Below, piece after piece: positions 1 through 64,000 of a stretch of 64,000 nucleotides of DNA. Both the position numbers and the translations under genes were made by a program. The stretch covers positions 27,528,001 through 27,592,000 of the forward strand of contig NC_090355.1 of the NCBI RefSeq assembly GCF_035084215.1. The letters are read 5' to 3'. Below the pieces are notes generated by a model. That model was not told the origin of the DNA and did no database searches. It was given only the letters and a program-made list of their open reading frames with translations. Source of the stretch: Heptranchias perlo. Its lineage: Eukaryota. How positions within the stretch are numbered: position 1 is the stretch's first letter; the number at the start of each line of letters is the position of its first letter.

Positions 1-180
1 CAACATAGTCTCCAGTTTGAGCAAAAATCATCTTGACTATTATACATGCACCTTTCATCAGCTGGTAACAGACCCATAATACAGTTAACTGGTGGGATTG
101 ACAGCTCACGATAATACCACCTTTTCGGTCAAAGGAAGAAATAATTCCGCAGGGAACAGCAGGCCGCTACATTAAAAGCA

Positions 181-296
181 TGATGTGGAGATGCCGGTGA
201 TGGACTGGGGTGGCCAAATGTAAGGAGTCGCACAACACCAGGTTATAGTCCAACAGCTGTTGGACTATAACCTGGTGTTGTGCAACTCCTTACATT
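181..296. mobile_element. Short palindromic Penelope-like non-autonomous element
   Basis: 80-nt near-perfect palindrome 217-296 (one mismatch, centre CAGCTG) preceded by TGTGGAGATGCCGGTGATGGACTGGGGT. Flanked by the 13-nt direct repeat TACATTAAAAGCA (168-180, 291-303). Same family as 11889-12029 and 13072-13275. Confidence 0.75.
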
Positions 297-334
297 AAAA
301 GCAATAAAACATCCAAGTTTATTTTTGTTGTGCA

Positions 335-459
335 AGGGTATTAAGGGTTATGGAACCAAGACAGGTAGATGGAATTAAAATACAGATCAGCCATGACCTA
401 ACTGAATGGCGGAACAGGCTCAAGGCGCTGAATGGCCTACTCCTGTTCCTATGTTCCTA
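335..459 (+). mobile_element. CR1-type LINE 3' end fragment
   Basis: GAATGGCGGAACAGGCTCAAGGCGCTGAATGGCCTACTCCTGTTCCTATGTTCCTA, a typical CR1 3' UTR hairpin with short terminal repeats. Confidence 0.65.
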
Positions 460-551
460 AGTTAAAATAACCAAACCAGCACTGAGATTTTGTAGATACT
501 ACAGTTTCATATACACACATGCAGACAGTGAAGTACTAATTCAAATCCTTA

Positions 552-767
<216 letters not shown>

Positions 768-1785
768 TTACATTCATTAATTTCTGCATTTATATTGCAG
801 CACTTTTAATATAAATAAAATAGCTGCCTCCAGTGGCACTGAGACCCAGTTCCCACCCCCCCGAATGTAAATGAGGCAAATTCAAAGCACCAGCAATGCT
901 CACACATGACGGAACTGTCAGGTAATTTTAGGATGTAAAATACTAATGGAAGCTCAATGTTAAGTAAAATGACACAACACATCATTCACATCAGGCAGAC
1001 TGAAGGCTCAGCTACAACTGGAATCCACAGCTTATGGGGGCATAAATCATTTACCTTCTTCCTTACTTTTAACCGCCACCTGACAAAATACTCACCAGGC
1101 CTTCCTTGAGGGCGATGCTGAAACTGCTTTTAACCAGTTCTGAGGTAGTGCTGAAGTGCAATGGGCCCCGATGCCAATTTATGTTTTGCTTCCTTCCTTC
1201 CAAAGAAGGGACTGGCCTAGTCTTGCTGCTTCCCCTCTGATTTCCCTCCATCCACAGTGCAGGCAATCACAGGAGTCAGCCCATTTCCTGCTATAGAATG
1301 GAGCATCAGATTACAGCTCCAGCACCCTGCCCAAGTGCAAATATTCTGAAGTAATTCATTTTAGACAGGGCCACTGATTTACAATGACTGATTAAAGTCA
1401 AATCTATTTCTCCTGCAAAAGAATCCAAAATTTTTAAACCAGTGTTTTGGAGATCACATTCTGTAATTCCTTTTGCTTGTCTGTGAAAACCAAAAACCAG
1501 TGCCCCTGACTACAGACCAAATAATATAAAGAGTAACAGAGGCCTGGTGGTGAATTCAATGCAGTAATTTAATCTCATGGTTCTGCTGATGTTCACAAGT
1601 ATTTCTGACATCTTCAGAGGCACTCAACTGCATTACTTGTAATCTGTTCCTATCCACCAATATTCTATATTTACAGTTTGCATCAGTAACTCTGACCAGC
1701 ATGCTACAATATATTGATACTATATAATACAAAACACTGCAGTCAACTTTCATTACCAGCCCAGTCTAATAAAAATGATATCTAC

Positions 1786-1902
1786 CTTTCTTAACTGGAA
1801 CAGGGATGAATTCATCAGCCGGATAATCACGTTCCTTTCCGATAAATTTGGTCAGCGGATACTCTCCTTTTGGGGTGCGTAACATCCTTCGTGTAATACC
1901 AG
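1786..1902 (-). CDS. PHYHD1: PHYHD1 coding exon (GITRRMLRTPKGEYPLTKFIGKERDYPADEFIPVPVKK)
   Basis: Manual translation, cag/gtagat boundaries, 117 nt, phase 1-1. Resembles the vertebrate PHYHD1 GVSRRMVR...PVQR segment. Confidence 0.92.
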
Positions 1903-2327
1903 CTGTCAGACAGAAAAAAGGTTACTTAACAAAGCACTGTATAATGGGCATGAACAGACTTTGAAAATCTAAGACAATGAACAGACTTTATACAATGTCT
2001 TAGATTTTCAATCAGTAATTACACACGTTTTTGTATCATATTTTGAGAATTTTCCAATTTTTTCTCTACTTCCTTTATGCTGTCCTGTGCCACGCAGTTT
2101 CCTCAGCTGAGGAAGCAAGCAGGCAGCCTACTCCCAGGCCTCTGTCAGTGCCACTGGCTAGAAGAACCATAGAATGGCTCGTGGTGACTATCTTTCAAAA
2201 TCTTGCCACTCTGCCCATAGAATCACCTCCATCCAGCACTTCGCCACAGCAGCACGGCTGAGATTGGAAACTTCATAACTAATAGACAATGTCAAGGTCT
2301 AATGGTTTCAATAAGACAGCTCCCTTA

Positions 2328-2588
<261 letters not shown>

Positions 2589-3030
2589 TCATCAATTCAA
2601 GGCCATGTTTCCCGTGTTTAAACCTTCTCTATTAAAACCTATACAAACACACACTATCACTTCCTCACTGAGTGGTGGCAAAACCATCACACTACGCCAA
2701 CACCACTCTGAATCTCCCCTTCCACTGTTTAAAAAAAAAGTCAGAGGGATAAAAGTAACAGAGCTAGTAATGAGATTATTAGTAAACAGAGATTAATTAT
2801 TAAAAAGAAATTAGTCCCAGTTCTTGTGGTGCATTTGGGCCTCGGGCAAAATGCAGTTAATTGAGTTCTCAGAAATGAGGCTGGTTAAGAAGATCCCAAG
2901 ATAAGGTTTTGTTAATCAGTTGCCAAAAATGTGTTTCCCCTTTATCATCATCCAGTTTCATTTACAGAGCAAACAGAAGGCCATTCAAGTGACAGGTCTG
3001 TTGTGTAGAAGGAGGGAAGTTTGGTCATAC

Positions 3031-3052
3031 CTTCACCACCAATCCTTGGTTG
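3031..3052 (-). CDS. PHYHD1: PHYHD1 22-nt coding exon (QPRIGGE)
   Basis: ttcag/gtatga boundaries. Bridges MYIFK to VNPHQD in frame. Confidence 0.9.
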
Positions 3053-3271
3053 CTGAAGAAAAAACACAGTAACATGTTGTTAGCACTTTGTACAACCCTA
3101 CACTGCAGCAAATTACTCAATAAAATAACACCACCCTCAAAGTATCCTTCGACAGATTATTCAGGGCAATTAGTACACGGTAGTTAACATGGGATTGAAC
3201 TGATGAAATTCAATCATGTGCCTTATGATTCTCAACATTTCTATGACAGGTACATGGTCATAAAATTCAAC

Positions 3272-3897
3272 GGCCCGGAATTTGCTCATAAAATAACGGT
3301 GAGGCCAACAGCTCGCCGGCTGAGTCACCATTGGAATGAATGGACCAGCGTAAAGTTGCTGGTAACAAACTAATCAACACAGAAAAAGATACACATAGTT
3401 TTTGTTAGGTCTAAGCTAACTTTTAACAGAGTGGTAAGTCTTAATGACTGTCAAACAACCTCAATGGCACTGAAAATTAACTTTTAAAAATGTGGAGTCT
3501 CATTTTTTCTGATTTTAATTGTTGGATTTTTTTTAAAAATTATATTTTGTTTACTTTTTCTTTGTTTCTTTTATCTCTGTCTTATAATTAAATATTTCTT
3601 ACCCTCTATTTCGCTTTCTCTAACTGATTTTACATTGAATTTACTGTTCTAGTTTGCACTTCCTGGTTCTGACTCAGCGTGGTTTGCCTAGTATGCTTCA
3701 ATCTGATTGATTAAGGGGACACACAGTTCCTTGCCCCGCTCACACAGCTCACAAAAGCCCGGGAGAGGACGCTGCACTTTTTTCAGCTCCCCATTGCAGC
3801 AGGTTGGTGCCCAGAAGCCCGTGCATAGTTTGTGGGTAAGTTTAAATCTAATAGCGGCGGGCACCATTTGTTTGCCGCTCAGTGCAAATTCCGGGCC
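3272..3897. mobile_element. MITE / non-autonomous DNA transposon with 14-bp terminal inverted repeats (possibly PIF/Harbinger-type)
   Basis: GGCCCGGAATTTGC at 3272-3285 and its exact reverse complement at 3884-3897, with an AT-rich non-coding interior. Confidence 0.7.
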
Positions 3898-4489
3898 ATT
3901 ATATCATCAAATGGGCTGGTGTCTTCATTAGTGTACCCCATGTTTGACCAGAAGACGAAGCCAGCATGTCTAAGATTGTTACAAAATTATTGGTTGAATC
4001 AGCATTAAATGTTGGAAGGGGTTAGCTAGAAATGTTTAGACTCCAAAACATTTATTGCTCCGCACCCGAGCTGCTACTGCTAAATTAAGAGACTAACTGA
4101 CATCAACAAAACATTAAAGAGGCAATTTATTCAAAAGCAATTGCCCTATAACCCATAAACCATTTGGCTTCTCCTATCTCATCCACCCAGAACAAACCTA
4201 TAGTTCCCCCCAACATAGCAGCAACTATTTCTTAAATGATTCCATGTTTTTGCCTCTACTATCCTACTAGGAAGTCCATTTCACCAGTCGAGCACGCTGT
4301 GTGAAGAGCTTCCTGCAGGAGATACGTAAATACTTATTATTGTCTCAGGCACCATCTTTTAAGCTTCAGAAGTGAGTGTAGATATTTTACATAAAACTCC
4401 CTGTCATGTAACATCATGACATTCCAGTCCAATCACTTCATGAATGAGGAGTGGGACTCGCAGTCCCACCATTCCCATTCATAATGTCA

Positions 4490-4915
4490 TATCTAGGAAG
4501 AATTATTTTTCTCTACCAATTTTATACCCACCTCTCCTGAAACTGTTGAATTCCTGCTAAGGAATGGTTCAACCAGCATTGGGTGCCGTCCAGTAACTGA
4601 CCCAAGTGGCCATTCTTCACATATGAGTCATGAAAGTGAGTGCCGGCAGGGTATTTGACTGTGGGGGGCATCACAGCTGAGCCTGACCCTGTCCTCATCT
4701 GATGTCTATAGGCACACTACCAACTGCGGTCAAGTGTATAGCTATCAGAAGTAGGAATTAAAGCTGATTTTCTTCTCCATAACCCAGGAAAACTGATGCC
4801 AATTGTAGTGACCCCATTATCACTCTGGTTGAGATTAACAAACTCAGGGGTAGAAATTAGTCCTTCCTGGTTTGTTTGACTCAGCTACTCACTATATAAG
4901 CTTGCTGAACCATTG
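4490..4915 (-). mobile_element. Old SINE family copy (recurrent in this window)
   Basis: Shares GGCCATTCTTCA...TGAG and GAGAT..CTAACTCAG blocks with the copies near 8555-8960, 32500-32890 and 39380-39690. Confidence 0.5.
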
Positions 4916-5231
4916 GGGGAGCCATCAAGGGACATTCTATGCAAAAGGTCTACTCCCAGGCTGCCTCTAACGCACAGCTCCAACCCATAAAACACCGGCA
5001 AAACAGAACAGACATCACCCTTTTACTACATTTAAGGAAGGCAAGATAATATTGCATACCTTTTACTTTAAAAACCGCACTGAAAATAAAATTAAACATA
5101 GTACAATGGAAATAATAGACTGAAAGATGCATCGATATCAAAGGTTTTGCTCCAGGATTTGTTTTATCTTTCAGCTTCCAGACATACCAAATCTCTGATT
5201 ATTTCTCGGCTTTCACAATCTCCTCACATAC

Positions 5232-5294
5232 CTTGAAGATGTACATGCTCTGCACAATGACAGGTTCCTGTAGATCCAACTTCCGGGCCACTTC
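5232..5294 (-). CDS. PHYHD1: PHYHD1 coding exon (EVARKLDLQEPVIVQSMYIFK)
   Basis: 63 nt, cag/gtatgt boundaries, QSMYIFK motif. Confidence 0.95.
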
Positions 5295-5599
5295 CTGTCA
5301 CACACAGATATAAACTTATTTCACAATTGAAATATATTTTCTCCCCTTTGGGTCTCCCATATCTGTATCATTCCCTGAGCAAAGAGAGCAGCCAAGCAAC
5401 CTGCTCTCAAACCTCTGCTTAAGCTGCTCTCAAGTAGCTCACAAGAGGTGAGAGCAACAGGGATTCTTTCTGTTAGTTTTCCCTTCTCTCTTCTGGAGGA
5501 GCACATGGATTTAAATCAACACAACCAAGGCACAAGGAAGACATTCAAACCATGAGACTGATCACCAGCATCAGAGAAAAATCTTAGTCATTTTAGTTC

Positions 5600-5900
5600 T
5601 TAAAAGGAGGTAACTTAGAGGGTACCTTGCACAGCCATACACAATAGTAACAGATATAGAAAAGATAAATCTGGAAAATTAAGTTAAACTGACAACAGGA
5701 CAAGGGGCACAGGTTCAAACTGGCAAGGCCAGGAAGTTACTCACACAAAGAATGATCGACCCATGGAATGAAGTACAGGTGGGTAGTGGAGGAAAAAAAC
5801 ATGGAAACATTTACGTGTTGGAGGGTCTGATGGGGGTCACTATAAGTACTTTTTAAAATGGATCACCTAGGATGGACTAAATGACCACCTCATCCATATC
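5600..5900 (+). mobile_element. Degraded CR1 LINE 3' fragment
   Basis: Remnants AGGAGGTAACTTAGAGGG...GGACAAGGGGCACAG correspond to the RRRLRGD and TRGH region of CR1 ORF2. Confidence 0.5.
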
Positions 5901-6053
5901 TATTTTGTGGATGCCTGTTCTGATGGCACAGCTTAAATCAAGGATGCATCGCGTAGATAACCACAAGCCCAAACTTGGGTCCTAATGCTAATTGCACTCC
6001 CTACAGAAACAGCATTAAAAGATGCAGAAAATTTATCAGTATATCAAAGACAT

Positions 6054-6798
6054 GCACAATCAGAGGGTCAGGGCTGAGTGTCAATGCTGTAATTACAGTC
6101 AGAGGACCAGGGCTGAGTCTCAGTGCTGTAAATACAGTCAGAGGACCAGGGCCGAGTCTCAGTGCTGTATTTACAGTCAGAGGACCAGGGCTGAATGTCA
6201 GTGCTGTATTTACAGTCAGAGGACCAGGGCTGAATGTCAGTGCTGTAATTACAGTCAGAGGACCAGGGCTGAGTCTCAGAGCTGTAAATACAGTCAGAGG
6301 ATCAGAGCTGAGTCTCAGAGCTGTAAATACAGTCAGAGGACCAGGGCCGAGTGTCAGTGCTGTAATTACAGTCAGAGGACCAGGGCCGAATGTCAGTGCT
6401 GTATTTACAGTCAGAGGACCAGGGCTGAATGTCAGTGCTGTAATTACAGTCAGAGGATCAGAGCTGAGTCTCAGTGCTGTAAATACAGTCAGAGGATCAG
6501 AGCTGAGTCTCAGTGCTGTAAATACAGTCAGAGGATCAGAGCTGAGTCTCAGTGCTGTAAATACAGTCAGAGGACCAGGGCTGAGTCTCAGTGCTGTAAA
6601 TACAGTCAGAGGACCAGGGCTGAGTCTCAGTGCTGTAAATACAGTCAGAGGATCAGAGCTGAGTCTCAGTGCTGTAAATACAGTCAGAGGACCAGGGCTG
6701 AGTCTCAGTGCTGTAAATACAGTCAGAGGACCAGGGCTGAGTCTCAGTGCTGTAAATACAGTCAGAGGACCAGGGCTAAGGGCCAGTGCTGCAATTAC
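6054..6798. repeat. 39-bp minisatellite, about 19 copies, in a PHYHD1 intron
   Basis: Unit TACAGTCAGAGGACCAGGGCTGAGTCTCAGTGCTGTAAA repeated head to tail with a few recurrent variants. Explains the three overlapping repetitive ORFs. Confidence 0.95.
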
Positions 6799-7599
6799 AA
6801 CAACTACCACAGATGAGTAGTTTCAGCAAGGGACTTTAATGCAGTTTGAGTGTGAAAAATGGATTTCCGACAGTGTAGTTACAGCATAGATCTGGCTCTT
6901 GCCAATTGGCAATAGAAGGCTGTTGGTGCCAGATTCAGAAAAATCCGCCGTCTATTTAGTTCAGAATCTGCCTGGAAGGGGCTGCTTTTCTTTTAAATTA
7001 TTGAGAAACCTAGTGAAGGGCCTGGGCCAATAAGGTTTTACACACACGGAAAAAAGAAACAAGCCACCAACACGTTTATGAGGTGATTCCTTTTGGGTGT
7101 TTTTTTTCCACACATTTCCTGACTCCTTGCAGTTCAACAGGTGCCCATCACCTTCTGGCATCACCAGCCGAGCCTCCATGCTGACTTCCACCTGCAGTCA
7201 CTGGACACCAGTCGCTTTTGTCCTTCCTGGAAACTGCTTGTATGTGGACATTGTGTGAGGACAGGATTAGGTTTGGTTGTGTTACAATCCATACACCCCT
7301 CCCACCCCACAGCCCCCCTTCTAACGCCACTATGTAAACTGATATTGCTTGGATGAGGTACTTGAAAGAAAACTGTTGGTGGGGGAAGAAAAAGTGTTGT
7401 TAAAACTGGATTTAACAAAATTTTTTTTTTATTTCTGTTTAGTGCTCAGCCAATATAAAATGGCAGAAACCATTTCAGTCTGATGTAGTGTGAGAACCTT
7501 TATCAGGCATCACTGCTACACCCGCTGGAATAAGTTCCTGTATTCCAGTAGTTGCAGCGACACTCAGTTACATTGATAGTAAACTTAAGAAAGACCCAC

Positions 7600-7655
7600 C
7601 TGCACTTTGGGTGAACACGTGAGATTTTTGAATATAGGCTCCAAGGCATGAAGAG
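7600..7655 (-). CDS. PHYHD1: PHYHD1 coding exon (ALHALEPIFKNLTCSPKVQ)
   Basis: 56 nt, cag/gtgggt boundaries, phase 1-0. Confidence 0.93.
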
Positions 7656-8429
7656 CTGTGGAGAAGAAAGAGTCACGTTAAAAAGTGAGTGTCTGTGTGA
7701 GAGAGATATCCTGTTTGAAGTGAGACATTAGAATGAGCGCCTAGTGGGACTCACTTGGAGCGCAGTCTGAGCCTCATTGCCCCATCAATCATATTTTTTA
7801 ACATTACAGCACAGAGTCTCAGCTGCCATAAGGTCCTACATGATGCTTAATTTTTTTTGATCTTCCTATAAAGCAGAGAGACTTACCAGAATGATAAAAG
7901 GTATGGGAGTGTGTATATCGGGGGGGGGGGGGGGGGGGGGGGGGGGAGGGGGAATTTAAACTATCTGATATTTCTAACTGGCCTCTAAGACATATGTTGA
8001 AAATAAAGAACTCAAATTTATACCACAAAAAGACTCTATTGCTCTGTGTTGGGTTATTTGATCTCAGTTTGATGTCAGGGGGGATATTTCAATTAGTCTC
8101 AGTTCTCCTGGGTTAAAGAGTGGAAAAACACCCTAGCATTCCCTCCCCGATCACTTAAAGATGAACAGAAAGCCCAGCAAATTGGAAAAAAACCAGCCTG
8201 ATGTGAGCAGACAGGAAGGCTTTGCAATCCATTGAATGGTCCCATCTCCTTTATGAGCATTTTGTTGATATTTGGAATCTAATAATCTCACTAAAGTTTT
8301 CAGTGAATGTCGCTGGTTCCCTCGGTAGCACGTTTCCAGCATGTGCTTGCGTTGCTTCGCTCACAATAAAATAATGCGCTTTTTTTGAGTCATTCTATAC
8401 ATTTCCAAGTAGTGTAAAACAGACCTTAC

Positions 8430-8477
8430 CGTGTCCAATTTTATTTAAGGATTCCTGCTTTGGTACAAGGAAGTCAC
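8430..8477 (-). CDS. PHYHD1: PHYHD1 coding exon (GDFLVPKQESLNKIGH)
   Basis: 48 nt, cag/gtaagg boundaries, NKIGH motif. Confidence 0.94.
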
Positions 8478-8554
8478 CTGAAGAGTAAAATGAGAATGAG
8501 CAGTGTCCTGATCTGCACTGGCTGAGTAAGACATCTTTCTAATTCATCTAAGGC

Positions 8555-8960
8555 TTTTAGACTTCCCAGTTGCTCAGTTGGTAAAGATGATTCCCAGTGA
8601 GTAGCTAGGCCACACAGAAGGTCCCAGGTTTGATCCTTACCTATGCTGTTGCCTGGGCAGTAGTAAGGGCTCCACAAATGGCCTTCATGCCCCTTGGTTA
8701 GGGAGAGAGGAAAAAAAAAAATCAGCAAAGTCCCCACTCATGATCACTTTCCAGTGACTCCTGTTGGGCAGTGAATGTACATGGACATTAAGTGAAAAGA
8801 TGATTGAGATCCACTGTAATCCCTTGTCCATGCTGACATTCACTGTCAAAGCTCACCCATGAAGAATAACCATGTGAGCAAGGTACTGGAGGACAGCCAG
8901 TGCCCATGGAACAATACCCCAACAGTAGTCAGTGATTTCAGAAGAGGAAAGGAAAAGATT
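8555..8960 (+). mobile_element. Old tRNA-headed SINE copy
   Basis: A-box-like GCTCAGTTGG and B-box-like GGTTTGATCC, followed by a body shared with other copies in the window. Confidence 0.5.
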
Positions 8961-9309
8961 TACAGGGAAATAAAGAACAGGTGCTTGTTCTGGCATGTTG
9001 GAGGTCCAATGCACTGCACAACAGAGTAAACTGACATGAGTTAGCAGCTATGATCCCTTACTTGCTGGGGTCCTGATCTTGGTAACTTCCTGAGATACCA
9101 TGACTAAGTGGAGACCATGGGAAGAGAGAGCGAAAGAGCCACCACTCACACTGCCCTCTGTCACCTTCAAGCTAATGGTTATAGGATGGCATGGTGGGGC
9201 AAGGAGGAAGTCAACCAACTCCTCACCTGCAAAGACTTAAAAATGGGGAGAAAATACCTCTTAAAAAAGAGGCAGTTTCACCATGAAATAATCACACGTA
9301 GTATATAAG

Positions 9310-9906
<597 letters not shown>

Positions 9907-10006
9907 CTAAAAAAAGGAGTTGTAACAATTAACAGCAAGTGCTCTACAAAACAGAACTTGTTATGAAGCAGAGATCTATTATCCAACCTGCAACACACTC
10001 ACTCAC

Positions 10007-10012
10007 CTGCAT
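10007..10012 (-). CDS. PHYHD1: Candidate 6-nt in-frame microexon of PHYHD1 (ATGCAG, Met-Gln)
   Basis: Minus strand reads ttctttgtcttaatgcattgctgactggcctcaaaag ATGCAG gtgagtgagt: consensus donor, phase 0-0, 100-nt downstream intron. Confidence 0.5.
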
Positions 10013-10848
10013 CTTTTGAGGCCAGTCAGCAATGCATTAAGACAAAGAAAAAATATATAATTCATTTCAATCTTTATTGGCCATGAAATGTCAGGAGAAT
10101 TGGACTATCACATCACATGTATTAATTTGTGAAAAGTAAATGAAAATAGATAGTAGGAAGAACTTCTTTACTTAAAGACTGAAACATTTGGAATAATCTG
10201 CCAGGGTAGGATTGTTGTGATGAAAACATTTGGGACTTTCAAAGTGCAGCTGGATGTTATAAGGGGAGAGTCAGTGCACTAGAGAGAAGGGCTTCAATTG
10301 TCTGAATGCTATTTTCTCATCCTTCAGTTTTTTATGGTCTTAAAAACAGCAAAACAATTTGGCATTTACTCTTGATTAAGATCATTTTTCTCCAGATCAA
10401 CACTTTTTTGGGTCATTTATTTCTCTTCATTTCCACTCCTGTACCACATACATTCCCTGACAGAAAGAGGTGACGTGGAGTCATGTCCCAGATTCTATCA
10501 ATCTTGCTCTCTTAACTGTAAGGGGGGCAAGCCAGAAGTTATCTCAATTGGGGAGGGCAAAGTTGGCAATACAAGATGTAGGGAAGCCAAAAAAAGAAAG
10601 AAGATAAAACTCCCCCCCAAAAAAGGTACTAAACAACACAAGTACATAAGCAAGAAGCCATTTTCAGCTTTGCCCATAAGTTGGATGGGTCAATCTGAGG
10701 CAAGTTACCATTCCTTTTTTAATTGATAATTTTAACTAATTAAAATAACTCATCTGTAATTATAGCACTGGCATACACACACTGCCACAGTGATCACTGT
10801 CACACATACAGCAATACCCAATTCTCTCACACATACCCAAACACCAAC

Positions 10849-11007
10849 CTGTAATTTATGCTGCTCCTCTTCGTGAGTCGAGAATTCAGTATGAAGGTGT
10901 TGGGGAACGTCCATCTCATCAATAATGTTTGACATCCGTGCTCTCAAGGAGTCACACTCCTCAGCTGTGAAAAAACCTTCAATTGCAACAAAGCCATCTT
11001 TCCTAAA
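10849..11007 (-). CDS. PHYHD1: PHYHD1 coding exon (FRKDGFVAIEGFF...EEEQHKLQ)
   Basis: 159 nt, cag/gttggt boundaries. Matches the FxxDGF..EGF...MDVP.H..TEFST segment of PHYHD1. Confidence 0.95.
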
Positions 11008-11085
11008 CTGGAGATGGGAAGAAAGCATGTTTTAACAGGCAAATTAGATCAGAACTTGCTCATTAACTTATTTACCCAAAGAAAT

Positions 11086-11524
11086 AATTGTCAGTTTGGC
11101 TTAGTAGTAACCCTCTCACCCCGAGTCAGAAGGTCACAGGTTCAAACCTCACTGTAGGACTTCAGTACTTAATCCTGCCTGTAGCTCAGTGCAGTACCGA
11201 GGGAGCACTGCATTATCAGGTGTCATCTTTCAGATGAGACATTAAACTGAGGTCTCATCTGTGTGTTTGGGCAAATTAAAAGATGCTGTGACATTATTCA
11301 AAGAGCAGGGGAGTTCTCCTGGTTTTCCAACTAATATTTATCCCTCAACGAACAGATTATTTGGTAATTATCTCATTTGCTGATTGTGCAACCTTGCAGT
11401 GGCAAAATTGGCTGCTGCATTTCCCTACATAACAGCAGTGACTACATTACAAAAGTAATTAACTGGCTGTGAAGTGCTTTGGGATGTCCTGAAGATGTGA
11501 AAGGCGTTCCATAAGTGCACGTTT
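11086..11524 (+). mobile_element. Near full-length tRNA-headed Deu-domain-type SINE
   Basis: tRNA-like head (TGGCTTAGTAG...GAGTCAGAAGG..GGTTCAAACC), central AAAGAGCAGGGGAGTTCTCC block, L2-like tail GAAGTGCTTTGGGATGTCCTGA...ATAAGTGCA. Confidence 0.7.
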
Positions 11525-11888
11525 TTCCTTTCTTTCTTTAATCTGCCAGAAAGTAGTACAGGCAAAAATAGTGATATTCAAAATGAGGTTGCATATTACT
11601 ATATTAGTTAGGGTGCCAGGGGGAATGCTTACACATTTCAGTGAAGCTGGTGTTAGGGGCACTACAATTAGCTTCAGCACCCCTGGGTTTCAGGGGTGGG
11701 GATCATCCAAGGTTCCTGCTCCAGCTTGTTATACAATATTCCCTGTTGAGATGGCTAATACAGACAGGACTGGCCTCAGCTTTGATGCCCAATGTGTTTG
11801 AATAGCCTGCCAAGACCCACTGGAACGATATCCCAGTGTGTGTTAATGTCTTCAGGAGCAGAGAGGAAAAATAAACTTTAAAAATATA

Positions 11889-12029
11889 GGGAGTTGCACA
11901 ACACCAGGTTATAGTCCAACAGCTTTATTTGAAATCACAAGCTTTCGGAGCTTTGATCCTTCCTCACCTGACTTGTGATTTCAAATAAAACTGTTGGACT
12001 ATAACCTGGTGTTGTAAGATTCCTTACAG
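11889..12029. mobile_element. Palindromic Penelope-like element
   Basis: ACAACACCAGGTTATAGTCCAACAG...TTTGAAATCACAAG arm and its reverse complement around a short spacer. Same family as 181-296. Confidence 0.75.
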
Positions 12030-12427
12030 ATAGGGTTAGATGAAGTAGGGAGGGAGGAGGCGCGTGTGAAGCATAAACGCGGGCACGTTGGGCCAAATGG
12101 CCTGTTTCTGTGCTGTAGTTTCGATGTAACTCCATGTTTGACAAATTACTCTCCCAATCGGTTAGAAGAAACGGACAAGTTTCACCAAAGATATTGCCTC
12201 TACTTCCACCGATTACTGCAGTACAATTGAGGCCTCTATGCGATACAGGCGGGTATAATGTGGATTCCCGCTCCCCTCCCCTCCCCACCCCACCCCACAA
12301 GTTGTGTATCCAATATTTACACATTAGGTGCTAACAATGTAACATTGTAAAGAGATGGTAACAGAATCTTCCGGGAGACGTTCTAAAAGTTGCAGAATCA
12401 ACTCTGTAGTTTGCGAGTGTCACTCAC

Positions 12428-12454
12428 CGCCGTGCCGAGTTCAGCAGCGTCCAT
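12428..12454 (-). CDS. PHYHD1: Candidate PHYHD1 first coding segment (MDAAELGTA)
   Basis: ATG in good context (acgATGG), 9 codons, then gtgagt in phase 0 as the next exon requires. Lies in a CpG-enriched zone. Little peptide similarity to other PHYHD1 N-termini, so tentative. Confidence 0.5.
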
Positions 12455-12717
12455 CGTGTTATTTTAAGTGTTCCCCGTCTACAAACATACGAAAATATCC
12501 GATGGGAAAAGACCAGTTGCCCAATCTTGCCTGTCACATAAAAGTCGTCATGCCTATGGACACGAGTCAGACACTCCACCAGCTGCCGTGGCCGGTTAAC
12601 GAGTGGATTAACTGGTTAATGGGATTAGCAAAGTACACTACACTGCACCCGGAGCTTTTAGGTTTTGCTTTAGGGGGTCAAAGGTGAGTGTGTAAAAAAT
12701 AAATAAACTACCAGCAA

Positions 12718-12728
12718 TGCGCATGCGC
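12718..12728. promoter_or_regulatory. NRF1-type motif TGCGCATGCGC in the presumptive PHYHD1 promoter
   Basis: Near-consensus NRF1 palindrome about 260 nt upstream of the candidate ATG. CpG enrichment over roughly 12150-12800. Confidence 0.5.
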
Positions 12729-13071
12729 TAGTCCCTGGCCCCCTAAATAAACATTTTCACAATTGCAGCGGTTCCCGAAACAAATATTTTAACTGGAGTC
12801 AGATTCACCATCTGACCTAAAAGCAAAATCATCAAAGGTAGAGTAAACGGGCAGTTTCGAAATGATTAACCACTAAATGAAGCTAATCCTTTACAGATGT
12901 CAGACAAGGGGCCTCTCTTGGAGACGTTAATCAGTTTTTTCAGATGCTGACAGGCGTGCTGTGTACTTCTTGCAATGGTTCCATCTGTGTTTCTGTGGGT
13001 GCATTCACACGCCAGCTTCACATTCCCAGTGTACTGCTTTCCATTGCCGCAATTGGTGTGTCAACAAAGCA

Positions 13072-13275
13072 ACAATTGTAAACAATTTTACAACACCAAG
13101 TTATAGTCCAGCAATTTTATTTTAAATTCACAAGCTTTCGGAGATTTTCTCCTTCCTCAGGCAAAAGGAGAAAATCTCCGAAAGCTTGTGAATTTAAAAT
13201 AAAATTGCTGGACTATAACTTGGTGTTGTAAAATTGTTTACAATTGTCAACCCCAGTCCATCACCGGCATCTCCA
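13072..13275. mobile_element. Young Penelope-like element with perfect 83-bp inverted arms
   Basis: 13072-13154 pairs with 13165-13247 around a 10-nt loop. Tail CCCCAGTCCATCACCGGCATCTCCACA. 13-nt direct repeat CAACAAAGCAACA at 13062-13074 and 13276-13288. Confidence 0.85.
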
Positions 13276-13630
13276 CAACAAAGCAACAGGCAAGGCAGGC
13301 AAAAATGGAAACTTAAGTAGAACTCTGAGCATTTTGTTGTTCCTTCTGGGAATAAAGTGGGAAATATTTTTAGTTCATATAAATTTAACTGTCATGTGTG
13401 CAGTTGTGAAGTCATTGTACACATGTCAACAGTCTCCACGGCGATTTAAACCCAGAAAGTAAGACTGGGTTTTAGAGGAGCAATATAAATCACTTCTCCA
13501 AACATAAAGTCTCTCTCGGTTCACTTGTTGCAGTATGAATGCACCCTGTGATCCATTGGTTTTGCTTTCTCTGTGATGATTAATTTTCCTTGTAAACAAA
13601 GTTAGGCACTTTCTGTGTTTACCTACCGAC

Positions 13631-16099
13631 ATAGAATCATAGAAGTTTACAACATGGAAACAGGCCCTTCGGCCCAACATGTCCATGTCGCCCAGTTTAT
13701 ACCACTAAGCTAGTCCCAGTTGCCTGCACTTGGCCCATATCCCTCTATACCCATCTTACCCATGTAACTGTCCAAATGCTTTTTAAAAGACAAAATTGTA
13801 CCCGCCTCTACTACTGCCTCTGGCAGCTCGTTCCAGACACTCACCACCCTTTGAGTGAAAAAATTGCCCCTCTGGACCCTTTTGTATCTCTCCCCTCTCA
13901 CCTTAAATCTATGCCCCCTCGTTATAGACTCCCCTACCGTTGGGAAAAGATTTTGACTACCTTATCTATGCCCCTCATTATTTTATAGACTTCTAAAAGA
14001 TCACCCCTAAACCTCCTACTCTCCAGGGAAAAAAGTCTCAGTCTATCCAACCTCTCCCTAGAAGTCAAACCATCAAGTCCCGGTAGCATCCTAGTAAATC
14101 TTTTCTGCACTCTTTCTAGTTTAATAATATCCTTTCTATAATAGGGTGACCAGAACTGTACACAGTATTTCAAGTGTGGCCTAACTAATGTCTTGTACAA
14201 CTTCAACAAGACATCCCAACTCCTGTATTCAATGTTCTGACCAATGAAACCAAGCATGCTGAATGCCATCTTCACCACCCTATCCACCTGTGACTCCACT
14301 TTCAAGGAGCTATGAACCTGTACTCCTAGATCTCTTTGTTCTATAACTCTCCCCAACGCCCTACCATTAACGGAGTAGGTCCTGGCCCGATTCGATCTAC
14401 CAAAATGCATCACCTCACATTTATCTAAATTAAACTCCATCTGCCATTCATCGGCCCACTGGCCCAATTTATCAAGATCCCGTTGCAATCCTGGATAACC
14501 TTCTTCACTGTCCACAATGCCACCAATCTTGGTGTCATCTGCAAACTTACTAACCATGCCTCCTAAATTCTCATCCAAATCATTAATATAAATAACAAAT
14601 AACAGCGGACCCAGCACCGATCCCTGAGGCACACTGCTGGTCACAGGCCTCCAATTTGAAAAACAACCCTCTACAACCACCCTCTGTCTTCTGTCGTCAA
14701 TCCAATTTTGTATCCAATTGGCTACCTCACCTTGGATCCCATGAGATCTAACCTTATGTAACAACCTACCATGCGGTACCTTGTCAAAGGCTTTGCTAAA
14801 GTCCATGTAGACCACGTCTACTGCACAGCCCTCATCTATCTTCTTGGTTACCCCTTCAAAAAACTCAATCAAATTTGTGAGACATGATTTTCCTCACACA
14901 AAACCATGCTGACTGTTCCTAATCAGTCCCTGCCTCTCCAAATGCCCGTAGATCCTGTCTCTCAGAATACCCTCTAACAACTTACCCACTACAGATGTCA
15001 GGCTCACCGGTCTGTAGTTCCCAGGCTTTTCCCTGCCGCCCTTCTTAAACAAAGGCACAACATTTGCTACCCTCCAATCTTCAGGCACCTCACCTGTAGC
15101 GGTGGATGATTCAAATATCTCTGCTAGGGGACCCGCAGTTTCCTCCCTAACCTCCCATAACGTCCTGGGATACATTTCATCAGGTCCCGGAGATTTATCT
15201 ACCTTGATGTGCGTTAAGACCTCCAGCACCTCCCTCTCTGTAATATGTACACTCCTCAAGACATCACTATTTATTTCCCCAAGTTCCCTAACATCCATGC
15301 CTTTCTCAACCGTAAATACCGATGCGAAATATTCATTTAGGATCTCACCCACCTCTTGTGGTTCCGCACATAGATGACCTTGTTGATCCTTACGAGGCCC
15401 TACTCTCTCCCTAGTTACTCTTTTGCCCTTTATGTATTTGTAGAAGCTCTTTGGATTCACCTTTGCCTTATCTGCCAAAGCAATCTCATGTCCCCTTTTT
15501 GCCCTCCTGATTTCTCTCTTAACTCTACTCCGGCAATCACTATACTCTTCAAGGGATCCACTTGATCCCAGCTGCCTATGCATGTCATATGCCTCCTTCT
15601 TCTTTCTGACTAGGGCCTCAATCTCCCGAGTCATCCAAGGTTCCCTACTTCTACCAGCCTTGCCCTTCACTTTATAAGGAATGTGCTTACCCTGAACCCT
15701 GGTTAACACACTTTTGAAAGCCTCCCACTTACCAGACGTCCCTTTGCCTGCCAACAGACTCTCCCAATCAACTTCTGAAAGTTCCTGTCTAATACCATCA
15801 AAATTGGCCTTTCCCCAATTTAGAATTTTAACTTTTGGGCCAGACCTATCATTCTCCATAGCTATCTTAAAACTAATGGAATTATGATCACTGGTCCCAA
15901 AGTGATCCCTCACTAACACTTCTGTCACCTGCCCTTCCTTATTTCCCAAGAGGAGGTCAAGTTTTGCCCCCTCTCTAGTCGGGCCATCCACATACTGAAT
16001 GAGAAATTCCTCCTGAATACACTCAACAAATTTCTCTCCATCCAAGCCCCTAATGCTATGGCTGTCCCAGTCAATGTTGGGAAAGTTAAAGTCCCCTAC
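13631..16099 (-). mobile_element. 5'-truncated young CR1 LINE (end of endonuclease, RT domain, 3' UTR)
   Basis: ORFs 14894-16045 and 13934-14872 are in frame and separated by a single TGA (QHGFV*GKSCLTNL). RT motifs DFSKAFDKV, PQGSVLGP, FADD and the endonuclease motif SDH are present. Small frameshift near 13955. CTATGATTCTATG tail. Confidence 0.95.
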
Positions 16100-16359
16100 A
16101 ATTAATCTGTCTGTGGATCAGTGAAACCTGAAAACGTAAACACTTGCAACATTTTCTCCCCTTGTTTAAATATTCATTTAGGGCCAGATCTTAAACTAGT
16201 GTTTGATGTCAGACTATCAGTAGGAAATTAGAGCAGATCAGCAATGTGTGAGACTTGATTGTTGATTTACACTGATGTCAGGGTGGCAGTAAATTGTACA
16301 ATTGACCAATTGGAAAGTGCATACATGAAGACAAAGGGCGAGAACAGAATAGGGGCTGG

Positions 16360-17228
16360 CTGCTTCATCAATGATCTTCCTTCTGTCACAAGCAGGAGTG
16401 GCTTTTGCTGATGATTTCAGTGTTCAGTTCCATTCGCAACTCCTCCAGTAATGAAATAGCCCATCCCAGCCTATAGCAGGAGTTGGATAGCAGTCAGGAT
16501 TGGGCTGACAAGTGGTAGGTAATATTTGTGCCACATAAGGGCCAATATAAATCTCAAATAAGAAAAAGCCCACCCTTCACCCCCTGACCTTCAATGGCAC
16601 CACCATCGCCGAGTCCCTCACATCTTGGAGGACTTCTCAGAGACTTAACTGCAGCAGCCATATCAATCCCATAGCTACAAGAGCAGGATAAAAGGCTGAG
16701 TACTCTGAGACAAATAGCACGCCTTCTGACTCCTCGAAGCCTCTGCAGGCTCAGGTCAGGAGTGTGATGGAATACACACCACTCACCTTGGTGGATTCAG
16801 CCACAACAACACTGAATAAGCTCAACATCATCTAGGCAGTTCATTTGATTGACATCCCAGAATCCATCCCCTCCATCATCAGGGGACTATGGGTACAGTA
16901 TATATGATCTACAAAATGCACTGCAGCAACTCGTTAAACTCACTTCAACAGCATCTCCCAGCTCTATGCTCTTGATTACCTAGAAGGACAAGAGCAGCAA
17001 TGTTGTGGGATTGCCATCAACTTCAGGTTCCCCTCAGAGTCGCACACCATCCTAACTTAAACATACGCAATTGTTCTTTCATTGTTGCTGGGTCAATATC
17101 CTGAAATTCTCTACACAACGCTAAAGATTACAGTGGTTGAAGGCATTGGCCCACCACCACCTTCTCAGGATAACTAGGGATGGGCAATAAATTTGGCCTT
17201 CTCAGAGTTGATCATATCCCAAGAACAA
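16360..17228 (+). mobile_element. Old LINE (CR1/L2-clade) RT C-terminus and 3' UTR remnant
   Basis: Decayed FINDL and FADD coding remnants (TTCATCAATGATCTT...TTTGCTGATGAT). Tail GGGCAATAAA...CATATCCC is shared with 20085-20350 and 38840-39085. Confidence 0.65.
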
Positions 17229-17323
17229 TGTTTTTTTTTTAAAGTGCTGGAGTGGGGCTTGTGACAAGGAATAGCTCTTAAAATGTAATAATTCTAGGCA
17301 GTATGAGAGGTTTACGTCATTGT

Positions 17324-17329
17324 TTTATT
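17324..17329 (-). terminator. Candidate poly(A) signal AATAAA of LRRC8D-like gene 2
   Basis: AATAAA on the minus strand about 135 nt downstream of the stop codon. Confidence 0.45.
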
Positions 17330-17462
17330 CAAAATCTGATAGCCATAAAATGTAATATGATAGGTGGATTTAGTTCAAATCAATTGACTTTTTTTCTTAC
17401 ATCAAGTATTTTTTTTCATGACTTACTTGGAACTAAACTACTGATGTCTGATGGTTCTCATT

Positions 17463-19877
17463 CTAACTGCCACCCATCTTTTCTCTTATTTCTAATGGAA
17501 GTGACTCAAAAACATATTGTTCCACCACAAGTCCACCAAGTTTCAGCATAGTGCATTGTCCTATTTCCACTGGGAGCTTTTCTAAGTGGTTTCCTTGAAG
17601 TTCCAACTGAGTTAGTTGGCTGAGCTTTGAGACCTTCCCACTGAGGGATGAGATTAAGTTATTGCTTAGCTTCAGAGTCATGAGCTTGGTACATTTGAAA
17701 AGCTGATCTGGTAGAGTTTCTATTTTATTGTGACGCAAATCCAGAAAATACAGGTTTTTGAGGTTCCCAATATCAGTTGGAATTGTGGAAATATTGTTGT
17801 TGTGTATATCTAAGTAATGCAGTTTCTCAACGCTGAAAAGGACTTTTGGTAAAGTCTCAATCTGGTTGTTTGACAAGTAAAGATACTCAAGCTTCTTGAT
17901 TAAATTAATAGTTGGAGGGATGGATTTGATCATGTTGAACCAGAACTTCAAACAGGACAACTTTTCCAGATATTGCAAGTTGATCATTTCTTCAATTTTG
18001 GTAAGATTGTTACCTTTAAGGTCTAAGACTTGAAGTTTGGACAAGGCATAAATGACATTTGGGATTTTATCCAACTCACAGTTGTGCAGTTCAAGTTGGG
18101 TCAGATTGGCCATTTTCTTTAAGATACTCAGGCTCAAGAGCTTAGTCTTATCATTGTGAATGCAAAGCTTGAGCAGGTGGAATGCAACGTCGAAGATGCT
18201 GGAGGGTATTTTGGAAAGACTCGTTTTTAGGTAAAGGACTTTCAGAGAGCGAAGTCCCTTCATGGATTCCAGTTCCAATGCTTTTCTTTCAATAGCTAGC
18301 TTTCCAGTGAGGTACAGCTCTTTGAGCTGGATCAGTTTGTAGATCCATTCAGGGATTTCATCACGATTCACATATTTAACTCCCACTTTCTTCAGTTGGT
18401 TTCTCAGCCACATCAAAGCTGATGGTGTAACTTCAGTCACACAATGTGAGAGCCAGACTTCTTCCAACTGGTTAAGTTGGATTATTTTGTTGGATATTTT
18501 AACATTACTACAAAGTTCCAGTTTTAAGACCTGTAGCTCAGTAACATCATAGACTGACTCAGGAATTCCTGATAGCATGAAGAGGTACAACTCATACTGG
18601 TCCTTCTTATTTTTTGTTAGATGTTGCTTCACCTTCTCCATAGTCCAATCGTTATTCAAACTTAACAATTTTAACTTTTGTTCACTCACCTCTGAAAGGA
18701 AAACTGCAAGACGTTTGCAATACAGAGCGTCATACTGATCAATCAAATGCAACATGAAAGCAAAGTCATTCGTTACATCAGGGATATCACTGAATTGGTT
18801 TTCTCCTCGTTTCTCAAAGGAGTATTTCTTCAGAGGTTTTTTGAAAACCCAAAGTAGTGTGTGGATACAGAGTATCCAATAGATAATCACTAAACTCAGG
18901 TACAGCAGGGCCATTTTCCCGATGAAACGAGCAGTGCTATAAGTGCAATTGAAAGTCTTGTAAAAAACCAATGATATCGCATTAGGTTCACATAAATTTT
19001 CAAAGTCAACATCATAAACATGGGCTGGAAAGTAACAAATAATAATTATGCAATGTATAGTTTTGAACAATGTTTGGCCAGCATATAATTTATAGATTGT
19101 ATCTTTCTCTTCAACATGGAGTCTGAATTTCCTTACTTTCTCAAACAAAGCTTTGGCTTGCTCTGCGTCCTTCTTGTCCAGGGATGAGCCAGATCCTTGT
19201 GCGTTTGAGTGGATGCGTGTGGGAATTTTAATGGTTGATGTAGTAGTTGTAATACTGATATTGTCAGCGCCATTGTCAGAGGCCTTATTTGGTTTTAGGG
19301 CTTCTTCCAGTTCATTGGCATCTACACAGACTGCTGTAGATAGGGCTTTGGATGTCCATGGTGACTGAAAACAATTCTGAAGGATGTCAAGAAATTGTTG
19401 CAATTTGGAGCTTGTTTTAGGATATGTGAAATAGAAGTTACTGCAGATAATCAGGACAACTGTATGGAATAAAATTAGGTAAGAAAAGAACCTGGTAAAC
19501 CAGGGAATTTGACTATAGCACATTTGATTGATGTAATGGTACTGCCAATTGTATAACTTTGTAACTTTCCCTTGGCTAATAGGAGGAAATGGATCTGGAT
19601 TACTTTGTACTCGTGGATTGGCATTGACATCAGATATTGTTGGAGTATTTTGCAGGGTTGAACTTATCTCATGTGACCTTCCTTTGGTTTTACCAACATT
19701 ATTGATCTGTGGCAAACAGAAAGTCTCATCCATGTAAAGCTGTATGCTGCAACCAAAGATAGCTAGCAACAACATGATAACAGTCAGATAATCCATGAAA
19801 GTATCCCACCAAGGTTTGAAGATCCGGAAGGCAGGTTGCTTACTTTCTAAACTTGAAAAATCAACGACTGAAAACAT
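17463..19877 (-). CDS. LRRC8 family VRAC subunit, divergent LRRC8D-like paralogue 2 (804 aa, single coding exon)
   Basis: Intact ORF: MFSVVDFSSLESKQPAFRIFKPWWD start, four TM segments, LDKKD.EQAKALFEKV, FSDIPDV.NDFAF and a C-terminal LRR array. A splice acceptor (atttcag) lies 2 nt before this ATG, so the 19 extra N-terminal residues of the ORF track are intronic. Confidence 0.93.
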   Translation of the reverse strand: MFSVVDFSSLESKQPAFRIFKPWWDTFMDYLTVIMLLLAIFGCSIQLYMDETFCLPQINNVGKTKGRSHEISSTLQNTPTISDVNANPRVQSNPDPFPPISQGKVTKLYNWQYHYINQMCYSQIPWFTRFFSYLILFHTVVLIICSNFYFTYPKTSSKLQQFLDILQNCFQSPWTSKALSTAVCVDANELEEALKPNKASDNGADNISITTTTSTIKIPTRIHSNAQGSGSSLDKKDAEQAKALFEKVRKFRLHVEEKDTIYKLYAGQTLFKTIHCIIIICYFPAHVYDVDFENLCEPNAISLVFYKTFNCTYSTARFIGKMALLYLSLVIIYWILCIHTLLWVFKKPLKKYSFEKRGENQFSDIPDVTNDFAFMLHLIDQYDALYCKRLAVFLSEVSEQKLKLLSLNNDWTMEKVKQHLTKNKKDQYELYLFMLSGIPESVYDVTELQVLKLELCSNVKISNKIIQLNQLEEVWLSHCVTEVTPSALMWLRNQLKKVGVKYVNRDEIPEWIYKLIQLKELYLTGKLAIERKALELESMKGLRSLKVLYLKTSLSKIPSSIFDVAFHLLKLCIHNDKTKLLSLSILKKMANLTQLELHNCELDKIPNVIYALSKLQVLDLKGNNLTKIEEMINLQYLEKLSCLKFWFNMIKSIPPTINLIKKLEYLYLSNNQIETLPKVLFSVEKLHYLDIHNNNISTIPTDIGNLKNLYFLDLRHNKIETLPDQLFKCTKLMTLKLSNNLISSLSGKVSKLSQLTQLELQGNHLEKLPVEIGQCTMLKLGGLVVEQYVFESLPLEIREKMGGS

Positions 19878-20084
19878 ACCTGAAATAAATGCAAAAATTT
19901 GAAGTGATATTTGAAACATACATTTTGTAGACACTTGAGATATTAGTTCTCTACATTACAACATTTGGGTTTGGGTAATTCCAGGCACGTGCATGCCATA
20001 TAGGGGTACCCACAAAAGGCTGCAAAGTAGAAGAAGGACTGAGGGCATTGTTGACAAAACACTGAAGCTAGGACAGGTCACTTT

Positions 20085-20350
20085 TTTTTATTCATTCATG
20101 GGATGTGGGCATCACTGGCAAGGCCAGCATTTATTGCCCAACCCTAATTGCCCTTGAGAAGGTGGTGGTGAACCGCCTTCTTGAACTATTGCAGTCCCTT
20201 TGGTAAAGGTACTCCCACAGCTGTTAGGTAGGGAGTTCCAGGATTTTGACCCAGCGACGGTGAAGGAATGGCAATATATTTCCATGTCAGGATGGTGTGT
20301 GACTCGGAGGCGGACGTGCAGGTGGTGGTGTTCCCATGCACCTGCTGCCC
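20085..20350 (-). mobile_element. LINE 3' tail fragment (same family as 16360-17228)
   Basis: TTTTTTTATTCATTCATGGGATGTGGGCATCACTGGCAAGGCCAGCATTTATTGCCC. Confidence 0.7.
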
Positions 20351-20354
20351 TTGT

Positions 20355-20830
20355 AAAACTAGAAACATTATACTTACCTCATACAAGGCCTTAATACAGC
20401 CTGATCTAGAACACTGTCCAGTTTGTCCCCCCCCCCCCCCCCCCCAAATGTTGTTGGCCCTAGAGAAGGTCTGGATCACAGCCACAAGAATGAAAACTAG
20501 TCTTAGAACTCTTAGCTATCGGGATAGGCTCTGGGAACTAGGGCTTTTGTCATTGGAGAAACATAGACTTCGAGGTAATATAATTTATTTTCAAAACGAT
20601 GAAGGGAATAGGTTCCGTTTGGGTGGATAGGTAATTTGAGTTTGATAGGAATGGGAGAACTAGGGGCCATCAGTATAAAATACAAAACATGGAATCAAGT
20701 TAGATGCCATGAAGTATTTCTTTTCACAGAGAGTTATTGACCTGTGGAATGGATGACCAAAACATGTAGTAAGTACGGATTCACTGCAATCCTTCAAAGG
20801 GGAGCTGGACGAATTCTTTAGAGTTGAGGA
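20355..20830 (+). mobile_element. Degraded CR1 LINE 3' fragment
   Basis: Translation YKALIQPDLEHC...LSYRDRLWELGLLSLEKHRLRG matches the CR1 ORF2 C-terminus. Confidence 0.75.
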
Positions 20831-21827
20831 CATCTCAAGTTATAGAGGCAGGGACCACAGGCCAAGTGTTACTGTTTTCCACAAGGCCCTCATAGTGCAT
20901 TCTAACATACTGTAAATAGAGTCCCAATAAATGAGGGATAGTTGACCTACCCATAGCCGAGCTGGCCACTAAAAAATGTGCAGGGCACTGTCTAATTTCT
21001 CCGTAGGGAGAAACTGACCTTTGCTCAACACCTACCCACAGTAGTGTAGTTAAGATCCAAAGCACAGCAGTGTTAGTGAATCAGAACTGCATCATACCAG
21101 TCCTTGCCATTGGTGTTGGTGTTGTTGTAACTTATACTTTTAAAATTAATTTTCAAAGGAATTGTAAGGAAAGGATTAATTAATCTGGCTTGAAGTCTCT
21201 TTATGTTGTAGTAATATTAACTTTTAGCTTTTGCCTGTTAAGTGAATTTCTGTTAGAAGGATGAAAATGTACTCAAAAGACAGGTTTGCTTTATTTTGGA
21301 TAATTGTGCGTTTAGCAATGTTCCTGGCTCGGCATCTGTCTTCCTTAGAACTTTTTTACATTAAAAGCACTATATAATGTAAGTTGTTTTTGTTGTGCCC
21401 ACTGTGGAACTGACCTTTACATATTTAAAGGCCCTAGATACAATCCCTGGTCTGTGCTGTGTTAGCTGATCTCAGTGAGGGTAATGGTAAGGATTGGTCT
21501 CAGAGTGCCCGAGCTAACAAGGGGAGAAAGGACCCAGGGTTACGGCTCCTTATGACTTTTCATGATTCTTGCCGAAAGTGCATGTGTAGACATTGGGGTG
21601 AGAACTCGACAGAGTCAGCTGTGATGCCATGAATAGAAGAATGAGATGGATGTAAAAGCACATACACAGTCAGGCTACAGTAAATGATCACACACCAAAC
21701 AGTACAAAGTATTTACTAGCTACCTGTAGAGGTCAACAAATCAGGAATACAGAATGGGAATATTTTTCAAAGGTAGAGACAAATTGGTAGAAAAATAATT
21801 AGGTAGAAAACAAATATTTGTACTTAC

Positions 21828-21990
21828 TCAAGACAGGACTTTGGACTGAACTAAATCTGAATAGATAGCTTTTCCAGTAAACATCAACATTTGTCTTTTA
21901 CAAATCATAAAGATAATAATATGTTAATTTAAGATAGCAAAATTAATAATACATGTTCAAACGGTTTCATAACTTTCGACTGACATCCAC
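21828..21990 (-). other. Candidate non-coding 5' UTR exon of LRRC8D-like gene 2
   Basis: tatttctcag acceptor at 21991 and gtaagta donor at 21827. The coding exon needs an upstream exon because of its acceptor at 19880. Confidence 0.35.
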
Positions 21991-22242
21991 CTGAGAAATA
22001 TTGATAAAGTTCTAACAAATGGTTGGGTTTAGAATTTTTCTATTGATGAAGTTGAATTTGGAATTTTTGATTGTCTTCAATATTCTAATTCTTCTAGATC
22101 CATTTAAACTCCTGACATCGCACAAATTGAAAGGTATGGCCTCTCCTGGAGCTGGGCTGTCATCCATTAAGTACATGAATATCTTGAGTTTAACACATAC
22201 CCGTCATGCTCCAGATATCAGACTTCAAAGTGTCACATTTTG

Positions 22243-22255
22243 TTATATATATAAA
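22243..22255 (-). promoter_or_regulatory. Candidate TATA box for LRRC8D-like gene 2
   Basis: TTTATATATATAA about 45 nt upstream of a gtatgt donor at 22200. Confidence 0.3.
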
Positions 22256-23559
22256 GCAACCTTAAAAAAGAGAAAGAGAGACAGCCATTTCATGATGGGT
22301 TCTTCTGACCTGAAGCAAGAAATTTACAAGCAATTATAATTGCCTTCATGAGTTCACAAGCAGCTACAATCATGTGGATTTGCTTATTTAGACCACTGCT
22401 CCACAGGGAGTTTCTGATCAGTAGCGATCAGTGGTCTCAAAAGGACAGGCTGGATGAACATGATAACATTGCTACACACCCAGACTACCTGGGAACAATG
22501 CCATAGCAGACCTTCTATGACTTTCATAAAATACCACAGGCTTTTAAAGTATTTATTTGAAATTCAACTATTTCTAGCTGAAAAGCAGATATGAGAAAGT
22601 TACGAACTGCCATTTGTTAAACAATTTCAGGCATAAAGATTTGCTGATCAGGCTCCCCAATGGATAAATATCCCATTAGGTGTACTACTGAGCCACTGAA
22701 ACAAGGAAGGCCCCAGGTCTAATCCTGAGCCCTTGTTGCTTTAATCAAATCTAGTCAGGGCAGCACTAGGGGAGGTAATACAATTGAACTCAGTTCCCTG
22801 AGGATGTAGAAGAAAAAAAATTGTTTCAAATCTGAAATATGTGCTTATTTTACCCACTGTGCAGTTAGCTGGATTGGCTCTCCCTCTTGGTTGCCTGGAA
22901 GAGCAGAACAAGAAAACACATTACAATGCTTCTAAAAATACACTCCTTGAAACATAGCTACACATGGCAAGAGATTGCTGTGTGTAACACTGAATTGCTG
23001 CAATGTGGGTCCATGTTTGATGGAATGAATGACAGTAAATAAGGAGATATGCAATAAATAGCAAAAGATACTAGACATGAATTAGCCAGGGGCCTTCAAA
23101 TCCAGCCTTTCTCCCCACCCCTCTATTGACTCCACACCCACAATCCTGATGGCTTTCTCCTCATAAGGAGTCAAGGGTCACAGCTCCTGTAGCCTGCTCC
23201 TACAAGTAGATATGAAAGGGACAGATGTAAAAAAGAGGATTGTGAAATGAATGATAACAAAGTGCCCAGGACAACATCCACCTGAGTGTGTAAAGATACA
23301 GCTGCAAGGAACCTTATGCTGCCATAGTACTTGCTGCTTGATTGACCTAGTTAATGGCCAACATGGAGATGACAGTGATATGTCAACAGGGCCTAGTGAA
23401 CCGAAAGACCATGATTATGCCTATGCATTTACAGAGATCAGGGATTGCCAAAGTGCTCTGGTTTTTCTCTCTTTGATGCTGTTCCAAGTTTATGAGGAGC
23501 AATAACCATGTTGGCAAAACAACCAATTAAGATATTATCACATGCATGCTCATTTACCT

Positions 23560-24100
23560 TGAGAAACTTTGCGTCAGCCAAAAAATGTCTTCCTCTCCCC
23601 CTCCAAGGTTTGGACTAAAGATGAGGCAGCAATGACACACTCTGTCAGCCCCATTCATACTGCTCTGCCTGTACTCTTTAATGCTGGGTGGTCCTCTCCT
23701 CCAAATTGGACCACCTTTCACTTCAGGACTTCCTGTACTCCAGTGCTTGATCACTGAATGACATCACTCTGTGCCCAGACATTTTTGGTTGCTTCTTTAA
23801 GAGCTGCTGGGGCCAGGAATCCTGCCCTAGAACCTCAACATGTCCCCAGCACCTCACACCAAGATCTTTTTGTTGCTCAACCTCTTTCAGTATTGTTCCC
23901 TGCAAATGATACGTGTATTCTGTGTTGTTCCTATCAGCACGCATAACACTACATTTATCTAAATTAAATGCCATTTGCCAATGTGTAGCCCACTCCCCAA
24001 GCACATCTAAATCTTTTTGATTGCACTCCTCTACCCACTACTCATTTCCCCTCCTAGATTGGTATCATCTGCAAGTTTGACCACTATGCCTTGAATTTCT
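23560..24100 (-). mobile_element. Degraded CR1 LINE RT fragment
   Basis: Translation LGEWATHWQMAFNLDKCSVM...QQKDLGV, with an upstream KLADD remnant. Confidence 0.75.
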
Positions 24101-24680
24101 GATACTATGAGCAGCTTGAGTTTTAAAAGCTGTTGATTGTAAAAGGAAGAGAAGACTGAGGGGAATAAAAAGTTCCACAGTTTTTAGGACCTGAGAAAGG
24201 ATGAGTTAGAATTGGTCCAATAAGTCTAGATTTGATCACCATGCGCATGCAGGGAGGAGGAAGCGAGTGCAGAATGGCGTACCTGGAGCTTAGGAGAAAA
24301 AAAAGAATATTCACAGGGGCAATGACCACAGTAACATCAGTAAAATGGAGGAGGACAAGAAAACTGGGTTGGAGAGAGGAAATAATCAGGTGAAGAAACT
24401 TTTTCTTATATCTTGAAAAGGCCAGGATCACACATCAAGAATGGCAATTGAGCAGACTACTGGAGGACTGCTGGTGTCTTTCACATGTGCCTCAGCACAA
24501 GTCATCATTTTGAAGAGAGAAAATTTGTTGAATGGTACTTTTCAGTTTGGTAAAACAAAAAGAAAATGTGCGCCCACCATCGATGCAATCATGTCAATCT
24601 TTATATTTCTGATGCATGATTGGCTGAAAAGGTGACATCGGTGTCTGTTCTTTACCCAATCGGAGGCCATATTTTGCAAA

Positions 24681-24887
24681 ACATAAAATGCTGCAGATGC
24701 TGGAAATCTGAGACAAAAAATGAATATGCAGGTAACACTCAGCAGGTCGGGCAACATCTGTAAAGAAAGGAAAAGTTTCAGGTTTGTTCAGGTTTATCAC
24801 TTCATCAGAAGTGCTCTGACGAAGGATTATTCCTTCCTTTACAAATGCTGGCTGACCTGCTGAGTGTTTCCAGCATTTTTGGTTTTC
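24681..24887. mobile_element. Penelope-derived short element with internal inverted structure
   Basis: AAATGCTGCAGATGCTGGAAATCTGA...ACACTCAGCAGGTC and inverted GACCTGCTGAGTGTTTCCAGCATTTT. 15-nt flanking direct repeat GCCA(T/C)ATTTTGCAAA at 24666-24680 and 24888-24902. Confidence 0.7.
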
Positions 24888-25212
24888 GCCACATTTTGCA
24901 AAGCGGATTCTCACTTCCAATATGGACTGCAAGACTCCTGAGTTGGAAGAAAACAGGTAGTCAGCGTATTTAAATTTAAAAATATTTTGGGGAAAAACAT
25001 AACATAAAAATTAGAGTAGGGCTTGTTAGAAATAGAATAAAGTAAAATTGAGCCCATAGGAGTAAAGAGAAGACAGTAAACTGAAATAAAGTGTTTAATT
25101 TTTATAAAAAATTACTCAATATTTTTATTCTACTCCTGACATCTGGTTAGCGTTTGTTCCAACGTTACAGTGCTTGAGTTGAATTTTTTTTGAAGCCAAC
25201 CAACGAGCTGCA

Positions 25213-25928
25213 TCACCATATCTGCTCCATCATCAAGTCTGCCTATTTCCACCTCCGTAGCATCACCTGTCTCTGCCCCTGCCTCAGCTCATCCGCTGCT
25301 GAAACCTGCATCCATGCCTTTGTTACCCACAGACTTGACTATTCCAATGCTCTCCTGGCCGGCCTCCTACCTTCCACCCTCCATAAACTTGAGCTGATCC
25401 AAAACTCTGCCGCCCGTATCCTGACTTCCACCAAGTCCTGTTCACCCATTACCTCTGTGCTCACTGACCTACATTGGCTCCCAGTCCGGCAATGCCTCGA
25501 TTTTAAAATTCTCATCCTTGTTTTTAAATTCCTCCATGGCTTCGCCCCTCCCTATCTCTGTAACCTCCTCCAGCCCTACAATCCTCCAAGATCTCTGCGC
25601 TCCTCCAATTCTCGCCTCTTGTGCATCCCCGATTTTAATTGCCTCACCATTGGCGGCCATGCCTTCAGCTGCCGAGGTCCTAAGCTCTGGAATTCCCTCC
25701 CTAAACCTCTCTGACTCTCTACCTCTCTCTCCTCCTATAAGATGCTCCTTGGCCAAGTTTTTGGTCACTTGTCCTAATAGTTCCTTATGTGGCTCGGTGT
25801 CAAATTTTGTTTGATAATGCTCCTGTGCAGCACCTTTGGATGTTTTACTATGTTAAAGGCACTTAAACAAATACAATAACCCTAATAAAATAAGAAAAGA
25901 CTAAATATATATGCAAGTTGTTGTTGTT
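25213..25928 (+). mobile_element. L2-clade LINE 3' fragment
   Basis: IHAFVTHRLDYSNALLAGL...LHWLPVRQ...FK...LWNSLP is the L2 ORF2 C-terminus. Ends ATGCAAGTTGTTGTTGTT. Confidence 0.88.
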
Positions 25929-26242
25929 CATCTGCCCCAAGTTTATGAGTGCATTATTACTGCCAAAGACCAACAGCTGTAGTACTGTTCAAGCTAGGGA
26001 GTACCTTATTTATAATGCCCTTTAAGAGTGAGGTTAGAACCTGAGTCCAGAGTTATACTGCAACTGCAGCATCACTGCAAAGCAGATATCACTTTGCAGT
26101 AACACTAAACATCTTAGTGTTAATATAAAAAATCTGAAATGTGTGGTTAAAGATGGCTGATTATATACAAATTATATCTCAAAACAAGACAAAATATTTA
26201 TTCTTTTCTTATTTTATTAGGGTTATTGTATTTGTTTAAGTG
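25860..26242. repeat. 49-bp inverted repeat pair (25860-25908 and 26194-26242, one mismatch)
   Basis: CACTTAAACAAATACAATAACCCTAATAAAATAAGAAAAGA(C)TAAATAT against the reverse complement of 26194-26242. Confidence 0.9.
26197..26218 (-). terminator. Candidate tandem poly(A) signals of LRRC8D-like gene 1
   Basis: AATAAA on the minus strand at 26213-26218 and 26197-26202, about 400 nt after the stop codon. Confidence 0.45.
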
Positions 26243-26620
26243 TGACTGTTCATTATAACCTAAAACATAACAGGTTGAATTTTGCTTCAGATTTTCAACA
26301 CTGGCTAATCAATTAATCTCAGTTTGTACATTTGATTCTGTTAGGATATATACTCTTTTTTATTAGTTCCTTTTTAATATGCAGAAAAGGCAAACACTTG
26401 AGTATTTTATCATTTGTTGCTTGACAAGGGACAGCCACTGGCCAATATGTTCTGTTAACACATGATATTGTGGAGTAATCTTTAATCCTTAGCTCAGTTT
26501 GATCGCATGCTGAGACATTGCCAGAATATGTAGTTGTTGGTTTGGTTAAGGGGTTAGACATTTGTTTTCTCTTTTTGGGTCAATAGCAAAAGAATCTTTG
26601 GTTTGATCACATTCCATATT

Positions 26621-29131
26621 TTATACAAGGTGGTCCAGTTCAGGAAGTGACATCTTGTTGGGAATTATTAGTCTGATCTCTGGAGGAGCCTCAAGGTTAG
26701 CAGTCATATTAATTCTGATTTCTAAAGGAAGTGTCTCAAACAAATATTCATCCAATACCAGACCACTTTGTTTCAGTTTGCTACATTGTGCTACCTCTAT
26801 TGGAAGTTCTTCCAACTTATTTCCTTTGAGTTCTAGTTTTGAAAGTAGGCTACACTGCTGGATCTTCCCACTAAGGGATGAGATTAAGTTATTGTTTAGC
26901 TTCAGAGTCTTGAGCTTCTTACAGAGGAACAGCTCATCTGGTAGAGTTTCCAATTTATTGGAACTCAAATCTAGGAACTTCAGGTTTTTGAGGAATCTAA
27001 TGGCTGGAGGAATCTCAGTTAGACGATTATTGCTTATGTCTAAATGATGCAGCTTCTGAATAGTAAACAAAGTATTTGGCAATGTTTCAATCTGATTGTT
27101 TGATGCATTAAAACGTTCAAGGTTGCCGATGAAATTAATGGTATCTGGAATGGATTGGATTCTGTTAAAACTGAGATTGAAGGAGGATAGTCGGCGCAGA
27201 CGTAGCAAGCCTTCAATTTCGTCAATCGTGGTAAGCTCGTTGCCCTGGAGGTTCAACTCTTGCAGATTGGAGAGGCTAAAAATGCCCTGTGGAATCTTCT
27301 CCAGATCACAGCTTTGTAAATCAAGACGGGCCAAATTGACCATACTTCCCAAATTGTGGAGCATAGCGAGCTTGTTTTTATTATTGAGAATAGACAGCTC
27401 AACCAAATGGGGTGCAACGTACAGCACATTGAAAGGGATTTTCGAGAGGTTACTGTTGATATGAAGGACTTTCAAATAACGAAGTTCTTTTAAGAATTCC
27501 AGTTCCAACACTGATTTTTCACCATTGATGTTCCCAATCAGGTAGAGCTCTCTCAACCTGGTCAGTTTACTGATCCATTCGGGCACTTCATCGTGATTTG
27601 AAAATGTGACCGTCAGTGAGTTCAACTGGCTGCCTAAGAAGAATAAAGCGGCTGGTTTAATGGTGACCATACAGTTTACGATCGAGAGTTCTAGCAGATG
27701 GACAAGTTGGGTTACCTTGGTGTTTATGTTAATATCACTGCAAAGTTCCATCTTTAAGACCTGTATCTCAGTAACATCGTAGACCGCTTCAGGAATTCCT
27801 GATAATAGCAAAAGGTGCAGTTCTAACTGGTCCTTCTGATTTCTGATCAACTGTTGCCTCACCTTATCCGCAGTCCAGTCGCTATTCAAACTTAACATCT
27901 TCAACTTTTTCTCACTTGCCTCGGACAGGAAGATACAAAAACGTTTGCAGTACAAGGGGTCGTACTGATCGATCAGATGTAACAAGAAAGCAAAATCATT
28001 CTTTACGTTGGGAATGTCGCTGAACAGGCTTTCTCGTTTTTCGAAAGAGTATTGCTTCAGTGGTTTGCGGAAGACCCATATGATGGTGTGGAAGCAAAGC
28101 AATACATAGATAGCCACTAAAGCCAGGTAGAGCAGAAGCAGCCTCCTGAGCAAAAAGGCAACACTGAAAGTGCAAATAAAAACCCCATAACCAATCACCG
28201 ACTCTGTGCCGGGTCGACATATAATGTCAAATGCGACCGCTTCAACGTATAACGCAAAATAACTTAAAATCGTTATACACTGCAGGGTTTTTAAAATGAG
28301 TTGCCCAACGTAGAGTTTATATATCGTGTCCTCTTTCTCCACATGGACCCTGAATTTCCTTACTTTCTCAAACAAAGCTTTGGCTCGCTCTCCATCCTTC
28401 TTGTCCAGTAGCTGGTAATGTCTTTGTATAACTGGATTATTCCGTGTGATGGGTTTAGTCAATGTATCGCTGATACCGGCGACAATCGGCTTAAGTGTGG
28501 CGGCTATGCTTTTGTGCCTTTCTGGTATTTTGACGTTCATTTTACTGCTGTTCTCAGTGACTGCCAGAGAGAGGACATCGGTTGTCCAAGGTGACTCGAA
28601 ACACTTCTCTAAGATGAAGATCAAATGTTCTATTTTTGAGCTTGTTTTGGGATACTTGAACCAGAAGTTGCTACAAATCATTAACGCGACTGTATGGAGT
28701 AAAATAAAATAGCAGAAATATTTTGGAAACCAAGGTACTGCATAGAAGTAGCATGCCTGGTTGACATAGCGGTACTGCTGATGGTCCAAGTTTGCCCTCC
28801 CGTCACCTACTGCATATACAGCATCGAGGTGTGAGAATCTAATGAAGTCTGGATGAATTAATCTACCACGAATGTCAGTTACATTAGGATCCGCAATGGC
28901 GTGTCTCATGGTATAGTTGGCTTTAGTATGTATCCGGCTGTTATCAACAAATTCATCCAGAATTGGTAAACAAACAGTCTTATCCTTGTATATCTGTATG
29001 GTGCCTCCAAACACAGCGATCATCAACATGGTTATAGCCAAATAATCCATGAAAGCGTCCCACCAGGGTTTGAAGATCCGGAAGGATGGCGGGGCTTTGC
29101 TCATTGACGAAATATCTTCGAAGGACAACAT
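26621..29131 (-). CDS. LRRC8 family VRAC subunit, divergent LRRC8D-like paralogue 1 (836 aa, single coding exon)
   Basis: Intact ORF: MLSFEDISSMSKAPPSFRIFKPWWDAFMDYL, CSNFWFKYPKTSSK, LDKKDGERAKALFEKVRKFR, DQYDPLY and an LRR array. A splice acceptor (tcttctgtatttag) lies 2 nt before this ATG. Confidence 0.93.
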   Translation of the reverse strand: MLSFEDISSMSKAPPSFRIFKPWWDAFMDYLAITMLMIAVFGGTIQIYKDKTVCLPILDEFVDNSRIHTKANYTMRHAIADPNVTDIRGRLIHPDFIRFSHLDAVYAVGDGRANLDHQQYRYVNQACYFYAVPWFPKYFCYFILLHTVALMICSNFWFKYPKTSSKIEHLIFILEKCFESPWTTDVLSLAVTENSSKMNVKIPERHKSIAATLKPIVAGISDTLTKPITRNNPVIQRHYQLLDKKDGERAKALFEKVRKFRVHVEKEDTIYKLYVGQLILKTLQCITILSYFALYVEAVAFDIICRPGTESVIGYGVFICTFSVAFLLRRLLLLYLALVAIYVLLCFHTIIWVFRKPLKQYSFEKRESLFSDIPNVKNDFAFLLHLIDQYDPLYCKRFCIFLSEASEKKLKMLSLNSDWTADKVRQQLIRNQKDQLELHLLLLSGIPEAVYDVTEIQVLKMELCSDININTKVTQLVHLLELSIVNCMVTIKPAALFFLGSQLNSLTVTFSNHDEVPEWISKLTRLRELYLIGNINGEKSVLELEFLKELRYLKVLHINSNLSKIPFNVLYVAPHLVELSILNNKNKLAMLHNLGSMVNLARLDLQSCDLEKIPQGIFSLSNLQELNLQGNELTTIDEIEGLLRLRRLSSFNLSFNRIQSIPDTINFIGNLERFNASNNQIETLPNTLFTIQKLHHLDISNNRLTEIPPAIRFLKNLKFLDLSSNKLETLPDELFLCKKLKTLKLNNNLISSLSGKIQQCSLLSKLELKGNKLEELPIEVAQCSKLKQSGLVLDEYLFETLPLEIRINMTANLEAPPEIRLIIPNKMSLPELDHLV

Positions 29132-30094
29132 CCCTAAATACAGAAGAGGAGTACTATTATTCTTAGGAATCGTTCTCAAATACAGAGAGGAAGATTCCCC
29201 AAAATGTATGGAGTGGACGAAATGTCATAAACAACAATGAAATGGAGAAATTAGAACCTTGTTACCCCAATATCTAAAATAAGCGTTTTTACGGGAAGCT
29301 AAGGGTTACTATCCCCAAGTTGTGAATGTTGACTGGAAAGCCGTCTTGCACATGGGCTACTGCATCTAAAACTACTACAGAGAAAAAGTACCAAATCAAA
29401 ATGCCATTTATTGTGGGGTAGCCAAGATGATAGGAGCATGAGATACTAATATCCACCCTAGTGCCCTTGTTTGGAAATGGGACAACGTCATTCATTTATC
29501 CTTAAAAGAAACAAATCTGGGTCCAAATATTTCTAATAGTTCTCATATGATCTGTTGAGCAGTAGGCAGAAAAATTGGCCAGACTTGCTGCTGTGGTGAC
29601 TCCTATTATTAAATGTATGTATGTAGACAGGATAGAACTTGGCTGTGATGCTCCCCTTGTTAAAATGGCTTGCTAACGCTCACTGTTTCAGTTCAGATTT
29701 GAAGAATACCCACTGGGGTGATGCTGTCTGCCTCCATAAAGCTGTACCCTAGCTTGAATTAACATCTTCAAGAGAGGAGAGGAAGGGGTGAAGAATATTG
29801 GGGAAAATAACAGTCCGATTATCTAGGAATCAGATTTAATGTTCTCTAAACTAGCAGTTGTGCTTTGGAAAAACTATTAGAGGTAAACATTACAAGACAA
29901 GACAGTAGGTTGCACCATCATTGCTGAACTCCCCATTACATAGATCCTTAAAAATAACATTTTTGGCAGGGCTATTTAATTAATTATGTTTTATACATTG
30001 ATTATTTTAGAATTCTTCATCTCTGTCCTTTGTAGGTTCTTCCACCTGTCAGAAGACCATACATCATTACCTGACCAAAAGGATTCCCAGATGA

Positions 30095-30227
30095 AAAGCA
30101 AAACACTGCGGATGTTGGAAATCCGACTCTGACGAAAGGTCTTCGACCTGAAATGTTAACTCTGTTTCTTTCTCCACAGATGCTGCCTGACTTGCTGAGT
30201 ATTTCCAGGATTTTGTGTTTTTATTTT
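30095..30227 (+). mobile_element. Penelope-derived short element with a hammerhead-like core
   Basis: 14-nt flanking direct repeat GGATTCCCAGATGA (30081-30094, 30228-30241). Body nearly identical to 36505-36603. Confidence 0.75.
30129..30157 (+). ncRNA. Minimal hammerhead ribozyme core motif
   Basis: CTGACGA-A-AGGTC-ttc-GACCT-GAAA-TG-TT: CUGANGA box, 5-bp stem II, GAAA box. Confidence 0.55.
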
Positions 30228-30907
30228 GGATTCCCAGATGATTTGTTTTTTGCACCCTGTTAATGTTGATCGTGAACTAGCTATTAAAAATTCAGCAGGA
30301 ATTGCAAAATTATTTTCTTCATGTACCTTTCTGTCAATCATGTGACCATTATTTTGCATTACAATAATCTTTTGTAATCTCTAATCCCTGTCATTTCAGC
30401 ACTTCAATTTGAAATTATTAGCACTTTGTTCCCATTTTTCCCTTCAATCTCCTTCCCTGAATGTGGTGGCTCATACTGTGGTATATTTCCACAAGTGCTT
30501 TTTCCCTCAGTATGTTACCCAAATAACTATCTTTCATCTGTGAATCTAGGCACTGTGTGTCACAAGGTTGTTTGCCATTTGAGGGAGGCTTGATATGGTT
30601 TTCACTTGTTGCACACATACACAGAGTTTCCAGCAAGAGTAACTGGACAGTGATCGGGAGTAGGAATGCTGACTGAATGGTTTCCTCCCAAACCCAGAGA
30701 TACCAGGGACCAATTGACACCAAACTGTCATATCGGCCAAGATCAATTGACTCAACATAATTGGCAGTTCAAAATAATTGGCCATTCAATAGCAGCACTC
30801 ACAGTGATAGAATGTTCTGACATTATTTATTACATTTTACAACTAGTTACACTTCAGTTTTTCCATTTCTCATCTGATGAAGTAGCCTCCATAGTGTTAA
30901 TCCACTA

Positions 30908-31108
30908 AAAGGGTGGTGAGTGTCTGGAACGAGCTGCCAGAGGCAGTAGTAGAGGCGGGTACAATTTTGTCTTTTAAAAAGCATTTGGACAGTTACATGG
31001 GTAAGTTGGGTATGGAGGGATATGGGCCAAGTGCAGGCAATTGGGACTAGCTTAGTGGTATAAACTGGGCGACATGGACATGTTGGGCCGAAGGGCCTGT
31101 TTCCATGT
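30908..31108 (+). mobile_element. Young CR1 3' fragment, same subfamily as 13631-16099
   Basis: Reverse complement of about 13633-13852 with only about 3 differences seen by eye. Confidence 0.92.
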
Positions 31109-32499
31109 TGTAAACTTCTATGATTCTAAAAACAATTCATTTTATAGTGAAACCTATCAGAAGTGACTGAAACTATTTATTAAATAAAAATCCTTTGTAG
31201 ATTTTGAATTGGTAAAAATGTAAACATTTCACATCTATTATCAATAATGATGACAAATAAAGAGGGAAACATGTAAGATTAATAGCCTCACCCACTGATG
31301 AAAATTCTTATCTCAGTACGTGGGTTCATAAATTGATGAGCAGACAGATAAAGTCTAAACACTAAAACAGAAACATTAATTAAAAAAACAAATATTTATC
31401 AGTACATTAATTCTAGTCTGAGGCATAATTTACCTTCTTGTGCCTGTCTCTATTTCAATTTTAAAAACTTTTCTGTTCTTGCCTGAAGGCTGACTCTTCC
31501 AGGAGTAAAATTCTATGGGTGTCTGCAGCCTTTTAGTACCTCACCCATGTGATCATTCTCAACAGTGAATGTTGGCAGGCTATTAGACTATGACAGCATC
31601 ACATCTGATCCTTTTGTCCAACATCCAAGTCTGGCCGACTTTGATCCTGTTTAAGAAAAACAAAAGCTGGAAGTTGATTTGTGTCAGACTTTATTTTTTA
31701 CTGCTGTAAGATACTTTTGACCTCTACTTTTCTGTGCCTGCGACTCACGTCCTCTTCCTTTTCCTCCCCACACGCTTGTAAAGTGTCCTTCTATGTGAGG
31801 GCTCTATAATAATACAAGTTGCTGTTATTACTTACTGTATTGAAGAACTGAATGGGGTCTAAAGGTCTCTAAAGAACAATGTCAGTGATCAGAGAAAGCT
31901 CAATAGGTTCTAAGACTTAAATGTGTTTAGAATGTCTTTTATGATGTTAACCAGAATTCTGAATGTTGCAGTGTTCTTTCCTCCTTCTCTGGCTTTTGAT
32001 AAGGGTTCTAGCCTGTCTCAAGTTATTGTCTCTTCCCAATTATTCCTGACCTGCCTGGACCAACACAAATTGTGACCAAGATGACAGTTGGAAGAAAGAC
32101 TTGCTTTCCAGTCTCCAACCTTAGCGCTATTAGCCAGCCATTAAGAGATCGACAGCCTACTAATGTCTCTCCCTCTCTCCCATGCGAAGTGCCTAACCTC
32201 CACAGCAGTGTAGCTGACCATTAGGAACTTGATGGTGAACCCCCACCCACCACTGCATGGTACCATCCTACCTTCACCATTCCTACAACTCTATATTCAC
32301 AGAAACCAATAACAAATTATAATAGCAACATGGTCTTACTCCTTCATTCCAAAGAATAGCCTAACTTATCAATGAGGTAAAATTACAGGGACAATGTTCT
32401 TTTAAAACAACCACTTCCATCTTTTCTCCCATTGCAGAATTGTCGTTTTGCATTAGAATAGTAACACAACATTACAATTGAATCTGAAAGATATAGTTA

Positions 32500-32890
32500 A
32501 TTTTCCACAATTTTCTCCTCTGCTTTTTTGAAGACTTTGACTCAGGTTGGGGTACAATTCCATGAGTGCCAGCTGCCTTCCACTATCTCACCCAAATGTC
32601 CATTCTTCATGTGTGAGCCTAGATGGTATCAGCAATCTATTTAATTATGATGGGTGTCAATGTTGTCTGATTCTGGCTTAAACTGATGGTCACACACTTT
32701 AAATTTCCCAACAGGGGTCACTGGGGAATAACCAGGAGCAGAAACCCTGGTTAATTTTTCCCCTCCCTGGTTCAGTGACTTTGAAGCCAATTGTAGTACC
32801 CCCGCAGCACTGTCTTGGCTGAGATCAGCTAACTCAGCACAGACTAGTGATTGAACCAGGGACCTCCTTATTCTGTATGTTTGATTGCAC
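32500..32890 (-). mobile_element. Old tRNA-headed SINE copy
   Basis: GAGATCAGCTAACTCAGCACAGAC...ATTGAACCAGGGACCT head and CCATTCTTCATGTGTGAGCCTAGA body, recurrent in the window. Confidence 0.6.
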
Positions 32891-33574
32891 ACCAGGTGAT
32901 GTACGCACATCTACTGGGGGAAGAGGAAGACTGAGCCAACACCAATGAGCAGCACTGAAGTTAGTATATTCATGCTCAGTGAAGACCCAAGGAGACTTCT
33001 TGTCACCTATATAATAATGCATTTCCACAAATCCAGCAGCTCTGAATTGAGGTAGGTTCAAGTGTCTGTATGCACCTCTGTAACATTCGGGATGTTCAGA
33101 AAGAGGCTGGATGCTGTCATAGGAGAATCAGGACCATAAAGAGATGAGCGTCAATGGGCTTATCCTTGACCTTTCAATGTTCTGTGCAGGCATGGTACCA
33201 GGCATGCTTACTAGTGGAAAAATTTTACAGATCATAGGGTGGAACAGCCCTTGTTTCTGTCCTGGATACCAATTTTGGCCACTCCATCATTTGTCCTTTT
33301 TTTTTGTTAGTTGGGTGGGGGGGGGGGGGGGGGAGTCATTTCTGCATTATATTTCTTATCATTGCTTTCTGACCCTTTGACCCCAGTCCTTTTGAATTCT
33401 AGGGCCCACTTTGGGACACTCATTATCCCCAGGTAGCTTATTGGCTTTGCAGATCAGCTGAAAAAGCTCACTATTGTACTTTTAACAATTTTGACATAAA
33501 TTGTATTATTCTGAGTGGTTAACTTGCCTGAGTAATAAAAAGTCAAAAATAAAAAAAAATGATAGGCACATTCA

Positions 33575-33875
33575 TGACTTAATTGATAGGACACATTGGG
33601 TTAGACACTAGTCTTTTATCTCTGGAATCTAGGTTCAAATCCAGCCCATGTTTGTGGGATGAAAGTTTTCTTTGGCTGCTGGCTGTTTGGGGTAGACTCA
33701 ATACAGTTCCTAGTAGGCATAGGCCTACAGCTGCAAACTGCCCTTAATTCAGCATTAATTAGCAATGTCACTCAGACTGACTTAAGGATGGTTGGAGTGG
33801 GAAATGGAAAAATGTCACAATGGTGCAGTGGAGGGTGAGATATTGACAACTAGGGAGAGAGTAGAGGGAGCTTTA
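33575..33875 (+). mobile_element. Old SINE with LF-SINE-like head
   Basis: CTTTTATCTCTGG...GGTTCAAATCCAGCCCA...GGGATGAAAG, homologous to 57027-57245. Confidence 0.45.
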
Positions 33876-34237
33876 CATCTCTGTGAAATGCCGCCAACAA
33901 ATTGGTAAAGTAGTCATGGGAAGTGTAAACATTGAGCCAAGAGTACACTCATGTTTTTATCTCAAGGAACAAAAGGAAACATCCAGTCTTAATAAATAGC
34001 ATCAAAACATTTAATACTTAAGTGACCTATTGACTTCTATGTTAGGCTCTAACCTATAAGAACAATTTAAATTGGCATCCTCAGTTGACATTTATAGTCA
34101 GTCACTCTCTAGGTTTTGTCTGGGCTGTTTGTGGCAAGGGAGAATAATGAGACATGGAAGGACCCTTTCTCACAATGGTCAAGTAGGCTTCTTCATGGGT
34201 CAGCCAAGGACGATGTTCATGGACATCTTTAGTATCA

Positions 34238-35685
34238 TAATAGGTACGGCACAGGAGGAGGCCATTCAGCCCATCATGCCTGTGCTGGCTCTTTGAAAGA
34301 GCTATCCTATTAGTCCCATTCCCCTGCTTTTTCCCCATAGCCCTGTAAATCTTTCCCCATAGCCCTGTAAATCTTTCCCCCACAAATATTTATCTAATTT
34401 CCTTTTGAAAGTTACTGTTGAATCTGCTTCCACCACCCCTTCAGGCAGTGCATTCCAGATCATTACAACTTGCTGTGTAAAAAAATGTTTCCTCATGTCA
34501 CCCCTGGCTCTTCTGCTGATCATCTTAAATCTGTGTCCTCTGGTTATCGATCCTTCTGCCACTGGAAACAGTTTCTCCTTACTCACTCTTTCAAAACCGT
34601 TTATGATCTTGAACACTTCTATCAAATCTCTCCTTAACCTTCTCTGTTCTAAGGCAAACAACCCCAGCTTCTCCAGTCTCTCCACATAACTGAAATTCCT
34701 CATCCCTGGTACAATTCTAGTAAATCTCTTCTGCATCCTCTCTAGGGCCTTGACATCCTTCCTAAAGTGTGGAGTCCAGAATTGAACACAATACTCCAGC
34801 TGAAGCCTAACCAGTGTTTTATAAAGGTTTAGCATAACTTCCTTGCTTCTGTACTCTATGCCTGCCTCTATTAATAAAGCCAAGGATCCCATATGGTTAT
34901 CCAACAGCCTTCTCAACTGCCACCTTCAAAGATTTGTGTATATGCACCCCCCAGGTCTCTTATTCCTACGCCCCCATTAAAATTGTACCATTTAGTTTAT
35001 ATTGCCTCTCCTCGTTCTTCCTACCAAAATGCATCACTTCACACTTCTCTGTGTTAAATTTCATCTGCCATGTGTCTGCCTATTTCACCAGTCTGTTTAC
35101 ATCCGCCTGAAGTCCGTTGCTATCCTCCACATTGTTTACTACATTTACAAGTTTCATGTCATCTGCAAACTTTGAAATTATACTGTCTATACCCAAGTCC
35201 AGGTCATTAATATATATTAAGAAGAGCAGTGGTCCTAATACTAACTCATGGGGAACACCACTGTAAACTTCCCTCCAGTCTAAAAAACAACCGTTCACCA
35301 CTACTCTCTGCTTTCTGTCCCCTAGCCAATTTTGTATCCACACAACCATTGTCCCTTAAATCCAATGGGCTTTAATTTTGCAAACAAGTTTATTATGTGA
35401 TTCTTTATCAAATGTCTTTTGAAACTCCATATACACATCAACTGCACTACTCATATCAACCCTCTCTGTTACTTCATCAAAGAACTCAATCAGGTTAGTC
35501 AAACACGATTTTTCTTTAACAAATCCATGCTGACTTTCATTTATTAGCCCATACCTTTCCAAGTGCCAATTAATTTTGTCCCAGATTATTGTCTCTAAAA
35601 GTTTCCCCACCACCAATGTTAGGCTGACTGGCCTGTAATTGCCGGGTTTACCCCTCTCCCCTTTTTTGCAATCCTCCAGTCCTCC
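34238..35685 (-). mobile_element. Older CR1 LINE fragment (RT and 3' UTR), frameshifted
   Basis: ORF pieces QHGFVKEKSCLTNLIEFF, LVLGPLLFLIYINDL..KFADD, YKTLVRLQLEYCVQFW, TRGH. A 22-nt tandem duplication sits near 34333-34376. Confidence 0.92.
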
Positions 35686-36504
35686 GATCTGGAGCTTTCT
35701 GTCCTGAGATCCAAGGAGAATAGTGTGGGTAGGAGGTGGAAGGAAAAGAAAGAATTGATGAAGGAAGGGATCGTAGAAGGATAAACAAATACTAAAAACT
35801 ATCTAATTACTATCACCCTGTCAAGACAGAGTTAATTCTCCAGGTCAATAAGGTTTTGAAATTGTGACTTTGAGATTCCTTAAAATAACACAAAAACAAA
35901 ATGGAACACACGACTTAAAAGTCACAATAAACACTTACACTTTTTGCTTCAGGTACAATAGAATCATTTTTAATATAAAAATGTGTCTTCAGCAGTTAAA
36001 ACAAGTTCAAACAAAAGAGATACAGTCAGGTAGTTTAACACCATTTGGAATGATTGATCTTCTTAAAATCTGGTTTGGGCAGCATTATGTTATCAGAATA
36101 CTCATGGAACTGGATCAAATCTTTTTTCCCCTTTAATTCTTTGATGACAGTCTCCTTGATGAGGTCAGAACTTGAGGCAGCAATGTTCCTATACAAATGC
36201 AAGTACCGTCTACATTATGCATTGTGAAAGACTTTCCACTTGTTAGCAAATTGGTAACAAACCTGGAACCTTCTTGAGATGGTTAGCTCAGTTCCACCTT
36301 GAGCAGCGTACTTAACAATTATGCCTAACTTTTCTTTAAAATCACAAAAGACACCAGTTTCTTTAAGGACAGTATTGTTAGGGTCCTAGTATTTACCAAA
36401 CTAACCTCCAATGAAACCTCTTGTCTGTGGTAGTACTGTACTAATTCTTCAACTGTTGCTATTTAATCCAATTTCCTTGCCCTTTCCCCATATCTAATTA
36501 TATT

Positions 36505-36533
36505 CTGACGAAAGGTCATCGACCTGAAACGTT
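36505..36533 (+). ncRNA. Minimal hammerhead ribozyme core motif
   Basis: CTGACGA-A-AGGTC-atc-GACCT-GAAA-CG-TT with the palindromic AACGTT in the stem III position. Confidence 0.6.
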
Positions 36534-36603
36534 AAATCTGTTTCTTTCTCCACAGATGCTGCCTGACTTGCTGAGTATTTCCAGCATTTTCTGTTTTTAT
36601 TCC
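36505..36603 (+). mobile_element. Penelope-derived short element beginning with a hammerhead core
   Basis: Flanking direct repeat AATTATATTCT (36496-36506, 36604-36614). Body as in 30129-30227. Confidence 0.75.
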
Positions 36604-36879
36604 AATTATATTCTTCCTTTTCTAATAACCCTCGGTATGAAAATAATCTTCTGAAGATCATTGTTACCAATTTGTCAACAAGTGGAAACAATCTTTCACA
36701 ATGCACCCTCTCAAAACCCTCCATAATCTTGAAAAATTATGTAACTTAAATGGAAGTTGAGGAGAGAGAAAAAACACTATGTGGTGACTTAAGTTTCTGG
36801 AAATGTTTTATAAAGTTCAGACATCAAGACTTACACAAAGTAATTTGTGATGTCGCTATTCAGGACTTAAAGCTGCCAT

Positions 36880-37215
36880 TATATGTTTATAGGATACTGC
36901 TTCATCTTAAAGTGGAGGATGCGAACTGGGAAGTAGGGAGAAAGTTGCAGAAAGAGGGTGCAGCGAGGGATTTGTAGATTAGGACGAGGGTTTTGAAATC
37001 CATGTGTTGGGGGATGAGGAGTCAGCAATGGCAGAAGTAATAGGTGGGCAGAATTTAGTCTGGGATAGAATCCAGGCAGTGGAGTTCTGGATGAGTTGGG
37101 AGTTAATGCAGATTGAACCTCAGGGGACTGTTACACAAAAGAATTGTAGAAATCAAGCCTGGAGGTGGTAATGGTTCAAATGAGGGTTTCAGTCATGGAA
37201 TGGTGAGTTAGGGGA
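36880..37215 (-). mobile_element. Degraded L2 LINE fragment
   Basis: GATGAGTTGG...TAGAAATCAAGCCTGGAGGTGGTAATGG...ATGAGGGTTTCAG is the reverse complement of the ETLI..F.TSRLD region seen at 25300-25345. Confidence 0.55.
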
Positions 37216-38474
37216 GACAAGTGATATCAATAATAAGCCACCTATACACACTTTGCTATATATCATAATTGTGGATAAAACTGAAAGATTTCTGCAATTA
37301 TAGTAACATATGCATCCACTTCAGAAAGACCAGTGTCAAAAATTACAATTATTTCACATGTATTTTTGAGATGACAGTGGCAGAATTTTGCCTTTAGTCT
37401 TCACAGTTATGGCCAAGTCATTCTGTAATGTTAAGGCTGTGCTATGTAATCAGTAGCACAATTAGTAAACTGGATTAGATACATTACCATGGAATGTTGC
37501 CTAGTTCAAATCAAAGAAACTAGTCTGAGCACCCAGCACCATTCATAAAAGGTAAGAAGAAAGCTCCTGGGGAACTCTTTAAAAAAAATGCTGGAAATAA
37601 ACAGCACGTCTATTAACATCTGGAAAGAGAAACATATTAGCATTCTGGGTAGAGACCTTTCATCTGTAGGACCGCAGATTATTGCACACGAACACAAAAG
37701 CTACAAACTTCAAACATTCTTGTTCTTTTAAAAATGAGCAGCAATATTTATGTACAAGGTGTTTTAGGCACAAATAAGATTAGGGCAATTCCAAATTGCC
37801 ACGATCTCAAAGGCAGATGAGATAGCTGTAATCCTTGATTCTTGAATATCTACTTAATCAGTTACAAAAGACTAAATTAAATACACACGTACTCACACAA
37901 GTTAAATGACTGTTCAGCTTATCCACTATCAAGAAGTCTTGTCCTTTTATTTAACACTGATCTTTTACTTCTTTAGCTTTCTCCCATCTCCACTTGTTTG
38001 TTTCCAATTTGGCTCCCCGATTAAAAAGAATAACTTGCATTTCTATAGTGCTCCTCAGAAACAGGAAACTGTCTCAAAGTGCTTTATATTGAAGGAAAAA
38101 AGTTTTACTTTCACTAACCTGCAAAGTCAGAGAAGTAAAAACTGAACAACAATCAAAATTATACAACTTGAAATTCATCTAATCATTTTGAGGGGAAAAT
38201 GTGACAGTTTGTTTCAGTGATTTCCAGGAGGGTTAAAAAGGTTTAAAATGCTACATATTTTCACACACTTGCATGTAAAGACAACAGCCACGACACTTTT
38301 CTTATTGCCTTTGATTCTGTTACTATTTAAATAGTGGAATTTGTTTTCATGGATTTTTGTAACAGTATATTCATCATTTGAATTTTAATAATTAGTCTGT
38401 CAGGATTTACCTTTAAAATCAATCCCTTAGATTCACAATTTTAAAAACTGCCTAGATGTTAACAATGGTAAATT

Positions 38475-38780
38475 GGGACCCTGATGGCTCAGTGGCATTA
38501 CCCAGTGAGCAGCTGAACCATACAGATCAGGATGGTTGTCGATTCAATTCCAGGCCAGTGCTAAGTTAGCTGATCTCAGCCAAAATGGCAGAATGGGTGT
38601 TACAGTTAGCCTCAGAACCTGGGAGTTACAGAGGCAAAAATCAGTTGGAGTACGGCTCCTGATTCCTGTTGGAAGTGCCAGTTTGTGGATGCCAGGTAAG
38701 GAAAGAACCAGGCTTGGCTGTAATACCCTCTGTGGTTGAATTGCCTGCAGATGCTCACTTTCAAGGATCACGCATAAATG
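38475..38780 (+). mobile_element. Old tRNA-headed SINE copy
   Basis: GATGGCTCAGTGG A-box and GCTAAGTTAGCTGATCTCAGC block shared with other copies. Confidence 0.55.
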
Positions 38781-38839
38781 CTAGGATTTTGACCTAGGCC
38801 CGCAACCTCTACCAAGAAAGACAAGTGCACCAAACCATG

Positions 38840-39085
38840 GGTACACCATCACTTCCAAGCTCTCCTCCAAGCCATACATGATCTGGATTTGGGCATATAT
38901 TGCCTTTCCTTCATCGTTGCTGGGCCAAAATCCTGGAATTCCCTACCCAAAACCATTGTCTGAGCACCCTCAGGACAAGGATTGCAGCATTCAAGGTTGT
39001 GACACACCAGTGCCTTCTCAGGGTAACTAGGAATGGGTAATAAATGTGGCCTTACCAGCATTTCTACATCCAGAGAACAATTTTT
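38840..39085 (+). mobile_element. LINE 3' tail fragment (family of 20085-20350)
   Basis: CCTTCATCGTTGCTGGGCCAAAATCCTGGAATTCCCTACC...GGGTAATAAATGTGGCCTT. Confidence 0.65.
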
Positions 39086-39379
39086 TTTAAAATGGCTACC
39101 TAGACATTGTACCAGAGGGTGGCTGCACCATTGTGGAATCAAACGCCAGCAAGGAGTGGTCATGAGGGAAGAAAGTTGGGAAGTAAAGGAAGAAAATCAG
39201 TTTAAAACTCGACCTATACATCCCTTTCATATTACTGCAAATTTGGTTCTCTTCTCCTACCAAATGAGGTGCTGTATGGATCACTTCTGGCCACAATTTA
39301 AATTTTAAAAAATGATACATTCTGTTCTAATTTGGACACCAGCCATACCTCAAATGTAACATTTGTTTTTGTTGCTAGC

Positions 39380-39690
39380 TTTCCCGCTTGCTGAAGTAGA
39401 ACTTGCAGTACCTCAGCCATGCGGCCATTTTTCACGTGAGCCTGAACGGCAAGTACGGTGAGAGCTATTTGCTTGTGGGAGAGGGGCAACCAGCCAAGTC
39501 CAAGCCTGTCCTCACCCAACTTCCACACACATTCATTTTCCTGCTGGAATCACATGATACTGACCAGGAGCAGGGAACCTTGGCTGACATTTCCCCTCCC
39601 TAGTCCAGGGAGAGACCAAATGCAGTATGTATACTGCCAGTCTGGCTGAGATCAGCTAATTTAGCATGGACTGGAAATCAAAGCTGGGTG
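39380..39690 (-). mobile_element. Old SINE copy
   Basis: GGCCATTTTTCACGTGAGCCTG...GGCTGAGATCAGCTAA blocks. Confidence 0.55.
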
Positions 39691-40509
39691 TTCAGTTAAA
39701 GAAAAAAAATCTAGAGTTCTAATTTTCCCACTTAAAAGCCCTGCAATTTCTATCTAAATTACTCCACGGTATTCCTGCTGGCCTTGCTATGACTACAACT
39801 TAAGATAAATTATTTGATAAAATATATTAGTGAGAATAACATGCAGATTTTAGAAAAAAAATCATTTATGGGAGAAAAGAGGGAGGAGGGACAACTGTGT
39901 CCCATTAACATGCTGTTGCCAAGTTAGAACTGAGAAATTACAGGATTTTAATTCGTACACCAGTAATTTTCAACAAGAGACCACAGTGGAAGTACCATTT
40001 TTGGTTAATCATTTTTCCTATCTCAAGCCGCAACTATTGTAACTCTTCACTATTTAGTATATAATTTCATCATAATCTCAGTTTGTGTAGCAACACAAAG
40101 TCAAAATTTAACTCAACCAACTTGTCAAGTGAAATATAGGAGACTATGCTTCATATCGCCAGTGTATGAGTGCAGCTTTCTATTTTTTCCCACATTCTTG
40201 CCTGTTTTTAAAATGATTTTCCCCAACCCGCTCAATCCACGCCAATTTCTAGAGACTGTGCAGTAAGCTCAGTCTCTACGTCCAACCTGGCCCCACTCTC
40301 ATTCGGGTCCGGACTCAATCCTGTGGTCAACCAAAAATACCTGTAGATCAGCTGATCGATCACCAAAATGATCTTGCCACCAGGAGCTGATTCCATTACA
40401 GCATGGAATGCCAGGTCAGAGTCTGGGGCCAGGTGCTGTTTCTTGTATTGAAAAGCTGTTTTTTAAAAAAATCACAATCAATCACTAGTAAAGAGAAAAA
40501 TGTAACAGC

Positions 40510-41070
40510 CTGGATCAATTAGTAGCACTCTGGCCTCTGAGTCAGAAGTTGTGGACTTGAGCACATAATCTAGTTGACACTGTTCAGGTTGACAGAAAAG
40601 ATCTCATGGCATTATTGGAAAAACAGGGAGTTCTCCCAGTGATCTGGCCAACATTTCTCCCTCCCAACAAATAAAATAGAAGTCCGAGCAGCCACAATGT
40701 GCAGTAATGTGTATCAAATACTGAGGTAAATGGTGTGTTGAGAGACATTAGAGGAAGCATCATGAGATCACAGACAGATTTCAGTGAAAATCAGATTTAC
40801 ATGTAATGATTTATGTATAATTTTATATAAAGTCAATGGAAAGGAAAATAAAGCTGGGTGTACAATGGATGGCCGATCCGCTGTCACCTGTTTCACGCCC
40901 CCGCCGAAGTTGAAAGTTCCTCCCATTGTCTGGACATTCATTCATTTACTGTTTGTATCCTTGCTGTGTACAAATTGGCTTCTGTATTGGCCCCACTTTA
41001 CTTCAAAAGTAATTCCAGTGGTTGCAAAGCTCCTTTGAACATCTTAAGGCACTACATAAATGCAAGCTCT
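40510..41070 (+). mobile_element. Interrupted Deu-domain-type SINE (head 40510-40670, tail about 40930-41070)
   Basis: CTCTGAGTCAGAAG head, CAGGGAGTTCTCCC core and TAAGGCACTACATAAATGCAAG tail, separated by inserted sequence. Confidence 0.55.
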
Positions 41071-41425
41071 TTATTTAAAGAGGGAATTATTTGTAAAATG
41101 GTGTCTAGAATCTCAGCCTATTAAATGTAGATCGATGATTTCTTTTTCCAGGTATTTTCGGCTGTAAAGTGGGGTGGGGAAGGAGGAGCAGGGGAGTCAT
41201 CTTAATCACGTTACCTGATACGTGAGTATATGTGGCAGACAAGCAGTAACACCAGCAAATAAGATATTAGAAGTCAGAGCAGCACCAATGTGCAGTAATA
41301 TGTATCAAACACTAAGGTAAATGGTGAGTTTGAATACACTAGAGGGAGAATCATGAGATTAGAGAGATTTCAGGAAAACAAAAACAAAAATCACATTTAC
41401 ATCTAATATTATACAATTATATAAT
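40675..41425 (+). repeat. Diverged direct duplication of about 150 bp (about 40675-40830 and 41265-41425)
   Basis: TAGAAGTC.GAGCAGC...AATGTGCAGTAAT.TGTATCAAA.ACT.AGGTAAATGGTG...ATCATGAGAT...ATTTACAT.TAAT occurs twice. Confidence 0.8.
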
Positions 41426-41660
41426 TGACACTTATATAAACAACTATATGTAAATCTATGTATATTTGTAATATTTATATCTATTCTGATATTACGTATT
41501 TTGTACATTCTTGATGGTTATTCATTCTATTTCAATGGCGACGGACAGGTGACTAACACAAATGTATTTGTAAGGAGGGTAGGTGGGGGGGGCACAGAAA
41601 TTTATCTTTTCAATTATTCTTAATTTTAAATTTATGAATAACACACAGAAGACCCACTCA

Positions 41661-41666
41661 TTTATT
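41661..41666 (-). terminator. Candidate distal poly(A) signal of LRRC8A
   Basis: AATAAA on the minus strand followed by GT-rich TGAGTGGGTCTTCTGTGTGT. Would imply a 3' UTR of about 3.5 kb. Confidence 0.3.
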
Positions 41667-44600
41667 TAAAAAAATATAAACTCAATGCACAATTTCTTAA
41701 GATTTTGGCCTGGAAGCCTATTAGCCGTCACAAAGTTATTTCAGTGTTAAGTAATAACCCTTTTATTGATCATCTTGTTTTCCATATTCAATATATAAAG
41801 GTCACTGGCTGCTTGTTTTTAAGCATATGCTTCTACATGTAGGAATGTCACAATAAGATTTTTTTTCTGTCTCTTTATATCTGTACAATGCCCATTTGGT
41901 TTATTCCAACAGTAGAGGTGATCCGTTGATTGTGACTTTTGAATGCTGAACAACTTTAGGCACCCAATTGTGATGGGAAATCAGTTTTGCCATTATAGAA
42001 ACTTAAGTCTCTTGTTATAAGAGAGAGACAGACAGACAGACAGAGACAAACAGAAAGGTAGAAAGAAAGAGGAAAGGCAGTGTTGAAGCACATGCAAGTA
42101 ATCAATCACTTCAGTTACCAAAGCAGCATCACGGTCCGAGTAAAACACACACAATAATTACAATACTGCAGAATATGAATAATCTTGTAATTTATTCCTA
42201 GCAATTCAACTTATGTAGGTAAAAATGCCAGATTTTACCATTCTGACGAGGCAAATTCAAAAAAGATGGGTTTATTATTGAGATATCTCACGACATCCCA
42301 ACTGAAATGCTGACCATTGGAAAACACTGCAGCTTTAAAATAGGGCTGTTAGACATGAAATTAACAACATTTCTAATTACATTTTAAAGAGGAATAAAAT
42401 TAAATGTAGGTTTTCAACATGGAGACTGTGAATAAAGCCTATTTCACAGCATTAGATAATACTTTCTACTGCTTTGATTAAATGTGTAAGCAAACCAGCG
42501 TATTTACAGTCACTTACACATTTAATAAGTCAAAGAGTCAAAATAACAAACCTGAGAAAAGTGTTGCTACTAGTTTAGGGCATATTCACCCCTGAGGACT
42601 GCAGAAGTCCTAGCATCAATTACAATTGAAAAATAATGAAATCTTATACAGAATCCAACTTATGTATGAAGCCAGCCAGTCCCATTAAAAGCATACTGCA
42701 ATAACTATTTCATTCTTAGTGAGTAATTGGGGATCATTGCAACATTTCCAGTAATTTGAGCATTAACAAAAATTGAAGCTTAGCACATACATTTGCTCTG
42801 GAAAACATTAGAAGAGGTTCACAACAAGCAACAATGACCCTGGAAGAATACCCTTTCTCCCCCCTTCCCCCAAAATGGGGGATGTTAGTGCTGGGGGACA
42901 GAACACTTTATATTTCTGGGGCACCCAGTGTCAGTATCAAGCTCTCTTAGGTTAGGCATAGCTTGATGCACAGTAAAGATCCCTCTACTCTGCCCCATCA
43001 ATGCACTTCAGCTCCACCCTCAGTAGAACACTGCTACTGCAACAGTTGTGAATTTTTTTCCAAACCATGCCTATCTGTGTGACATTGCCAATTAAAAGCA
43101 GTTTTGTATTGTAAGCCCATGCCCACTAGGAACTGCCCAAGTAGCTAGCAGACAAAAGACACTTTGGTCCCACCCGTCTGGGCTGGATTTAAACCCAGGT
43201 ACCATAGGTGACAGGCTTGTGTCTCACCCAAGGCCACCCAGCTCTTCAAATACCATTTTGTCCCAAATTATGGTAGACTAAAACACTTAAAATCCTGTGG
43301 ATTATCAATGGTTGAAGTACCAACCAGCATAGTACTGACTAGTCACAATGAATTGGAAAGAAGAAAAAAGATAACTTGTGAATGCTTGCAGCAGAAACAG
43401 AAAATGCTAGAATAGCACATATGGCCAATCAGCATTTAAAAGACGAAGAGAGGTTTATGTGGGTCCCACCCAAACTCTAACCTATCTTTTTCTCCCAGGT
43501 GCTGACTGGCCTACTGCATATTTCCTTAAGAAAAAAAATGGTTCTTTGTTCCCTATATGCCGTTGCTGTCTCTCCTTGCTTCTCAATACCTCTTCCACCC
43601 TCTTCTCACTATTATTTTCATCTTTTGTTGAACTTTTTCAAATTGCCTATTTGTTCTTTCTCTCATTTCATTGTTCTGTTTCAGGTGGGTTGAGGGCAGA
43701 GAGTAGGGAGGTGCAAGCTATACAGCAAGAAAACCAACAAAACACTGGTACGATCAGGTGTCTGATCTAAACAAATATATAATAGCAAGACCAGGACATT
43801 TAAAACACAGAAGCTGGTTTAGAAGAGACAACATAACTTTAGCCTAGGATGAAATGCTGGTAAGAAGCCAGATTAGCAGAGGCAATTCCCATGAGTAAAC
43901 AGCCACAGTGCAGCATGCAGGTTCATTATCAACAAGACTAAATTAGAATAGTTAATCACTGGAAAGTGTACAGAACATGATACACGAAAGGTACAGTACA
44001 CTATGATGAGGGGAATATTTTATACAGAAAAGTATTTTTAAATGAATATTTAAGTGAATTTTTCCAAACCAATTCCCCACACTCCCCAAGTGCTAGGGTG
44101 CAATGCTCTGGATACCGTGTCCAAATACCCATTCTTTTTATGTGAACCTAGACAGTGACAACAGGATATATGATAACACAGGCATCTTAACCAAACCCGA
44201 TTCCGTCTTTAACCGAGGTTCACACGGTTGTATTTCCAACTGGGGTCACTGGACAGTAACCGGGAGCATGTCTATACTTAATCTACATTACTACAGAGTT
44301 ATTTTTGAAGAACAGTTGCAGATGTAATGGAAAGTAGGTTTTGTTCTTAGGAACTACATTTTTTAAAATGAAACATGTGCCCCGAACAACTTAATTAAAT
44401 TGAAACATTAAAAAAAAACTATCCTTTAGTCTTTAACAGTTTTATAAAAAACCTATTCCATCGATCCCCAAATCTCAATACCCACTCCTCTCAGTTTACT
44501 GCCTACATCTGTAAAATAGGCCTCCATGGAAATTCCCCTCCCTCTTCTTAACTGTTTTGACAACATGACTCAGGAGTATTGTGTCGTGTTTTGCTCTATT

Positions 44601-45162
44601 TGAAGGGGCATGGTGGAAAGGATGTGAAATAGTGAGTTCAGCTCAATCATCGTGCTAAACAAAAAATCAGCTTGATGAAAAACTAGAATTTTTTTGGCTT
44701 AAGACGGTCAAAAGAGCATCATTTCAAAAAAATATCACCGGTTGTTTCATGCAAGGAATGTATTGCCTGCTCAGGGCAGATACAGTACCGGTCCCTAATA
44801 CAGTATCAGCTAAATAAATAACAAGGCATTGGCAATATCAGTCTGTTGACATGTCATGGCTATGAATGTATTAGCTTTTTTGTGATTCATTAAAGCAGAA
44901 GTATTAATTGTGTTTAGATATTTAAACCAGCTATTTCTTTAAGTGATTCTTTTAGTTACTGGCAGGCATTCCATTCTGTCTATCGCTCTGTTCCCCGTGG
45001 AGAGCACCAGTCCCAGGAACAGAAAATCAGACACTTTTCAGTTATACAAACAACAGAACAGGAGATCTGCTCATCATTCCAGCACAGCAGGCTACAAAAT
45101 CTGCTGAAAACTTGGCAAGATAGATTTTTTTTTTCCTTTTTCCCTTACAATATAAATAAAAT

Positions 45163-45438
45163 TCAGGCTTGTTCCTTGTCTGCTCGCCACAGTTGCTCCT
45201 TGACCTCAGATGGGAGTGTATTGAAGAGATCATCCTCTACTACGAGACCACTTCGCTTGAGTAGCCGGCATTCTCCGAGCTCCACAGGGAGGCACTCTAG
45301 TCTGTTTCCACGAAGCTCCAGCTGTGTCAAGCTCGTCAGCTCGCCGACTCGTGACGGCAGTGATAGCAGGCAGTTATTCCCTAGGTTTAGGGTCCGGAGC
45401 TTACGACATTGGAAGAGTTCAGGTGGCAGGGTTTCAAT
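45163..45438 (-). CDS. LRRC8A: LRRC8A (SWELL1) last coding exon (IETLPPELFQCRKL...LWRADKEQA)
   Basis: ttgcag acceptor at 45439, 91 codons plus stop. The C-terminus LWRADKEQA is diagnostic of LRRC8A. Confidence 0.97.
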   Translation of the reverse strand: METLPPELFQCRKLRTLNLGNNCLLSLPSRVGELTSLTQLELRGNRLECLPVELGECRLLKRSGLVVEDDLFNTLPSEVKEQLWRADKEQA

Positions 45439-46888
45439 CTGCAAGGTGGGAGGGGGGCAAAGAAGGGGAACAAAACGTCAAATACTTTAATTGATGTACT
45501 TGTTGGACCGAAGTAGCATTCATGAAGCATGTTAAAAAAAATACTTGTTTATTCAGAGAATATCAAAGATTTTTTGTAAACTCTCCAAGTTTTATCTTAT
45601 ATTTTATCTCATATTATACAATATTAGAAATTTGGAGGAAGTAATTTTCACATAGGCTGTAATACAGAAGACACACAATTAAACTTCAAAAGGATTAAAA
45701 AGCATTATTAAGGGCCTTCCAGCAAATCACTTGCAAATTAGTCTACTTTTGTCTTCACGAACTGTATGCATGCACAGATACATGTGCACAAAATGAATAC
45801 AGTGGAAAGTAGTATTTTTATTAGGTCCATTTGGACAGCACACATCTCCACAACCTCAAGCACTGCTTCACTGCAAGCTCATCATTGGTGGGATTTGCAC
45901 TGAGTAACTTGGGAGATTTGTTTACAAAAATAAAAAGCTGAGAGAAATATATTTTGGAAGTAGTTACTTCTAAGCCTCATTTTACTTTTAGAAAGATTAG
46001 TGGGTAGTTTCGGCCTTTATTTTATCTTTCTACTGGCAAGAGTGGAATAGGGCTAGCATGTACCTGTTTTCTAAACCTCCCACAATAACTCGCTTTCTGG
46101 GAAGGTTTAATGTGATATATCGAAACATTAATTAAATCAGTTTGAGAATCAAAAATAATGTAAGCAGTAAAAAAAAATGTTTTAAATCGACTTTAAACTC
46201 TGCATGGGCAAAAACATGTCACAGCTGCATATTAAAAAGGCTTCTACCTTTGTAAAAGTAAAGGCAAAGCCTAACTGATGTGATTACTGGCGTAACTGCT
46301 ACTTGCAATAATCTAGCAAAGATCTGGCAGCAGCTGCTTCAAGGAATGAGCAACTGTCATGCTCAACAGCTGAGGAGAGGCCTTAAAAGCCTCAACGTTC
46401 TGCAATTAGAGCAAATTTGGACTAATTCAGTTCAGGCTTGCAAAAAAAAGGTAATTGGGGAAAAAAACAGGGAAACTGAAAGGTTAAAATGTTAATCAAA
46501 AGCAAAATACTGCGGACCATATAAAGTACTTATGTCAGGTGTCCCTATAGGTACAAAACTAGAGCTCAGGGCTCCAGAGATCAAATCCCAGTCATTACAC
46601 AACAGGTTGTACTCGGGCTTCCCTTATAGTTTAACAGTCTCAACCTAGTGGAGGGAGGGAATACATAGCATACATCTTTATGAGGTAAGCAAACAGTAAT
46701 ATTAATGAAGTCCACAGGGCCTCTATCCGTGCTGTATAACTCTATGACTAGATGTTTAGATGTTAGACTGTCCTACCCTGCTGATTAAAAGATAGCATGA
46801 ATGATGGGCAGGAGAAGGCAAAATAGATGTAAATGTAGAATGAATACTGCACATATATTAATCATTATAGTCGAATGCGCACACTCAC

Positions 46889-49060
46889 CCTGTTTGCAGT
46901 AACAGCGAAATACTGCAAATTCTGAAGGAATCCAATGTCTTGTGGTATGGAGGTTAGGTTATTGTGACTCAAATCTAAGTACCGCAACTTGCGGCAATAG
47001 AAGAGCTGAGCGGGAATCTTTTCAATTTTGTTCCGGTTCAGGTAGAGCCTTTCCAAGTTGGTCAAAGTGCCAATCTGAATGGGGATATAGGCAATGTGGT
47101 TATACCACAGCTTAAGGCAGACTAGGCGCCGTAGGTGCTGGAAGCTGATGATTTCCTCGATTGTCTTCAAGTTGTTGTCCTTGAGATCGATCTCCTGCAA
47201 ATTATGGAGACTAAAGATTGAGTGTGGGATTCGTTCCAAGTCACAACGAATCAACTCCAATTCTGTCAGATTAACCATCTTCTTTAGACTATTGAGGACC
47301 ATAAGCTTGGTGCCCTCATTGTTGATAGACAATTTCTGCAGATGGACTCCAACATCCGTGACTACCTGTGGCAACTTAGTTAGGTTGCTCTTCAACCTTA
47401 AAACTTTGAGGCATTTGAGTTCCCGCAAGCCATCAATCACAATGTAGCGATTGTTCTCTGCACTCAGATTCCCAGTTAGGTGAAGCTCTTCAAGGTTCTT
47501 CAAGCTGTAGATCCACAGAGGAATCTCTTTGATGTCTGTAAACTTAATATGTAGTGACTTCAGGTGTTCTCGTAAGAAGGCAAGAGCTGGTGCCTCAATC
47601 TTTGCTGGTGTGTGATACAACCAGAGTTCTTTGAGGTTGGTAAGTTGGGCAATGATCGGAGGAATGGTGACATCCAGGATCATCTCCAGTTTGAGCACTT
47701 CTAGCTCAGTCAGGTCAAAGATGGTGTCTGGGATTCCACTCAGCATGAAAAGGTGGAGTTCCAGTTTGTCCTGAGAGTTTTTCATGATCCTCTGCCGGAG
47801 TTTCTCCAGGGTCCATTCATTATTCAGATTGAGCTGGCGTAATTTGTTCTCACTGACCTCAGATAGAAAGACAGCAAAACGCTTAGAGTACAACGGATCG
47901 TACTGATCAATCAGGTGCAACATGAAAGCAAAATCATTCTTGACATCGGGAATGTCACTGTAGCTGCTCTCTTCCCGAATGGACTCGAATGAATACTTTT
48001 TCAGAGAACGCCGTAGCATCCACCAGAGTGTGTACATGCAGATGAGTCCATAGACAATCACTAAACTAATGTAAAAGGATGCAAGGATCTTGAACAGTGT
48101 AGCTAATGGATGAGCGCACTGATACACACGGTATCCTGTGAGGTTCTGAATGTCCACTATACAGGACACATCAAATTTTATATCGTCAACATAATAAAGT
48201 GAATAACTAATAATAAGAGCAAATTTGATTACTTTGATAATAGTCTGTCTCATGTAGAGTTGGTAAACTATATCCCCTTCTTCTACATGGGTGCGGAATT
48301 TCTTTACTTTTTCAAACAGGGCTTTAGCTTGCTCTCCCTCCTTCTTATCCAGTACACCTGTTTCCGAGCGATCAACTATTCCCTGTTCGATGCGAGATTT
48401 TGTTCTTTGCAGCATAGGTACGCTGGCCTCCACGTCCTCACTCACTGAGGAGGATTTCTTCACCATTGAGCCATTCATTTTAACAAATGACTGTTTTGGG
48501 TCGCTCTCCTCCACCACAGTTTCAGATAGCGCCCGTGTTGTCCATGGTGAGTCAAAACATTTCAGAAGGATGGATACAAAGTGTTCCAGCTTTGAGCTGG
48601 TCCGAGGATATTTGAACCAGAAATTGCTACACACTAAGAACACCAGTGTGTGCAGAAGTACAAGGTATGGGAAGTATTTTGCAAACCAGTGAAGTTTATT
48701 CTCATAGCATACTGCATCCACATAGTTGTACTGGTGCCGGTCCAAGTCATACTGGATACCCGTGGGTTCACTGGAAAATGGGGGAAGGACTGAAGATGGT
48801 GGGAGGGATGTATTTGGGTATGCAGTGGTTGGGGGCTCTGTGGGTTGTGGCTGTACAGGTTCAACACACGTATTGTTGATAACCCACTTGCAGGGTAAAC
48901 AAATCATTTTGTCCTGTGTGACTTGCAATGTGCCACCAAACACTGCTATCATAAGCATTACGATGGAGATGTAGTCCGTAAACACGTCCCACCATGGCTT
49001 CAAGATGCGGTAAGCAGGCTGGGTGTCAGCAAAATATCGTAGTTCTGTTACCGGAATCAT
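46889..49060 (-). CDS. LRRC8A: LRRC8A (SWELL1) main coding exon, obligatory VRAC subunit
   Basis: MIPVTELRYFADTQPAYRILKPWWDVFTDYIS...YDLDRHQYNYVDAVCYE...VTANR then gtgagt. 724 codons, acceptor 7 nt before the ATG, 815 aa in total with the last exon. Confidence 0.98.
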
Positions 49061-50512
49061 CACGCACCTGGAAATTAACAGAGAAATAAGTCACGGCGGA
49101 TAACATGCACCTAAGATAGCGTTCTCACTAGGATCACAGTAAAGGATAATGGTGGGCACCTTAAATTTTTGCACTGCATGCACTCAGCAACACAATTATA
49201 GATTTTACCTTCCAAACTTGGCTTACGTCTGTCTGGAGAGACTATTCTTAACTATATAGGGTGAAGTACTAATGACTACAGGTCTGTCACAGGTGGTGGT
49301 GCTAGTGGGAGCAAATTGAGATGATGAATTAAGATCATATAAGTAGAATATCAAACATTAATGAATATAGTGTATCTCTGAGGCTTGCTCATGATAGGTT
49401 GGAGATATGTCATTTTATAAAGACAGGAGCATCATGCCAGGTAATGCACAATGTATTATTCTCAGGAGCAGTGTGTAATTTACATGTTCATTTATGGCAG
49501 GGGGTGTCCACCCTTTTGGCGCAGAGGTTGGACCAGAACCATGTGCCACAATAAGCGGGTAACCCACATGTTTTTGAGTCAGGCACAATCATGATTAAGT
49601 ATCAGGTCCAACACAATCACCTTTTTCAATAAAACATTTCCACGTTAATTGGAGCATGACTCACAAGCATTTAAATAAAATACTTCCAAAAATCATAGGA
49701 TTTGTAGTTGTTGGCAACACAGTGTGCAGTGCTCCCCATTGATACTCATTAAAAAGAAACATACGCCCAAATGTAAAAAGAAATCACCCATTCATTAAAA
49801 AAAAATCAAACACTCTTAAACAGGAATTCAAACCACATAGATAAAATTTCAAATTCCAGGCAAAATTGCCACCCTGGGCTTTGTTTCTCCTTTTGCTGGC
49901 TGGTGCTCGTTGTGTTCTATATCCCAGATTCAGCTGACAAAATCTACTTCCCAACATAGTCTGGTCTTCTTTGCCGCTGTCAGCTGTCGTCCATCAACTG
50001 CTCTGGATTGTTCCAGTGCAGCCCACTTCCACTGCCATCTCTTATCTCTACCGATATCTGCTCCCCGAAGCGATGAAAAGCTTTTTGAACCCTTGTGGCC
50101 AAACAATAAAGGCTGTCCCTTGATTAGGCTAAATCTATCATTGAAGAAGCAGGTGTTGCCAATCCTCCAGGGTCAGGAAATCAAAAAGCTGAAGCCAGCA
50201 GCGGAAGACACTTATGAGCACCAGCATGCAAAGAGAAACCAACCCGAACAGGGCTTCGAGGAATGGTAATAGGAGCTTGGCTGTGTCTTGGGCACACTAT
50301 CTTTAAGGCCTTCTTGGGTCAATTGGAGCTAATTCTAGGTTGGTCTTCAGTTTAAGGACAGGTTAAACCAGCTTTTTAAAATTAAAAAGAAAAACAATGT
50401 GGCTCCTAACGTCAATTTGAAGGCAAAAAGGTTTCTCTGCATATTGGAAATTATTAGCTCCACCCCACTCCAAGTGTCACACATAAAGAAGTATGACAGA
50501 TACATCTGAATA

Positions 50513-50638
50513 ATTAGGGTAGAGTTTCCGTGAGGCTTCTCCAATCTCGGAGAAATGCATAAATAGGCATTTCTGCTGATCTTCCACCAAAGTTACTGCG
50601 GGAGATCTGGAGAATCCCCATGGAAATTATACCTAATA
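50513..50638. mobile_element. Degenerate short MITE-like inverted-repeat element
   Basis: ATTAGGGTAGAGTTTCC...TTCTCCA and TGGAGAA...GGAAATTATACCTAAT form imperfect inverted arms. Confidence 0.4.
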
Positions 50639-51389
50639 TATATCTTTACACAAGTGTGAACTTCCTGTCTGCCACATTTTAAACATCAGATATTGTCTGA
50701 TGCAAAATTTCTGAACCATACTTAAAAATGATAAAAGGAACAAGGGCAGTGATTTACATTTGCAGAAAAACTCTCCAGAAAGAAAGCGATAATGTCTGCA
50801 GGCTCATAATTGACCTTCACACAAACAAGGTGACTAATCTTTGAATGAACTTACACAGTGTTTAGTCATCAATATGCTTCATAGCCTTAAGGGGACACAC
50901 ACAGTAGCACTATAATAAATTGCACGTTACATGGTATATTGGCGCATCCTCTGAATTTCCATCAGCAGAAAATATTTAAAAATATATAAAACATAATGAA
51001 GGGAATTCATTTCAGGATTTTTTTTCGACCAAGAGTTCAAAATTTGCAAGCACCTTCCAAATTGAAAACTTCCCGTACAAAATAGCAATTAACCTCTGAC
51101 TTACAGCATGTAAACTTTGCAACTTGATGGGACACTACTAGTCTATCCATTATATATTAAAAACATATGTTTGTCATTTACCCACCCTTTTTAAAGTCTA
51201 CCTACCGCCTTCACACCCCCCCCTCCCCAAAGAGTGAGCATGCACCTGCCCCTTAGCTCTCTACTAATGTTGCTTTGTAAATATGCATTAAATGCCTTGG
51301 CGCAGAGACTCTCAAACCTTTTTCTTGAGCACCCCTCCCCCTTCGGAGAATCATGCCCCATGCGCACCCCATTCTTTAAAAAAAAAAGT

Positions 51390-51526
51390 GGGGGTGAAAT
51401 TAGTCTTAGTCAGTAGTGCGAAAAGGGCATTAACAAACTGGCTAGAAAATGAGGTGCGATGTATAACGGGCTGCTGATTTGCTATGAGCTCGTTTCGCAC
51501 TACTGGTGAAAACCAATTTCATCCCC
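51390..51526. mobile_element. Short MITE-like inverted-repeat element
   Basis: GGGGTGAAATT...CAGTAGTGCGAAA and TTTCGCACTACTG...AATTTCATCCCC. Confidence 0.55.
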
Positions 51527-51689
51527 GTATTTTTGCATAGAACAAGAGGGTTATATTTTCTCAGCTAATATAACATATTGCTTAAGGCAGAAAGTAACAA
51601 ATAGTACAGTACCAGTAGTATGCAACGGAGTAAACTTGAACATAAAAGAACACTTGATGACTCACCCTTGTCTTAGCGAGTACGATGAG

Positions 51690-52700
51690 CCTGTTTGCTA
51701 GCGCACAATTTGTGGAATCTCTGTATAATTTTGGAGAGTTTCAAACTCAAATCAGTCTCCACATTCAAGCTGTTTCTATACTTGTTTTTTTATGTAAATA
51801 AGTGAAGAAAAACCCACTTCACATAGATACGTTGAGGCAAAGTGGACATGAATTTCAAGGGATTTTTAGGACAACTCAGAGAACTCTTTTTGCATTGAGA
51901 GCTGTAACTGATCAAGAGGCATGACGTTGAAATTGTCTCTCAAAACAGAATCACCAACAACGTCGATCAAATTCTCTTTTAGACTCACTGCACTCATGGC
52001 CTTTGCTACGAAGTCTTCTGAAAATGAATTTCAAAGCCAGGTGAAATCCTGCAATTCATTTACCTCTCTTCCAGGAAAATATTTGTTGAATTTTGTGCAA
52101 AGTTGAGGCAAATGCTCCAGAATTACATCTTGAACTTCTAGGACCGACATTTCGCAGTCCATAATAACAGAAGATAATGTTGGGAACACAGCAGTTACAT
52201 TGTCTTACAACACATAGCTACTCCATAGCAAATGTTTTTGGCAAGGCTTTGTACTTTTCTGTGCACAATGCCAATGTTACAACTCTTACCTTGCAAAGAA
52301 ACACTGAGTTCATTGAGCCTGTTAAATATGTCGCTCAAATAGCCCAGTAAAACCAGGAAGAGCTGGTCTAGAGGGTGATGGTGAAATGGTGATTCAGAGT
52401 CAATCAAAAATATGCGGCTCTCCTCCCCGAGTTCGCAGGTTCTTGCGAAAACTTTATCACAAGACAGCCATTGACCTTCTTTGATTACCTTCATCTGTCC
52501 TTTCAGTTGGAAGAGCTTTTGTTTGAAAAAATCTTGTGGTTTACCTTTTAGGGCAGGATGTTTGGTCTCCAAGTGGTGTTTTAGTTTGCTTGGTTTCATG
52601 CTATCCTGAGCAAGAACTTCAGCACAAACAACAAATTACGGTTGACAATTCTCGCCAGACCAGTAAATGTGAATCCCAAGCCCAAGTATGGAAGACCATA
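51690..52700 (-). mobile_element. Decayed, internally deleted hAT (Charlie/Buster/SPIN-type) transposase
   Basis: CAEVLAQDSMKPSKLKHHLETKH zinc-finger region, WLS motif, YLSDIFNRLNELSVSLQG, and the dimerisation motif FASTYLCEVGFSSL at about 51800-51841. Confidence 0.85.
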
Positions 52701-52835
52701 ATTCCTTTTTAACCTGGCTCAACTTGTTACTTACACTGGATCAACATCCACAACATTACATTTCAAAAAACACTCCGTTCTTTCACGAACACCAAACGTC
52801 ACAGTCACGTTCGCTATATAGCATGTTGCAGAGTA

Positions 52836-54039
52836 ACATCATGTACAAAACCAACAATAAGTCCTGTGAGCAGCACAAAATTTAGAAGCACCAATATATG
52901 GAAAGCTCTGTACTGTGCACCAGAAGCAGCTCTGATGGGTCCAACTCTCGCTTCTAGAAACCTGTGGGAATTTAGACATCTTGGTGCTGAGATTGCCCTA
53001 TACGAGTCTGCCCGGTATATACTTTTTCTCTGCATTTAAACTTAAATTTGCTCAGTTTCTTTAAAATTTAAGGAAATTCGTCCTCTGGTTATGAGAGGTT
53101 GCATCGGTGGCTCCTCTTCTCGGCCAGCCTGTCCTCCTCACTCCAGCTTGCCTCACTCGATAACCTTATCGTGCCCCCCAGATTGGGAAGTTCTGCTTTG
53201 GGCAGTCTACCTGCCCATTTACCCTTCTGCCCTGTGGGGTTGCCCACCAGATCACCCATTTGGGATTATGAACATAATGAACAAGAAAATCAATGTGCAC
53301 CTTGTGTGGCAAAGTGCACTGATGTGTTAAAGGTGCTGTGCAAGTGCAAGCGGTTAGCACCTGCTATTCCATATGGCTGCCTCTATCTTTTAATACAATT
53401 AATCTCTACGATTCCCTCTGATTGTTTTTTTAAAACAGCGTTTTCTCTCACCCCCTCCCTAGGTTGAGCTTATTATTCCCAAGAGAGCTGGGATAGGATC
53501 CAGTTATGAGATCAAGAGGTCAGCAGGCCTAGCAACAAGAGGAGAGCCTGATTAGCATCTATGAATAAAAATGAGTCATATAAACACTACGAGGAAGAAA
53601 TACAAATTTACAAGCCTCCACGTCCTACAAAAAACACAGTTGTTTATAAAGCCATTCAATATGAATTAAAACTACTTTGGGTCCAGGCTTTTCTTTTTGA
53701 ACATTAACCCTCTACCTAGCCTTAGAGTAAACATAAGTTTACTGCACAATATCTTATCTTGAATAGCAATACCAATCTTAAGCACAGGTAGATAACTCGT
53801 GCTATGCCTTTAGTAGGATTATGGCAATTTGGGACAAAGCTGGTGTCTGGATCACCTGAAGCTGTTTGGATGGTTCACAGCTTGTTTACTGCCCATGAAT
53901 GCTGACCTGTCTCACTGCATTGACGAGCAGCGCGCAAGTGCAGATCACCAAAACAACGCAAAGACATCATATTCAATACCAACAATAAGTCCTGTGAGCA
54001 GTACAAAATTTAGAGGCACCAATATATGAAAAGCTCTGT
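52836..54039 (+). repeat. Direct repeat pair of 62-76 bp (core 52850-52911 and 53978-54039) bracketing about 1.07 kb
   Basis: ACCAACAATAAGTCCTGTGAGCAG(C/T)ACAAAATTTAGA(A/G)GCACCAATATATG(G/A)AAAGCTCTGT, 3 mismatches in 62 nt. Confidence 0.85.
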
Positions 54040-55399
54040 CTGATGTACTTCCAGTTACATCTGTTTATATTTAATAATAACTCAGATCCAGAGAAACTGT
54101 AGGCTTTACAGTCCAATCAAGTACCTATGTTAATAGGCAAATAATTTTACTTTTGAAGTAATAATCAGATCAGAGGGCCTCCTACTTAAAAATGGTTGGA
54201 GCGATCTTCGTACACACTTCACCTTCCTCATTCAGATAGTTCTTTCGCTGTTTGATGTACTTTTATCTTCTCCCAGGTGAACTTGCCCTGTACATCTTGC
54301 ACTATGTCTTGTGCCAATGCTATCATCAACTACAACCAACTTGAACATTCAATAAAAACTCTCCATCACACAGCTCCAGGTTTCTCTTTTGGTCTAATCA
54401 GATAATGGATAGACATACCAGTAGTCACATAGCAGTGTTAAAAAAGGTGTATAGGGAGAGGGTCTGTACCTAGGCAGGGATCTGTGGTGAATCTCCACAG
54501 AGAAAAAGAGACATCGACTGGCTGGTTAACTACTATATTCTGTAAGTGTGGTTGCTCTATTACAGCATGTGTATACATGTCTCTGACTGCAGCCTCTGTT
54601 CTTCCAACTCTGGTCTACAGTGCATCGCTCCTTCCCTCCACTCTACCATCAGTAGCAGAACCTTCAGCCAACTAGCTCCCACATTCTAGAACTCTCTGCC
54701 TAAACCCCTTTGCTTGCTAATTTTACCCAACTTAAAATCTCTCCTTAAACTTGACAGCTTTTGGTCACCTCCCACTCCTACTCCTTATTTTGAAATCAGA
54801 GTGTATGCAAAACAGTTAGGAGAGAGAAAGACTTAAACTTGAAACTACAATGATTCAGGTTAGAATAGCCCAGCATAGGAGAGGGGGACAACCTCCAAGA
54901 CCAGACCAGCCAAGGAGCAGCTAATTGTCCTGTTAGGGAGAAATAAACTTTAATGTAGCCTAATATTTGTCCAATGGAGAAACTGAAAACAAAAGTTATG
55001 TACACTTAAAAATTTAAAAACACTTTAAAATACTTTAAGTAGTTGATCCTTTAACAGTATAAAATGGTGGATAAGTAATGCATTACTTTAAATGATTCGA
55101 TATTGTGAATTAAATACTTGTACTCTGCTCCTCAGTCTTTAATACTACACCAAATCCTCCTTGTACATAACCCAAATGGACATAAGGGTTCAAGTCCAAA
55201 CTTGTTTCCAGCAACATAGTCAACTTCTTACATGCGCGGCTTGATGCACTACATACTCCACTGTCATTTTTAAATTGAGAATTATTTTTTGCGCCCCTCT
55301 TTCGCCATTCTCATGTCACACAGCATTCTTTGACCGAGGTTGACAGGCAACCTACCCCCAAGCTTCTGTTAATCCTGCTTCTGTCACCAACTACTGGTA

Positions 55400-56180
55400 G
55401 CTCTACCTCACCACCACCTCCATCAACCCCTCCACTATTTCTAATTAGTCACATTGCTTGTCCGACATTCATTACTGGACGAGCAAAAATTTCCTCCAAC
55501 TGAATATTGGCAAGACTGAAGCCATTGCCTTCAGTCCCCACCACAAACTCCGTTCCCTAGCCACTGACTCCATCCCTCTCCCTGGCCGCTGTCTGAGGCC
55601 GAACCGGACCTTTCATAACCTTGGCGTCTTATTTGACCCTGAGATGAGCTTCCGACCACATAGCCACTCCATCATCAAAGACCGCCTATTTCCATCTCCG
55701 TAACATTGCCCATCTCTGCCCCTGCCTCAGCTAATCTGCTGCTGAAACCCTCATTCATGCCAATGTTACTTCTAGACTTGACTATTCCAATGCTCTCCTG
55801 GCCAGCCTCCCATCTTCCATCCTCCATAAATTTGAGCTCATTGAAAACTCTCTGTAACCTCCTCCAGCCCTCTGAGATCCCTGCGCTCCTCCAATTCTGG
55901 CCTCTTGCGCATCTCCAATTTTAATCGCTCCACCATTGGCAGGTGTGCCTTCAGCAGCCAAGGCCTTACGATCTGGAATACCCTCCCTAAATCTCTCCGC
56001 CTGTCTCTCCTCCTTTAACACGCTCCTTAAAACCTAACTCTTTGACCAAGCTTTTGGTCACTTGTTCTAATATCTCCTTATGCGGCTCAGTGTCAAATTT
56101 TGCTTGATGACACTCCTGAGAAGTGCCTTGGGACGTTTTACTACGTTAAAGGCACTATATTAATGCAAGTTGTTGTTGTT
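55400..56180 (+). mobile_element. L2-clade LINE 3' fragment
   Basis: NFLQLNIGKTEAI...NLGVLFDPEMSF. Tail homologous to 25213-25928, ending ATGCAAGTTGTTGTTGTTG. Confidence 0.88.
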
Positions 56181-56249
56181 GTACTGGGAAGTCAACTAGG
56201 GCAGCCAAGAATCACTCTCAGGAGTACTGTGACTTCCCTCAACCAAGAG

Positions 56250-56695
56250 AGGTCAGTTTGACTCGTTTGGTGGAAGTTTGCACCCGAGTCAGAAGGTTAT
56301 GATATTCCACATCCAGTTTTGAGTACATAATCTAGGCTGACACTCTAGTGAAGTACTGAGGGGGTGCTGCATTGTCAGAGATGCCATTCTTTGGATGAGA
56401 CATTAAAGCAAATTCCTGTAGTTTATGTGGATGTTAAAAGATTCCATGGTACTATTTGAAGAAAAGAACGGAATTCTCCTGATGTTCTAGCCAATATTCC
56501 TTCCTAGCCCAACATCATCAAAACATATTAACTGGTCATTCATCTGTGTTTTTTGGAATCTTACTATGCAAATTGGCTGCTGCAATTGCCTACATTCCAA
56601 CAGTCACTCCACTTAAAAAGTAATTCATTGTATGTGAAGCACTTTGGGGTGTCTTGGCAGAAGTCTTAAGATGCCAAAATACAAGTCTTTCTTTC
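56250..56695 (+). mobile_element. tRNA-headed Deu-domain-type SINE
   Basis: Collinear with 11086-11524 (CCCGAGTCAGAAGG, GATGAGACATTAAA, AAATTGGCTGCTGCA, GTGAAGCACTTTGGG). Confidence 0.7.
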
Positions 56696-57026
56696 ATGTT
56701 TTACTTTCTTTCCTTTGCTTGCCTTTTCAAGACCATGGGGAATTGTGGGTTTATCACGCCACAATGAAACACATGAAGCTACCTGAAGTGGCCACACCAT
56801 AGCTTAAGATATTAAAGATACTGTTCCAAAAAAATAGTTTCAAGTGGCAGGAGGAATTCCAGGATGTAGCAATAGAATTTGGTAATGAGGTCATGCCCTT
56901 ATGAATATTTTAATTTAATCTGAATATTAGAGTGCAACTTACACAGGTGTTTGACCTAGTGACTGAATTGCACAGAAATTAGAAATCCACAACAAGGTAC
57001 ATTCTGACTATAACATGGATATTAAA

Positions 57027-57245
57027 GGGGGATTTGTCAGTCCAGTGGATCAGACATAGGCCTTTCACCTCTGAGACCTGTGTTCAAATCCAGTCCTGGC
57101 TGATGGGATGAAAATCTCCTGTCTGCAAGGGTCCCATGTGAAAGCAATCCTAAGCGGTCTCAGCCCACAGCACAACACAGTTCAGTGTTAATTAGCAATG
57201 TTACTCACGAAGACGACAACTGGGGTGGGAAGTGGAAAAATGGAG
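57027..57245 (+). mobile_element. Old SINE with LF-SINE-like head
   Basis: GCCTTTCACCTCTGAGACCTGTGTTCAAATCCAG...ATGTGAAA resembles the LF-SINE 5' region as I recall it. A second copy lies at 33575-33875. Confidence 0.5.
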
Positions 57246-60200
57246 GACAGAAATCAATTTGAACGAACAGTGTGCACTTAAAAACAATTTACTTTTAAAT
57301 GCTTTAAACAAAATAATAGGAAAGATGTTTTCTTTTCAGTCTGGCAAATTGCTCTGACATTTCAGTATCTATTTAGTGGGCTCCAAGTACGTTCAAAACA
57401 CACCCATTCTCCTGAGAGAAACAAGGAATAAATCACACAGCTGGCGAGAATGATAACAAAAGTCTCCTCTCTCTCACACGGCACTGATCTCCTGGAGTCT
57501 GGAATAAGTTCAAACGCGAGCTGTTTGAAACAATGGATTTCTGTAAATGCATTCAGTTCAATTTACCAGAAGGTTTTATGAGAGCAACTGAAAAGACCGT
57601 CAGATTCTTTTTTCAAAGTGAAAGACAATCCTAAGATCAACATTTTCCCATGATTGAGGTACAGCATGGCCTCATTTACAATACTGTACACTTGTATTTG
57701 TAGCTGGTTTGAGAAAAAAAACAGTCCCAATGTCGATGGTGCTGAGATTTTATTCTAACAATAAATGGAAGAAAAACAAACACCATCTCTTTGCATATTT
57801 GTACCCATGAAGCTAGATTAGTATAAATATCTGATAGACACCTCGTGCCTATTTTTTGTACTGTGAAGACAAACTGCACATGAAATTATCACCCTGCCGT
57901 AGAATCCAGCACACAAAGAGTTCGGGGGCGCCAATAGAAATGCAATACCAGATTTTACAAGTGCCTCCCATACACTCGTGTATGTGGATCTGGAGATTGT
58001 TCTCAGGCAATATACACAGTAAAGCAATCCTAACAATATAATAAATTAAGATATATAAATATGTTCACAATGTTAAAAAGTTCGAGAAATTGCACTCTAC
58101 CAACTTATTTCTTCTCTACACAGCACCTTCCTATTATCAACATCCAGCGCTCTATAACAGACCTGCCCAATAAACAATTGCACACCAAATAAAACCTGAA
58201 GTGGTTGAAAAAAAAACTTGTATTTTTAAAAGATTCTTCAACAATCTCCAATTTACATTTGAAAGCCACAAAGTTTATCATGAAATTCTAAGATTACACA
58301 GCAACATTCAAAGACAAAAAGACAGAAATAAGCCTTGCTGTGCAAGTTTACCCAAAATAGACACTAAAAGTCAAAACCAAACTAATGGCTAAAGGTACGA
58401 CTGAGTAGTCCCTTCAGGAGACTTCAACATGAATTACACTATTATATAATGCACCTTTAAATTTGGCCACACAAAGCCACGATAACAGTTGCTGAGATGG
58501 ATAAGCTTGTTTATTTGTGAGGTTCGAAGCTCTTACAACAATTCTTCTGCTAATTCAATCTTGCTTCAGCTGCCAAGATTTCACTTCAATAAACTGAGCC
58601 AGATTTTCCCACACAGAACATTCAACGTGACCAGTAAAGGCTCAGTGTCCAACCAACAACATGTTATTGTGTACTGTTACACAGCCCTTGACTCACCGCA
58701 TGGAAATAGATACACTAACCCCCGCCCCCCCCCCACCCCCACCCCCACCCCAGTCCACCACTATTATGGTACCCATCATACTCAGTTGCAGCTGAAGAAG
58801 AGGTGCATATTGTAATTTCAAGGCTTGCAACACAGCTGGGGAGATGCAATAATGTTTAGAAATACCTACCACCTGCATATCAATACTGTACAAATGACTA
58901 AATTACATAACCATAAAAAGAATTTCAGGAAGAAAATACTTTGTCATAACCTTTTGAAAATATTTAATATTCCATCTGAAACTCGATCATATTCAAGGTT
59001 TAAAAAAAATAGAAGCTTTTATTATAGAACTAACCCTCCTTACTCAAAAATAACTGAGAAAAATACTGTGGGAACATGATAGAGAAAAAAACAGACTGTG
59101 TTAGCGCCTCAACAGCAGCTAGTATTGATGCAGGCGCTTTATTCTTAACCACTTCTCTATTCCTACAGATGTCGCAGACTTTCACACAACTCAAGAACAT
59201 TTTTGGAGCTGATCTCTTTCTGCTTACCACAGCTCATCTTTTAGAAACTGTGACGCAAATGTAAGTTTAAATATGATTTTTTTTAAAGGCAATGGTTATT
59301 TTTAGAAACAAAAAATTGTGCGAATGCAGCTGTCAGACATTTTATATCAACAATAGCGTATGGCCCCAAAACCTGGAGTGCTGCACTCAGCTACAGTAAC
59401 AGGTTAAACATTAAGTGCAGTTCACAGTCCAGCTCCAATCTGTGAGCCTAGATCAAATGTCCCTGTCCCAGCGTACTGCATGTATATATTAAAATTGCTG
59501 AGCAGACACAAACAGTCCCTCATTAAACTTAAGGAATGTGGTCCTCTCCTGAAGAATGCAATAGTTCACATTTCAATTGGCTAGTTAAACATTTAAAAAA
59601 AATATTTTAGGGTTATTCATTAATCTTCCTCTCCCCTCCCTGACAAGCATTTTCTCTACTTCTGGTCTCTCTGAACCATGCATTTCCTGCAGCTGGCATC
59701 TAACTGGCTCCCACATCTTTGTAACCCCACAGCTGTCAGAGAACATGACAGTGATCCATGATTGACTCTCTACAATTTTCACTTCCTCTCTTTAGCCACA
59801 TGGCCTCCACTCAATGCCTCCCACACCAGAGCTACTGAGATTGGGAATTCAGTTTTGCATCTTACCACTCTGTGCCCTTCATCTCCCTTGACTCAAAAGG
59901 AGATGGTGTTAAAGTCATTTTAAGTTGAATATTTATAAACAGCAGACTATATAATTTGAAATATTTAAACAGATGAAACAGATTTAGATTTTTTAAAATA
60001 ATGATATGCATTTCAAAAGAACTATATTATAGCCCTTTCCTCCCACCCCCACTGAGTGCTGATTTCAGAATTGTACACAGCAAGCAACTGCAGCTCCATC
60101 AAGGAACAAAATTCAAAGCTGGCAAACCACTGCTAGAGGGAAAGCCATTCTAGGAAGAACAAGCACATTTTATTATTCAGGGAATCACTGCTATTATAGT

Positions 60201-60479
60201 TAATTGTGAAGACATAACTCAATACATATAATCAATTCTGGATTCTGCTTGCCGAGTCACCTAATAGTACATGAAACCACTGCACACAATTTCCCGATGA
60301 ATCTGGGCATCCATTTGTAAATGTTCAAGAGTATCAATATACTTTGAGATGGTGGTGGCATCCCACAGACACCCACTGCTGTAATGTTAACTCTGAGCCA
60401 TTTAGTAAATGAAAGCCTGAGCACGAACTAGCTGCATGAATAGATGTTTTCTGGGTTTGTGGGAGAGAGGGGGTTCGTA

Positions 60480-60700
60480 AATGTTTATCCAGCAAGAAGC
60501 TGAGCCACACAAAGATGGTCAGGCTAGTGAGGCAGAGACCATTGCATTCTTTATGGGAAAACTGTATAAATATTTGAAGCAGAGGAAGATACGGGGCTAT
60601 GGGGAGAGAGTGCCAGTGGGATTAGTTTTGGATTGCTCTAATAAAGAGTCGGCACAGATGTGATGGGCCTCCTCCTATGCTGTAAACTTCTAGGGTTCTA
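60480..60700 (+). mobile_element. CR1 LINE 3' end fragment
   Basis: GGGCTATGGGGAGAGAG...GATTGCTCT...AAAGAGTCGGCACAGA...GATGGGCC...CTCCTATGCTGTAA, homologous to the reverse complement of 34240-34400. Confidence 0.65.
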
Positions 60701-61279
60701 AATGAAGGATGACATCTTCAACAACGTATCAGTTAAGTTGTACTGCACTAGTGTTAGCTTAAATCATGCACTCAAGTCTTGGTATGGGGCATGAACTCCA
60801 ACTTTCTGTCCCAGAGGTGACCGGGCCATTAACCAAGTCGAAGCTTTTTAAAAAATCTTTCTGCATTCAACTTGACTGATTGCTAATGCACTATAAAGGA
60901 TAATTTAGCACACAGAACAGCCGCACACCATTACATTGAGGAACCACTTTTTTTTATGGCTAGACTATTTAACAACATAAGAAAGCATGAAATGAGAAAA
61001 CACTATTCAGCCTTTGAAAGCTATTCCCTTGGCAGACCACAACTATTTGCCCAATAAAAACTCTACACTTTACCCAATCCATGTAATCACTTGGGGGGGG
61101 GGGGGGGGGGGGGGGAAACAAACCACTGTTAAAGCCTCCACAAAAATTAAGTTGGTGACATTTCTCTCCTGGATATCAATCCAAAGACGCAACCCACATT
61201 ATTCGAATTGCGTTTCACAGATGACATAATTATAGTCCTGCGATTTATTGTTCTGCATTTTCTACAGGGCACAGAAATC

Positions 61280-62010
61280 ATCATGTTTGCAGACAATTTG
61301 ATCATCTAGTCCTATAAAGTACGTATCCTTACATAACCTTTATTTCTGTACTACTGCCCTTCAGTTTTCCCATCACAGTCTATATTTAAATAACTGGTTT
61401 GCATCTACACTATTCACACCTCGTCATCATTTTAAAGATCTGGGTCGTGTTACCTCTAACCAGCTTTTCATAAATGAAAAACAGCCTAGTCTCTTCATAA
61501 CTAGGGCTCTGATCAGAAATCATTCCCACCACTTTTCTCTGAACATTCTCCATGCATCAGTGTTCTATTAATAAAAATAGAAAACACTCCCAATGTTAGC
61601 CTGTCTTTTCTCTTTACAGACGCTGATGGGCCAGCTGTGCACTTACACCATTTTCTGTCATTGTTTCAAATTTTCAGCATGCCCAATTTTTTTTAAAATT
61701 TTTAGCATTTTTTTTTAAAGGTAAGTTACCTAACATTTCACACAATATTCTAACTGATGCCTTACCAGTAAACTACGGCAGGTCATAATAGTCTGTTAAT
61801 TAATAATGAAATGATCTTTGGATGCAGCCCAGTACTTGATTAGCCATATTTATAGCAGCTTCACACTAATCGGAGACTTTACAATGCATGGTCTGTATTA
61901 TATTTGGATCTTTTTCCACCTTTGCTAATGGACACCTATTCACTGCGTACCCAAGTTTTGTGTTCCCTGTTTCAATATACACTACCTTACATTTATCAAC
62001 ATTAAAATCT
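61280..62010 (-). mobile_element. Highly degraded CR1 fragment with a nested Penelope-derived short element (about 61570-61690)
   Basis: Remnants such as CACTACCTTACATTTATCAACATTAAA (FNVDKCKV) and the nested CTCTTTACAGACGCTGATGGGCC...CATTTTCTGT. Confidence 0.45.
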
Positions 62011-64000
62011 GGAATTCCTCAGGCTATCCATTTATTCAAATCTCCTTAGAACTAAGAACCTGTCTATGTATAGTCTACTCTTCAATTCAAAGTCACTTCA
62101 TTTGAATTATCTGTTAATTCAATTTTTTTAAGCATTAAATTCCCACTTTGCTGTGTTATTTACTTTGTTTAACTCAATATTATTGGATAGTTCATATTTG
62201 TAGTGTAAAACACAACTTTGAAGGAGTAGATTTTATTTCCTAGATTCTAACAGATTAAATAAAGACAAGCACAGAAAATAAAGTTCATCGATAAAAATTC
62301 CCATATCTTTATGGGAAAAATAAATTTGGCTAGTAATGACTGTTACCTCAAAAATGAGCATATAAATTATTTTAAGTTGTATTTTTCACTAATTTAGTAA
62401 CAGTCTGGAAATTTTTGCTGAACCTTATGGTCATTACTTAGCAGCTGAGTTTCTCTTTGCTCCTTGGACGACAATTATCAATGCACCTGAACAAAATGTG
62501 ACTAACTTTTATCCCCTGGAAGCTTCTGTGCTACAACGGTGCTAGTTCAAATATTTGGGTGCTCTATAGATATTTCCTCTTATTGCCACTCTGATTGATA
62601 TCTACGATTTTATTTTTTCCTTGCTGTCCAATTATGCTGGTTTTGAGTTCTGCAGCAGAAAACTGCTGTGTGACCATGTCTTACGCATGTCGGAGTTAAC
62701 ATGTGGTTCTCTAACTGAAATTACAGTGCTATGATTGGTTGTTGAAATGAATTTCAGCGTGGGCCAAATCACTCAGGTTCTAATGAAAATACTGGGACTG
62801 CAGTAGTCACTGAGGTGGCAAAGGTGGTCAAACTGAACTCAAGGTACAAAAGAATAGGGTGAATTTGTTCTATTGAGCAGGTACAGCGTGTTATTTTGTC
62901 AGAAAAATACTCATTAATTGGGAATGTTTAAACTTATGTAAGTTTACACTGGATAGAACAGAAGTAAGCAAATGCATTACCTAGTGTGGTACTGACCCAT
63001 ACAAAGCTGAAAGGATGCAGGCTCAGTCGAGGAATAGTGGGGACATTATGGCCAGCCTCATTACCTCTGGGCTGAGGGGAAGGGCTAAGGTCTCCTGCTC
63101 TTGATCAGTTACCCAGCACAATTTCATATGTAGATCGAATGACCAGTGTGATAAAATTAGCAATTCTTGCTGCTATTGATCTCACACCAGAAACACATAT
63201 GCACAATTTAAAACATTACATAAAGCTCATGATTGCAGTTGTGGGCAACTGGTGATATAAATGAAAAAGATATGGAAACTATCTTAGAGGGAGTGAATAT
63301 GACTACTTTTGATGATTTAGTTTTAAAGGATTATCTTCTAGAAACTATTCAAGATTATATTCTTAGTAGCAGTATTAATAATATTGCTTGATTTCTTCTT
63401 TGAAGGAAGGTAGGGGGAAGAAACATCATGGCCCTAAAGTAGGGAATCAAAGGTTGAATGGGATGGAAGTCCATACAAGGGCTCTGAAAGGAGTGGGCTT
63501 GATAGGCTGAATGTTTTTTTCTCACTATGGATTTTCTTATTGGATGACTTACGAGTATAGTAACCAGGAAACCACGACCCTAAATCAAATGGCTGAGTGA
63601 GCTGAGCATTATGCAATCTCATTAGCACCATGGATCTGGCAAGCCTACAGGAAGCCAGATGCCTCACACCAGCTGACTAGCAAGTGATTCACTAAATCAG
63701 TTGATTGGCTGACACTTAAGATTCCATAGCCCAAAAGATCACAGAAAGATGACTAAGGATATATAACATGAGATACAAAACAAGTGACTTCTGGTCCAAG
63801 AGGGAGGTCAGGTGTGCAAATGGGAAGACTGATCGCTGCTAGAAGAGCTGAACATATACGAGGTGGATCAGAGATTTGTCTTGTTTCAAATCTTGAAAGA
63901 CTGTATTTTTAATACTTCTTTATGGAAGTTTGGTAGCCTGCCAGCTTGAAGCCACTTTAATTTGTGCACCCAGACAAGCAGCTTGTCTGCGGAGTACCAA

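Follow-up and report, generated by a model that had tools for sequence, protein, structure and literature searches.

In the review sections used here, LRRC8 is presented as a five-member family. The best solved match of the two genes described below, which we call Y1 and Y2 (together Y), is LRRC8D (about 820 bits as compared to 730 for LRRC8A), a VRAC accessory subunit with available structures (6M04, 9DX7, and 9T5M). Like LRRC8D, the Y genes have a single coding exon, and their products carry four extracellular cysteines, an uncharged filter residue, and shared D-class columns. However, Y shares only 46-48% identity with the LRRC8D of the same genome, forms a separate clade, and is located on a different chromosome.

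A second relative is an LRRC8E-linked D-like clade, here termed F, the ray-finned members of which probably correspond to the proposed LRRC8F group. F resembles Y in belonging to the D class, in having no coding intron, and in being labeled “LRRC8D-like” or left nameless in databases. In contrast to Y, it is the sister of D, is located behind LRRC8E, and has coelacanth, lungfish, amphibian, and ray-finned members. LRRC8A (SWELL1), the neighbor of Y, shares its orientation and family architecture; unlike LRRC8A, to which it is 45-46% identical, Y lacks R103, a second EL1 cysteine pair, and a 3′ intron, and its intracellular loop is divergent.

The chromosomal background of the family comes from Lamb 2021 (PMC8040251), which, in the part used here, assigns the LRRC8A region of paralogon 9 to quadruplicate A, the LRRC8C region to C, and the LRRC8E region to D; the paralogon topology is ((A,B),(C,D)). 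Its table treats LRRC8A/C/E as one trio and covers bony vertebrates only.

Two intact D-class LRRC8 genes lie between LRRC8A and PHYHD1

The window is the whole 64,000-nucleotide stretch of Heptranchias perlo DNA that was analyzed. A sequence-only reading of it had reported two extra uninterrupted LRRC8 frames (836 and 804 amino acids), co-oriented and placed between LRRC8A and PHYHD1, and this arrangement was confirmed. All four genes lie on the minus strand. The first coding exon of LRRC8A (46889..49060, 724 codons) ends with a GT donor after VTANR and is 89% identical to the LRRC8A protein P0317; R103 and T48 are present, with glutamine at the K98 position. The last coding exon (45163..45438), found with tblastn, has an AG acceptor and a TGA stop. 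Y1 (26621..29131; 836 amino acids) and Y2 (17463..19877; 804 amino acids) are each encoded by a single intact coding exon. For PHYHD1 (552..9906, ends approximate), we placed five coding exons, at about 9900, 8450, and 5250, at 2519-2385, and at about 660; the first exons were not located. The exon at 2519-2385 matched human PHYHD1 with an E value of 6.8e-20 versus 7.5e-4 for PHYH.

The pannexin-like four-helix membrane domain PF12534 was detected above the cut-off in both Y1 (372 bits) and Y2 (355 bits), over model positions 1-346, and a C-terminal leucine-rich repeat (LRR) domain was evident from Pfam LRR matches and from full-length alignment to LRRC8D. Because the longest stop-free frames in 10 shuffled versions of the window reached 116-216 amino acids, and both proteins passed the PF12534 cut-off, a chance origin of the two frames is excluded. 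With an identity of only 52%, Y1 and Y2 do not represent an assembly duplication. A search of the 10 kb below and the 30 kb above the window yielded no additional LRRC8 sequence.

The start codons of both genes are preceded by a pyrimidine tract and an AG two bases upstream, a likely splice acceptor (29135-29134 in Y1 and 19881-19880 in Y2, both on the minus strand); the same configuration occurs in D, F, C, E, and X (X being a further class introduced below). An alternative in-frame ATG of Y2 at 19919, which would yield 818 amino acids, sits in the pyrimidine tract of the likely acceptor.

Sharks, rays, and a chimaera carry the Y genes

The sequence-only reading had taken the pair to be peculiar to this lineage; instead, it is common to sharks, rays, and a chimaera. 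We found Y orthologues, auto-labeled “LRRC8D-like” or without a name in the databases, in 18 other named species from these groups, and most of the proteins are full length. Both Y1 and Y2 were present in 13 of the 18, and the little skate has both. Their accessions are consecutive in the chimaera and in two bamboo sharks, and a gene model of an electric ray fuses Y1 and then Y2. The tandem duplication likely predates the split of chimaeras and sharks.

Among the ranked matches listed for bony vertebrates, no Y orthologue was found. The top-scoring bony-vertebrate matches to the Y profile, P0013 and P0015, turned out to be over-long gene models with best matches to D and C rather than Y. The pair was likely lost in bony vertebrates. 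The cyclostome LRRC8 proteins that we recovered were of the A/B and X classes only, with no D-class member that could date the split of Y.

The Y genes evolve fast. In the small sample of listed differences from a related species, 6 of 10 changed codons in the LRR stretch of Y2 and 10 of 13 in the first extracellular loop of Y1 were nonsynonymous, suggesting that the constraint on Y is moderate. Such changes would favor the view that Y1 and Y2 are decaying relics or an assembly artifact. This view is effectively refuted by the mostly full-length orthologues in 18 other species including the chimaera, the invariant cysteines, and the coding pieces listed from contigs of a related organism, 10/10 of which align without gaps. 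One listed contig piece crosses the predicted Y1 acceptor unspliced. Since no join to an upstream exon is listed and the RNA status of the pieces is a guess, they are silent on the expression of Y.

Ten LRRC8 genes fall into four classes on three contigs

The genome contains ten LRRC8 genes arranged on three contigs as B-C-D-X1 (C9), E-F...X2 (C40), and A-Y1-Y2 (C34). All have intact frames, with GT/AG sites where introns are expected (the last exon of B being left out). The canonical B-C-D cluster, expected elsewhere in the genome by the sequence-only reading, was found on C9, where D lies behind B and C, and Y is not part of it. Apart from the Y pair, there are three extra genes, F, X1, and X2. 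Intron positions follow the classes, with a 3′ intron in A/B, an intron after codon 46 in C/E/X, and none in D/F/Y. PKN-type HR1 exons were present on C9, C34, and C40 (8 of 9 matches), and AKAP95-family genes were found immediately behind X1 and X2 (4/4 matches). An aminotransferase search in which 9 of 39 candidates were scored did not find KYAT1/KYAT3, and a Nup188 search gave no match, neither of which implies absence.

Trees place Y outside LRRC8D and F

In a tree of 36 rows (LG+C20 PMSF), SH-aLRT support was 100 for Y, 98 for D+F, and 99 for Y+D+F. Separate analyses of the two protein halves, membrane and LRR (33 rows each), gave UFBoot values of 100 for Y, 99-100 for D+F, and 98 for Y+D+F; D alone received 98-99. 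The overall branching is (Y,(D,F)), in unrooted trees of vertebrate sequences. The intronless D class (D, F, and Y) forms one side of a supported branch. The separate Y clade bears out the earlier proposal of an ancient, tandem-duplicated D-class paralogue outside the A-E set. The D-type motifs cited in its favor stood only in part: D-class membership held, while some of the motifs, such as a single cysteine in CLP and NQMCY, are shared with C and E and are therefore not diagnostic. Y1 and Y2 match five and four of seven D+F-diagnostic columns, and 0 and 1 of 13 A/B-diagnostic ones, respectively.

Alternative placements were compared by AU tests under two models (values given as LG / C20), using constrained trees from fast IQ-TREE searches under LG+F+G4, which may be slightly suboptimal. 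A Y+A clade, with Y as a tandem copy of A, was rejected (5e-52 / 1e-51), as were a Y+AB grouping and membership of Y in X or in C/E. Y as a shark-specific copy of D (4e-7 / 2e-4) and Y as part of the ray-finned D-like group (0.04 / 0.002) were also rejected, so that Y is neither nested in canonical LRRC8D nor a member of that extra group, in line with the sequence-only reading. The placements of Y as sister of D alone (0.10 / 0.044) or of F alone (0.115 / 0.048) were borderline.

The latter two placements, which stand under LG and are just rejected under C20, would fit a more recent origin of Y, by copying of D or F in stem jawed or stem cartilaginous fishes and a move to the side of LRRC8A, with fast evolution mimicking age. 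The long Y branches point in the same direction: shark-chimaera identity is 61% and 64% for Y1 and Y2, whereas D reaches 87% and F 81%, and such fast evolution can draw Y toward the base of its class. Nevertheless, we regard a later copy as unlikely. A copy of shark D was rejected, D+F is recovered at 99-100 in both protein halves, and the acceptor kept before the start codons argues against a retrocopy. Moreover, a later copy would have reached the sole paralogon free of D-class genes by coincidence, and there a site downstream of the A/B-class gene and co-oriented with it.

The chromosomal context agrees with an older origin

Y is located on a chromosome paralogous to those of D and F, with the topology expected from the first vertebrate genome doubling (1R) followed by the second (2R). 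The paralogon topology ((A,B),(C,D)) predicts (Y,(D,F)), and the trios PKN3/PKN2/PKN1 and FNBP1/FNBP1L/TRIP10, in the part of Lamb 2021 used here, come from the same three chromosomal regions and show the same branching order as Y/D/F. Because (Y,(D,F)) agrees with the way in which the three paralogons branch in the published scheme, Y is likely a 1R ohnologue of LRRC8D, later duplicated in tandem. In contrast to the published LRRC8A/C/E trio, the shark set suggests four classes: B is the partner of A, E that of C, and D and F those of Y.

Three copies, B-C-D-X1, E-F...X2, and A-Y, may survive of an ancestral tandem cluster that held the four classes (A/B, C/E, D/F/Y, and X). The first genome doubling would have left a copy of the LRRC8D ancestor beside LRRC8A, and a later tandem duplication would have produced Y1 and Y2. 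The pair had been described as inserted beside LRRC8A; its position is better read as ancestral, within a cluster copied by genome doubling. If so, ten genes in four old classes would recast LRRC8 as one four-gene cluster that was genome-doubled and then pruned.

Y could instead be a fifth ancestral class, a pre-1R tandem paralogue that survived only beside LRRC8A and whose likeness to D is ancestral. The unrooted tree and the distance of Y from all other paralogues of its genome (39-48% identity, the most distant group) favor such a class, and the X class exemplifies how old classes are overlooked. We find it improbable, as it requires extra losses, of Y from two paralogons and of the D class from the third, and the topology seen already equals the ohnologue prediction. 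Against the ohnologue reading stands a coelacanth F-like protein whose recorded contig has the same length as that of coelacanth B and D, an arrangement not anticipated by a simple three-chromosome model.

Taken with their distribution, we consider it probable that the Y genes are conserved cartilaginous-fish D-class genes, derived from a 1R copy beside LRRC8A, duplicated in tandem, and lost in bony vertebrates, whose products are predicted partners of LRRC8A with an altered pore.

Pore residues of Y and its predicted role

The extracellular cysteines C54, C113, C295, and C310 are kept in 20/20 Y rows, and R103 is absent from all 20. Unlike LRRC8D, all Y proteins have Tyr48, and the filter phenylalanine is not fixed: at the position of F143 of D, Y1 has H/F/I/Y and Y2 has N/I/V/Y, with Phe or Tyr in 6/20 Y rows versus 6/6 D rows. 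The sequence-only reading had put forward a specialized osmolyte-channel system, for which Y1 and Y2 are candidates. Most Y rows also differ from LRRC8D by a short deletion after FEK. The outer filter of Y2 is remodeled (Y102, N103, W104, and E51 in LRRC8A numbering); the aromatic residue at 102 together with W104 distinguishes it from LRRC8D, and in 11/11 Y2 rows D102 is replaced by an aromatic residue, H104 by W, and K51 by E, D, or N. Y1 has its own conserved C-terminal extension of about 25 amino acids.

We predict an accessory role for Y1 and Y2, as partners of LRRC8A. LRRC8A would contribute trafficking and the R103 ring, while Y subunits would replace outer-filter arginines with uncharged residues, making the filter wider or neutral, as in D. 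Combined with LRRC8A, the Y subunits are predicted to give swelling-activated channels whose pore chemistry is altered. In the published data used here, LRRC8A(T48Y):C resembled the wild type; as Tyr is tolerated at position 48 of LRRC8A, lipid gating would be kept in Y.

With the same origin, Y1 or Y2 might play another role, as a channel of its own, as a modulator with little transport (like LRRC8B), or as an intracellular channel. The filter changes of Y2 and the conserved tail of Y1 favor this, as does LRRC8A/B, which, in the review section used here, lacks significant transport activity yet alters selectivity. We assign such a role a low probability, because mammalian non-A subunits, in the sources as far as used here, require LRRC8A for trafficking, and the loop of Y is not A-like (34-39% identity to the intracellular loop of A versus 41-49% for the other non-A paralogues). 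The predicted structure of Y2 was confident over most of the LRR, and its membrane half was weakly modeled (mean pLDDT 63.8). A complex prediction for the LRRC8A and Y2 membrane domains, made without alignments, scored 0.02 and was uninformative.

At the two pore sites that have been studied best, the R103 filter and the T48 lipid gate, Y1 and Y2 represent natural variation, which makes them ready tools for selectivity work. It seems rather unlikely that cartilaginous fishes use a VRAC system of ten subunits where neutral-filter channels built from Y1 and Y2, both lost in bony vertebrates, release osmolytes of zwitterionic and cationic type (TMAO, betaine, and taurine, for example); if true, this would explain the high cation permeability of skate hepatocyte VRAC. 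In the review section used here, the values relative to Cl- for this channel are about 0.2 for Na+ and Cs+ and 0.55 for choline, as compared to 0.02-0.04 in most studies. Y constitutes a previously undescribed subfamily within a known channel, and it offers a testable lead to this permeability: the little skate has both genes, which makes the unusual property accessible to subunit co-expression.

Two additional LRRC8 genes lie between LRRC8A and PHYHD1

The minus strand of the window carries three LRRC8 genes: LRRC8A (exons 49060-46889 and 45438-45163), Y1 (29131-26621; 836 aa), and Y2 (19877-17463; 804 aa), with five PHYHD1 exons beyond them on the same strand. Y1 and Y2 each form one unbroken reading frame with a likely splice acceptor 2 bases ahead of the ATG; the longest frame from 10 shuffles of the window was 216 aa at most. 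Y1 ends in an extension of ~25 aa (26624-26700, minus strand), which is kept in 9/9 orthologues shown, is Val-terminated in eight, and is possibly a sorting or binding motif. In LRRC8A (46889-49060), the K98 inactivation position is occupied by Gln.

We searched for relatives using Y1 as a query and a profile of 18 Y proteins (8,000 candidates scored; best 120 of 971 matches listed). In these searches, cartilaginous-fish proteins scored at least 1,250 bits, compared to at most 1,077 for canonical LRRC8D. Two exceptions to this gap come from over-long gene models that match D and C best and were rejected as Y genes. The LRRC8 membrane domain was present in 239 of the 367 collected proteins; the 42 closest to Y1 or Y2 comprised the window's own, those of named cartilaginous fishes, and Logan proteins clustering with skates. 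Y genes were found in 18 further named species, 13 of which have both. Y1 and Y2 have consecutive accessions in Callorhinchus, Chiloscyllium punctatum, and Hemiscyllium, and a single gene model in Narcine fuses Y1 to Y2; both observations indicate that these species share the tandem arrangement. A scan of 1.84 billion representatives added no bony-vertebrate Y gene (21 LRRC8-like matches checked by name). Among the top-ranked matches listed, Y is missing from bony vertebrates, which falls short of proving its loss there.

The Y orthologues are intact from chimaera to rays, which argues for function, and coding contig pieces of a related organism were gap-free in 10/10 listed. Among the few differences listed, non-synonymous changes made up 6/10 changed codons in the Y2 LRR and 10/13 in the first extracellular loop of Y1, so that constraint on Y is moderate or regional.

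Y groups with D and F in a ten-gene family

Two concordant searches found ten LRRC8 genes in this genome, for which F, X, and Y are our own labels. On contig C9, B, C, and D are joined by X1 as the fourth gene; C34 carries A, Y1, and Y2; and C40 carries E, the D-like gene F directly behind it (C40:19144306-19146816), and X2 at 8 Mb distance. Intron positions define three groups, A/B, C/E/X, and D/F/Y. PKN-type HR1 exons occur on all three contigs (8/9 matches), and AKAP95-family genes directly follow X1 (both at C9:15479621-15494546) and X2 (both at C40:11109438-11115513; 4/4 matches). The identities of PKN, ZNF326, AKAP8, and SPOUT1 are presumed from Pfam family and human gene order. PKN-type and SPOUT1-type genes lie at C34:34.38-34.55 Mb, ~7 Mb from LRRC8A, and are likewise apart from it in gar; the table of Lamb 2021 (PMC8040251) puts human PKN3 no more than 0.2 Mb from LRRC8A.

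X1 and X2 are intact members of a fourth LRRC8 class, whose relatives from frog, newts, and lamprey are annotated as A-like or C-like. The filter of X1 resembles that of LRRC8A (D100, R103). Shark LRRC8E (C40:19124768 onward) has Arg at the filter position, compared to Leu96 in human E.

An unrooted tree of 36 rows, built without an invertebrate outgroup, spanned all classes; fused models were omitted, as were the majority of partial proteins and of the numerous canonical D matches. It supported Y (100), D+F (98), and Y+D+F (99), apart from A/B, C/E, and X. FastTree on 65 and 72 rows was in agreement, and the membrane and LRR halves each reproduced these groupings once three long-branch rows were removed. 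AU tests rejected grouping Y with shark D, A, A+B, X, C+E, or perch/gar D-like genes, while Y with all D or with all F was borderline. By FastTree, the F clade contains coelacanth, lungfish, axolotl, frog, lizard, and ray-finned D-like proteins; the frog gene shares a contig with E, the lizard member is a short model, and the ray-finned members evolve fast.

Lamb 2021 (PMC8040251) places the LRRC8A, LRRC8C, and LRRC8E regions in paralogon 9 as its quadruplicates A, C, and D, branching as ((A,B),(C,D)). With a D-class gene (D, F, or Y) retained on all three regions, the expected branching is (Y,(D,F)), the topology of our trees. We infer a four-gene LRRC8 cluster that predates the first vertebrate genome duplication (1R), and Y as the 1R ohnologue of D and F; divergence of 1R paralogons was completed ~527 Ma, according to the hagfish genome paper (PMC10972751). 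An X-class gene in lamprey and an A/B-class gene in hagfish are consistent with old LRRC8 classes. Three observations count against the 1R origin: Y is fast-evolving (shark-chimaera identity 61-64%, compared to 87% for D), the cyclostome proteins recovered included no D-class gene, and the contig of coelacanth F is recorded as equally long as that of coelacanth B and D. The paralogon 9 supplement of Lamb 2021 treats LRRC8A/C/E as one ohnologue trio; in our trees, the partner of A is B and that of C is E.

Database labels for Y proteins are an automatic "LRRC8D-like". A full-text literature search, with most subscription papers outside its reach, found neither a description of Y1/Y2 nor the name LRRC8F, reportedly proposed for a sixth group in ray-finned fish. 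Relevant passages of PMC6994961, PMC6028502, PMC5064130, and PMC3928549 mention only elephant-shark LRRC8A, zebrafish paralogues, or family origin. Y1 and Y2 form a genuine subfamily, apparently undescribed, of a well-known channel; its evolutionary explanation is clear, and it offers a physiological lead that can be tested.

Pore residues suggest accessory subunits

In published work, LRRC8A is the obligatory subunit of the swelling-activated channel VRAC. The outer filter is formed by R103 in A, by L105 in C, and by F143/144 in D; uncharged and cationic organics are preferred by D, and the lipid gate is lined by T48. We counted residues (LRRC8A numbering) in a 46-row alignment containing 20 Y rows. 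The four extracellular cysteines are present in all 20, and position 103 is never Arg. Position 48 is Tyr in 19/19 Y rows having a residue there but in 0/25 other rows; LRRC8A(T48Y):C was wild-type-like (bioRxiv 10.1101/2022.07.31.502239). Y2 has W104 and an aromatic 102 and has lost K51 (11/11 rows). Given the kept cysteines, missing Arg103, tolerated Tyr48, and Y2 filter changes, Y1 and Y2 are predicted to be accessory subunits that would depend on LRRC8A and keep lipid gating, with selectivity expected to be altered more in Y2 than in Y1.

The link to taurine proposed in the sequence-only reading is weakened, as just 6/20 Y rows have Phe or Tyr at the filter. A better lead is the cation permeability of skate hepatocyte VRAC, reported as near 0.2 for Na+ and Cs+ and 0.55 for choline, relative to Cl- (PMC6363415). 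Y1, Y2, and F all occur in little skate, and this permeability could equally be due to F, X1, or X2 instead of Y.

Repeats in the window

A 39-bp tandem repeat of 19 copies (6056-6799) lies inside a PHYHD1 intron; the 264-aa Cys-rich plus-strand ORF it yields is likely spurious. LINE-type reverse-transcriptase fragments (13898-15859 and 34245-35663) have copies at other genome loci. Near-perfect palindromic short repeats (217-296, 11898-12015, and 13072-13247), also common to other loci, are probably small non-autonomous DNA elements.

Follow-up and report, generated by a model that had tools for sequence, protein, structure and literature searches.

Paralogue 2, one of two tandem LRRC8 paralogues in the window of Heptranchias perlo DNA analysed here (the whole stretch of 64,000 nucleotides), is, as judged from its sequence, an intact LRRC8D-type subunit gene conserved across the cartilaginous fishes. 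Its family membership suggests that the product likely co-assembles with LRRC8A, and we propose, with a probability of roughly 0.45, that it does so as a minority subunit of a channel whose predicted pore is wider and less anion-selective than that of LRRC8A/D. In the proposed mechanism, a short uncharged residue at the axis-facing position 103 would widen the filter, while acids at 50 and 51, with no Lys at 49, would present an acidic side chain to the vestibule in either flip of the linker and offset the R103 ring of the partner. Aromatic residues at 102 and 104 would repack the helix tips and the inter-subunit cleft, possibly holding neighbouring R103 side chains aside, and a basic outer rim would mainly retune inactivation and halide preference. 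The outcome would be a pore through which neutral, zwitterionic and cationic osmolytes leave in bulk, and not one that binds a particular osmolyte among them.

Gene structure, ancestry and distribution

The window contains three LRRC8 genes on the minus strand, followed by an exon of PHYHD1:

45163..49060, minus strand: LRRC8A, likely to be the partner, coded by exons at 46889-49060 and 45163-45438, with DLDRHQY kept and Gln at K98
26621..29131, minus strand: paralogue 1, tandem sister of paralogue 2, its charges arranged the opposite way (KDK at 49-51 and Arg at 107)
19880..19900, minus strand: pyrimidine tract and AG acceptor, two bases 5' of the start codon of paralogue 2, read from the sequence
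17463..19877, minus strand: coding sequence of paralogue 2, an LRRC8D-type subunit of VRAC, the volume-regulated anion channel, 804 aa in one coding exon, with a pannexin-like pore domain and an LRR domain
2385..2519, minus strand: PHYHD1 exon, the downstream neighbour and a synteny marker, assigned by homology

The start Met of paralogue 2 (19875-19877) lies two bases past the splice acceptor; a start at 19919 was rejected, since the 14 codons upstream of this Met are the splice-acceptor tract. A read contig from run X1 shows 0 differences from the window over 19543-19826, and because this run may represent the window's own sample, the match argues solely against an assembly error. Together with the frame that is open across the orthologues and with the conserved sites, it led us to reject both an assembly error and a pseudogene. 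Read contigs from runs that are only guessed to be RNA cross the acceptor into the intron, and as no splice joint is listed for the gene, these runs are uninformative on its expression. Elsewhere in the window (6056-6799, 13934-15859 and 34302-34892) we noted a 39-bp tandem repeat in 19 copies, which creates a spurious 264-aa ORF, and other ORFs that by eye resemble fragments of LINE reverse transcriptase.

The pannexin-like four-transmembrane domain PF12534 is matched over its whole profile (1-346, E 4.8e-105), and the C-terminal LRR domain is indicated by the profile scan, the AlphaFold2 model and Foldseek, in which LRRC8 chains occupy all of the 50 top rows listed. Both the EL1 strand (E52-56) and the helix EL1H (H110-121) are present in the model, and the extracellular cysteines C54, C120, C296 and C311 are retained in 23/23 orthologues. 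Searching with the protein recovers a tight group of sharks, rays, skates and Callorhinchus at 64-82% identity, after which the matches fall to 50% or less, except for paralogue 1 at 51%. Our working set of 23 paralogue 2 sequences comprises H. perlo, 19 named species (Callorhinchus twice) and two further records, all with an intact gene and with a chimaera among them; the counts exclude a fused Narcine model, three more models that are fused, one paralogue 1 that is truncated and some duplicates. The Narcine model (P0163) joins paralogues 1 and 2 in the order seen in H. perlo and, although probably a gene-model artefact, confirms the tandem order.

Three trees, all built by a quick method with SH-aLRT support only, join paralogues 1 and 2 (SH-aLRT 100), each with a chimaera member, and place them as sister to LRRC8D plus the D-like gene that lies beside LRRC8E. 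Paralogue 2 is therefore outside the LRRC8D clade proper, and H. perlo has its own LRRC8D (L015). The B-C-D cluster of this species is on contig C9, and paralogue 2 is on C34 between LRRC8A and PHYHD1. Gene structure agrees with the trees and hence with the D-type placement: D, the D-like gene and both paralogues have one coding exon, C- and E-type genes are interrupted by an intron after codon 46, and in LRRC8A the intron comes late. We infer that the genome duplications of early vertebrates left a third D-type copy, and that the tandem duplication which made two paralogues of it preceded the divergence of the chimaeras. Altogether, H. perlo has ten LRRC8 genes on C34, C9 and C40 (respectively A with the two paralogues; B, C, D and one extra; E, D-like and one extra), compared with five in humans. 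Two divergent LRRC8 genes (L019:1439-3769, minus strand, and L020:1228-3546, plus strand) form a clade of their own with newt and lamprey proteins, are best matched by a frog protein and each lie near AKAP95-family genes; L020 retains Arg at 103 (DLDREQY), and a lamprey member of this clade (P0208) has Tyr at the 104 site.

The nearest named relative is LRRC8D (PDB 6m04, 9dx7, 9t5m; 46-50% identity), with which paralogue 2 shares the D-type clade, the single coding exon, an uncharged residue at 103 and the lack of Arg at 8. It differs from LRRC8D in belonging to a separate lineage, the true gene being on another contig, and in reading KLYNWQY for NLDFQQY (loss of the acid at 102 and of the aromatic residue on the axis, Trp at 104) and MDE for KDQ at 49-51. 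LRRC8A (SWELL1; PDB 7xzh, 6g8z) has the same fold and is the adjacent gene on the same strand, but paralogue 2 lacks its R103 (within DLDRHQY), D100, D102, H104, K51 and late intron, and an origin by local duplication of LRRC8A was rejected together with the common clade that it implies (AU test, p 3.4e-63, 17 rows). LRRC8C and LRRC8E resemble it in being accessory subunits whose filter residue (Leu) is small and uncharged, and differ in keeping D102, Q104 and K51 and in the intron after codon 46. The earlier note had taken LRRC8A as its baseline and listed the replacement of R103 among the changes. As the gene is D-type and LRRC8C, D and E also lack R103, LRRC8D is the proper comparison, against which the loss of R103 is no distinction, the more so as the site varies among the orthologues.

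No orthologue outside the cartilaginous fishes was found among the best 120 of 956 profile hits, a search in which the score gap is partly by construction, since the profile was built from the cartilaginous-fish genes themselves. Likewise there was none among 150 listed of 305 representatives, which include three invertebrate-level matches (21-27% identity) with paralogue 1 or 2 as their nominal best match. A fast-evolving or fragmentary copy could have escaped both searches. The orthologues are automatically annotated in RefSeq as "volume-regulated anion channel subunit LRRC8D-like" (e.g. XP_055516023.1 of little skate and XP_007900958.1 of elephant shark). Literature on LRRC8 in sharks, skates and other cartilaginous fishes, mainly open-access main texts, yielded no description of paralogue 2 or its pore motif; the 2012 phylogeny of Abascal and Zardoya may cover extra paralogues.

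The rewritten helix tip and the charge along the pore

The register relative to mammalian LRRC8A (K98-Y99-D100-L101-D102-R103-H104) was anchored on L101, Q105-Y106 and C113, and positions 51, 44 and 6 were counted from the Met at 19875-19877. The relevant elements of paralogue 2 are:

19539..19559, minus strand: KLYNWQY, tip of helix EL1H (LRRC8A D100-Y106), from codon reading and alignment register; codons K 19557-19559, L 19554-19556, Y 19551-19553, N 19548-19550, W 19545-19547, Q 19542-19544, Y 19539-19541
19551..19553, minus strand: Tyr at the D102 site (the lid; residue just before the helix); Y15 H7 F1 in 23 orthologues
19548..19550, minus strand: Asn at the R103 site (the filter residue that faces the axis), which varies among orthologues: N10 I9 V2 Y2, with Thr in Narcine
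19545..19547, minus strand: Trp at the H104 site, close to the cleft between subunits; 23/23 orthologues, 0/101 family-wide stretches
19557..19568, minus strand: basic outer rim K-V-T-K (sites 97-100); 97 is R/K (23/23), 100 mostly K (17/23), 98 never basic
19725..19736, minus strand: Y48-M49-D50-E51, acidic TM1-EL1 linker under the filter; 49-51 are KDQ in LRRC8D and QDK in LRRC8A
19725-19727, minus strand: Glu at the K51 site, from codon reading
19746..19748, minus strand: Ser at the T44 site; 22/22 orthologues, a conservative change
19860..19862, minus strand: Asp at the E6 site; 20/21 orthologues, a conservative change
19425..19433, minus strand: Y-F-T where TM2 ends in W-F-K in the rest of the family; all 23 orthologues have C/Y and T

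All the substitutions listed in the earlier note (Lys at D100, Tyr at D102, Asn at R103, Trp at H104, Glu at K51, Ser at T44, Asp at E6) were thus read correctly, in codons and in register. They differ in weight. The conservative exchanges at 6 and 44 deserve less attention than they had been given, and E6D was judged minor as a change of selectivity: altering E6 in one subunit type scarcely shifted PI/PCl in the results of PMC6120214 that we consulted. Nor is Lys at the D100 site (K17 Q3 S2 H1) peculiar to this gene, as it recurs in teleost LRRC8D (18/134 LRRC8D sequences). As for conservation, the literal KLYNWQY occurs in only 2/23 orthologues, but a core of the form x-L-[Y/H/F]-x-W-Q is kept across sharks, rays and chimaera.

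Two sites of this core and one in the linker set paralogue 2 apart. The D102 site is aromatic in 23/23 (His counted) and acidic in all 161 other sequences of the alignment, a set dominated by LRRC8D (134 D, 18 paralogue 1, 9 others), in which Trp never occurs at 104 and an acid never at 51. Site 51 itself is E11 D8 N4 (acidic in 19/23, the Asn being that of stingrays and mobulids), and site 49 is M21 L2. In the wider set, made up of 101 stretches that could be aligned among the 150 representatives listed (of 305), Trp104 is absent (0/101) and 102 is acidic in 70/101, so that Trp104 is the unique mark of the gene and the loss of D102 has precedents. These include divergent invertebrate-level matches, a rodent fragment with His that is called B-like merely because it resembles B, and the D-like gene in perch-like fishes (Val; P0201, P0358 and P0361 read HLVYQQY).

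Of 295 family-conserved columns, 12 show a radical change in 23/23 orthologues, and two of these are among the four columns that the family conserves in the helix tip D102-Y106. The hypergeometric p for this is 0.009, on analyst-chosen thresholds and one window; with all 40 lost columns counted, p rises to 0.09. Because 359/798 columns and 10/13 Trp columns are invariant in the clade, the invariance of Trp104 is in itself unremarkable. A second fixed radical change lies away from the neck, where the family NFWFKYP reads NF[C/Y]FTYP in 23/23.

The loss of 40/295 family-conserved residues, among them W143 and K145 where TM2 ends, could also mean that paralogue 2 is a weakly conducting or inhibitory modulator, an intracellular protein or a subunit paired mainly with paralogue 1, in which case the motif would say little about the selectivity of plasma-membrane VRAC. 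In the same direction point the slower iodide quench of LRRC8A D102A (bioRxiv 10.1101/331207, consulted in part), the absence of an N-glycosylation sequon from the EL1 loop (window 19560-19715, minus strand) in 7/8 orthologues checked, and a comparison with low-depth contigs of organism B, where 18/30 changed codons are non-synonymous (listed differences only), a hint of modest constraint. Nevertheless, the frame has stayed open since before the chimaera-elasmobranch split, identity among the elasmobranch orthologues is 78-82%, and Q105 (23/23), Y106 (21/23) and the four cysteines are retained. We regard this alternative as very improbable.

Charge was counted by segment from the sequence, and the values are not a three-dimensional potential map. 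Under the filter (sites 46-53) the net charge is -1.82 in paralogue 2 (n=22), as opposed to -0.01 in D (n=134), +1.06 in paralogue 1 (n=18), 0 in shark LRRC8A and between -1 and +1 in nine single sequences, which makes paralogue 2 the most acidic of all groups compared. At sites 96-106 the shift goes the other way: with two Asp removed and one Lys added the neck gains charge, and no group compared has a more positive outer rim (+1.74, against +0.37 for D, -0.61 for paralogue 1 and -1 for shark LRRC8A). The N-terminal 14 residues differ little (-1.33, -1.99 in D, -1.0 in paralogue 1, -1 in shark LRRC8A). The "loss of positive charge" announced in the earlier note therefore holds under the filter and fails at the outer rim, and the positive rim works against reduced anion selectivity. 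Paralogue 1 mirrors these charges and has Arg at 107 in 17/18 and Y8 I7 F2 H1 at 103. In H. perlo LRRC8A (46889-49060, minus strand), Gln replaces the mammalian K98, a residue tied to inactivation and iodide selectivity (PMC6363415).

Pore geometry and the competing readings

According to the portions of the pore literature on which we draw throughout this section, residue 103 is the single axis-pointing residue of each subunit in the solved structures, and A:D channels are 4A:2D with the two D subunits adjacent (PMC12795811). Residue D102 sits above R103 like a lid (bioRxiv 10.1101/331207), and residues 101/102 and 104-106 line the inter-subunit cleft (PMC8831520, PMC13596092). Neutralisation of R103 raises Na+ permeability (PMC6363415, PMC12182595), LRRC8C, D and E have Leu or Phe at this site (PMC12182595), and Phe143 of LRRC8D makes for a wider filter and, in homomers, builds an aromatic cage (PMC7229184, PMC13586245). 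Channels that contain LRRC8D pass uncharged and cationic solutes (PMC6451053). No current came from the 8A-8D(EL1) chimera (PMC6028502); the 8D-8A(IL) homomer is functional. In the linker, D50 and K51 face the pore alternately in an LRRC8C-based structure (PMC10049205), so that with D50-E51 or D50-D51 in paralogue 2 both orientations would be acidic. In the passages of the pore literature consulted, including PMC13596092 and PMC10049205, we found no effect of K51 charge on selectivity. Disruption of the lipid gate by Tyr48 was considered and rejected, as LRRC8A T48Y and T48W are wild-type-like (bioRxiv 10.1101/2022.07.31.502239).

The AlphaFold2 model of paralogue 2 has a mean pLDDT of 71.6, with averages of 53 for residues 101-110 and 80 for residues 111-120, and its EL1H begins at residue 110, the equivalent of 103. 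A complex prediction of LRRC8A 15-415 with paralogue 2 15-410, made without alignments and without folded controls, scored 0.01 and counts neither for nor against assembly.

Cartilaginous fishes use urea and methylamines as osmolytes, and the restriction of the gene to this lineage would suit a cation-pi site in which the added aromatic residues select methylamines (TMAO, betaine, choline) at the constriction, as the earlier note had supposed. Sites 96-108 do contain about five aromatics (His counted), versus about three in D and paralogue 1, and Trp104 is fixed. Moreover, choline, a quaternary ammonium, permeates skate VRAC more than Na+ or Cs+ do (PMC6363415). However, no aromatic has been added on the axis: the Phe/Tyr that LRRC8D has there (LD[F/Y]QQY; F76 Y58 of 134) gave way to N, I or V in 21/23 orthologues, and it is LRRC8D that already has the aromatic cage (PMC13586245). 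The aromatics at 102 and 104 flank the axis, one or two subunits per hexamer cannot make a ring, site 102 is His in skates and chimaera (7/23), and the basic rim would repel cations. A cation-pi site is thus very unlikely, and the displacement of the aromatics off the axis fits a repacking better than a cation-pi ring.

Repacking also figures in an alternative which we find doubtful but deserving of attention, namely that paralogue 2 assembles with LRRC8A and selects much like LRRC8D, the aromatic residue at 102 and Trp104 being a compensating packing pair that alters inactivation, stability or blocker sensitivity and not permeation. The geometry is compatible with it, as only 103 points at the axis and, with the D subunits side by side, 102 and 104 could meet across the interface. 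Reversals of charge at K98/D100 affect voltage-dependent gating (PMC6363415), and the negative shift at 46-53 (-1.8) is almost balanced by the positive one at 96-106 (+1.4 over D). On the other hand, the acidic pair at 50/51 is inside the filter and would be expected to outweigh charges on the rim, and paralogue 1 has shifted in the opposite direction at the same sites, which suggests selection on charge.

We give most weight to the wider and less anion-selective pore, although this reading has difficulties of its own. The R103 ring should still prevail in a channel that has four or five LRRC8A subunits, and altering the minority subunit alone often had little effect, e.g. E6C in one subunit (PMC6120214) or T48D in D alone (PMC12795811). 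The Asn at 51 in 4/23 orthologues and the loss of D102 in the B-like rodent and D-like perch sequences also count against it.

Skate VRAC and the significance of the gene

According to the part of the review PMC6363415 consulted, VRAC of skate hepatocytes has P(Na,Cs)/PCl of about 0.2 and Pcholine/PCl of 0.55, versus 0.02-0.04 in most cells. The little skate possesses an orthologue of paralogue 2 (XP_055516023.1) with KLHNWQY and with MDD at 49-51, and since it thus combines the gene with an unusually high choline permeability of hepatocyte VRAC, a direct test exists. It is tempting to consider the two paralogues as an electrostatic pair of a third LRRC8D lineage, paralogue 1 basic and paralogue 2 acidic under the filter with an aromatic collar, in which paralogue 2 would render VRAC permeable to cations and methylamines and so cause the choline and Na+ permeability of skate hepatocytes. 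We consider this extended scenario unlikely; any one of the nine other LRRC8 genes that H. perlo has might account for the skate result.

How VRAC subunits choose between chloride and organic osmolytes or drugs is an open question in the field, and the A:D structure paper calls for mutagenesis with uncharged substrates (PMC12795811). If selectivity proves D-like, our finding comes down to an unusual motif in a lineage-specific paralogue. Paralogue 2 is a natural variant that alters 102 and 104, positions near-fixed in LRRC8D, and reverses the charge at 51, its tandem sister having shifted in the opposite sense. In addition it provides, in an established laboratory species, a named and cloneable candidate for an oddity known since 1996, the weak anion selectivity of skate hepatocyte VRAC.

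Follow-up and report, generated by a model that had tools for sequence, protein, structure and literature searches.

A histidine at the filter position of an LRRC8D-type paralogue beside LRRC8A in the shark Heptranchias perlo is a lineage-restricted substitution with a probably small effect

The shark Heptranchias perlo carries, beside LRRC8A, two unnamed LRRC8 paralogues, here called P1 and P2, and P1 has a histidine, His117, at the position of LRRC8A Arg103. Comparison with homologous sequences and solved structures confirms that this His is real and correctly placed at the single pore-facing residue of the VRAC filter. It is rare and lineage-restricted; it is not noise, but it does not characterize the paralogue either, and its predicted effect is probably small. 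We lean towards a reading in which His117 is a mostly neutral, Phe/Tyr-like filter residue that would tune the pore slightly, and not a pH or metal switch that the animal uses. The P1/P2 pair itself is the larger result and is worth more follow-up than the single His.

The three LRRC8 genes in the window, the 64-kb stretch of DNA that was analysed, are all encoded on the minus strand, LRRC8A being followed by P1 and then by P2 (Table 1); it is from this window that the adjacency of the pair to LRRC8A is known. P1 and P2 are 52% identical. The ATG of P1 is preceded, at a distance of 2 bases, by an AG with a pyrimidine tract. The same-strand cluster (17463-49060) mirrors LRRC8B-C-D, which stand in tandem in mammals (PMC12182595), and is a candidate relic of whole-genome duplication. 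The LRRC8A of this shark has Gln at the K98 position, which shapes inactivation of human LRRC8A, and the LRRC8A protein P0142 has Gln there too. Outside the three genes the window contains three long open frames, which from their motifs we take to resemble LINE reverse-transcriptase fragments, and a minisatellite.

Table 1 Features of the 64-kb window.
Feature	Position	Strand	Description
LRRC8A main coding exon	46889..49060	minus	724 codons; filter Arg codon CGG 48737-48739
LRRC8A last coding exon	45163..45438	minus	91 codons + stop; predicted from GT donor and AG acceptor
LRRC8A filter segment	48728..48748	minus	DLDRHQY
LRRC8A K98 position	48752..48754	minus	Gln
P1 (paralogue 1)	26621..29131	minus	LRRC8D-type gene in a single frame, 836 aa; four-helix, pannexin-like pore domain, then leucine-rich repeats
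P1 filter segment	28772..28795	minus	ANLDHQQY
P1 helix EL1H, residues 114-131	28739..28792	minus	model secondary structure; His117 in first turn
P1 Asp116	28784..28786	minus	D102 'lid' position
P1 His117 codon CAT	28781..28783	minus	filter position, = LRRC8A R103, LRRC8C L105, LRRC8D F143
P1 Arg121	28769..28771	minus	four residues past filter
P1 Cys127	28751..28753	minus	
P2	17463..19877	minus	tandem sister of P1, 804 aa; filter-site Asn codon 19548-19550
P2 lid position and following residues	19545..19553	minus	lid Asp replaced, Tyr in window; Trp directly after the filter-site Asn
Long open frame	13934..16117	minus	
Long open frame	34302..34925	minus	
Long open frame	25178..25714	plus	
Minisatellite	6056..6799		39-base unit, 19 copies, 93% matches, several frames open

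P1 has LRRC8 family architecture, as PF12534 matches its residues 1-350 (E 2.4e-110) and leucine-rich repeat families match besides. Among the extracellular cysteines, C54 and C127 are invariant across the 121 rows of our alignment and C305 and C320 are present in at least 90% of them; P1 has both the cysteines and the EL1H helix (residues 114-131) by which the family is recognized. The pore domain was modelled as a monomer from the 121-row alignment (mean pLDDT 74), replacing an earlier model from 14 rows in which the pore-domain pLDDT was under 50. In the model used here pLDDT is 72 for residues 111-120 and 90 for residues 121-130. The best fold match is the LRRC8A:D chain 9dx7_E (TM 0.90 by target), and TM scores to LRRC8 chains are 0.85-0.90 by pore-domain targets. 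The model being monomeric, the placement of His117 on the pore axis is predicted from homology to solved structures.

The relationships of the pair were analysed in a careful tree of 25 rows, calculated under the simpler LG+G4 model, and in a quick tree of 50 rows with long branches. The 25-row tree gives ((LRRC8D, X),(P1, P2)), with support of 100/97 and 100/100 and apart from A/B and C/E, where X is a further unnamed paralogue described below; the quick tree agrees. The stem branch of P1/P2 in the 25-row tree is long. Derivation of the pair from LRRC8A as a local duplicate (p-AU 1e-31) and from the LRRC8D of cartilaginous fishes (p-AU 0.00145) were both rejected under LG+G4, values that long branches could bias. 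P1 lies outside the LRRC8D clade and has His in place of the LRRC8D Phe/Tyr; it differs likewise from LRRC8A/B, with His and not Arg at the filter and with a clade joining it to LRRC8A rejected.

Orthologues of P1 and of P2 each range from chimaera to rays, and databases already annotate them as LRRC8D-like. The two genes share a contig in several species, have consecutive accessions in two and are fused in one ray gene model. When proteins were ranked with a P1+P2 profile (best 120 of 887), those above the drop to ordinary LRRC8D were all from cartilaginous fishes apart from one Logan row, the exception to this ranking being two fused gene models. A search of 50% clusters returned no further P1-like representative among the 150 matches listed, and of the 39 matches in a search for shorter proteins none was closest to P1. 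These comparisons place P1/P2 in a D-type lineage of LRRC8 genes whose sister group is LRRC8D plus X and which, among the matches listed, occurs in cartilaginous fishes only. P1 is 60% identical to its chimaera orthologue, as against 86% between shark and chimaera LRRC8D, and by this measure P1 is fast-evolving. The clusters B-C-D, E-X and A-P1-P2, whose chromosomes are paralogous, may all descend from a single ancestral cluster that was multiplied in the genome duplications of vertebrates. Our literature search, covering main texts and for the most part open-access papers, found no description of the P1/P2 shark paralogues or of a His filter, and the retrieved portions of PMC6028502, PMC6994961 and PMC6363415 contain no mention of either.

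The preliminary description of this DNA had set the His codon of P1 against the Arg codon of LRRC8A, and both rereading and a gap-free alignment bear this out. His117 aligns with Arg103 of the LRRC8A in the window and with Phe143 of LRRC8D in PDB entries 9t5m, 6m04 and 9dx7; the alignment to these structures has no gaps between residue 112 and about residue 195. The register at the filter is fixed, because the flanking residues L115, D116, Q118, Q119, N124 and C127 are invariant in 18/18 P1 rows; the same invariant flanks rule out a register shift. The reference residues of the preliminary description for this position (Arg103, Leu105 and Phe143) match Table 1 of PMC12182595, and its placing of the His at the pore is upheld by alignment to solved structures, by the helix of the model and by PMC12795811.

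Contigs from 4 of 11 sequencing runs were compared with the window at the His codon. Those of runs X1 and X5 span the codon and show 0 other letters there, but the two runs come from a single sample, possibly the source itself. In run X6, from a second organism (organism B), contig 18 covers 28645-28964 with 16 other letters, 12 of them listed; it differs from the window at 28751 and at 28829 and, among the listed rows (40 of 62), at no base of the His codon (28781-28783). Runs X5 and X6 may be RNA. Organism B appears to carry the His too, since rows of this contig that have equal depth and lie nearer to the contig ends are among those listed. An assembly error at the codon was rejected on these contigs, with X1 and X5 counting as one sample, the His of organism B as deduced and run X7 as giving no coverage.

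We surveyed the filter site with a homologue search using P1 residues 1-420 (best 120 of 974 matches), with species added by cluster look-ups and one P1 row counted per species. This count leaves out duplicate models per species, unnamed Logan rows, P0004, which is the window gene, and P0015 from Heterodontus, whose model begins past the site. Across the resulting 18 rows the filter residue is Phe in two (chimaera and sawshark), Ile in seven, Tyr in eight and His only in the window, such that it is uncharged (Phe, Ile or Tyr) in 17. On a 16-row tree three clade-level changes suffice: Tyr in 7/7 batoids, Ile in 6/6 galeomorph sharks and His in the window. The ancestral P1 state would most simply be Phe. 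A change from Phe to His takes two base changes.

The wider family tells of the same rarity. We read 234 filter sites from fetched proteins, classed by best BLAST match and partly redundant, and found Arg in 11/11 A/B sites, Phe or Tyr in 148/148 LRRC8D sites and Leu in 6/6 LRRC8C sites. His occurs at 2 of the 223 non-A/B sites, namely window P1 and the lizard protein P0319 of paralogue X. His117 is one of 6 private residues of window P1 in 307 core columns (162 of which are invariant across the 18 P1 rows), a number within the 3 to 11 seen in other isolated P1 rows; the chimaera has 49. The preliminary description had proposed a survey of other sharks, and this survey weakens the His as a feature of the paralogue: 17/18 species rows have Phe, Ile or Tyr.

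Neighbouring residues also vary in P1 and P2. Arg121 of P1 is Arg in 17/18 rows, and seven galeomorph P1 rows add an Arg at residue 125, giving extra positive charge on the filter helix. In P2 the lid Asp is missing from 16/16 rows, its place being taken by Tyr, His or Phe; the next-but-one residue after the lid position is Trp in 16/16 rows, and at the filter site P2 rows have Asn, Ile, Val, Tyr or Thr. The family filter is altered more in P2 than in P1.

The structural literature describes a filter to which each subunit contributes one residue, carried by a scaffold that hardly varies (PMC12795811), the residues of LRRC8A to E being R103, R99, L105, F143 and L96 (PMC12182595). This residue sits at the N-terminal tip of helix EL1H (PMC7229184), and Asp D102 forms a 'lid' over the filter (10.1101/331207). 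A/D channels have a 4:2 composition in which the D subunits are direct neighbours (PMC12795811, PMC13586245), and in the LRRC8D homomer the Phe143 rings lie edge to edge (PMC13586245).

By analogy with LRRC8D, P1 is a candidate accessory VRAC subunit of this D-type lineage, encoded beside LRRC8A and most likely LRRC8D-like in role. It would co-assemble with LRRC8A as two adjacent copies in a 4:2 hexamer, each copy giving one side chain to the outer constriction. Adjacent D-type subunits would set two imidazoles side by side, next to four arginines and under the Asp lid. In the lineage of this shark the ancestral Phe would have been replaced by His, whose imidazole at blood pH would be mostly neutral, a flat ring shorter than Arg and slightly more polar than Phe. 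Such a residue would dilute the arginine ring and favour osmolyte passage, like the Phe/Tyr of LRRC8D. Cartilaginous-fish cells depend on organic osmolytes, and shark blood pH is near 7.8. With this general value for blood and an assumed pKa of 6.0-6.5, the computed charged fraction of the His is 2-5% at pH 7.8 and 9-24% at pH 7.0. Protonation at pH 6.5 or below would be measurable in vitro as a modest shift towards an all-Arg filter, with no regulatory switch in use.

Published mutants show how much a full charge at this position does. A/C(L105R) channels have currents near wild type and high anion selectivity (PMC12182595), their dependence on voltage is stereotypical and their block by DCPIB is altered 1.6-fold (PMC13596092), and A/D(F143R) lowers glutamate and gluconate permeability, an effect ascribed to size more than charge (PMC7229184). 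Arg mutants at the partner site alter currents modestly and set a ceiling for a charged His. Human VRAC, which has no such His, shows far stronger inactivation at pH 6.0 than at pH 7.4 (PMC12501385), so that acid sensitivity alone would prove nothing. It is the low charged fraction, the modest effects of the Arg mutants and the acid sensitivity of human VRAC that lead us to favour a mostly neutral role. The other D-type paralogue, with His in 1/16 rows where the rest have Tyr, also speaks for it, as do the uncharged residues of 17/18 P1 rows and 148/148 LRRC8D sites, the three changes that explain the P1 pattern and the fast evolution of P1. Against it, the residue is constant inside each clade and its neighbours are invariant, so it does not drift freely; the His, among so few private residues, is apparently common to organism B, and it lies two base changes away from Phe. 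Asp116 could raise the pKa of His117, and the arginines and the helix dipole could lower it. VRAC is also lysosomal, and in acidic organelles the His would be charged. The proposal in the preliminary description, that a titratable His could make filter charge and permeability depend on extracellular pH or metal ions, thus survives in part: the site faces the pore and the chemistry is possible, but this is no feature of the paralogue, 17/18 rows being different, and little charge is expected at pH 7.8.

We think it unlikely, if still worth weighing, that His117 is a working pH sensor, either with its pKa raised by Asp116 or in a channel exposed to acidic spaces such as acidotic blood or endolysosomes, the filter toggling between a D-like, osmolyte-permeable and an A-like, cationic and chloride-preferring state. 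A titratable residue does face the pore, a position we regard as certain from its homology placement, and charge and size at this site alter selectivity (PMC12182595, PMC7229184). Asp116 is invariant in 18/18 rows, the His is apparently kept in organism B even though its contig differs at 16/320 bases, and 24% of it would be charged at pH 7.0 if the pKa were 6.5. Such a sensor should be kept across orthologues, however, and the His is found in 1/18 species rows plus organism B, where its presence is deduced; it is absent from the other 17 even though capture acidosis is described across sharks (PMC7816797). Only about two of the six filter residues would titrate, and acid already enhances the inactivation of His-free human VRAC (PMC12501385).

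A broader version of this idea is that in one shark lineage pH or metal came to switch the VRAC filter, which would be cationic and chloride-preferring in acid but uncharged and open to osmolytes at the pH of blood. The filter would belong to an undescribed P1/P2 pair whose filters differ by clade, and these subunits would explain why skate hepatocyte VRAC passes cations; we consider this version unlikely.

Two further explanations seem to us quite improbable. In a channel with neighbouring P1 subunits, their two His117 residues might bind Zn2+, Cu2+ or Ni2+, perhaps with the help of Asp116, and the metal would block the filter or make it cationic. The imidazoles are possibly close, given the adjacent D subunits of A/D channels and the edge-to-edge Phe143 rings of the D homomer, but four neighbouring Arg would repel cations, a site with just two ligands is weak, plasma contains little free Zn2+, and residues 112-140 of window P1 contain no other new metal ligand. 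Free bath Zn2+ did not activate human VRAC (PMC8820792), a result that says nothing on block. Alternatively, P1 may be under relaxed constraint or be a non-conducting or inhibitory subunit, in which case the filter residue would hardly matter and the His would be drift. Differences from organism B (32/44 listed) comprise 21 non-synonymous and 8 synonymous codons, mostly in disordered loops, the stem branch is long, and the other His-bearing protein comes from a paralogue truncated ahead of its repeats. This is hard to reconcile with full-length P1 proteins in chimaera, sharks and rays, with the 162/307 invariant core columns and four retained extracellular cysteines, and with a filter residue that is constant within batoids and within galeomorphs.

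The interest of His117 lies in what it adds to the family. The five mammalian LRRC8 subunits offer just Arg, Leu or Phe at the filter, and a natural His would let one channel titrate between an A-like and a D-like filter, parting charge from size. That cartilaginous fishes have two extra D-type subunits (beside LRRC8A in this window) shows that jawed vertebrates ancestrally had more than five LRRC8 genes. P1 and P2 might also account for the unusual permeability of skate VRAC to cations: skate hepatocyte VRAC has PNa/PCl and PCs/PCl of about 0.2 and Pcholine/PCl of 0.55, as against 0.02-0.04 elsewhere (PMC6363415). Skates carry P1 with Tyr at the filter, plus P2, and this lead does not involve the His.

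Among known subunits, P1 is most like LRRC8D (6m04, 9dx7, 9t5m), its best sequence match among solved structures (E 3e-245), with which it shares the NLD-x-QQY filter motif and a D-type clade supported at 100/100. It differs in being only 45% identical to a mammalian LRRC8D and in having His where LRRC8D has Phe/Tyr, and cartilaginous fishes own a separate LRRC8D on other contigs. LRRC8A (SWELL1), with Arg103 at the filter, is the same-strand neighbour of P1 and has the same fold, but the two are 45% identical, and LRRC8A has a separate last coding exon whereas P1 is one frame.

Paralogue X, like P1, is D-type and has a different LRRC8 gene next to it, which is LRRC8E both in the gene model of a rattlesnake and on a frog contig. 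Its lizard member P0319 also has His at the filter. X differs from P1 in being sister to LRRC8D and not to P1/P2 (100/97), and in having Tyr at the filter in 15/16 rows. X is an unnamed sixth LRRC8 paralogue, annotated LRRC8D-like, in lungfish, gar, bowfin, perch, frogs and squamates (P0012, P0144, P0281, P0125, P0153, P0135, P0130). Lungfish and frog X retain the leucine-rich repeats. In lizards and snakes, 11/12 proteins examined end just past the pore domain, at LRRC8D residue ~449-481 (P0180, P0313, P0314, P0317-P0319, P0321-P0324 and the second half of P0012, three being Logan rows), and P0316 stops earlier; squamate X resembles a conserved LRRC8 subunit that lacks the leucine-rich repeats, truncation of gene models being an alternative explanation. 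The literature search found, among the matches listed, no engineered His at the filter (R103H, L105H or F143H). The closest engineered counterparts are LRRC8D F143R, LRRC8C L105R and L105F, and LRRC8A R103F and R103A, which alter the very position of His117 and bound the effect that a charged His could have.
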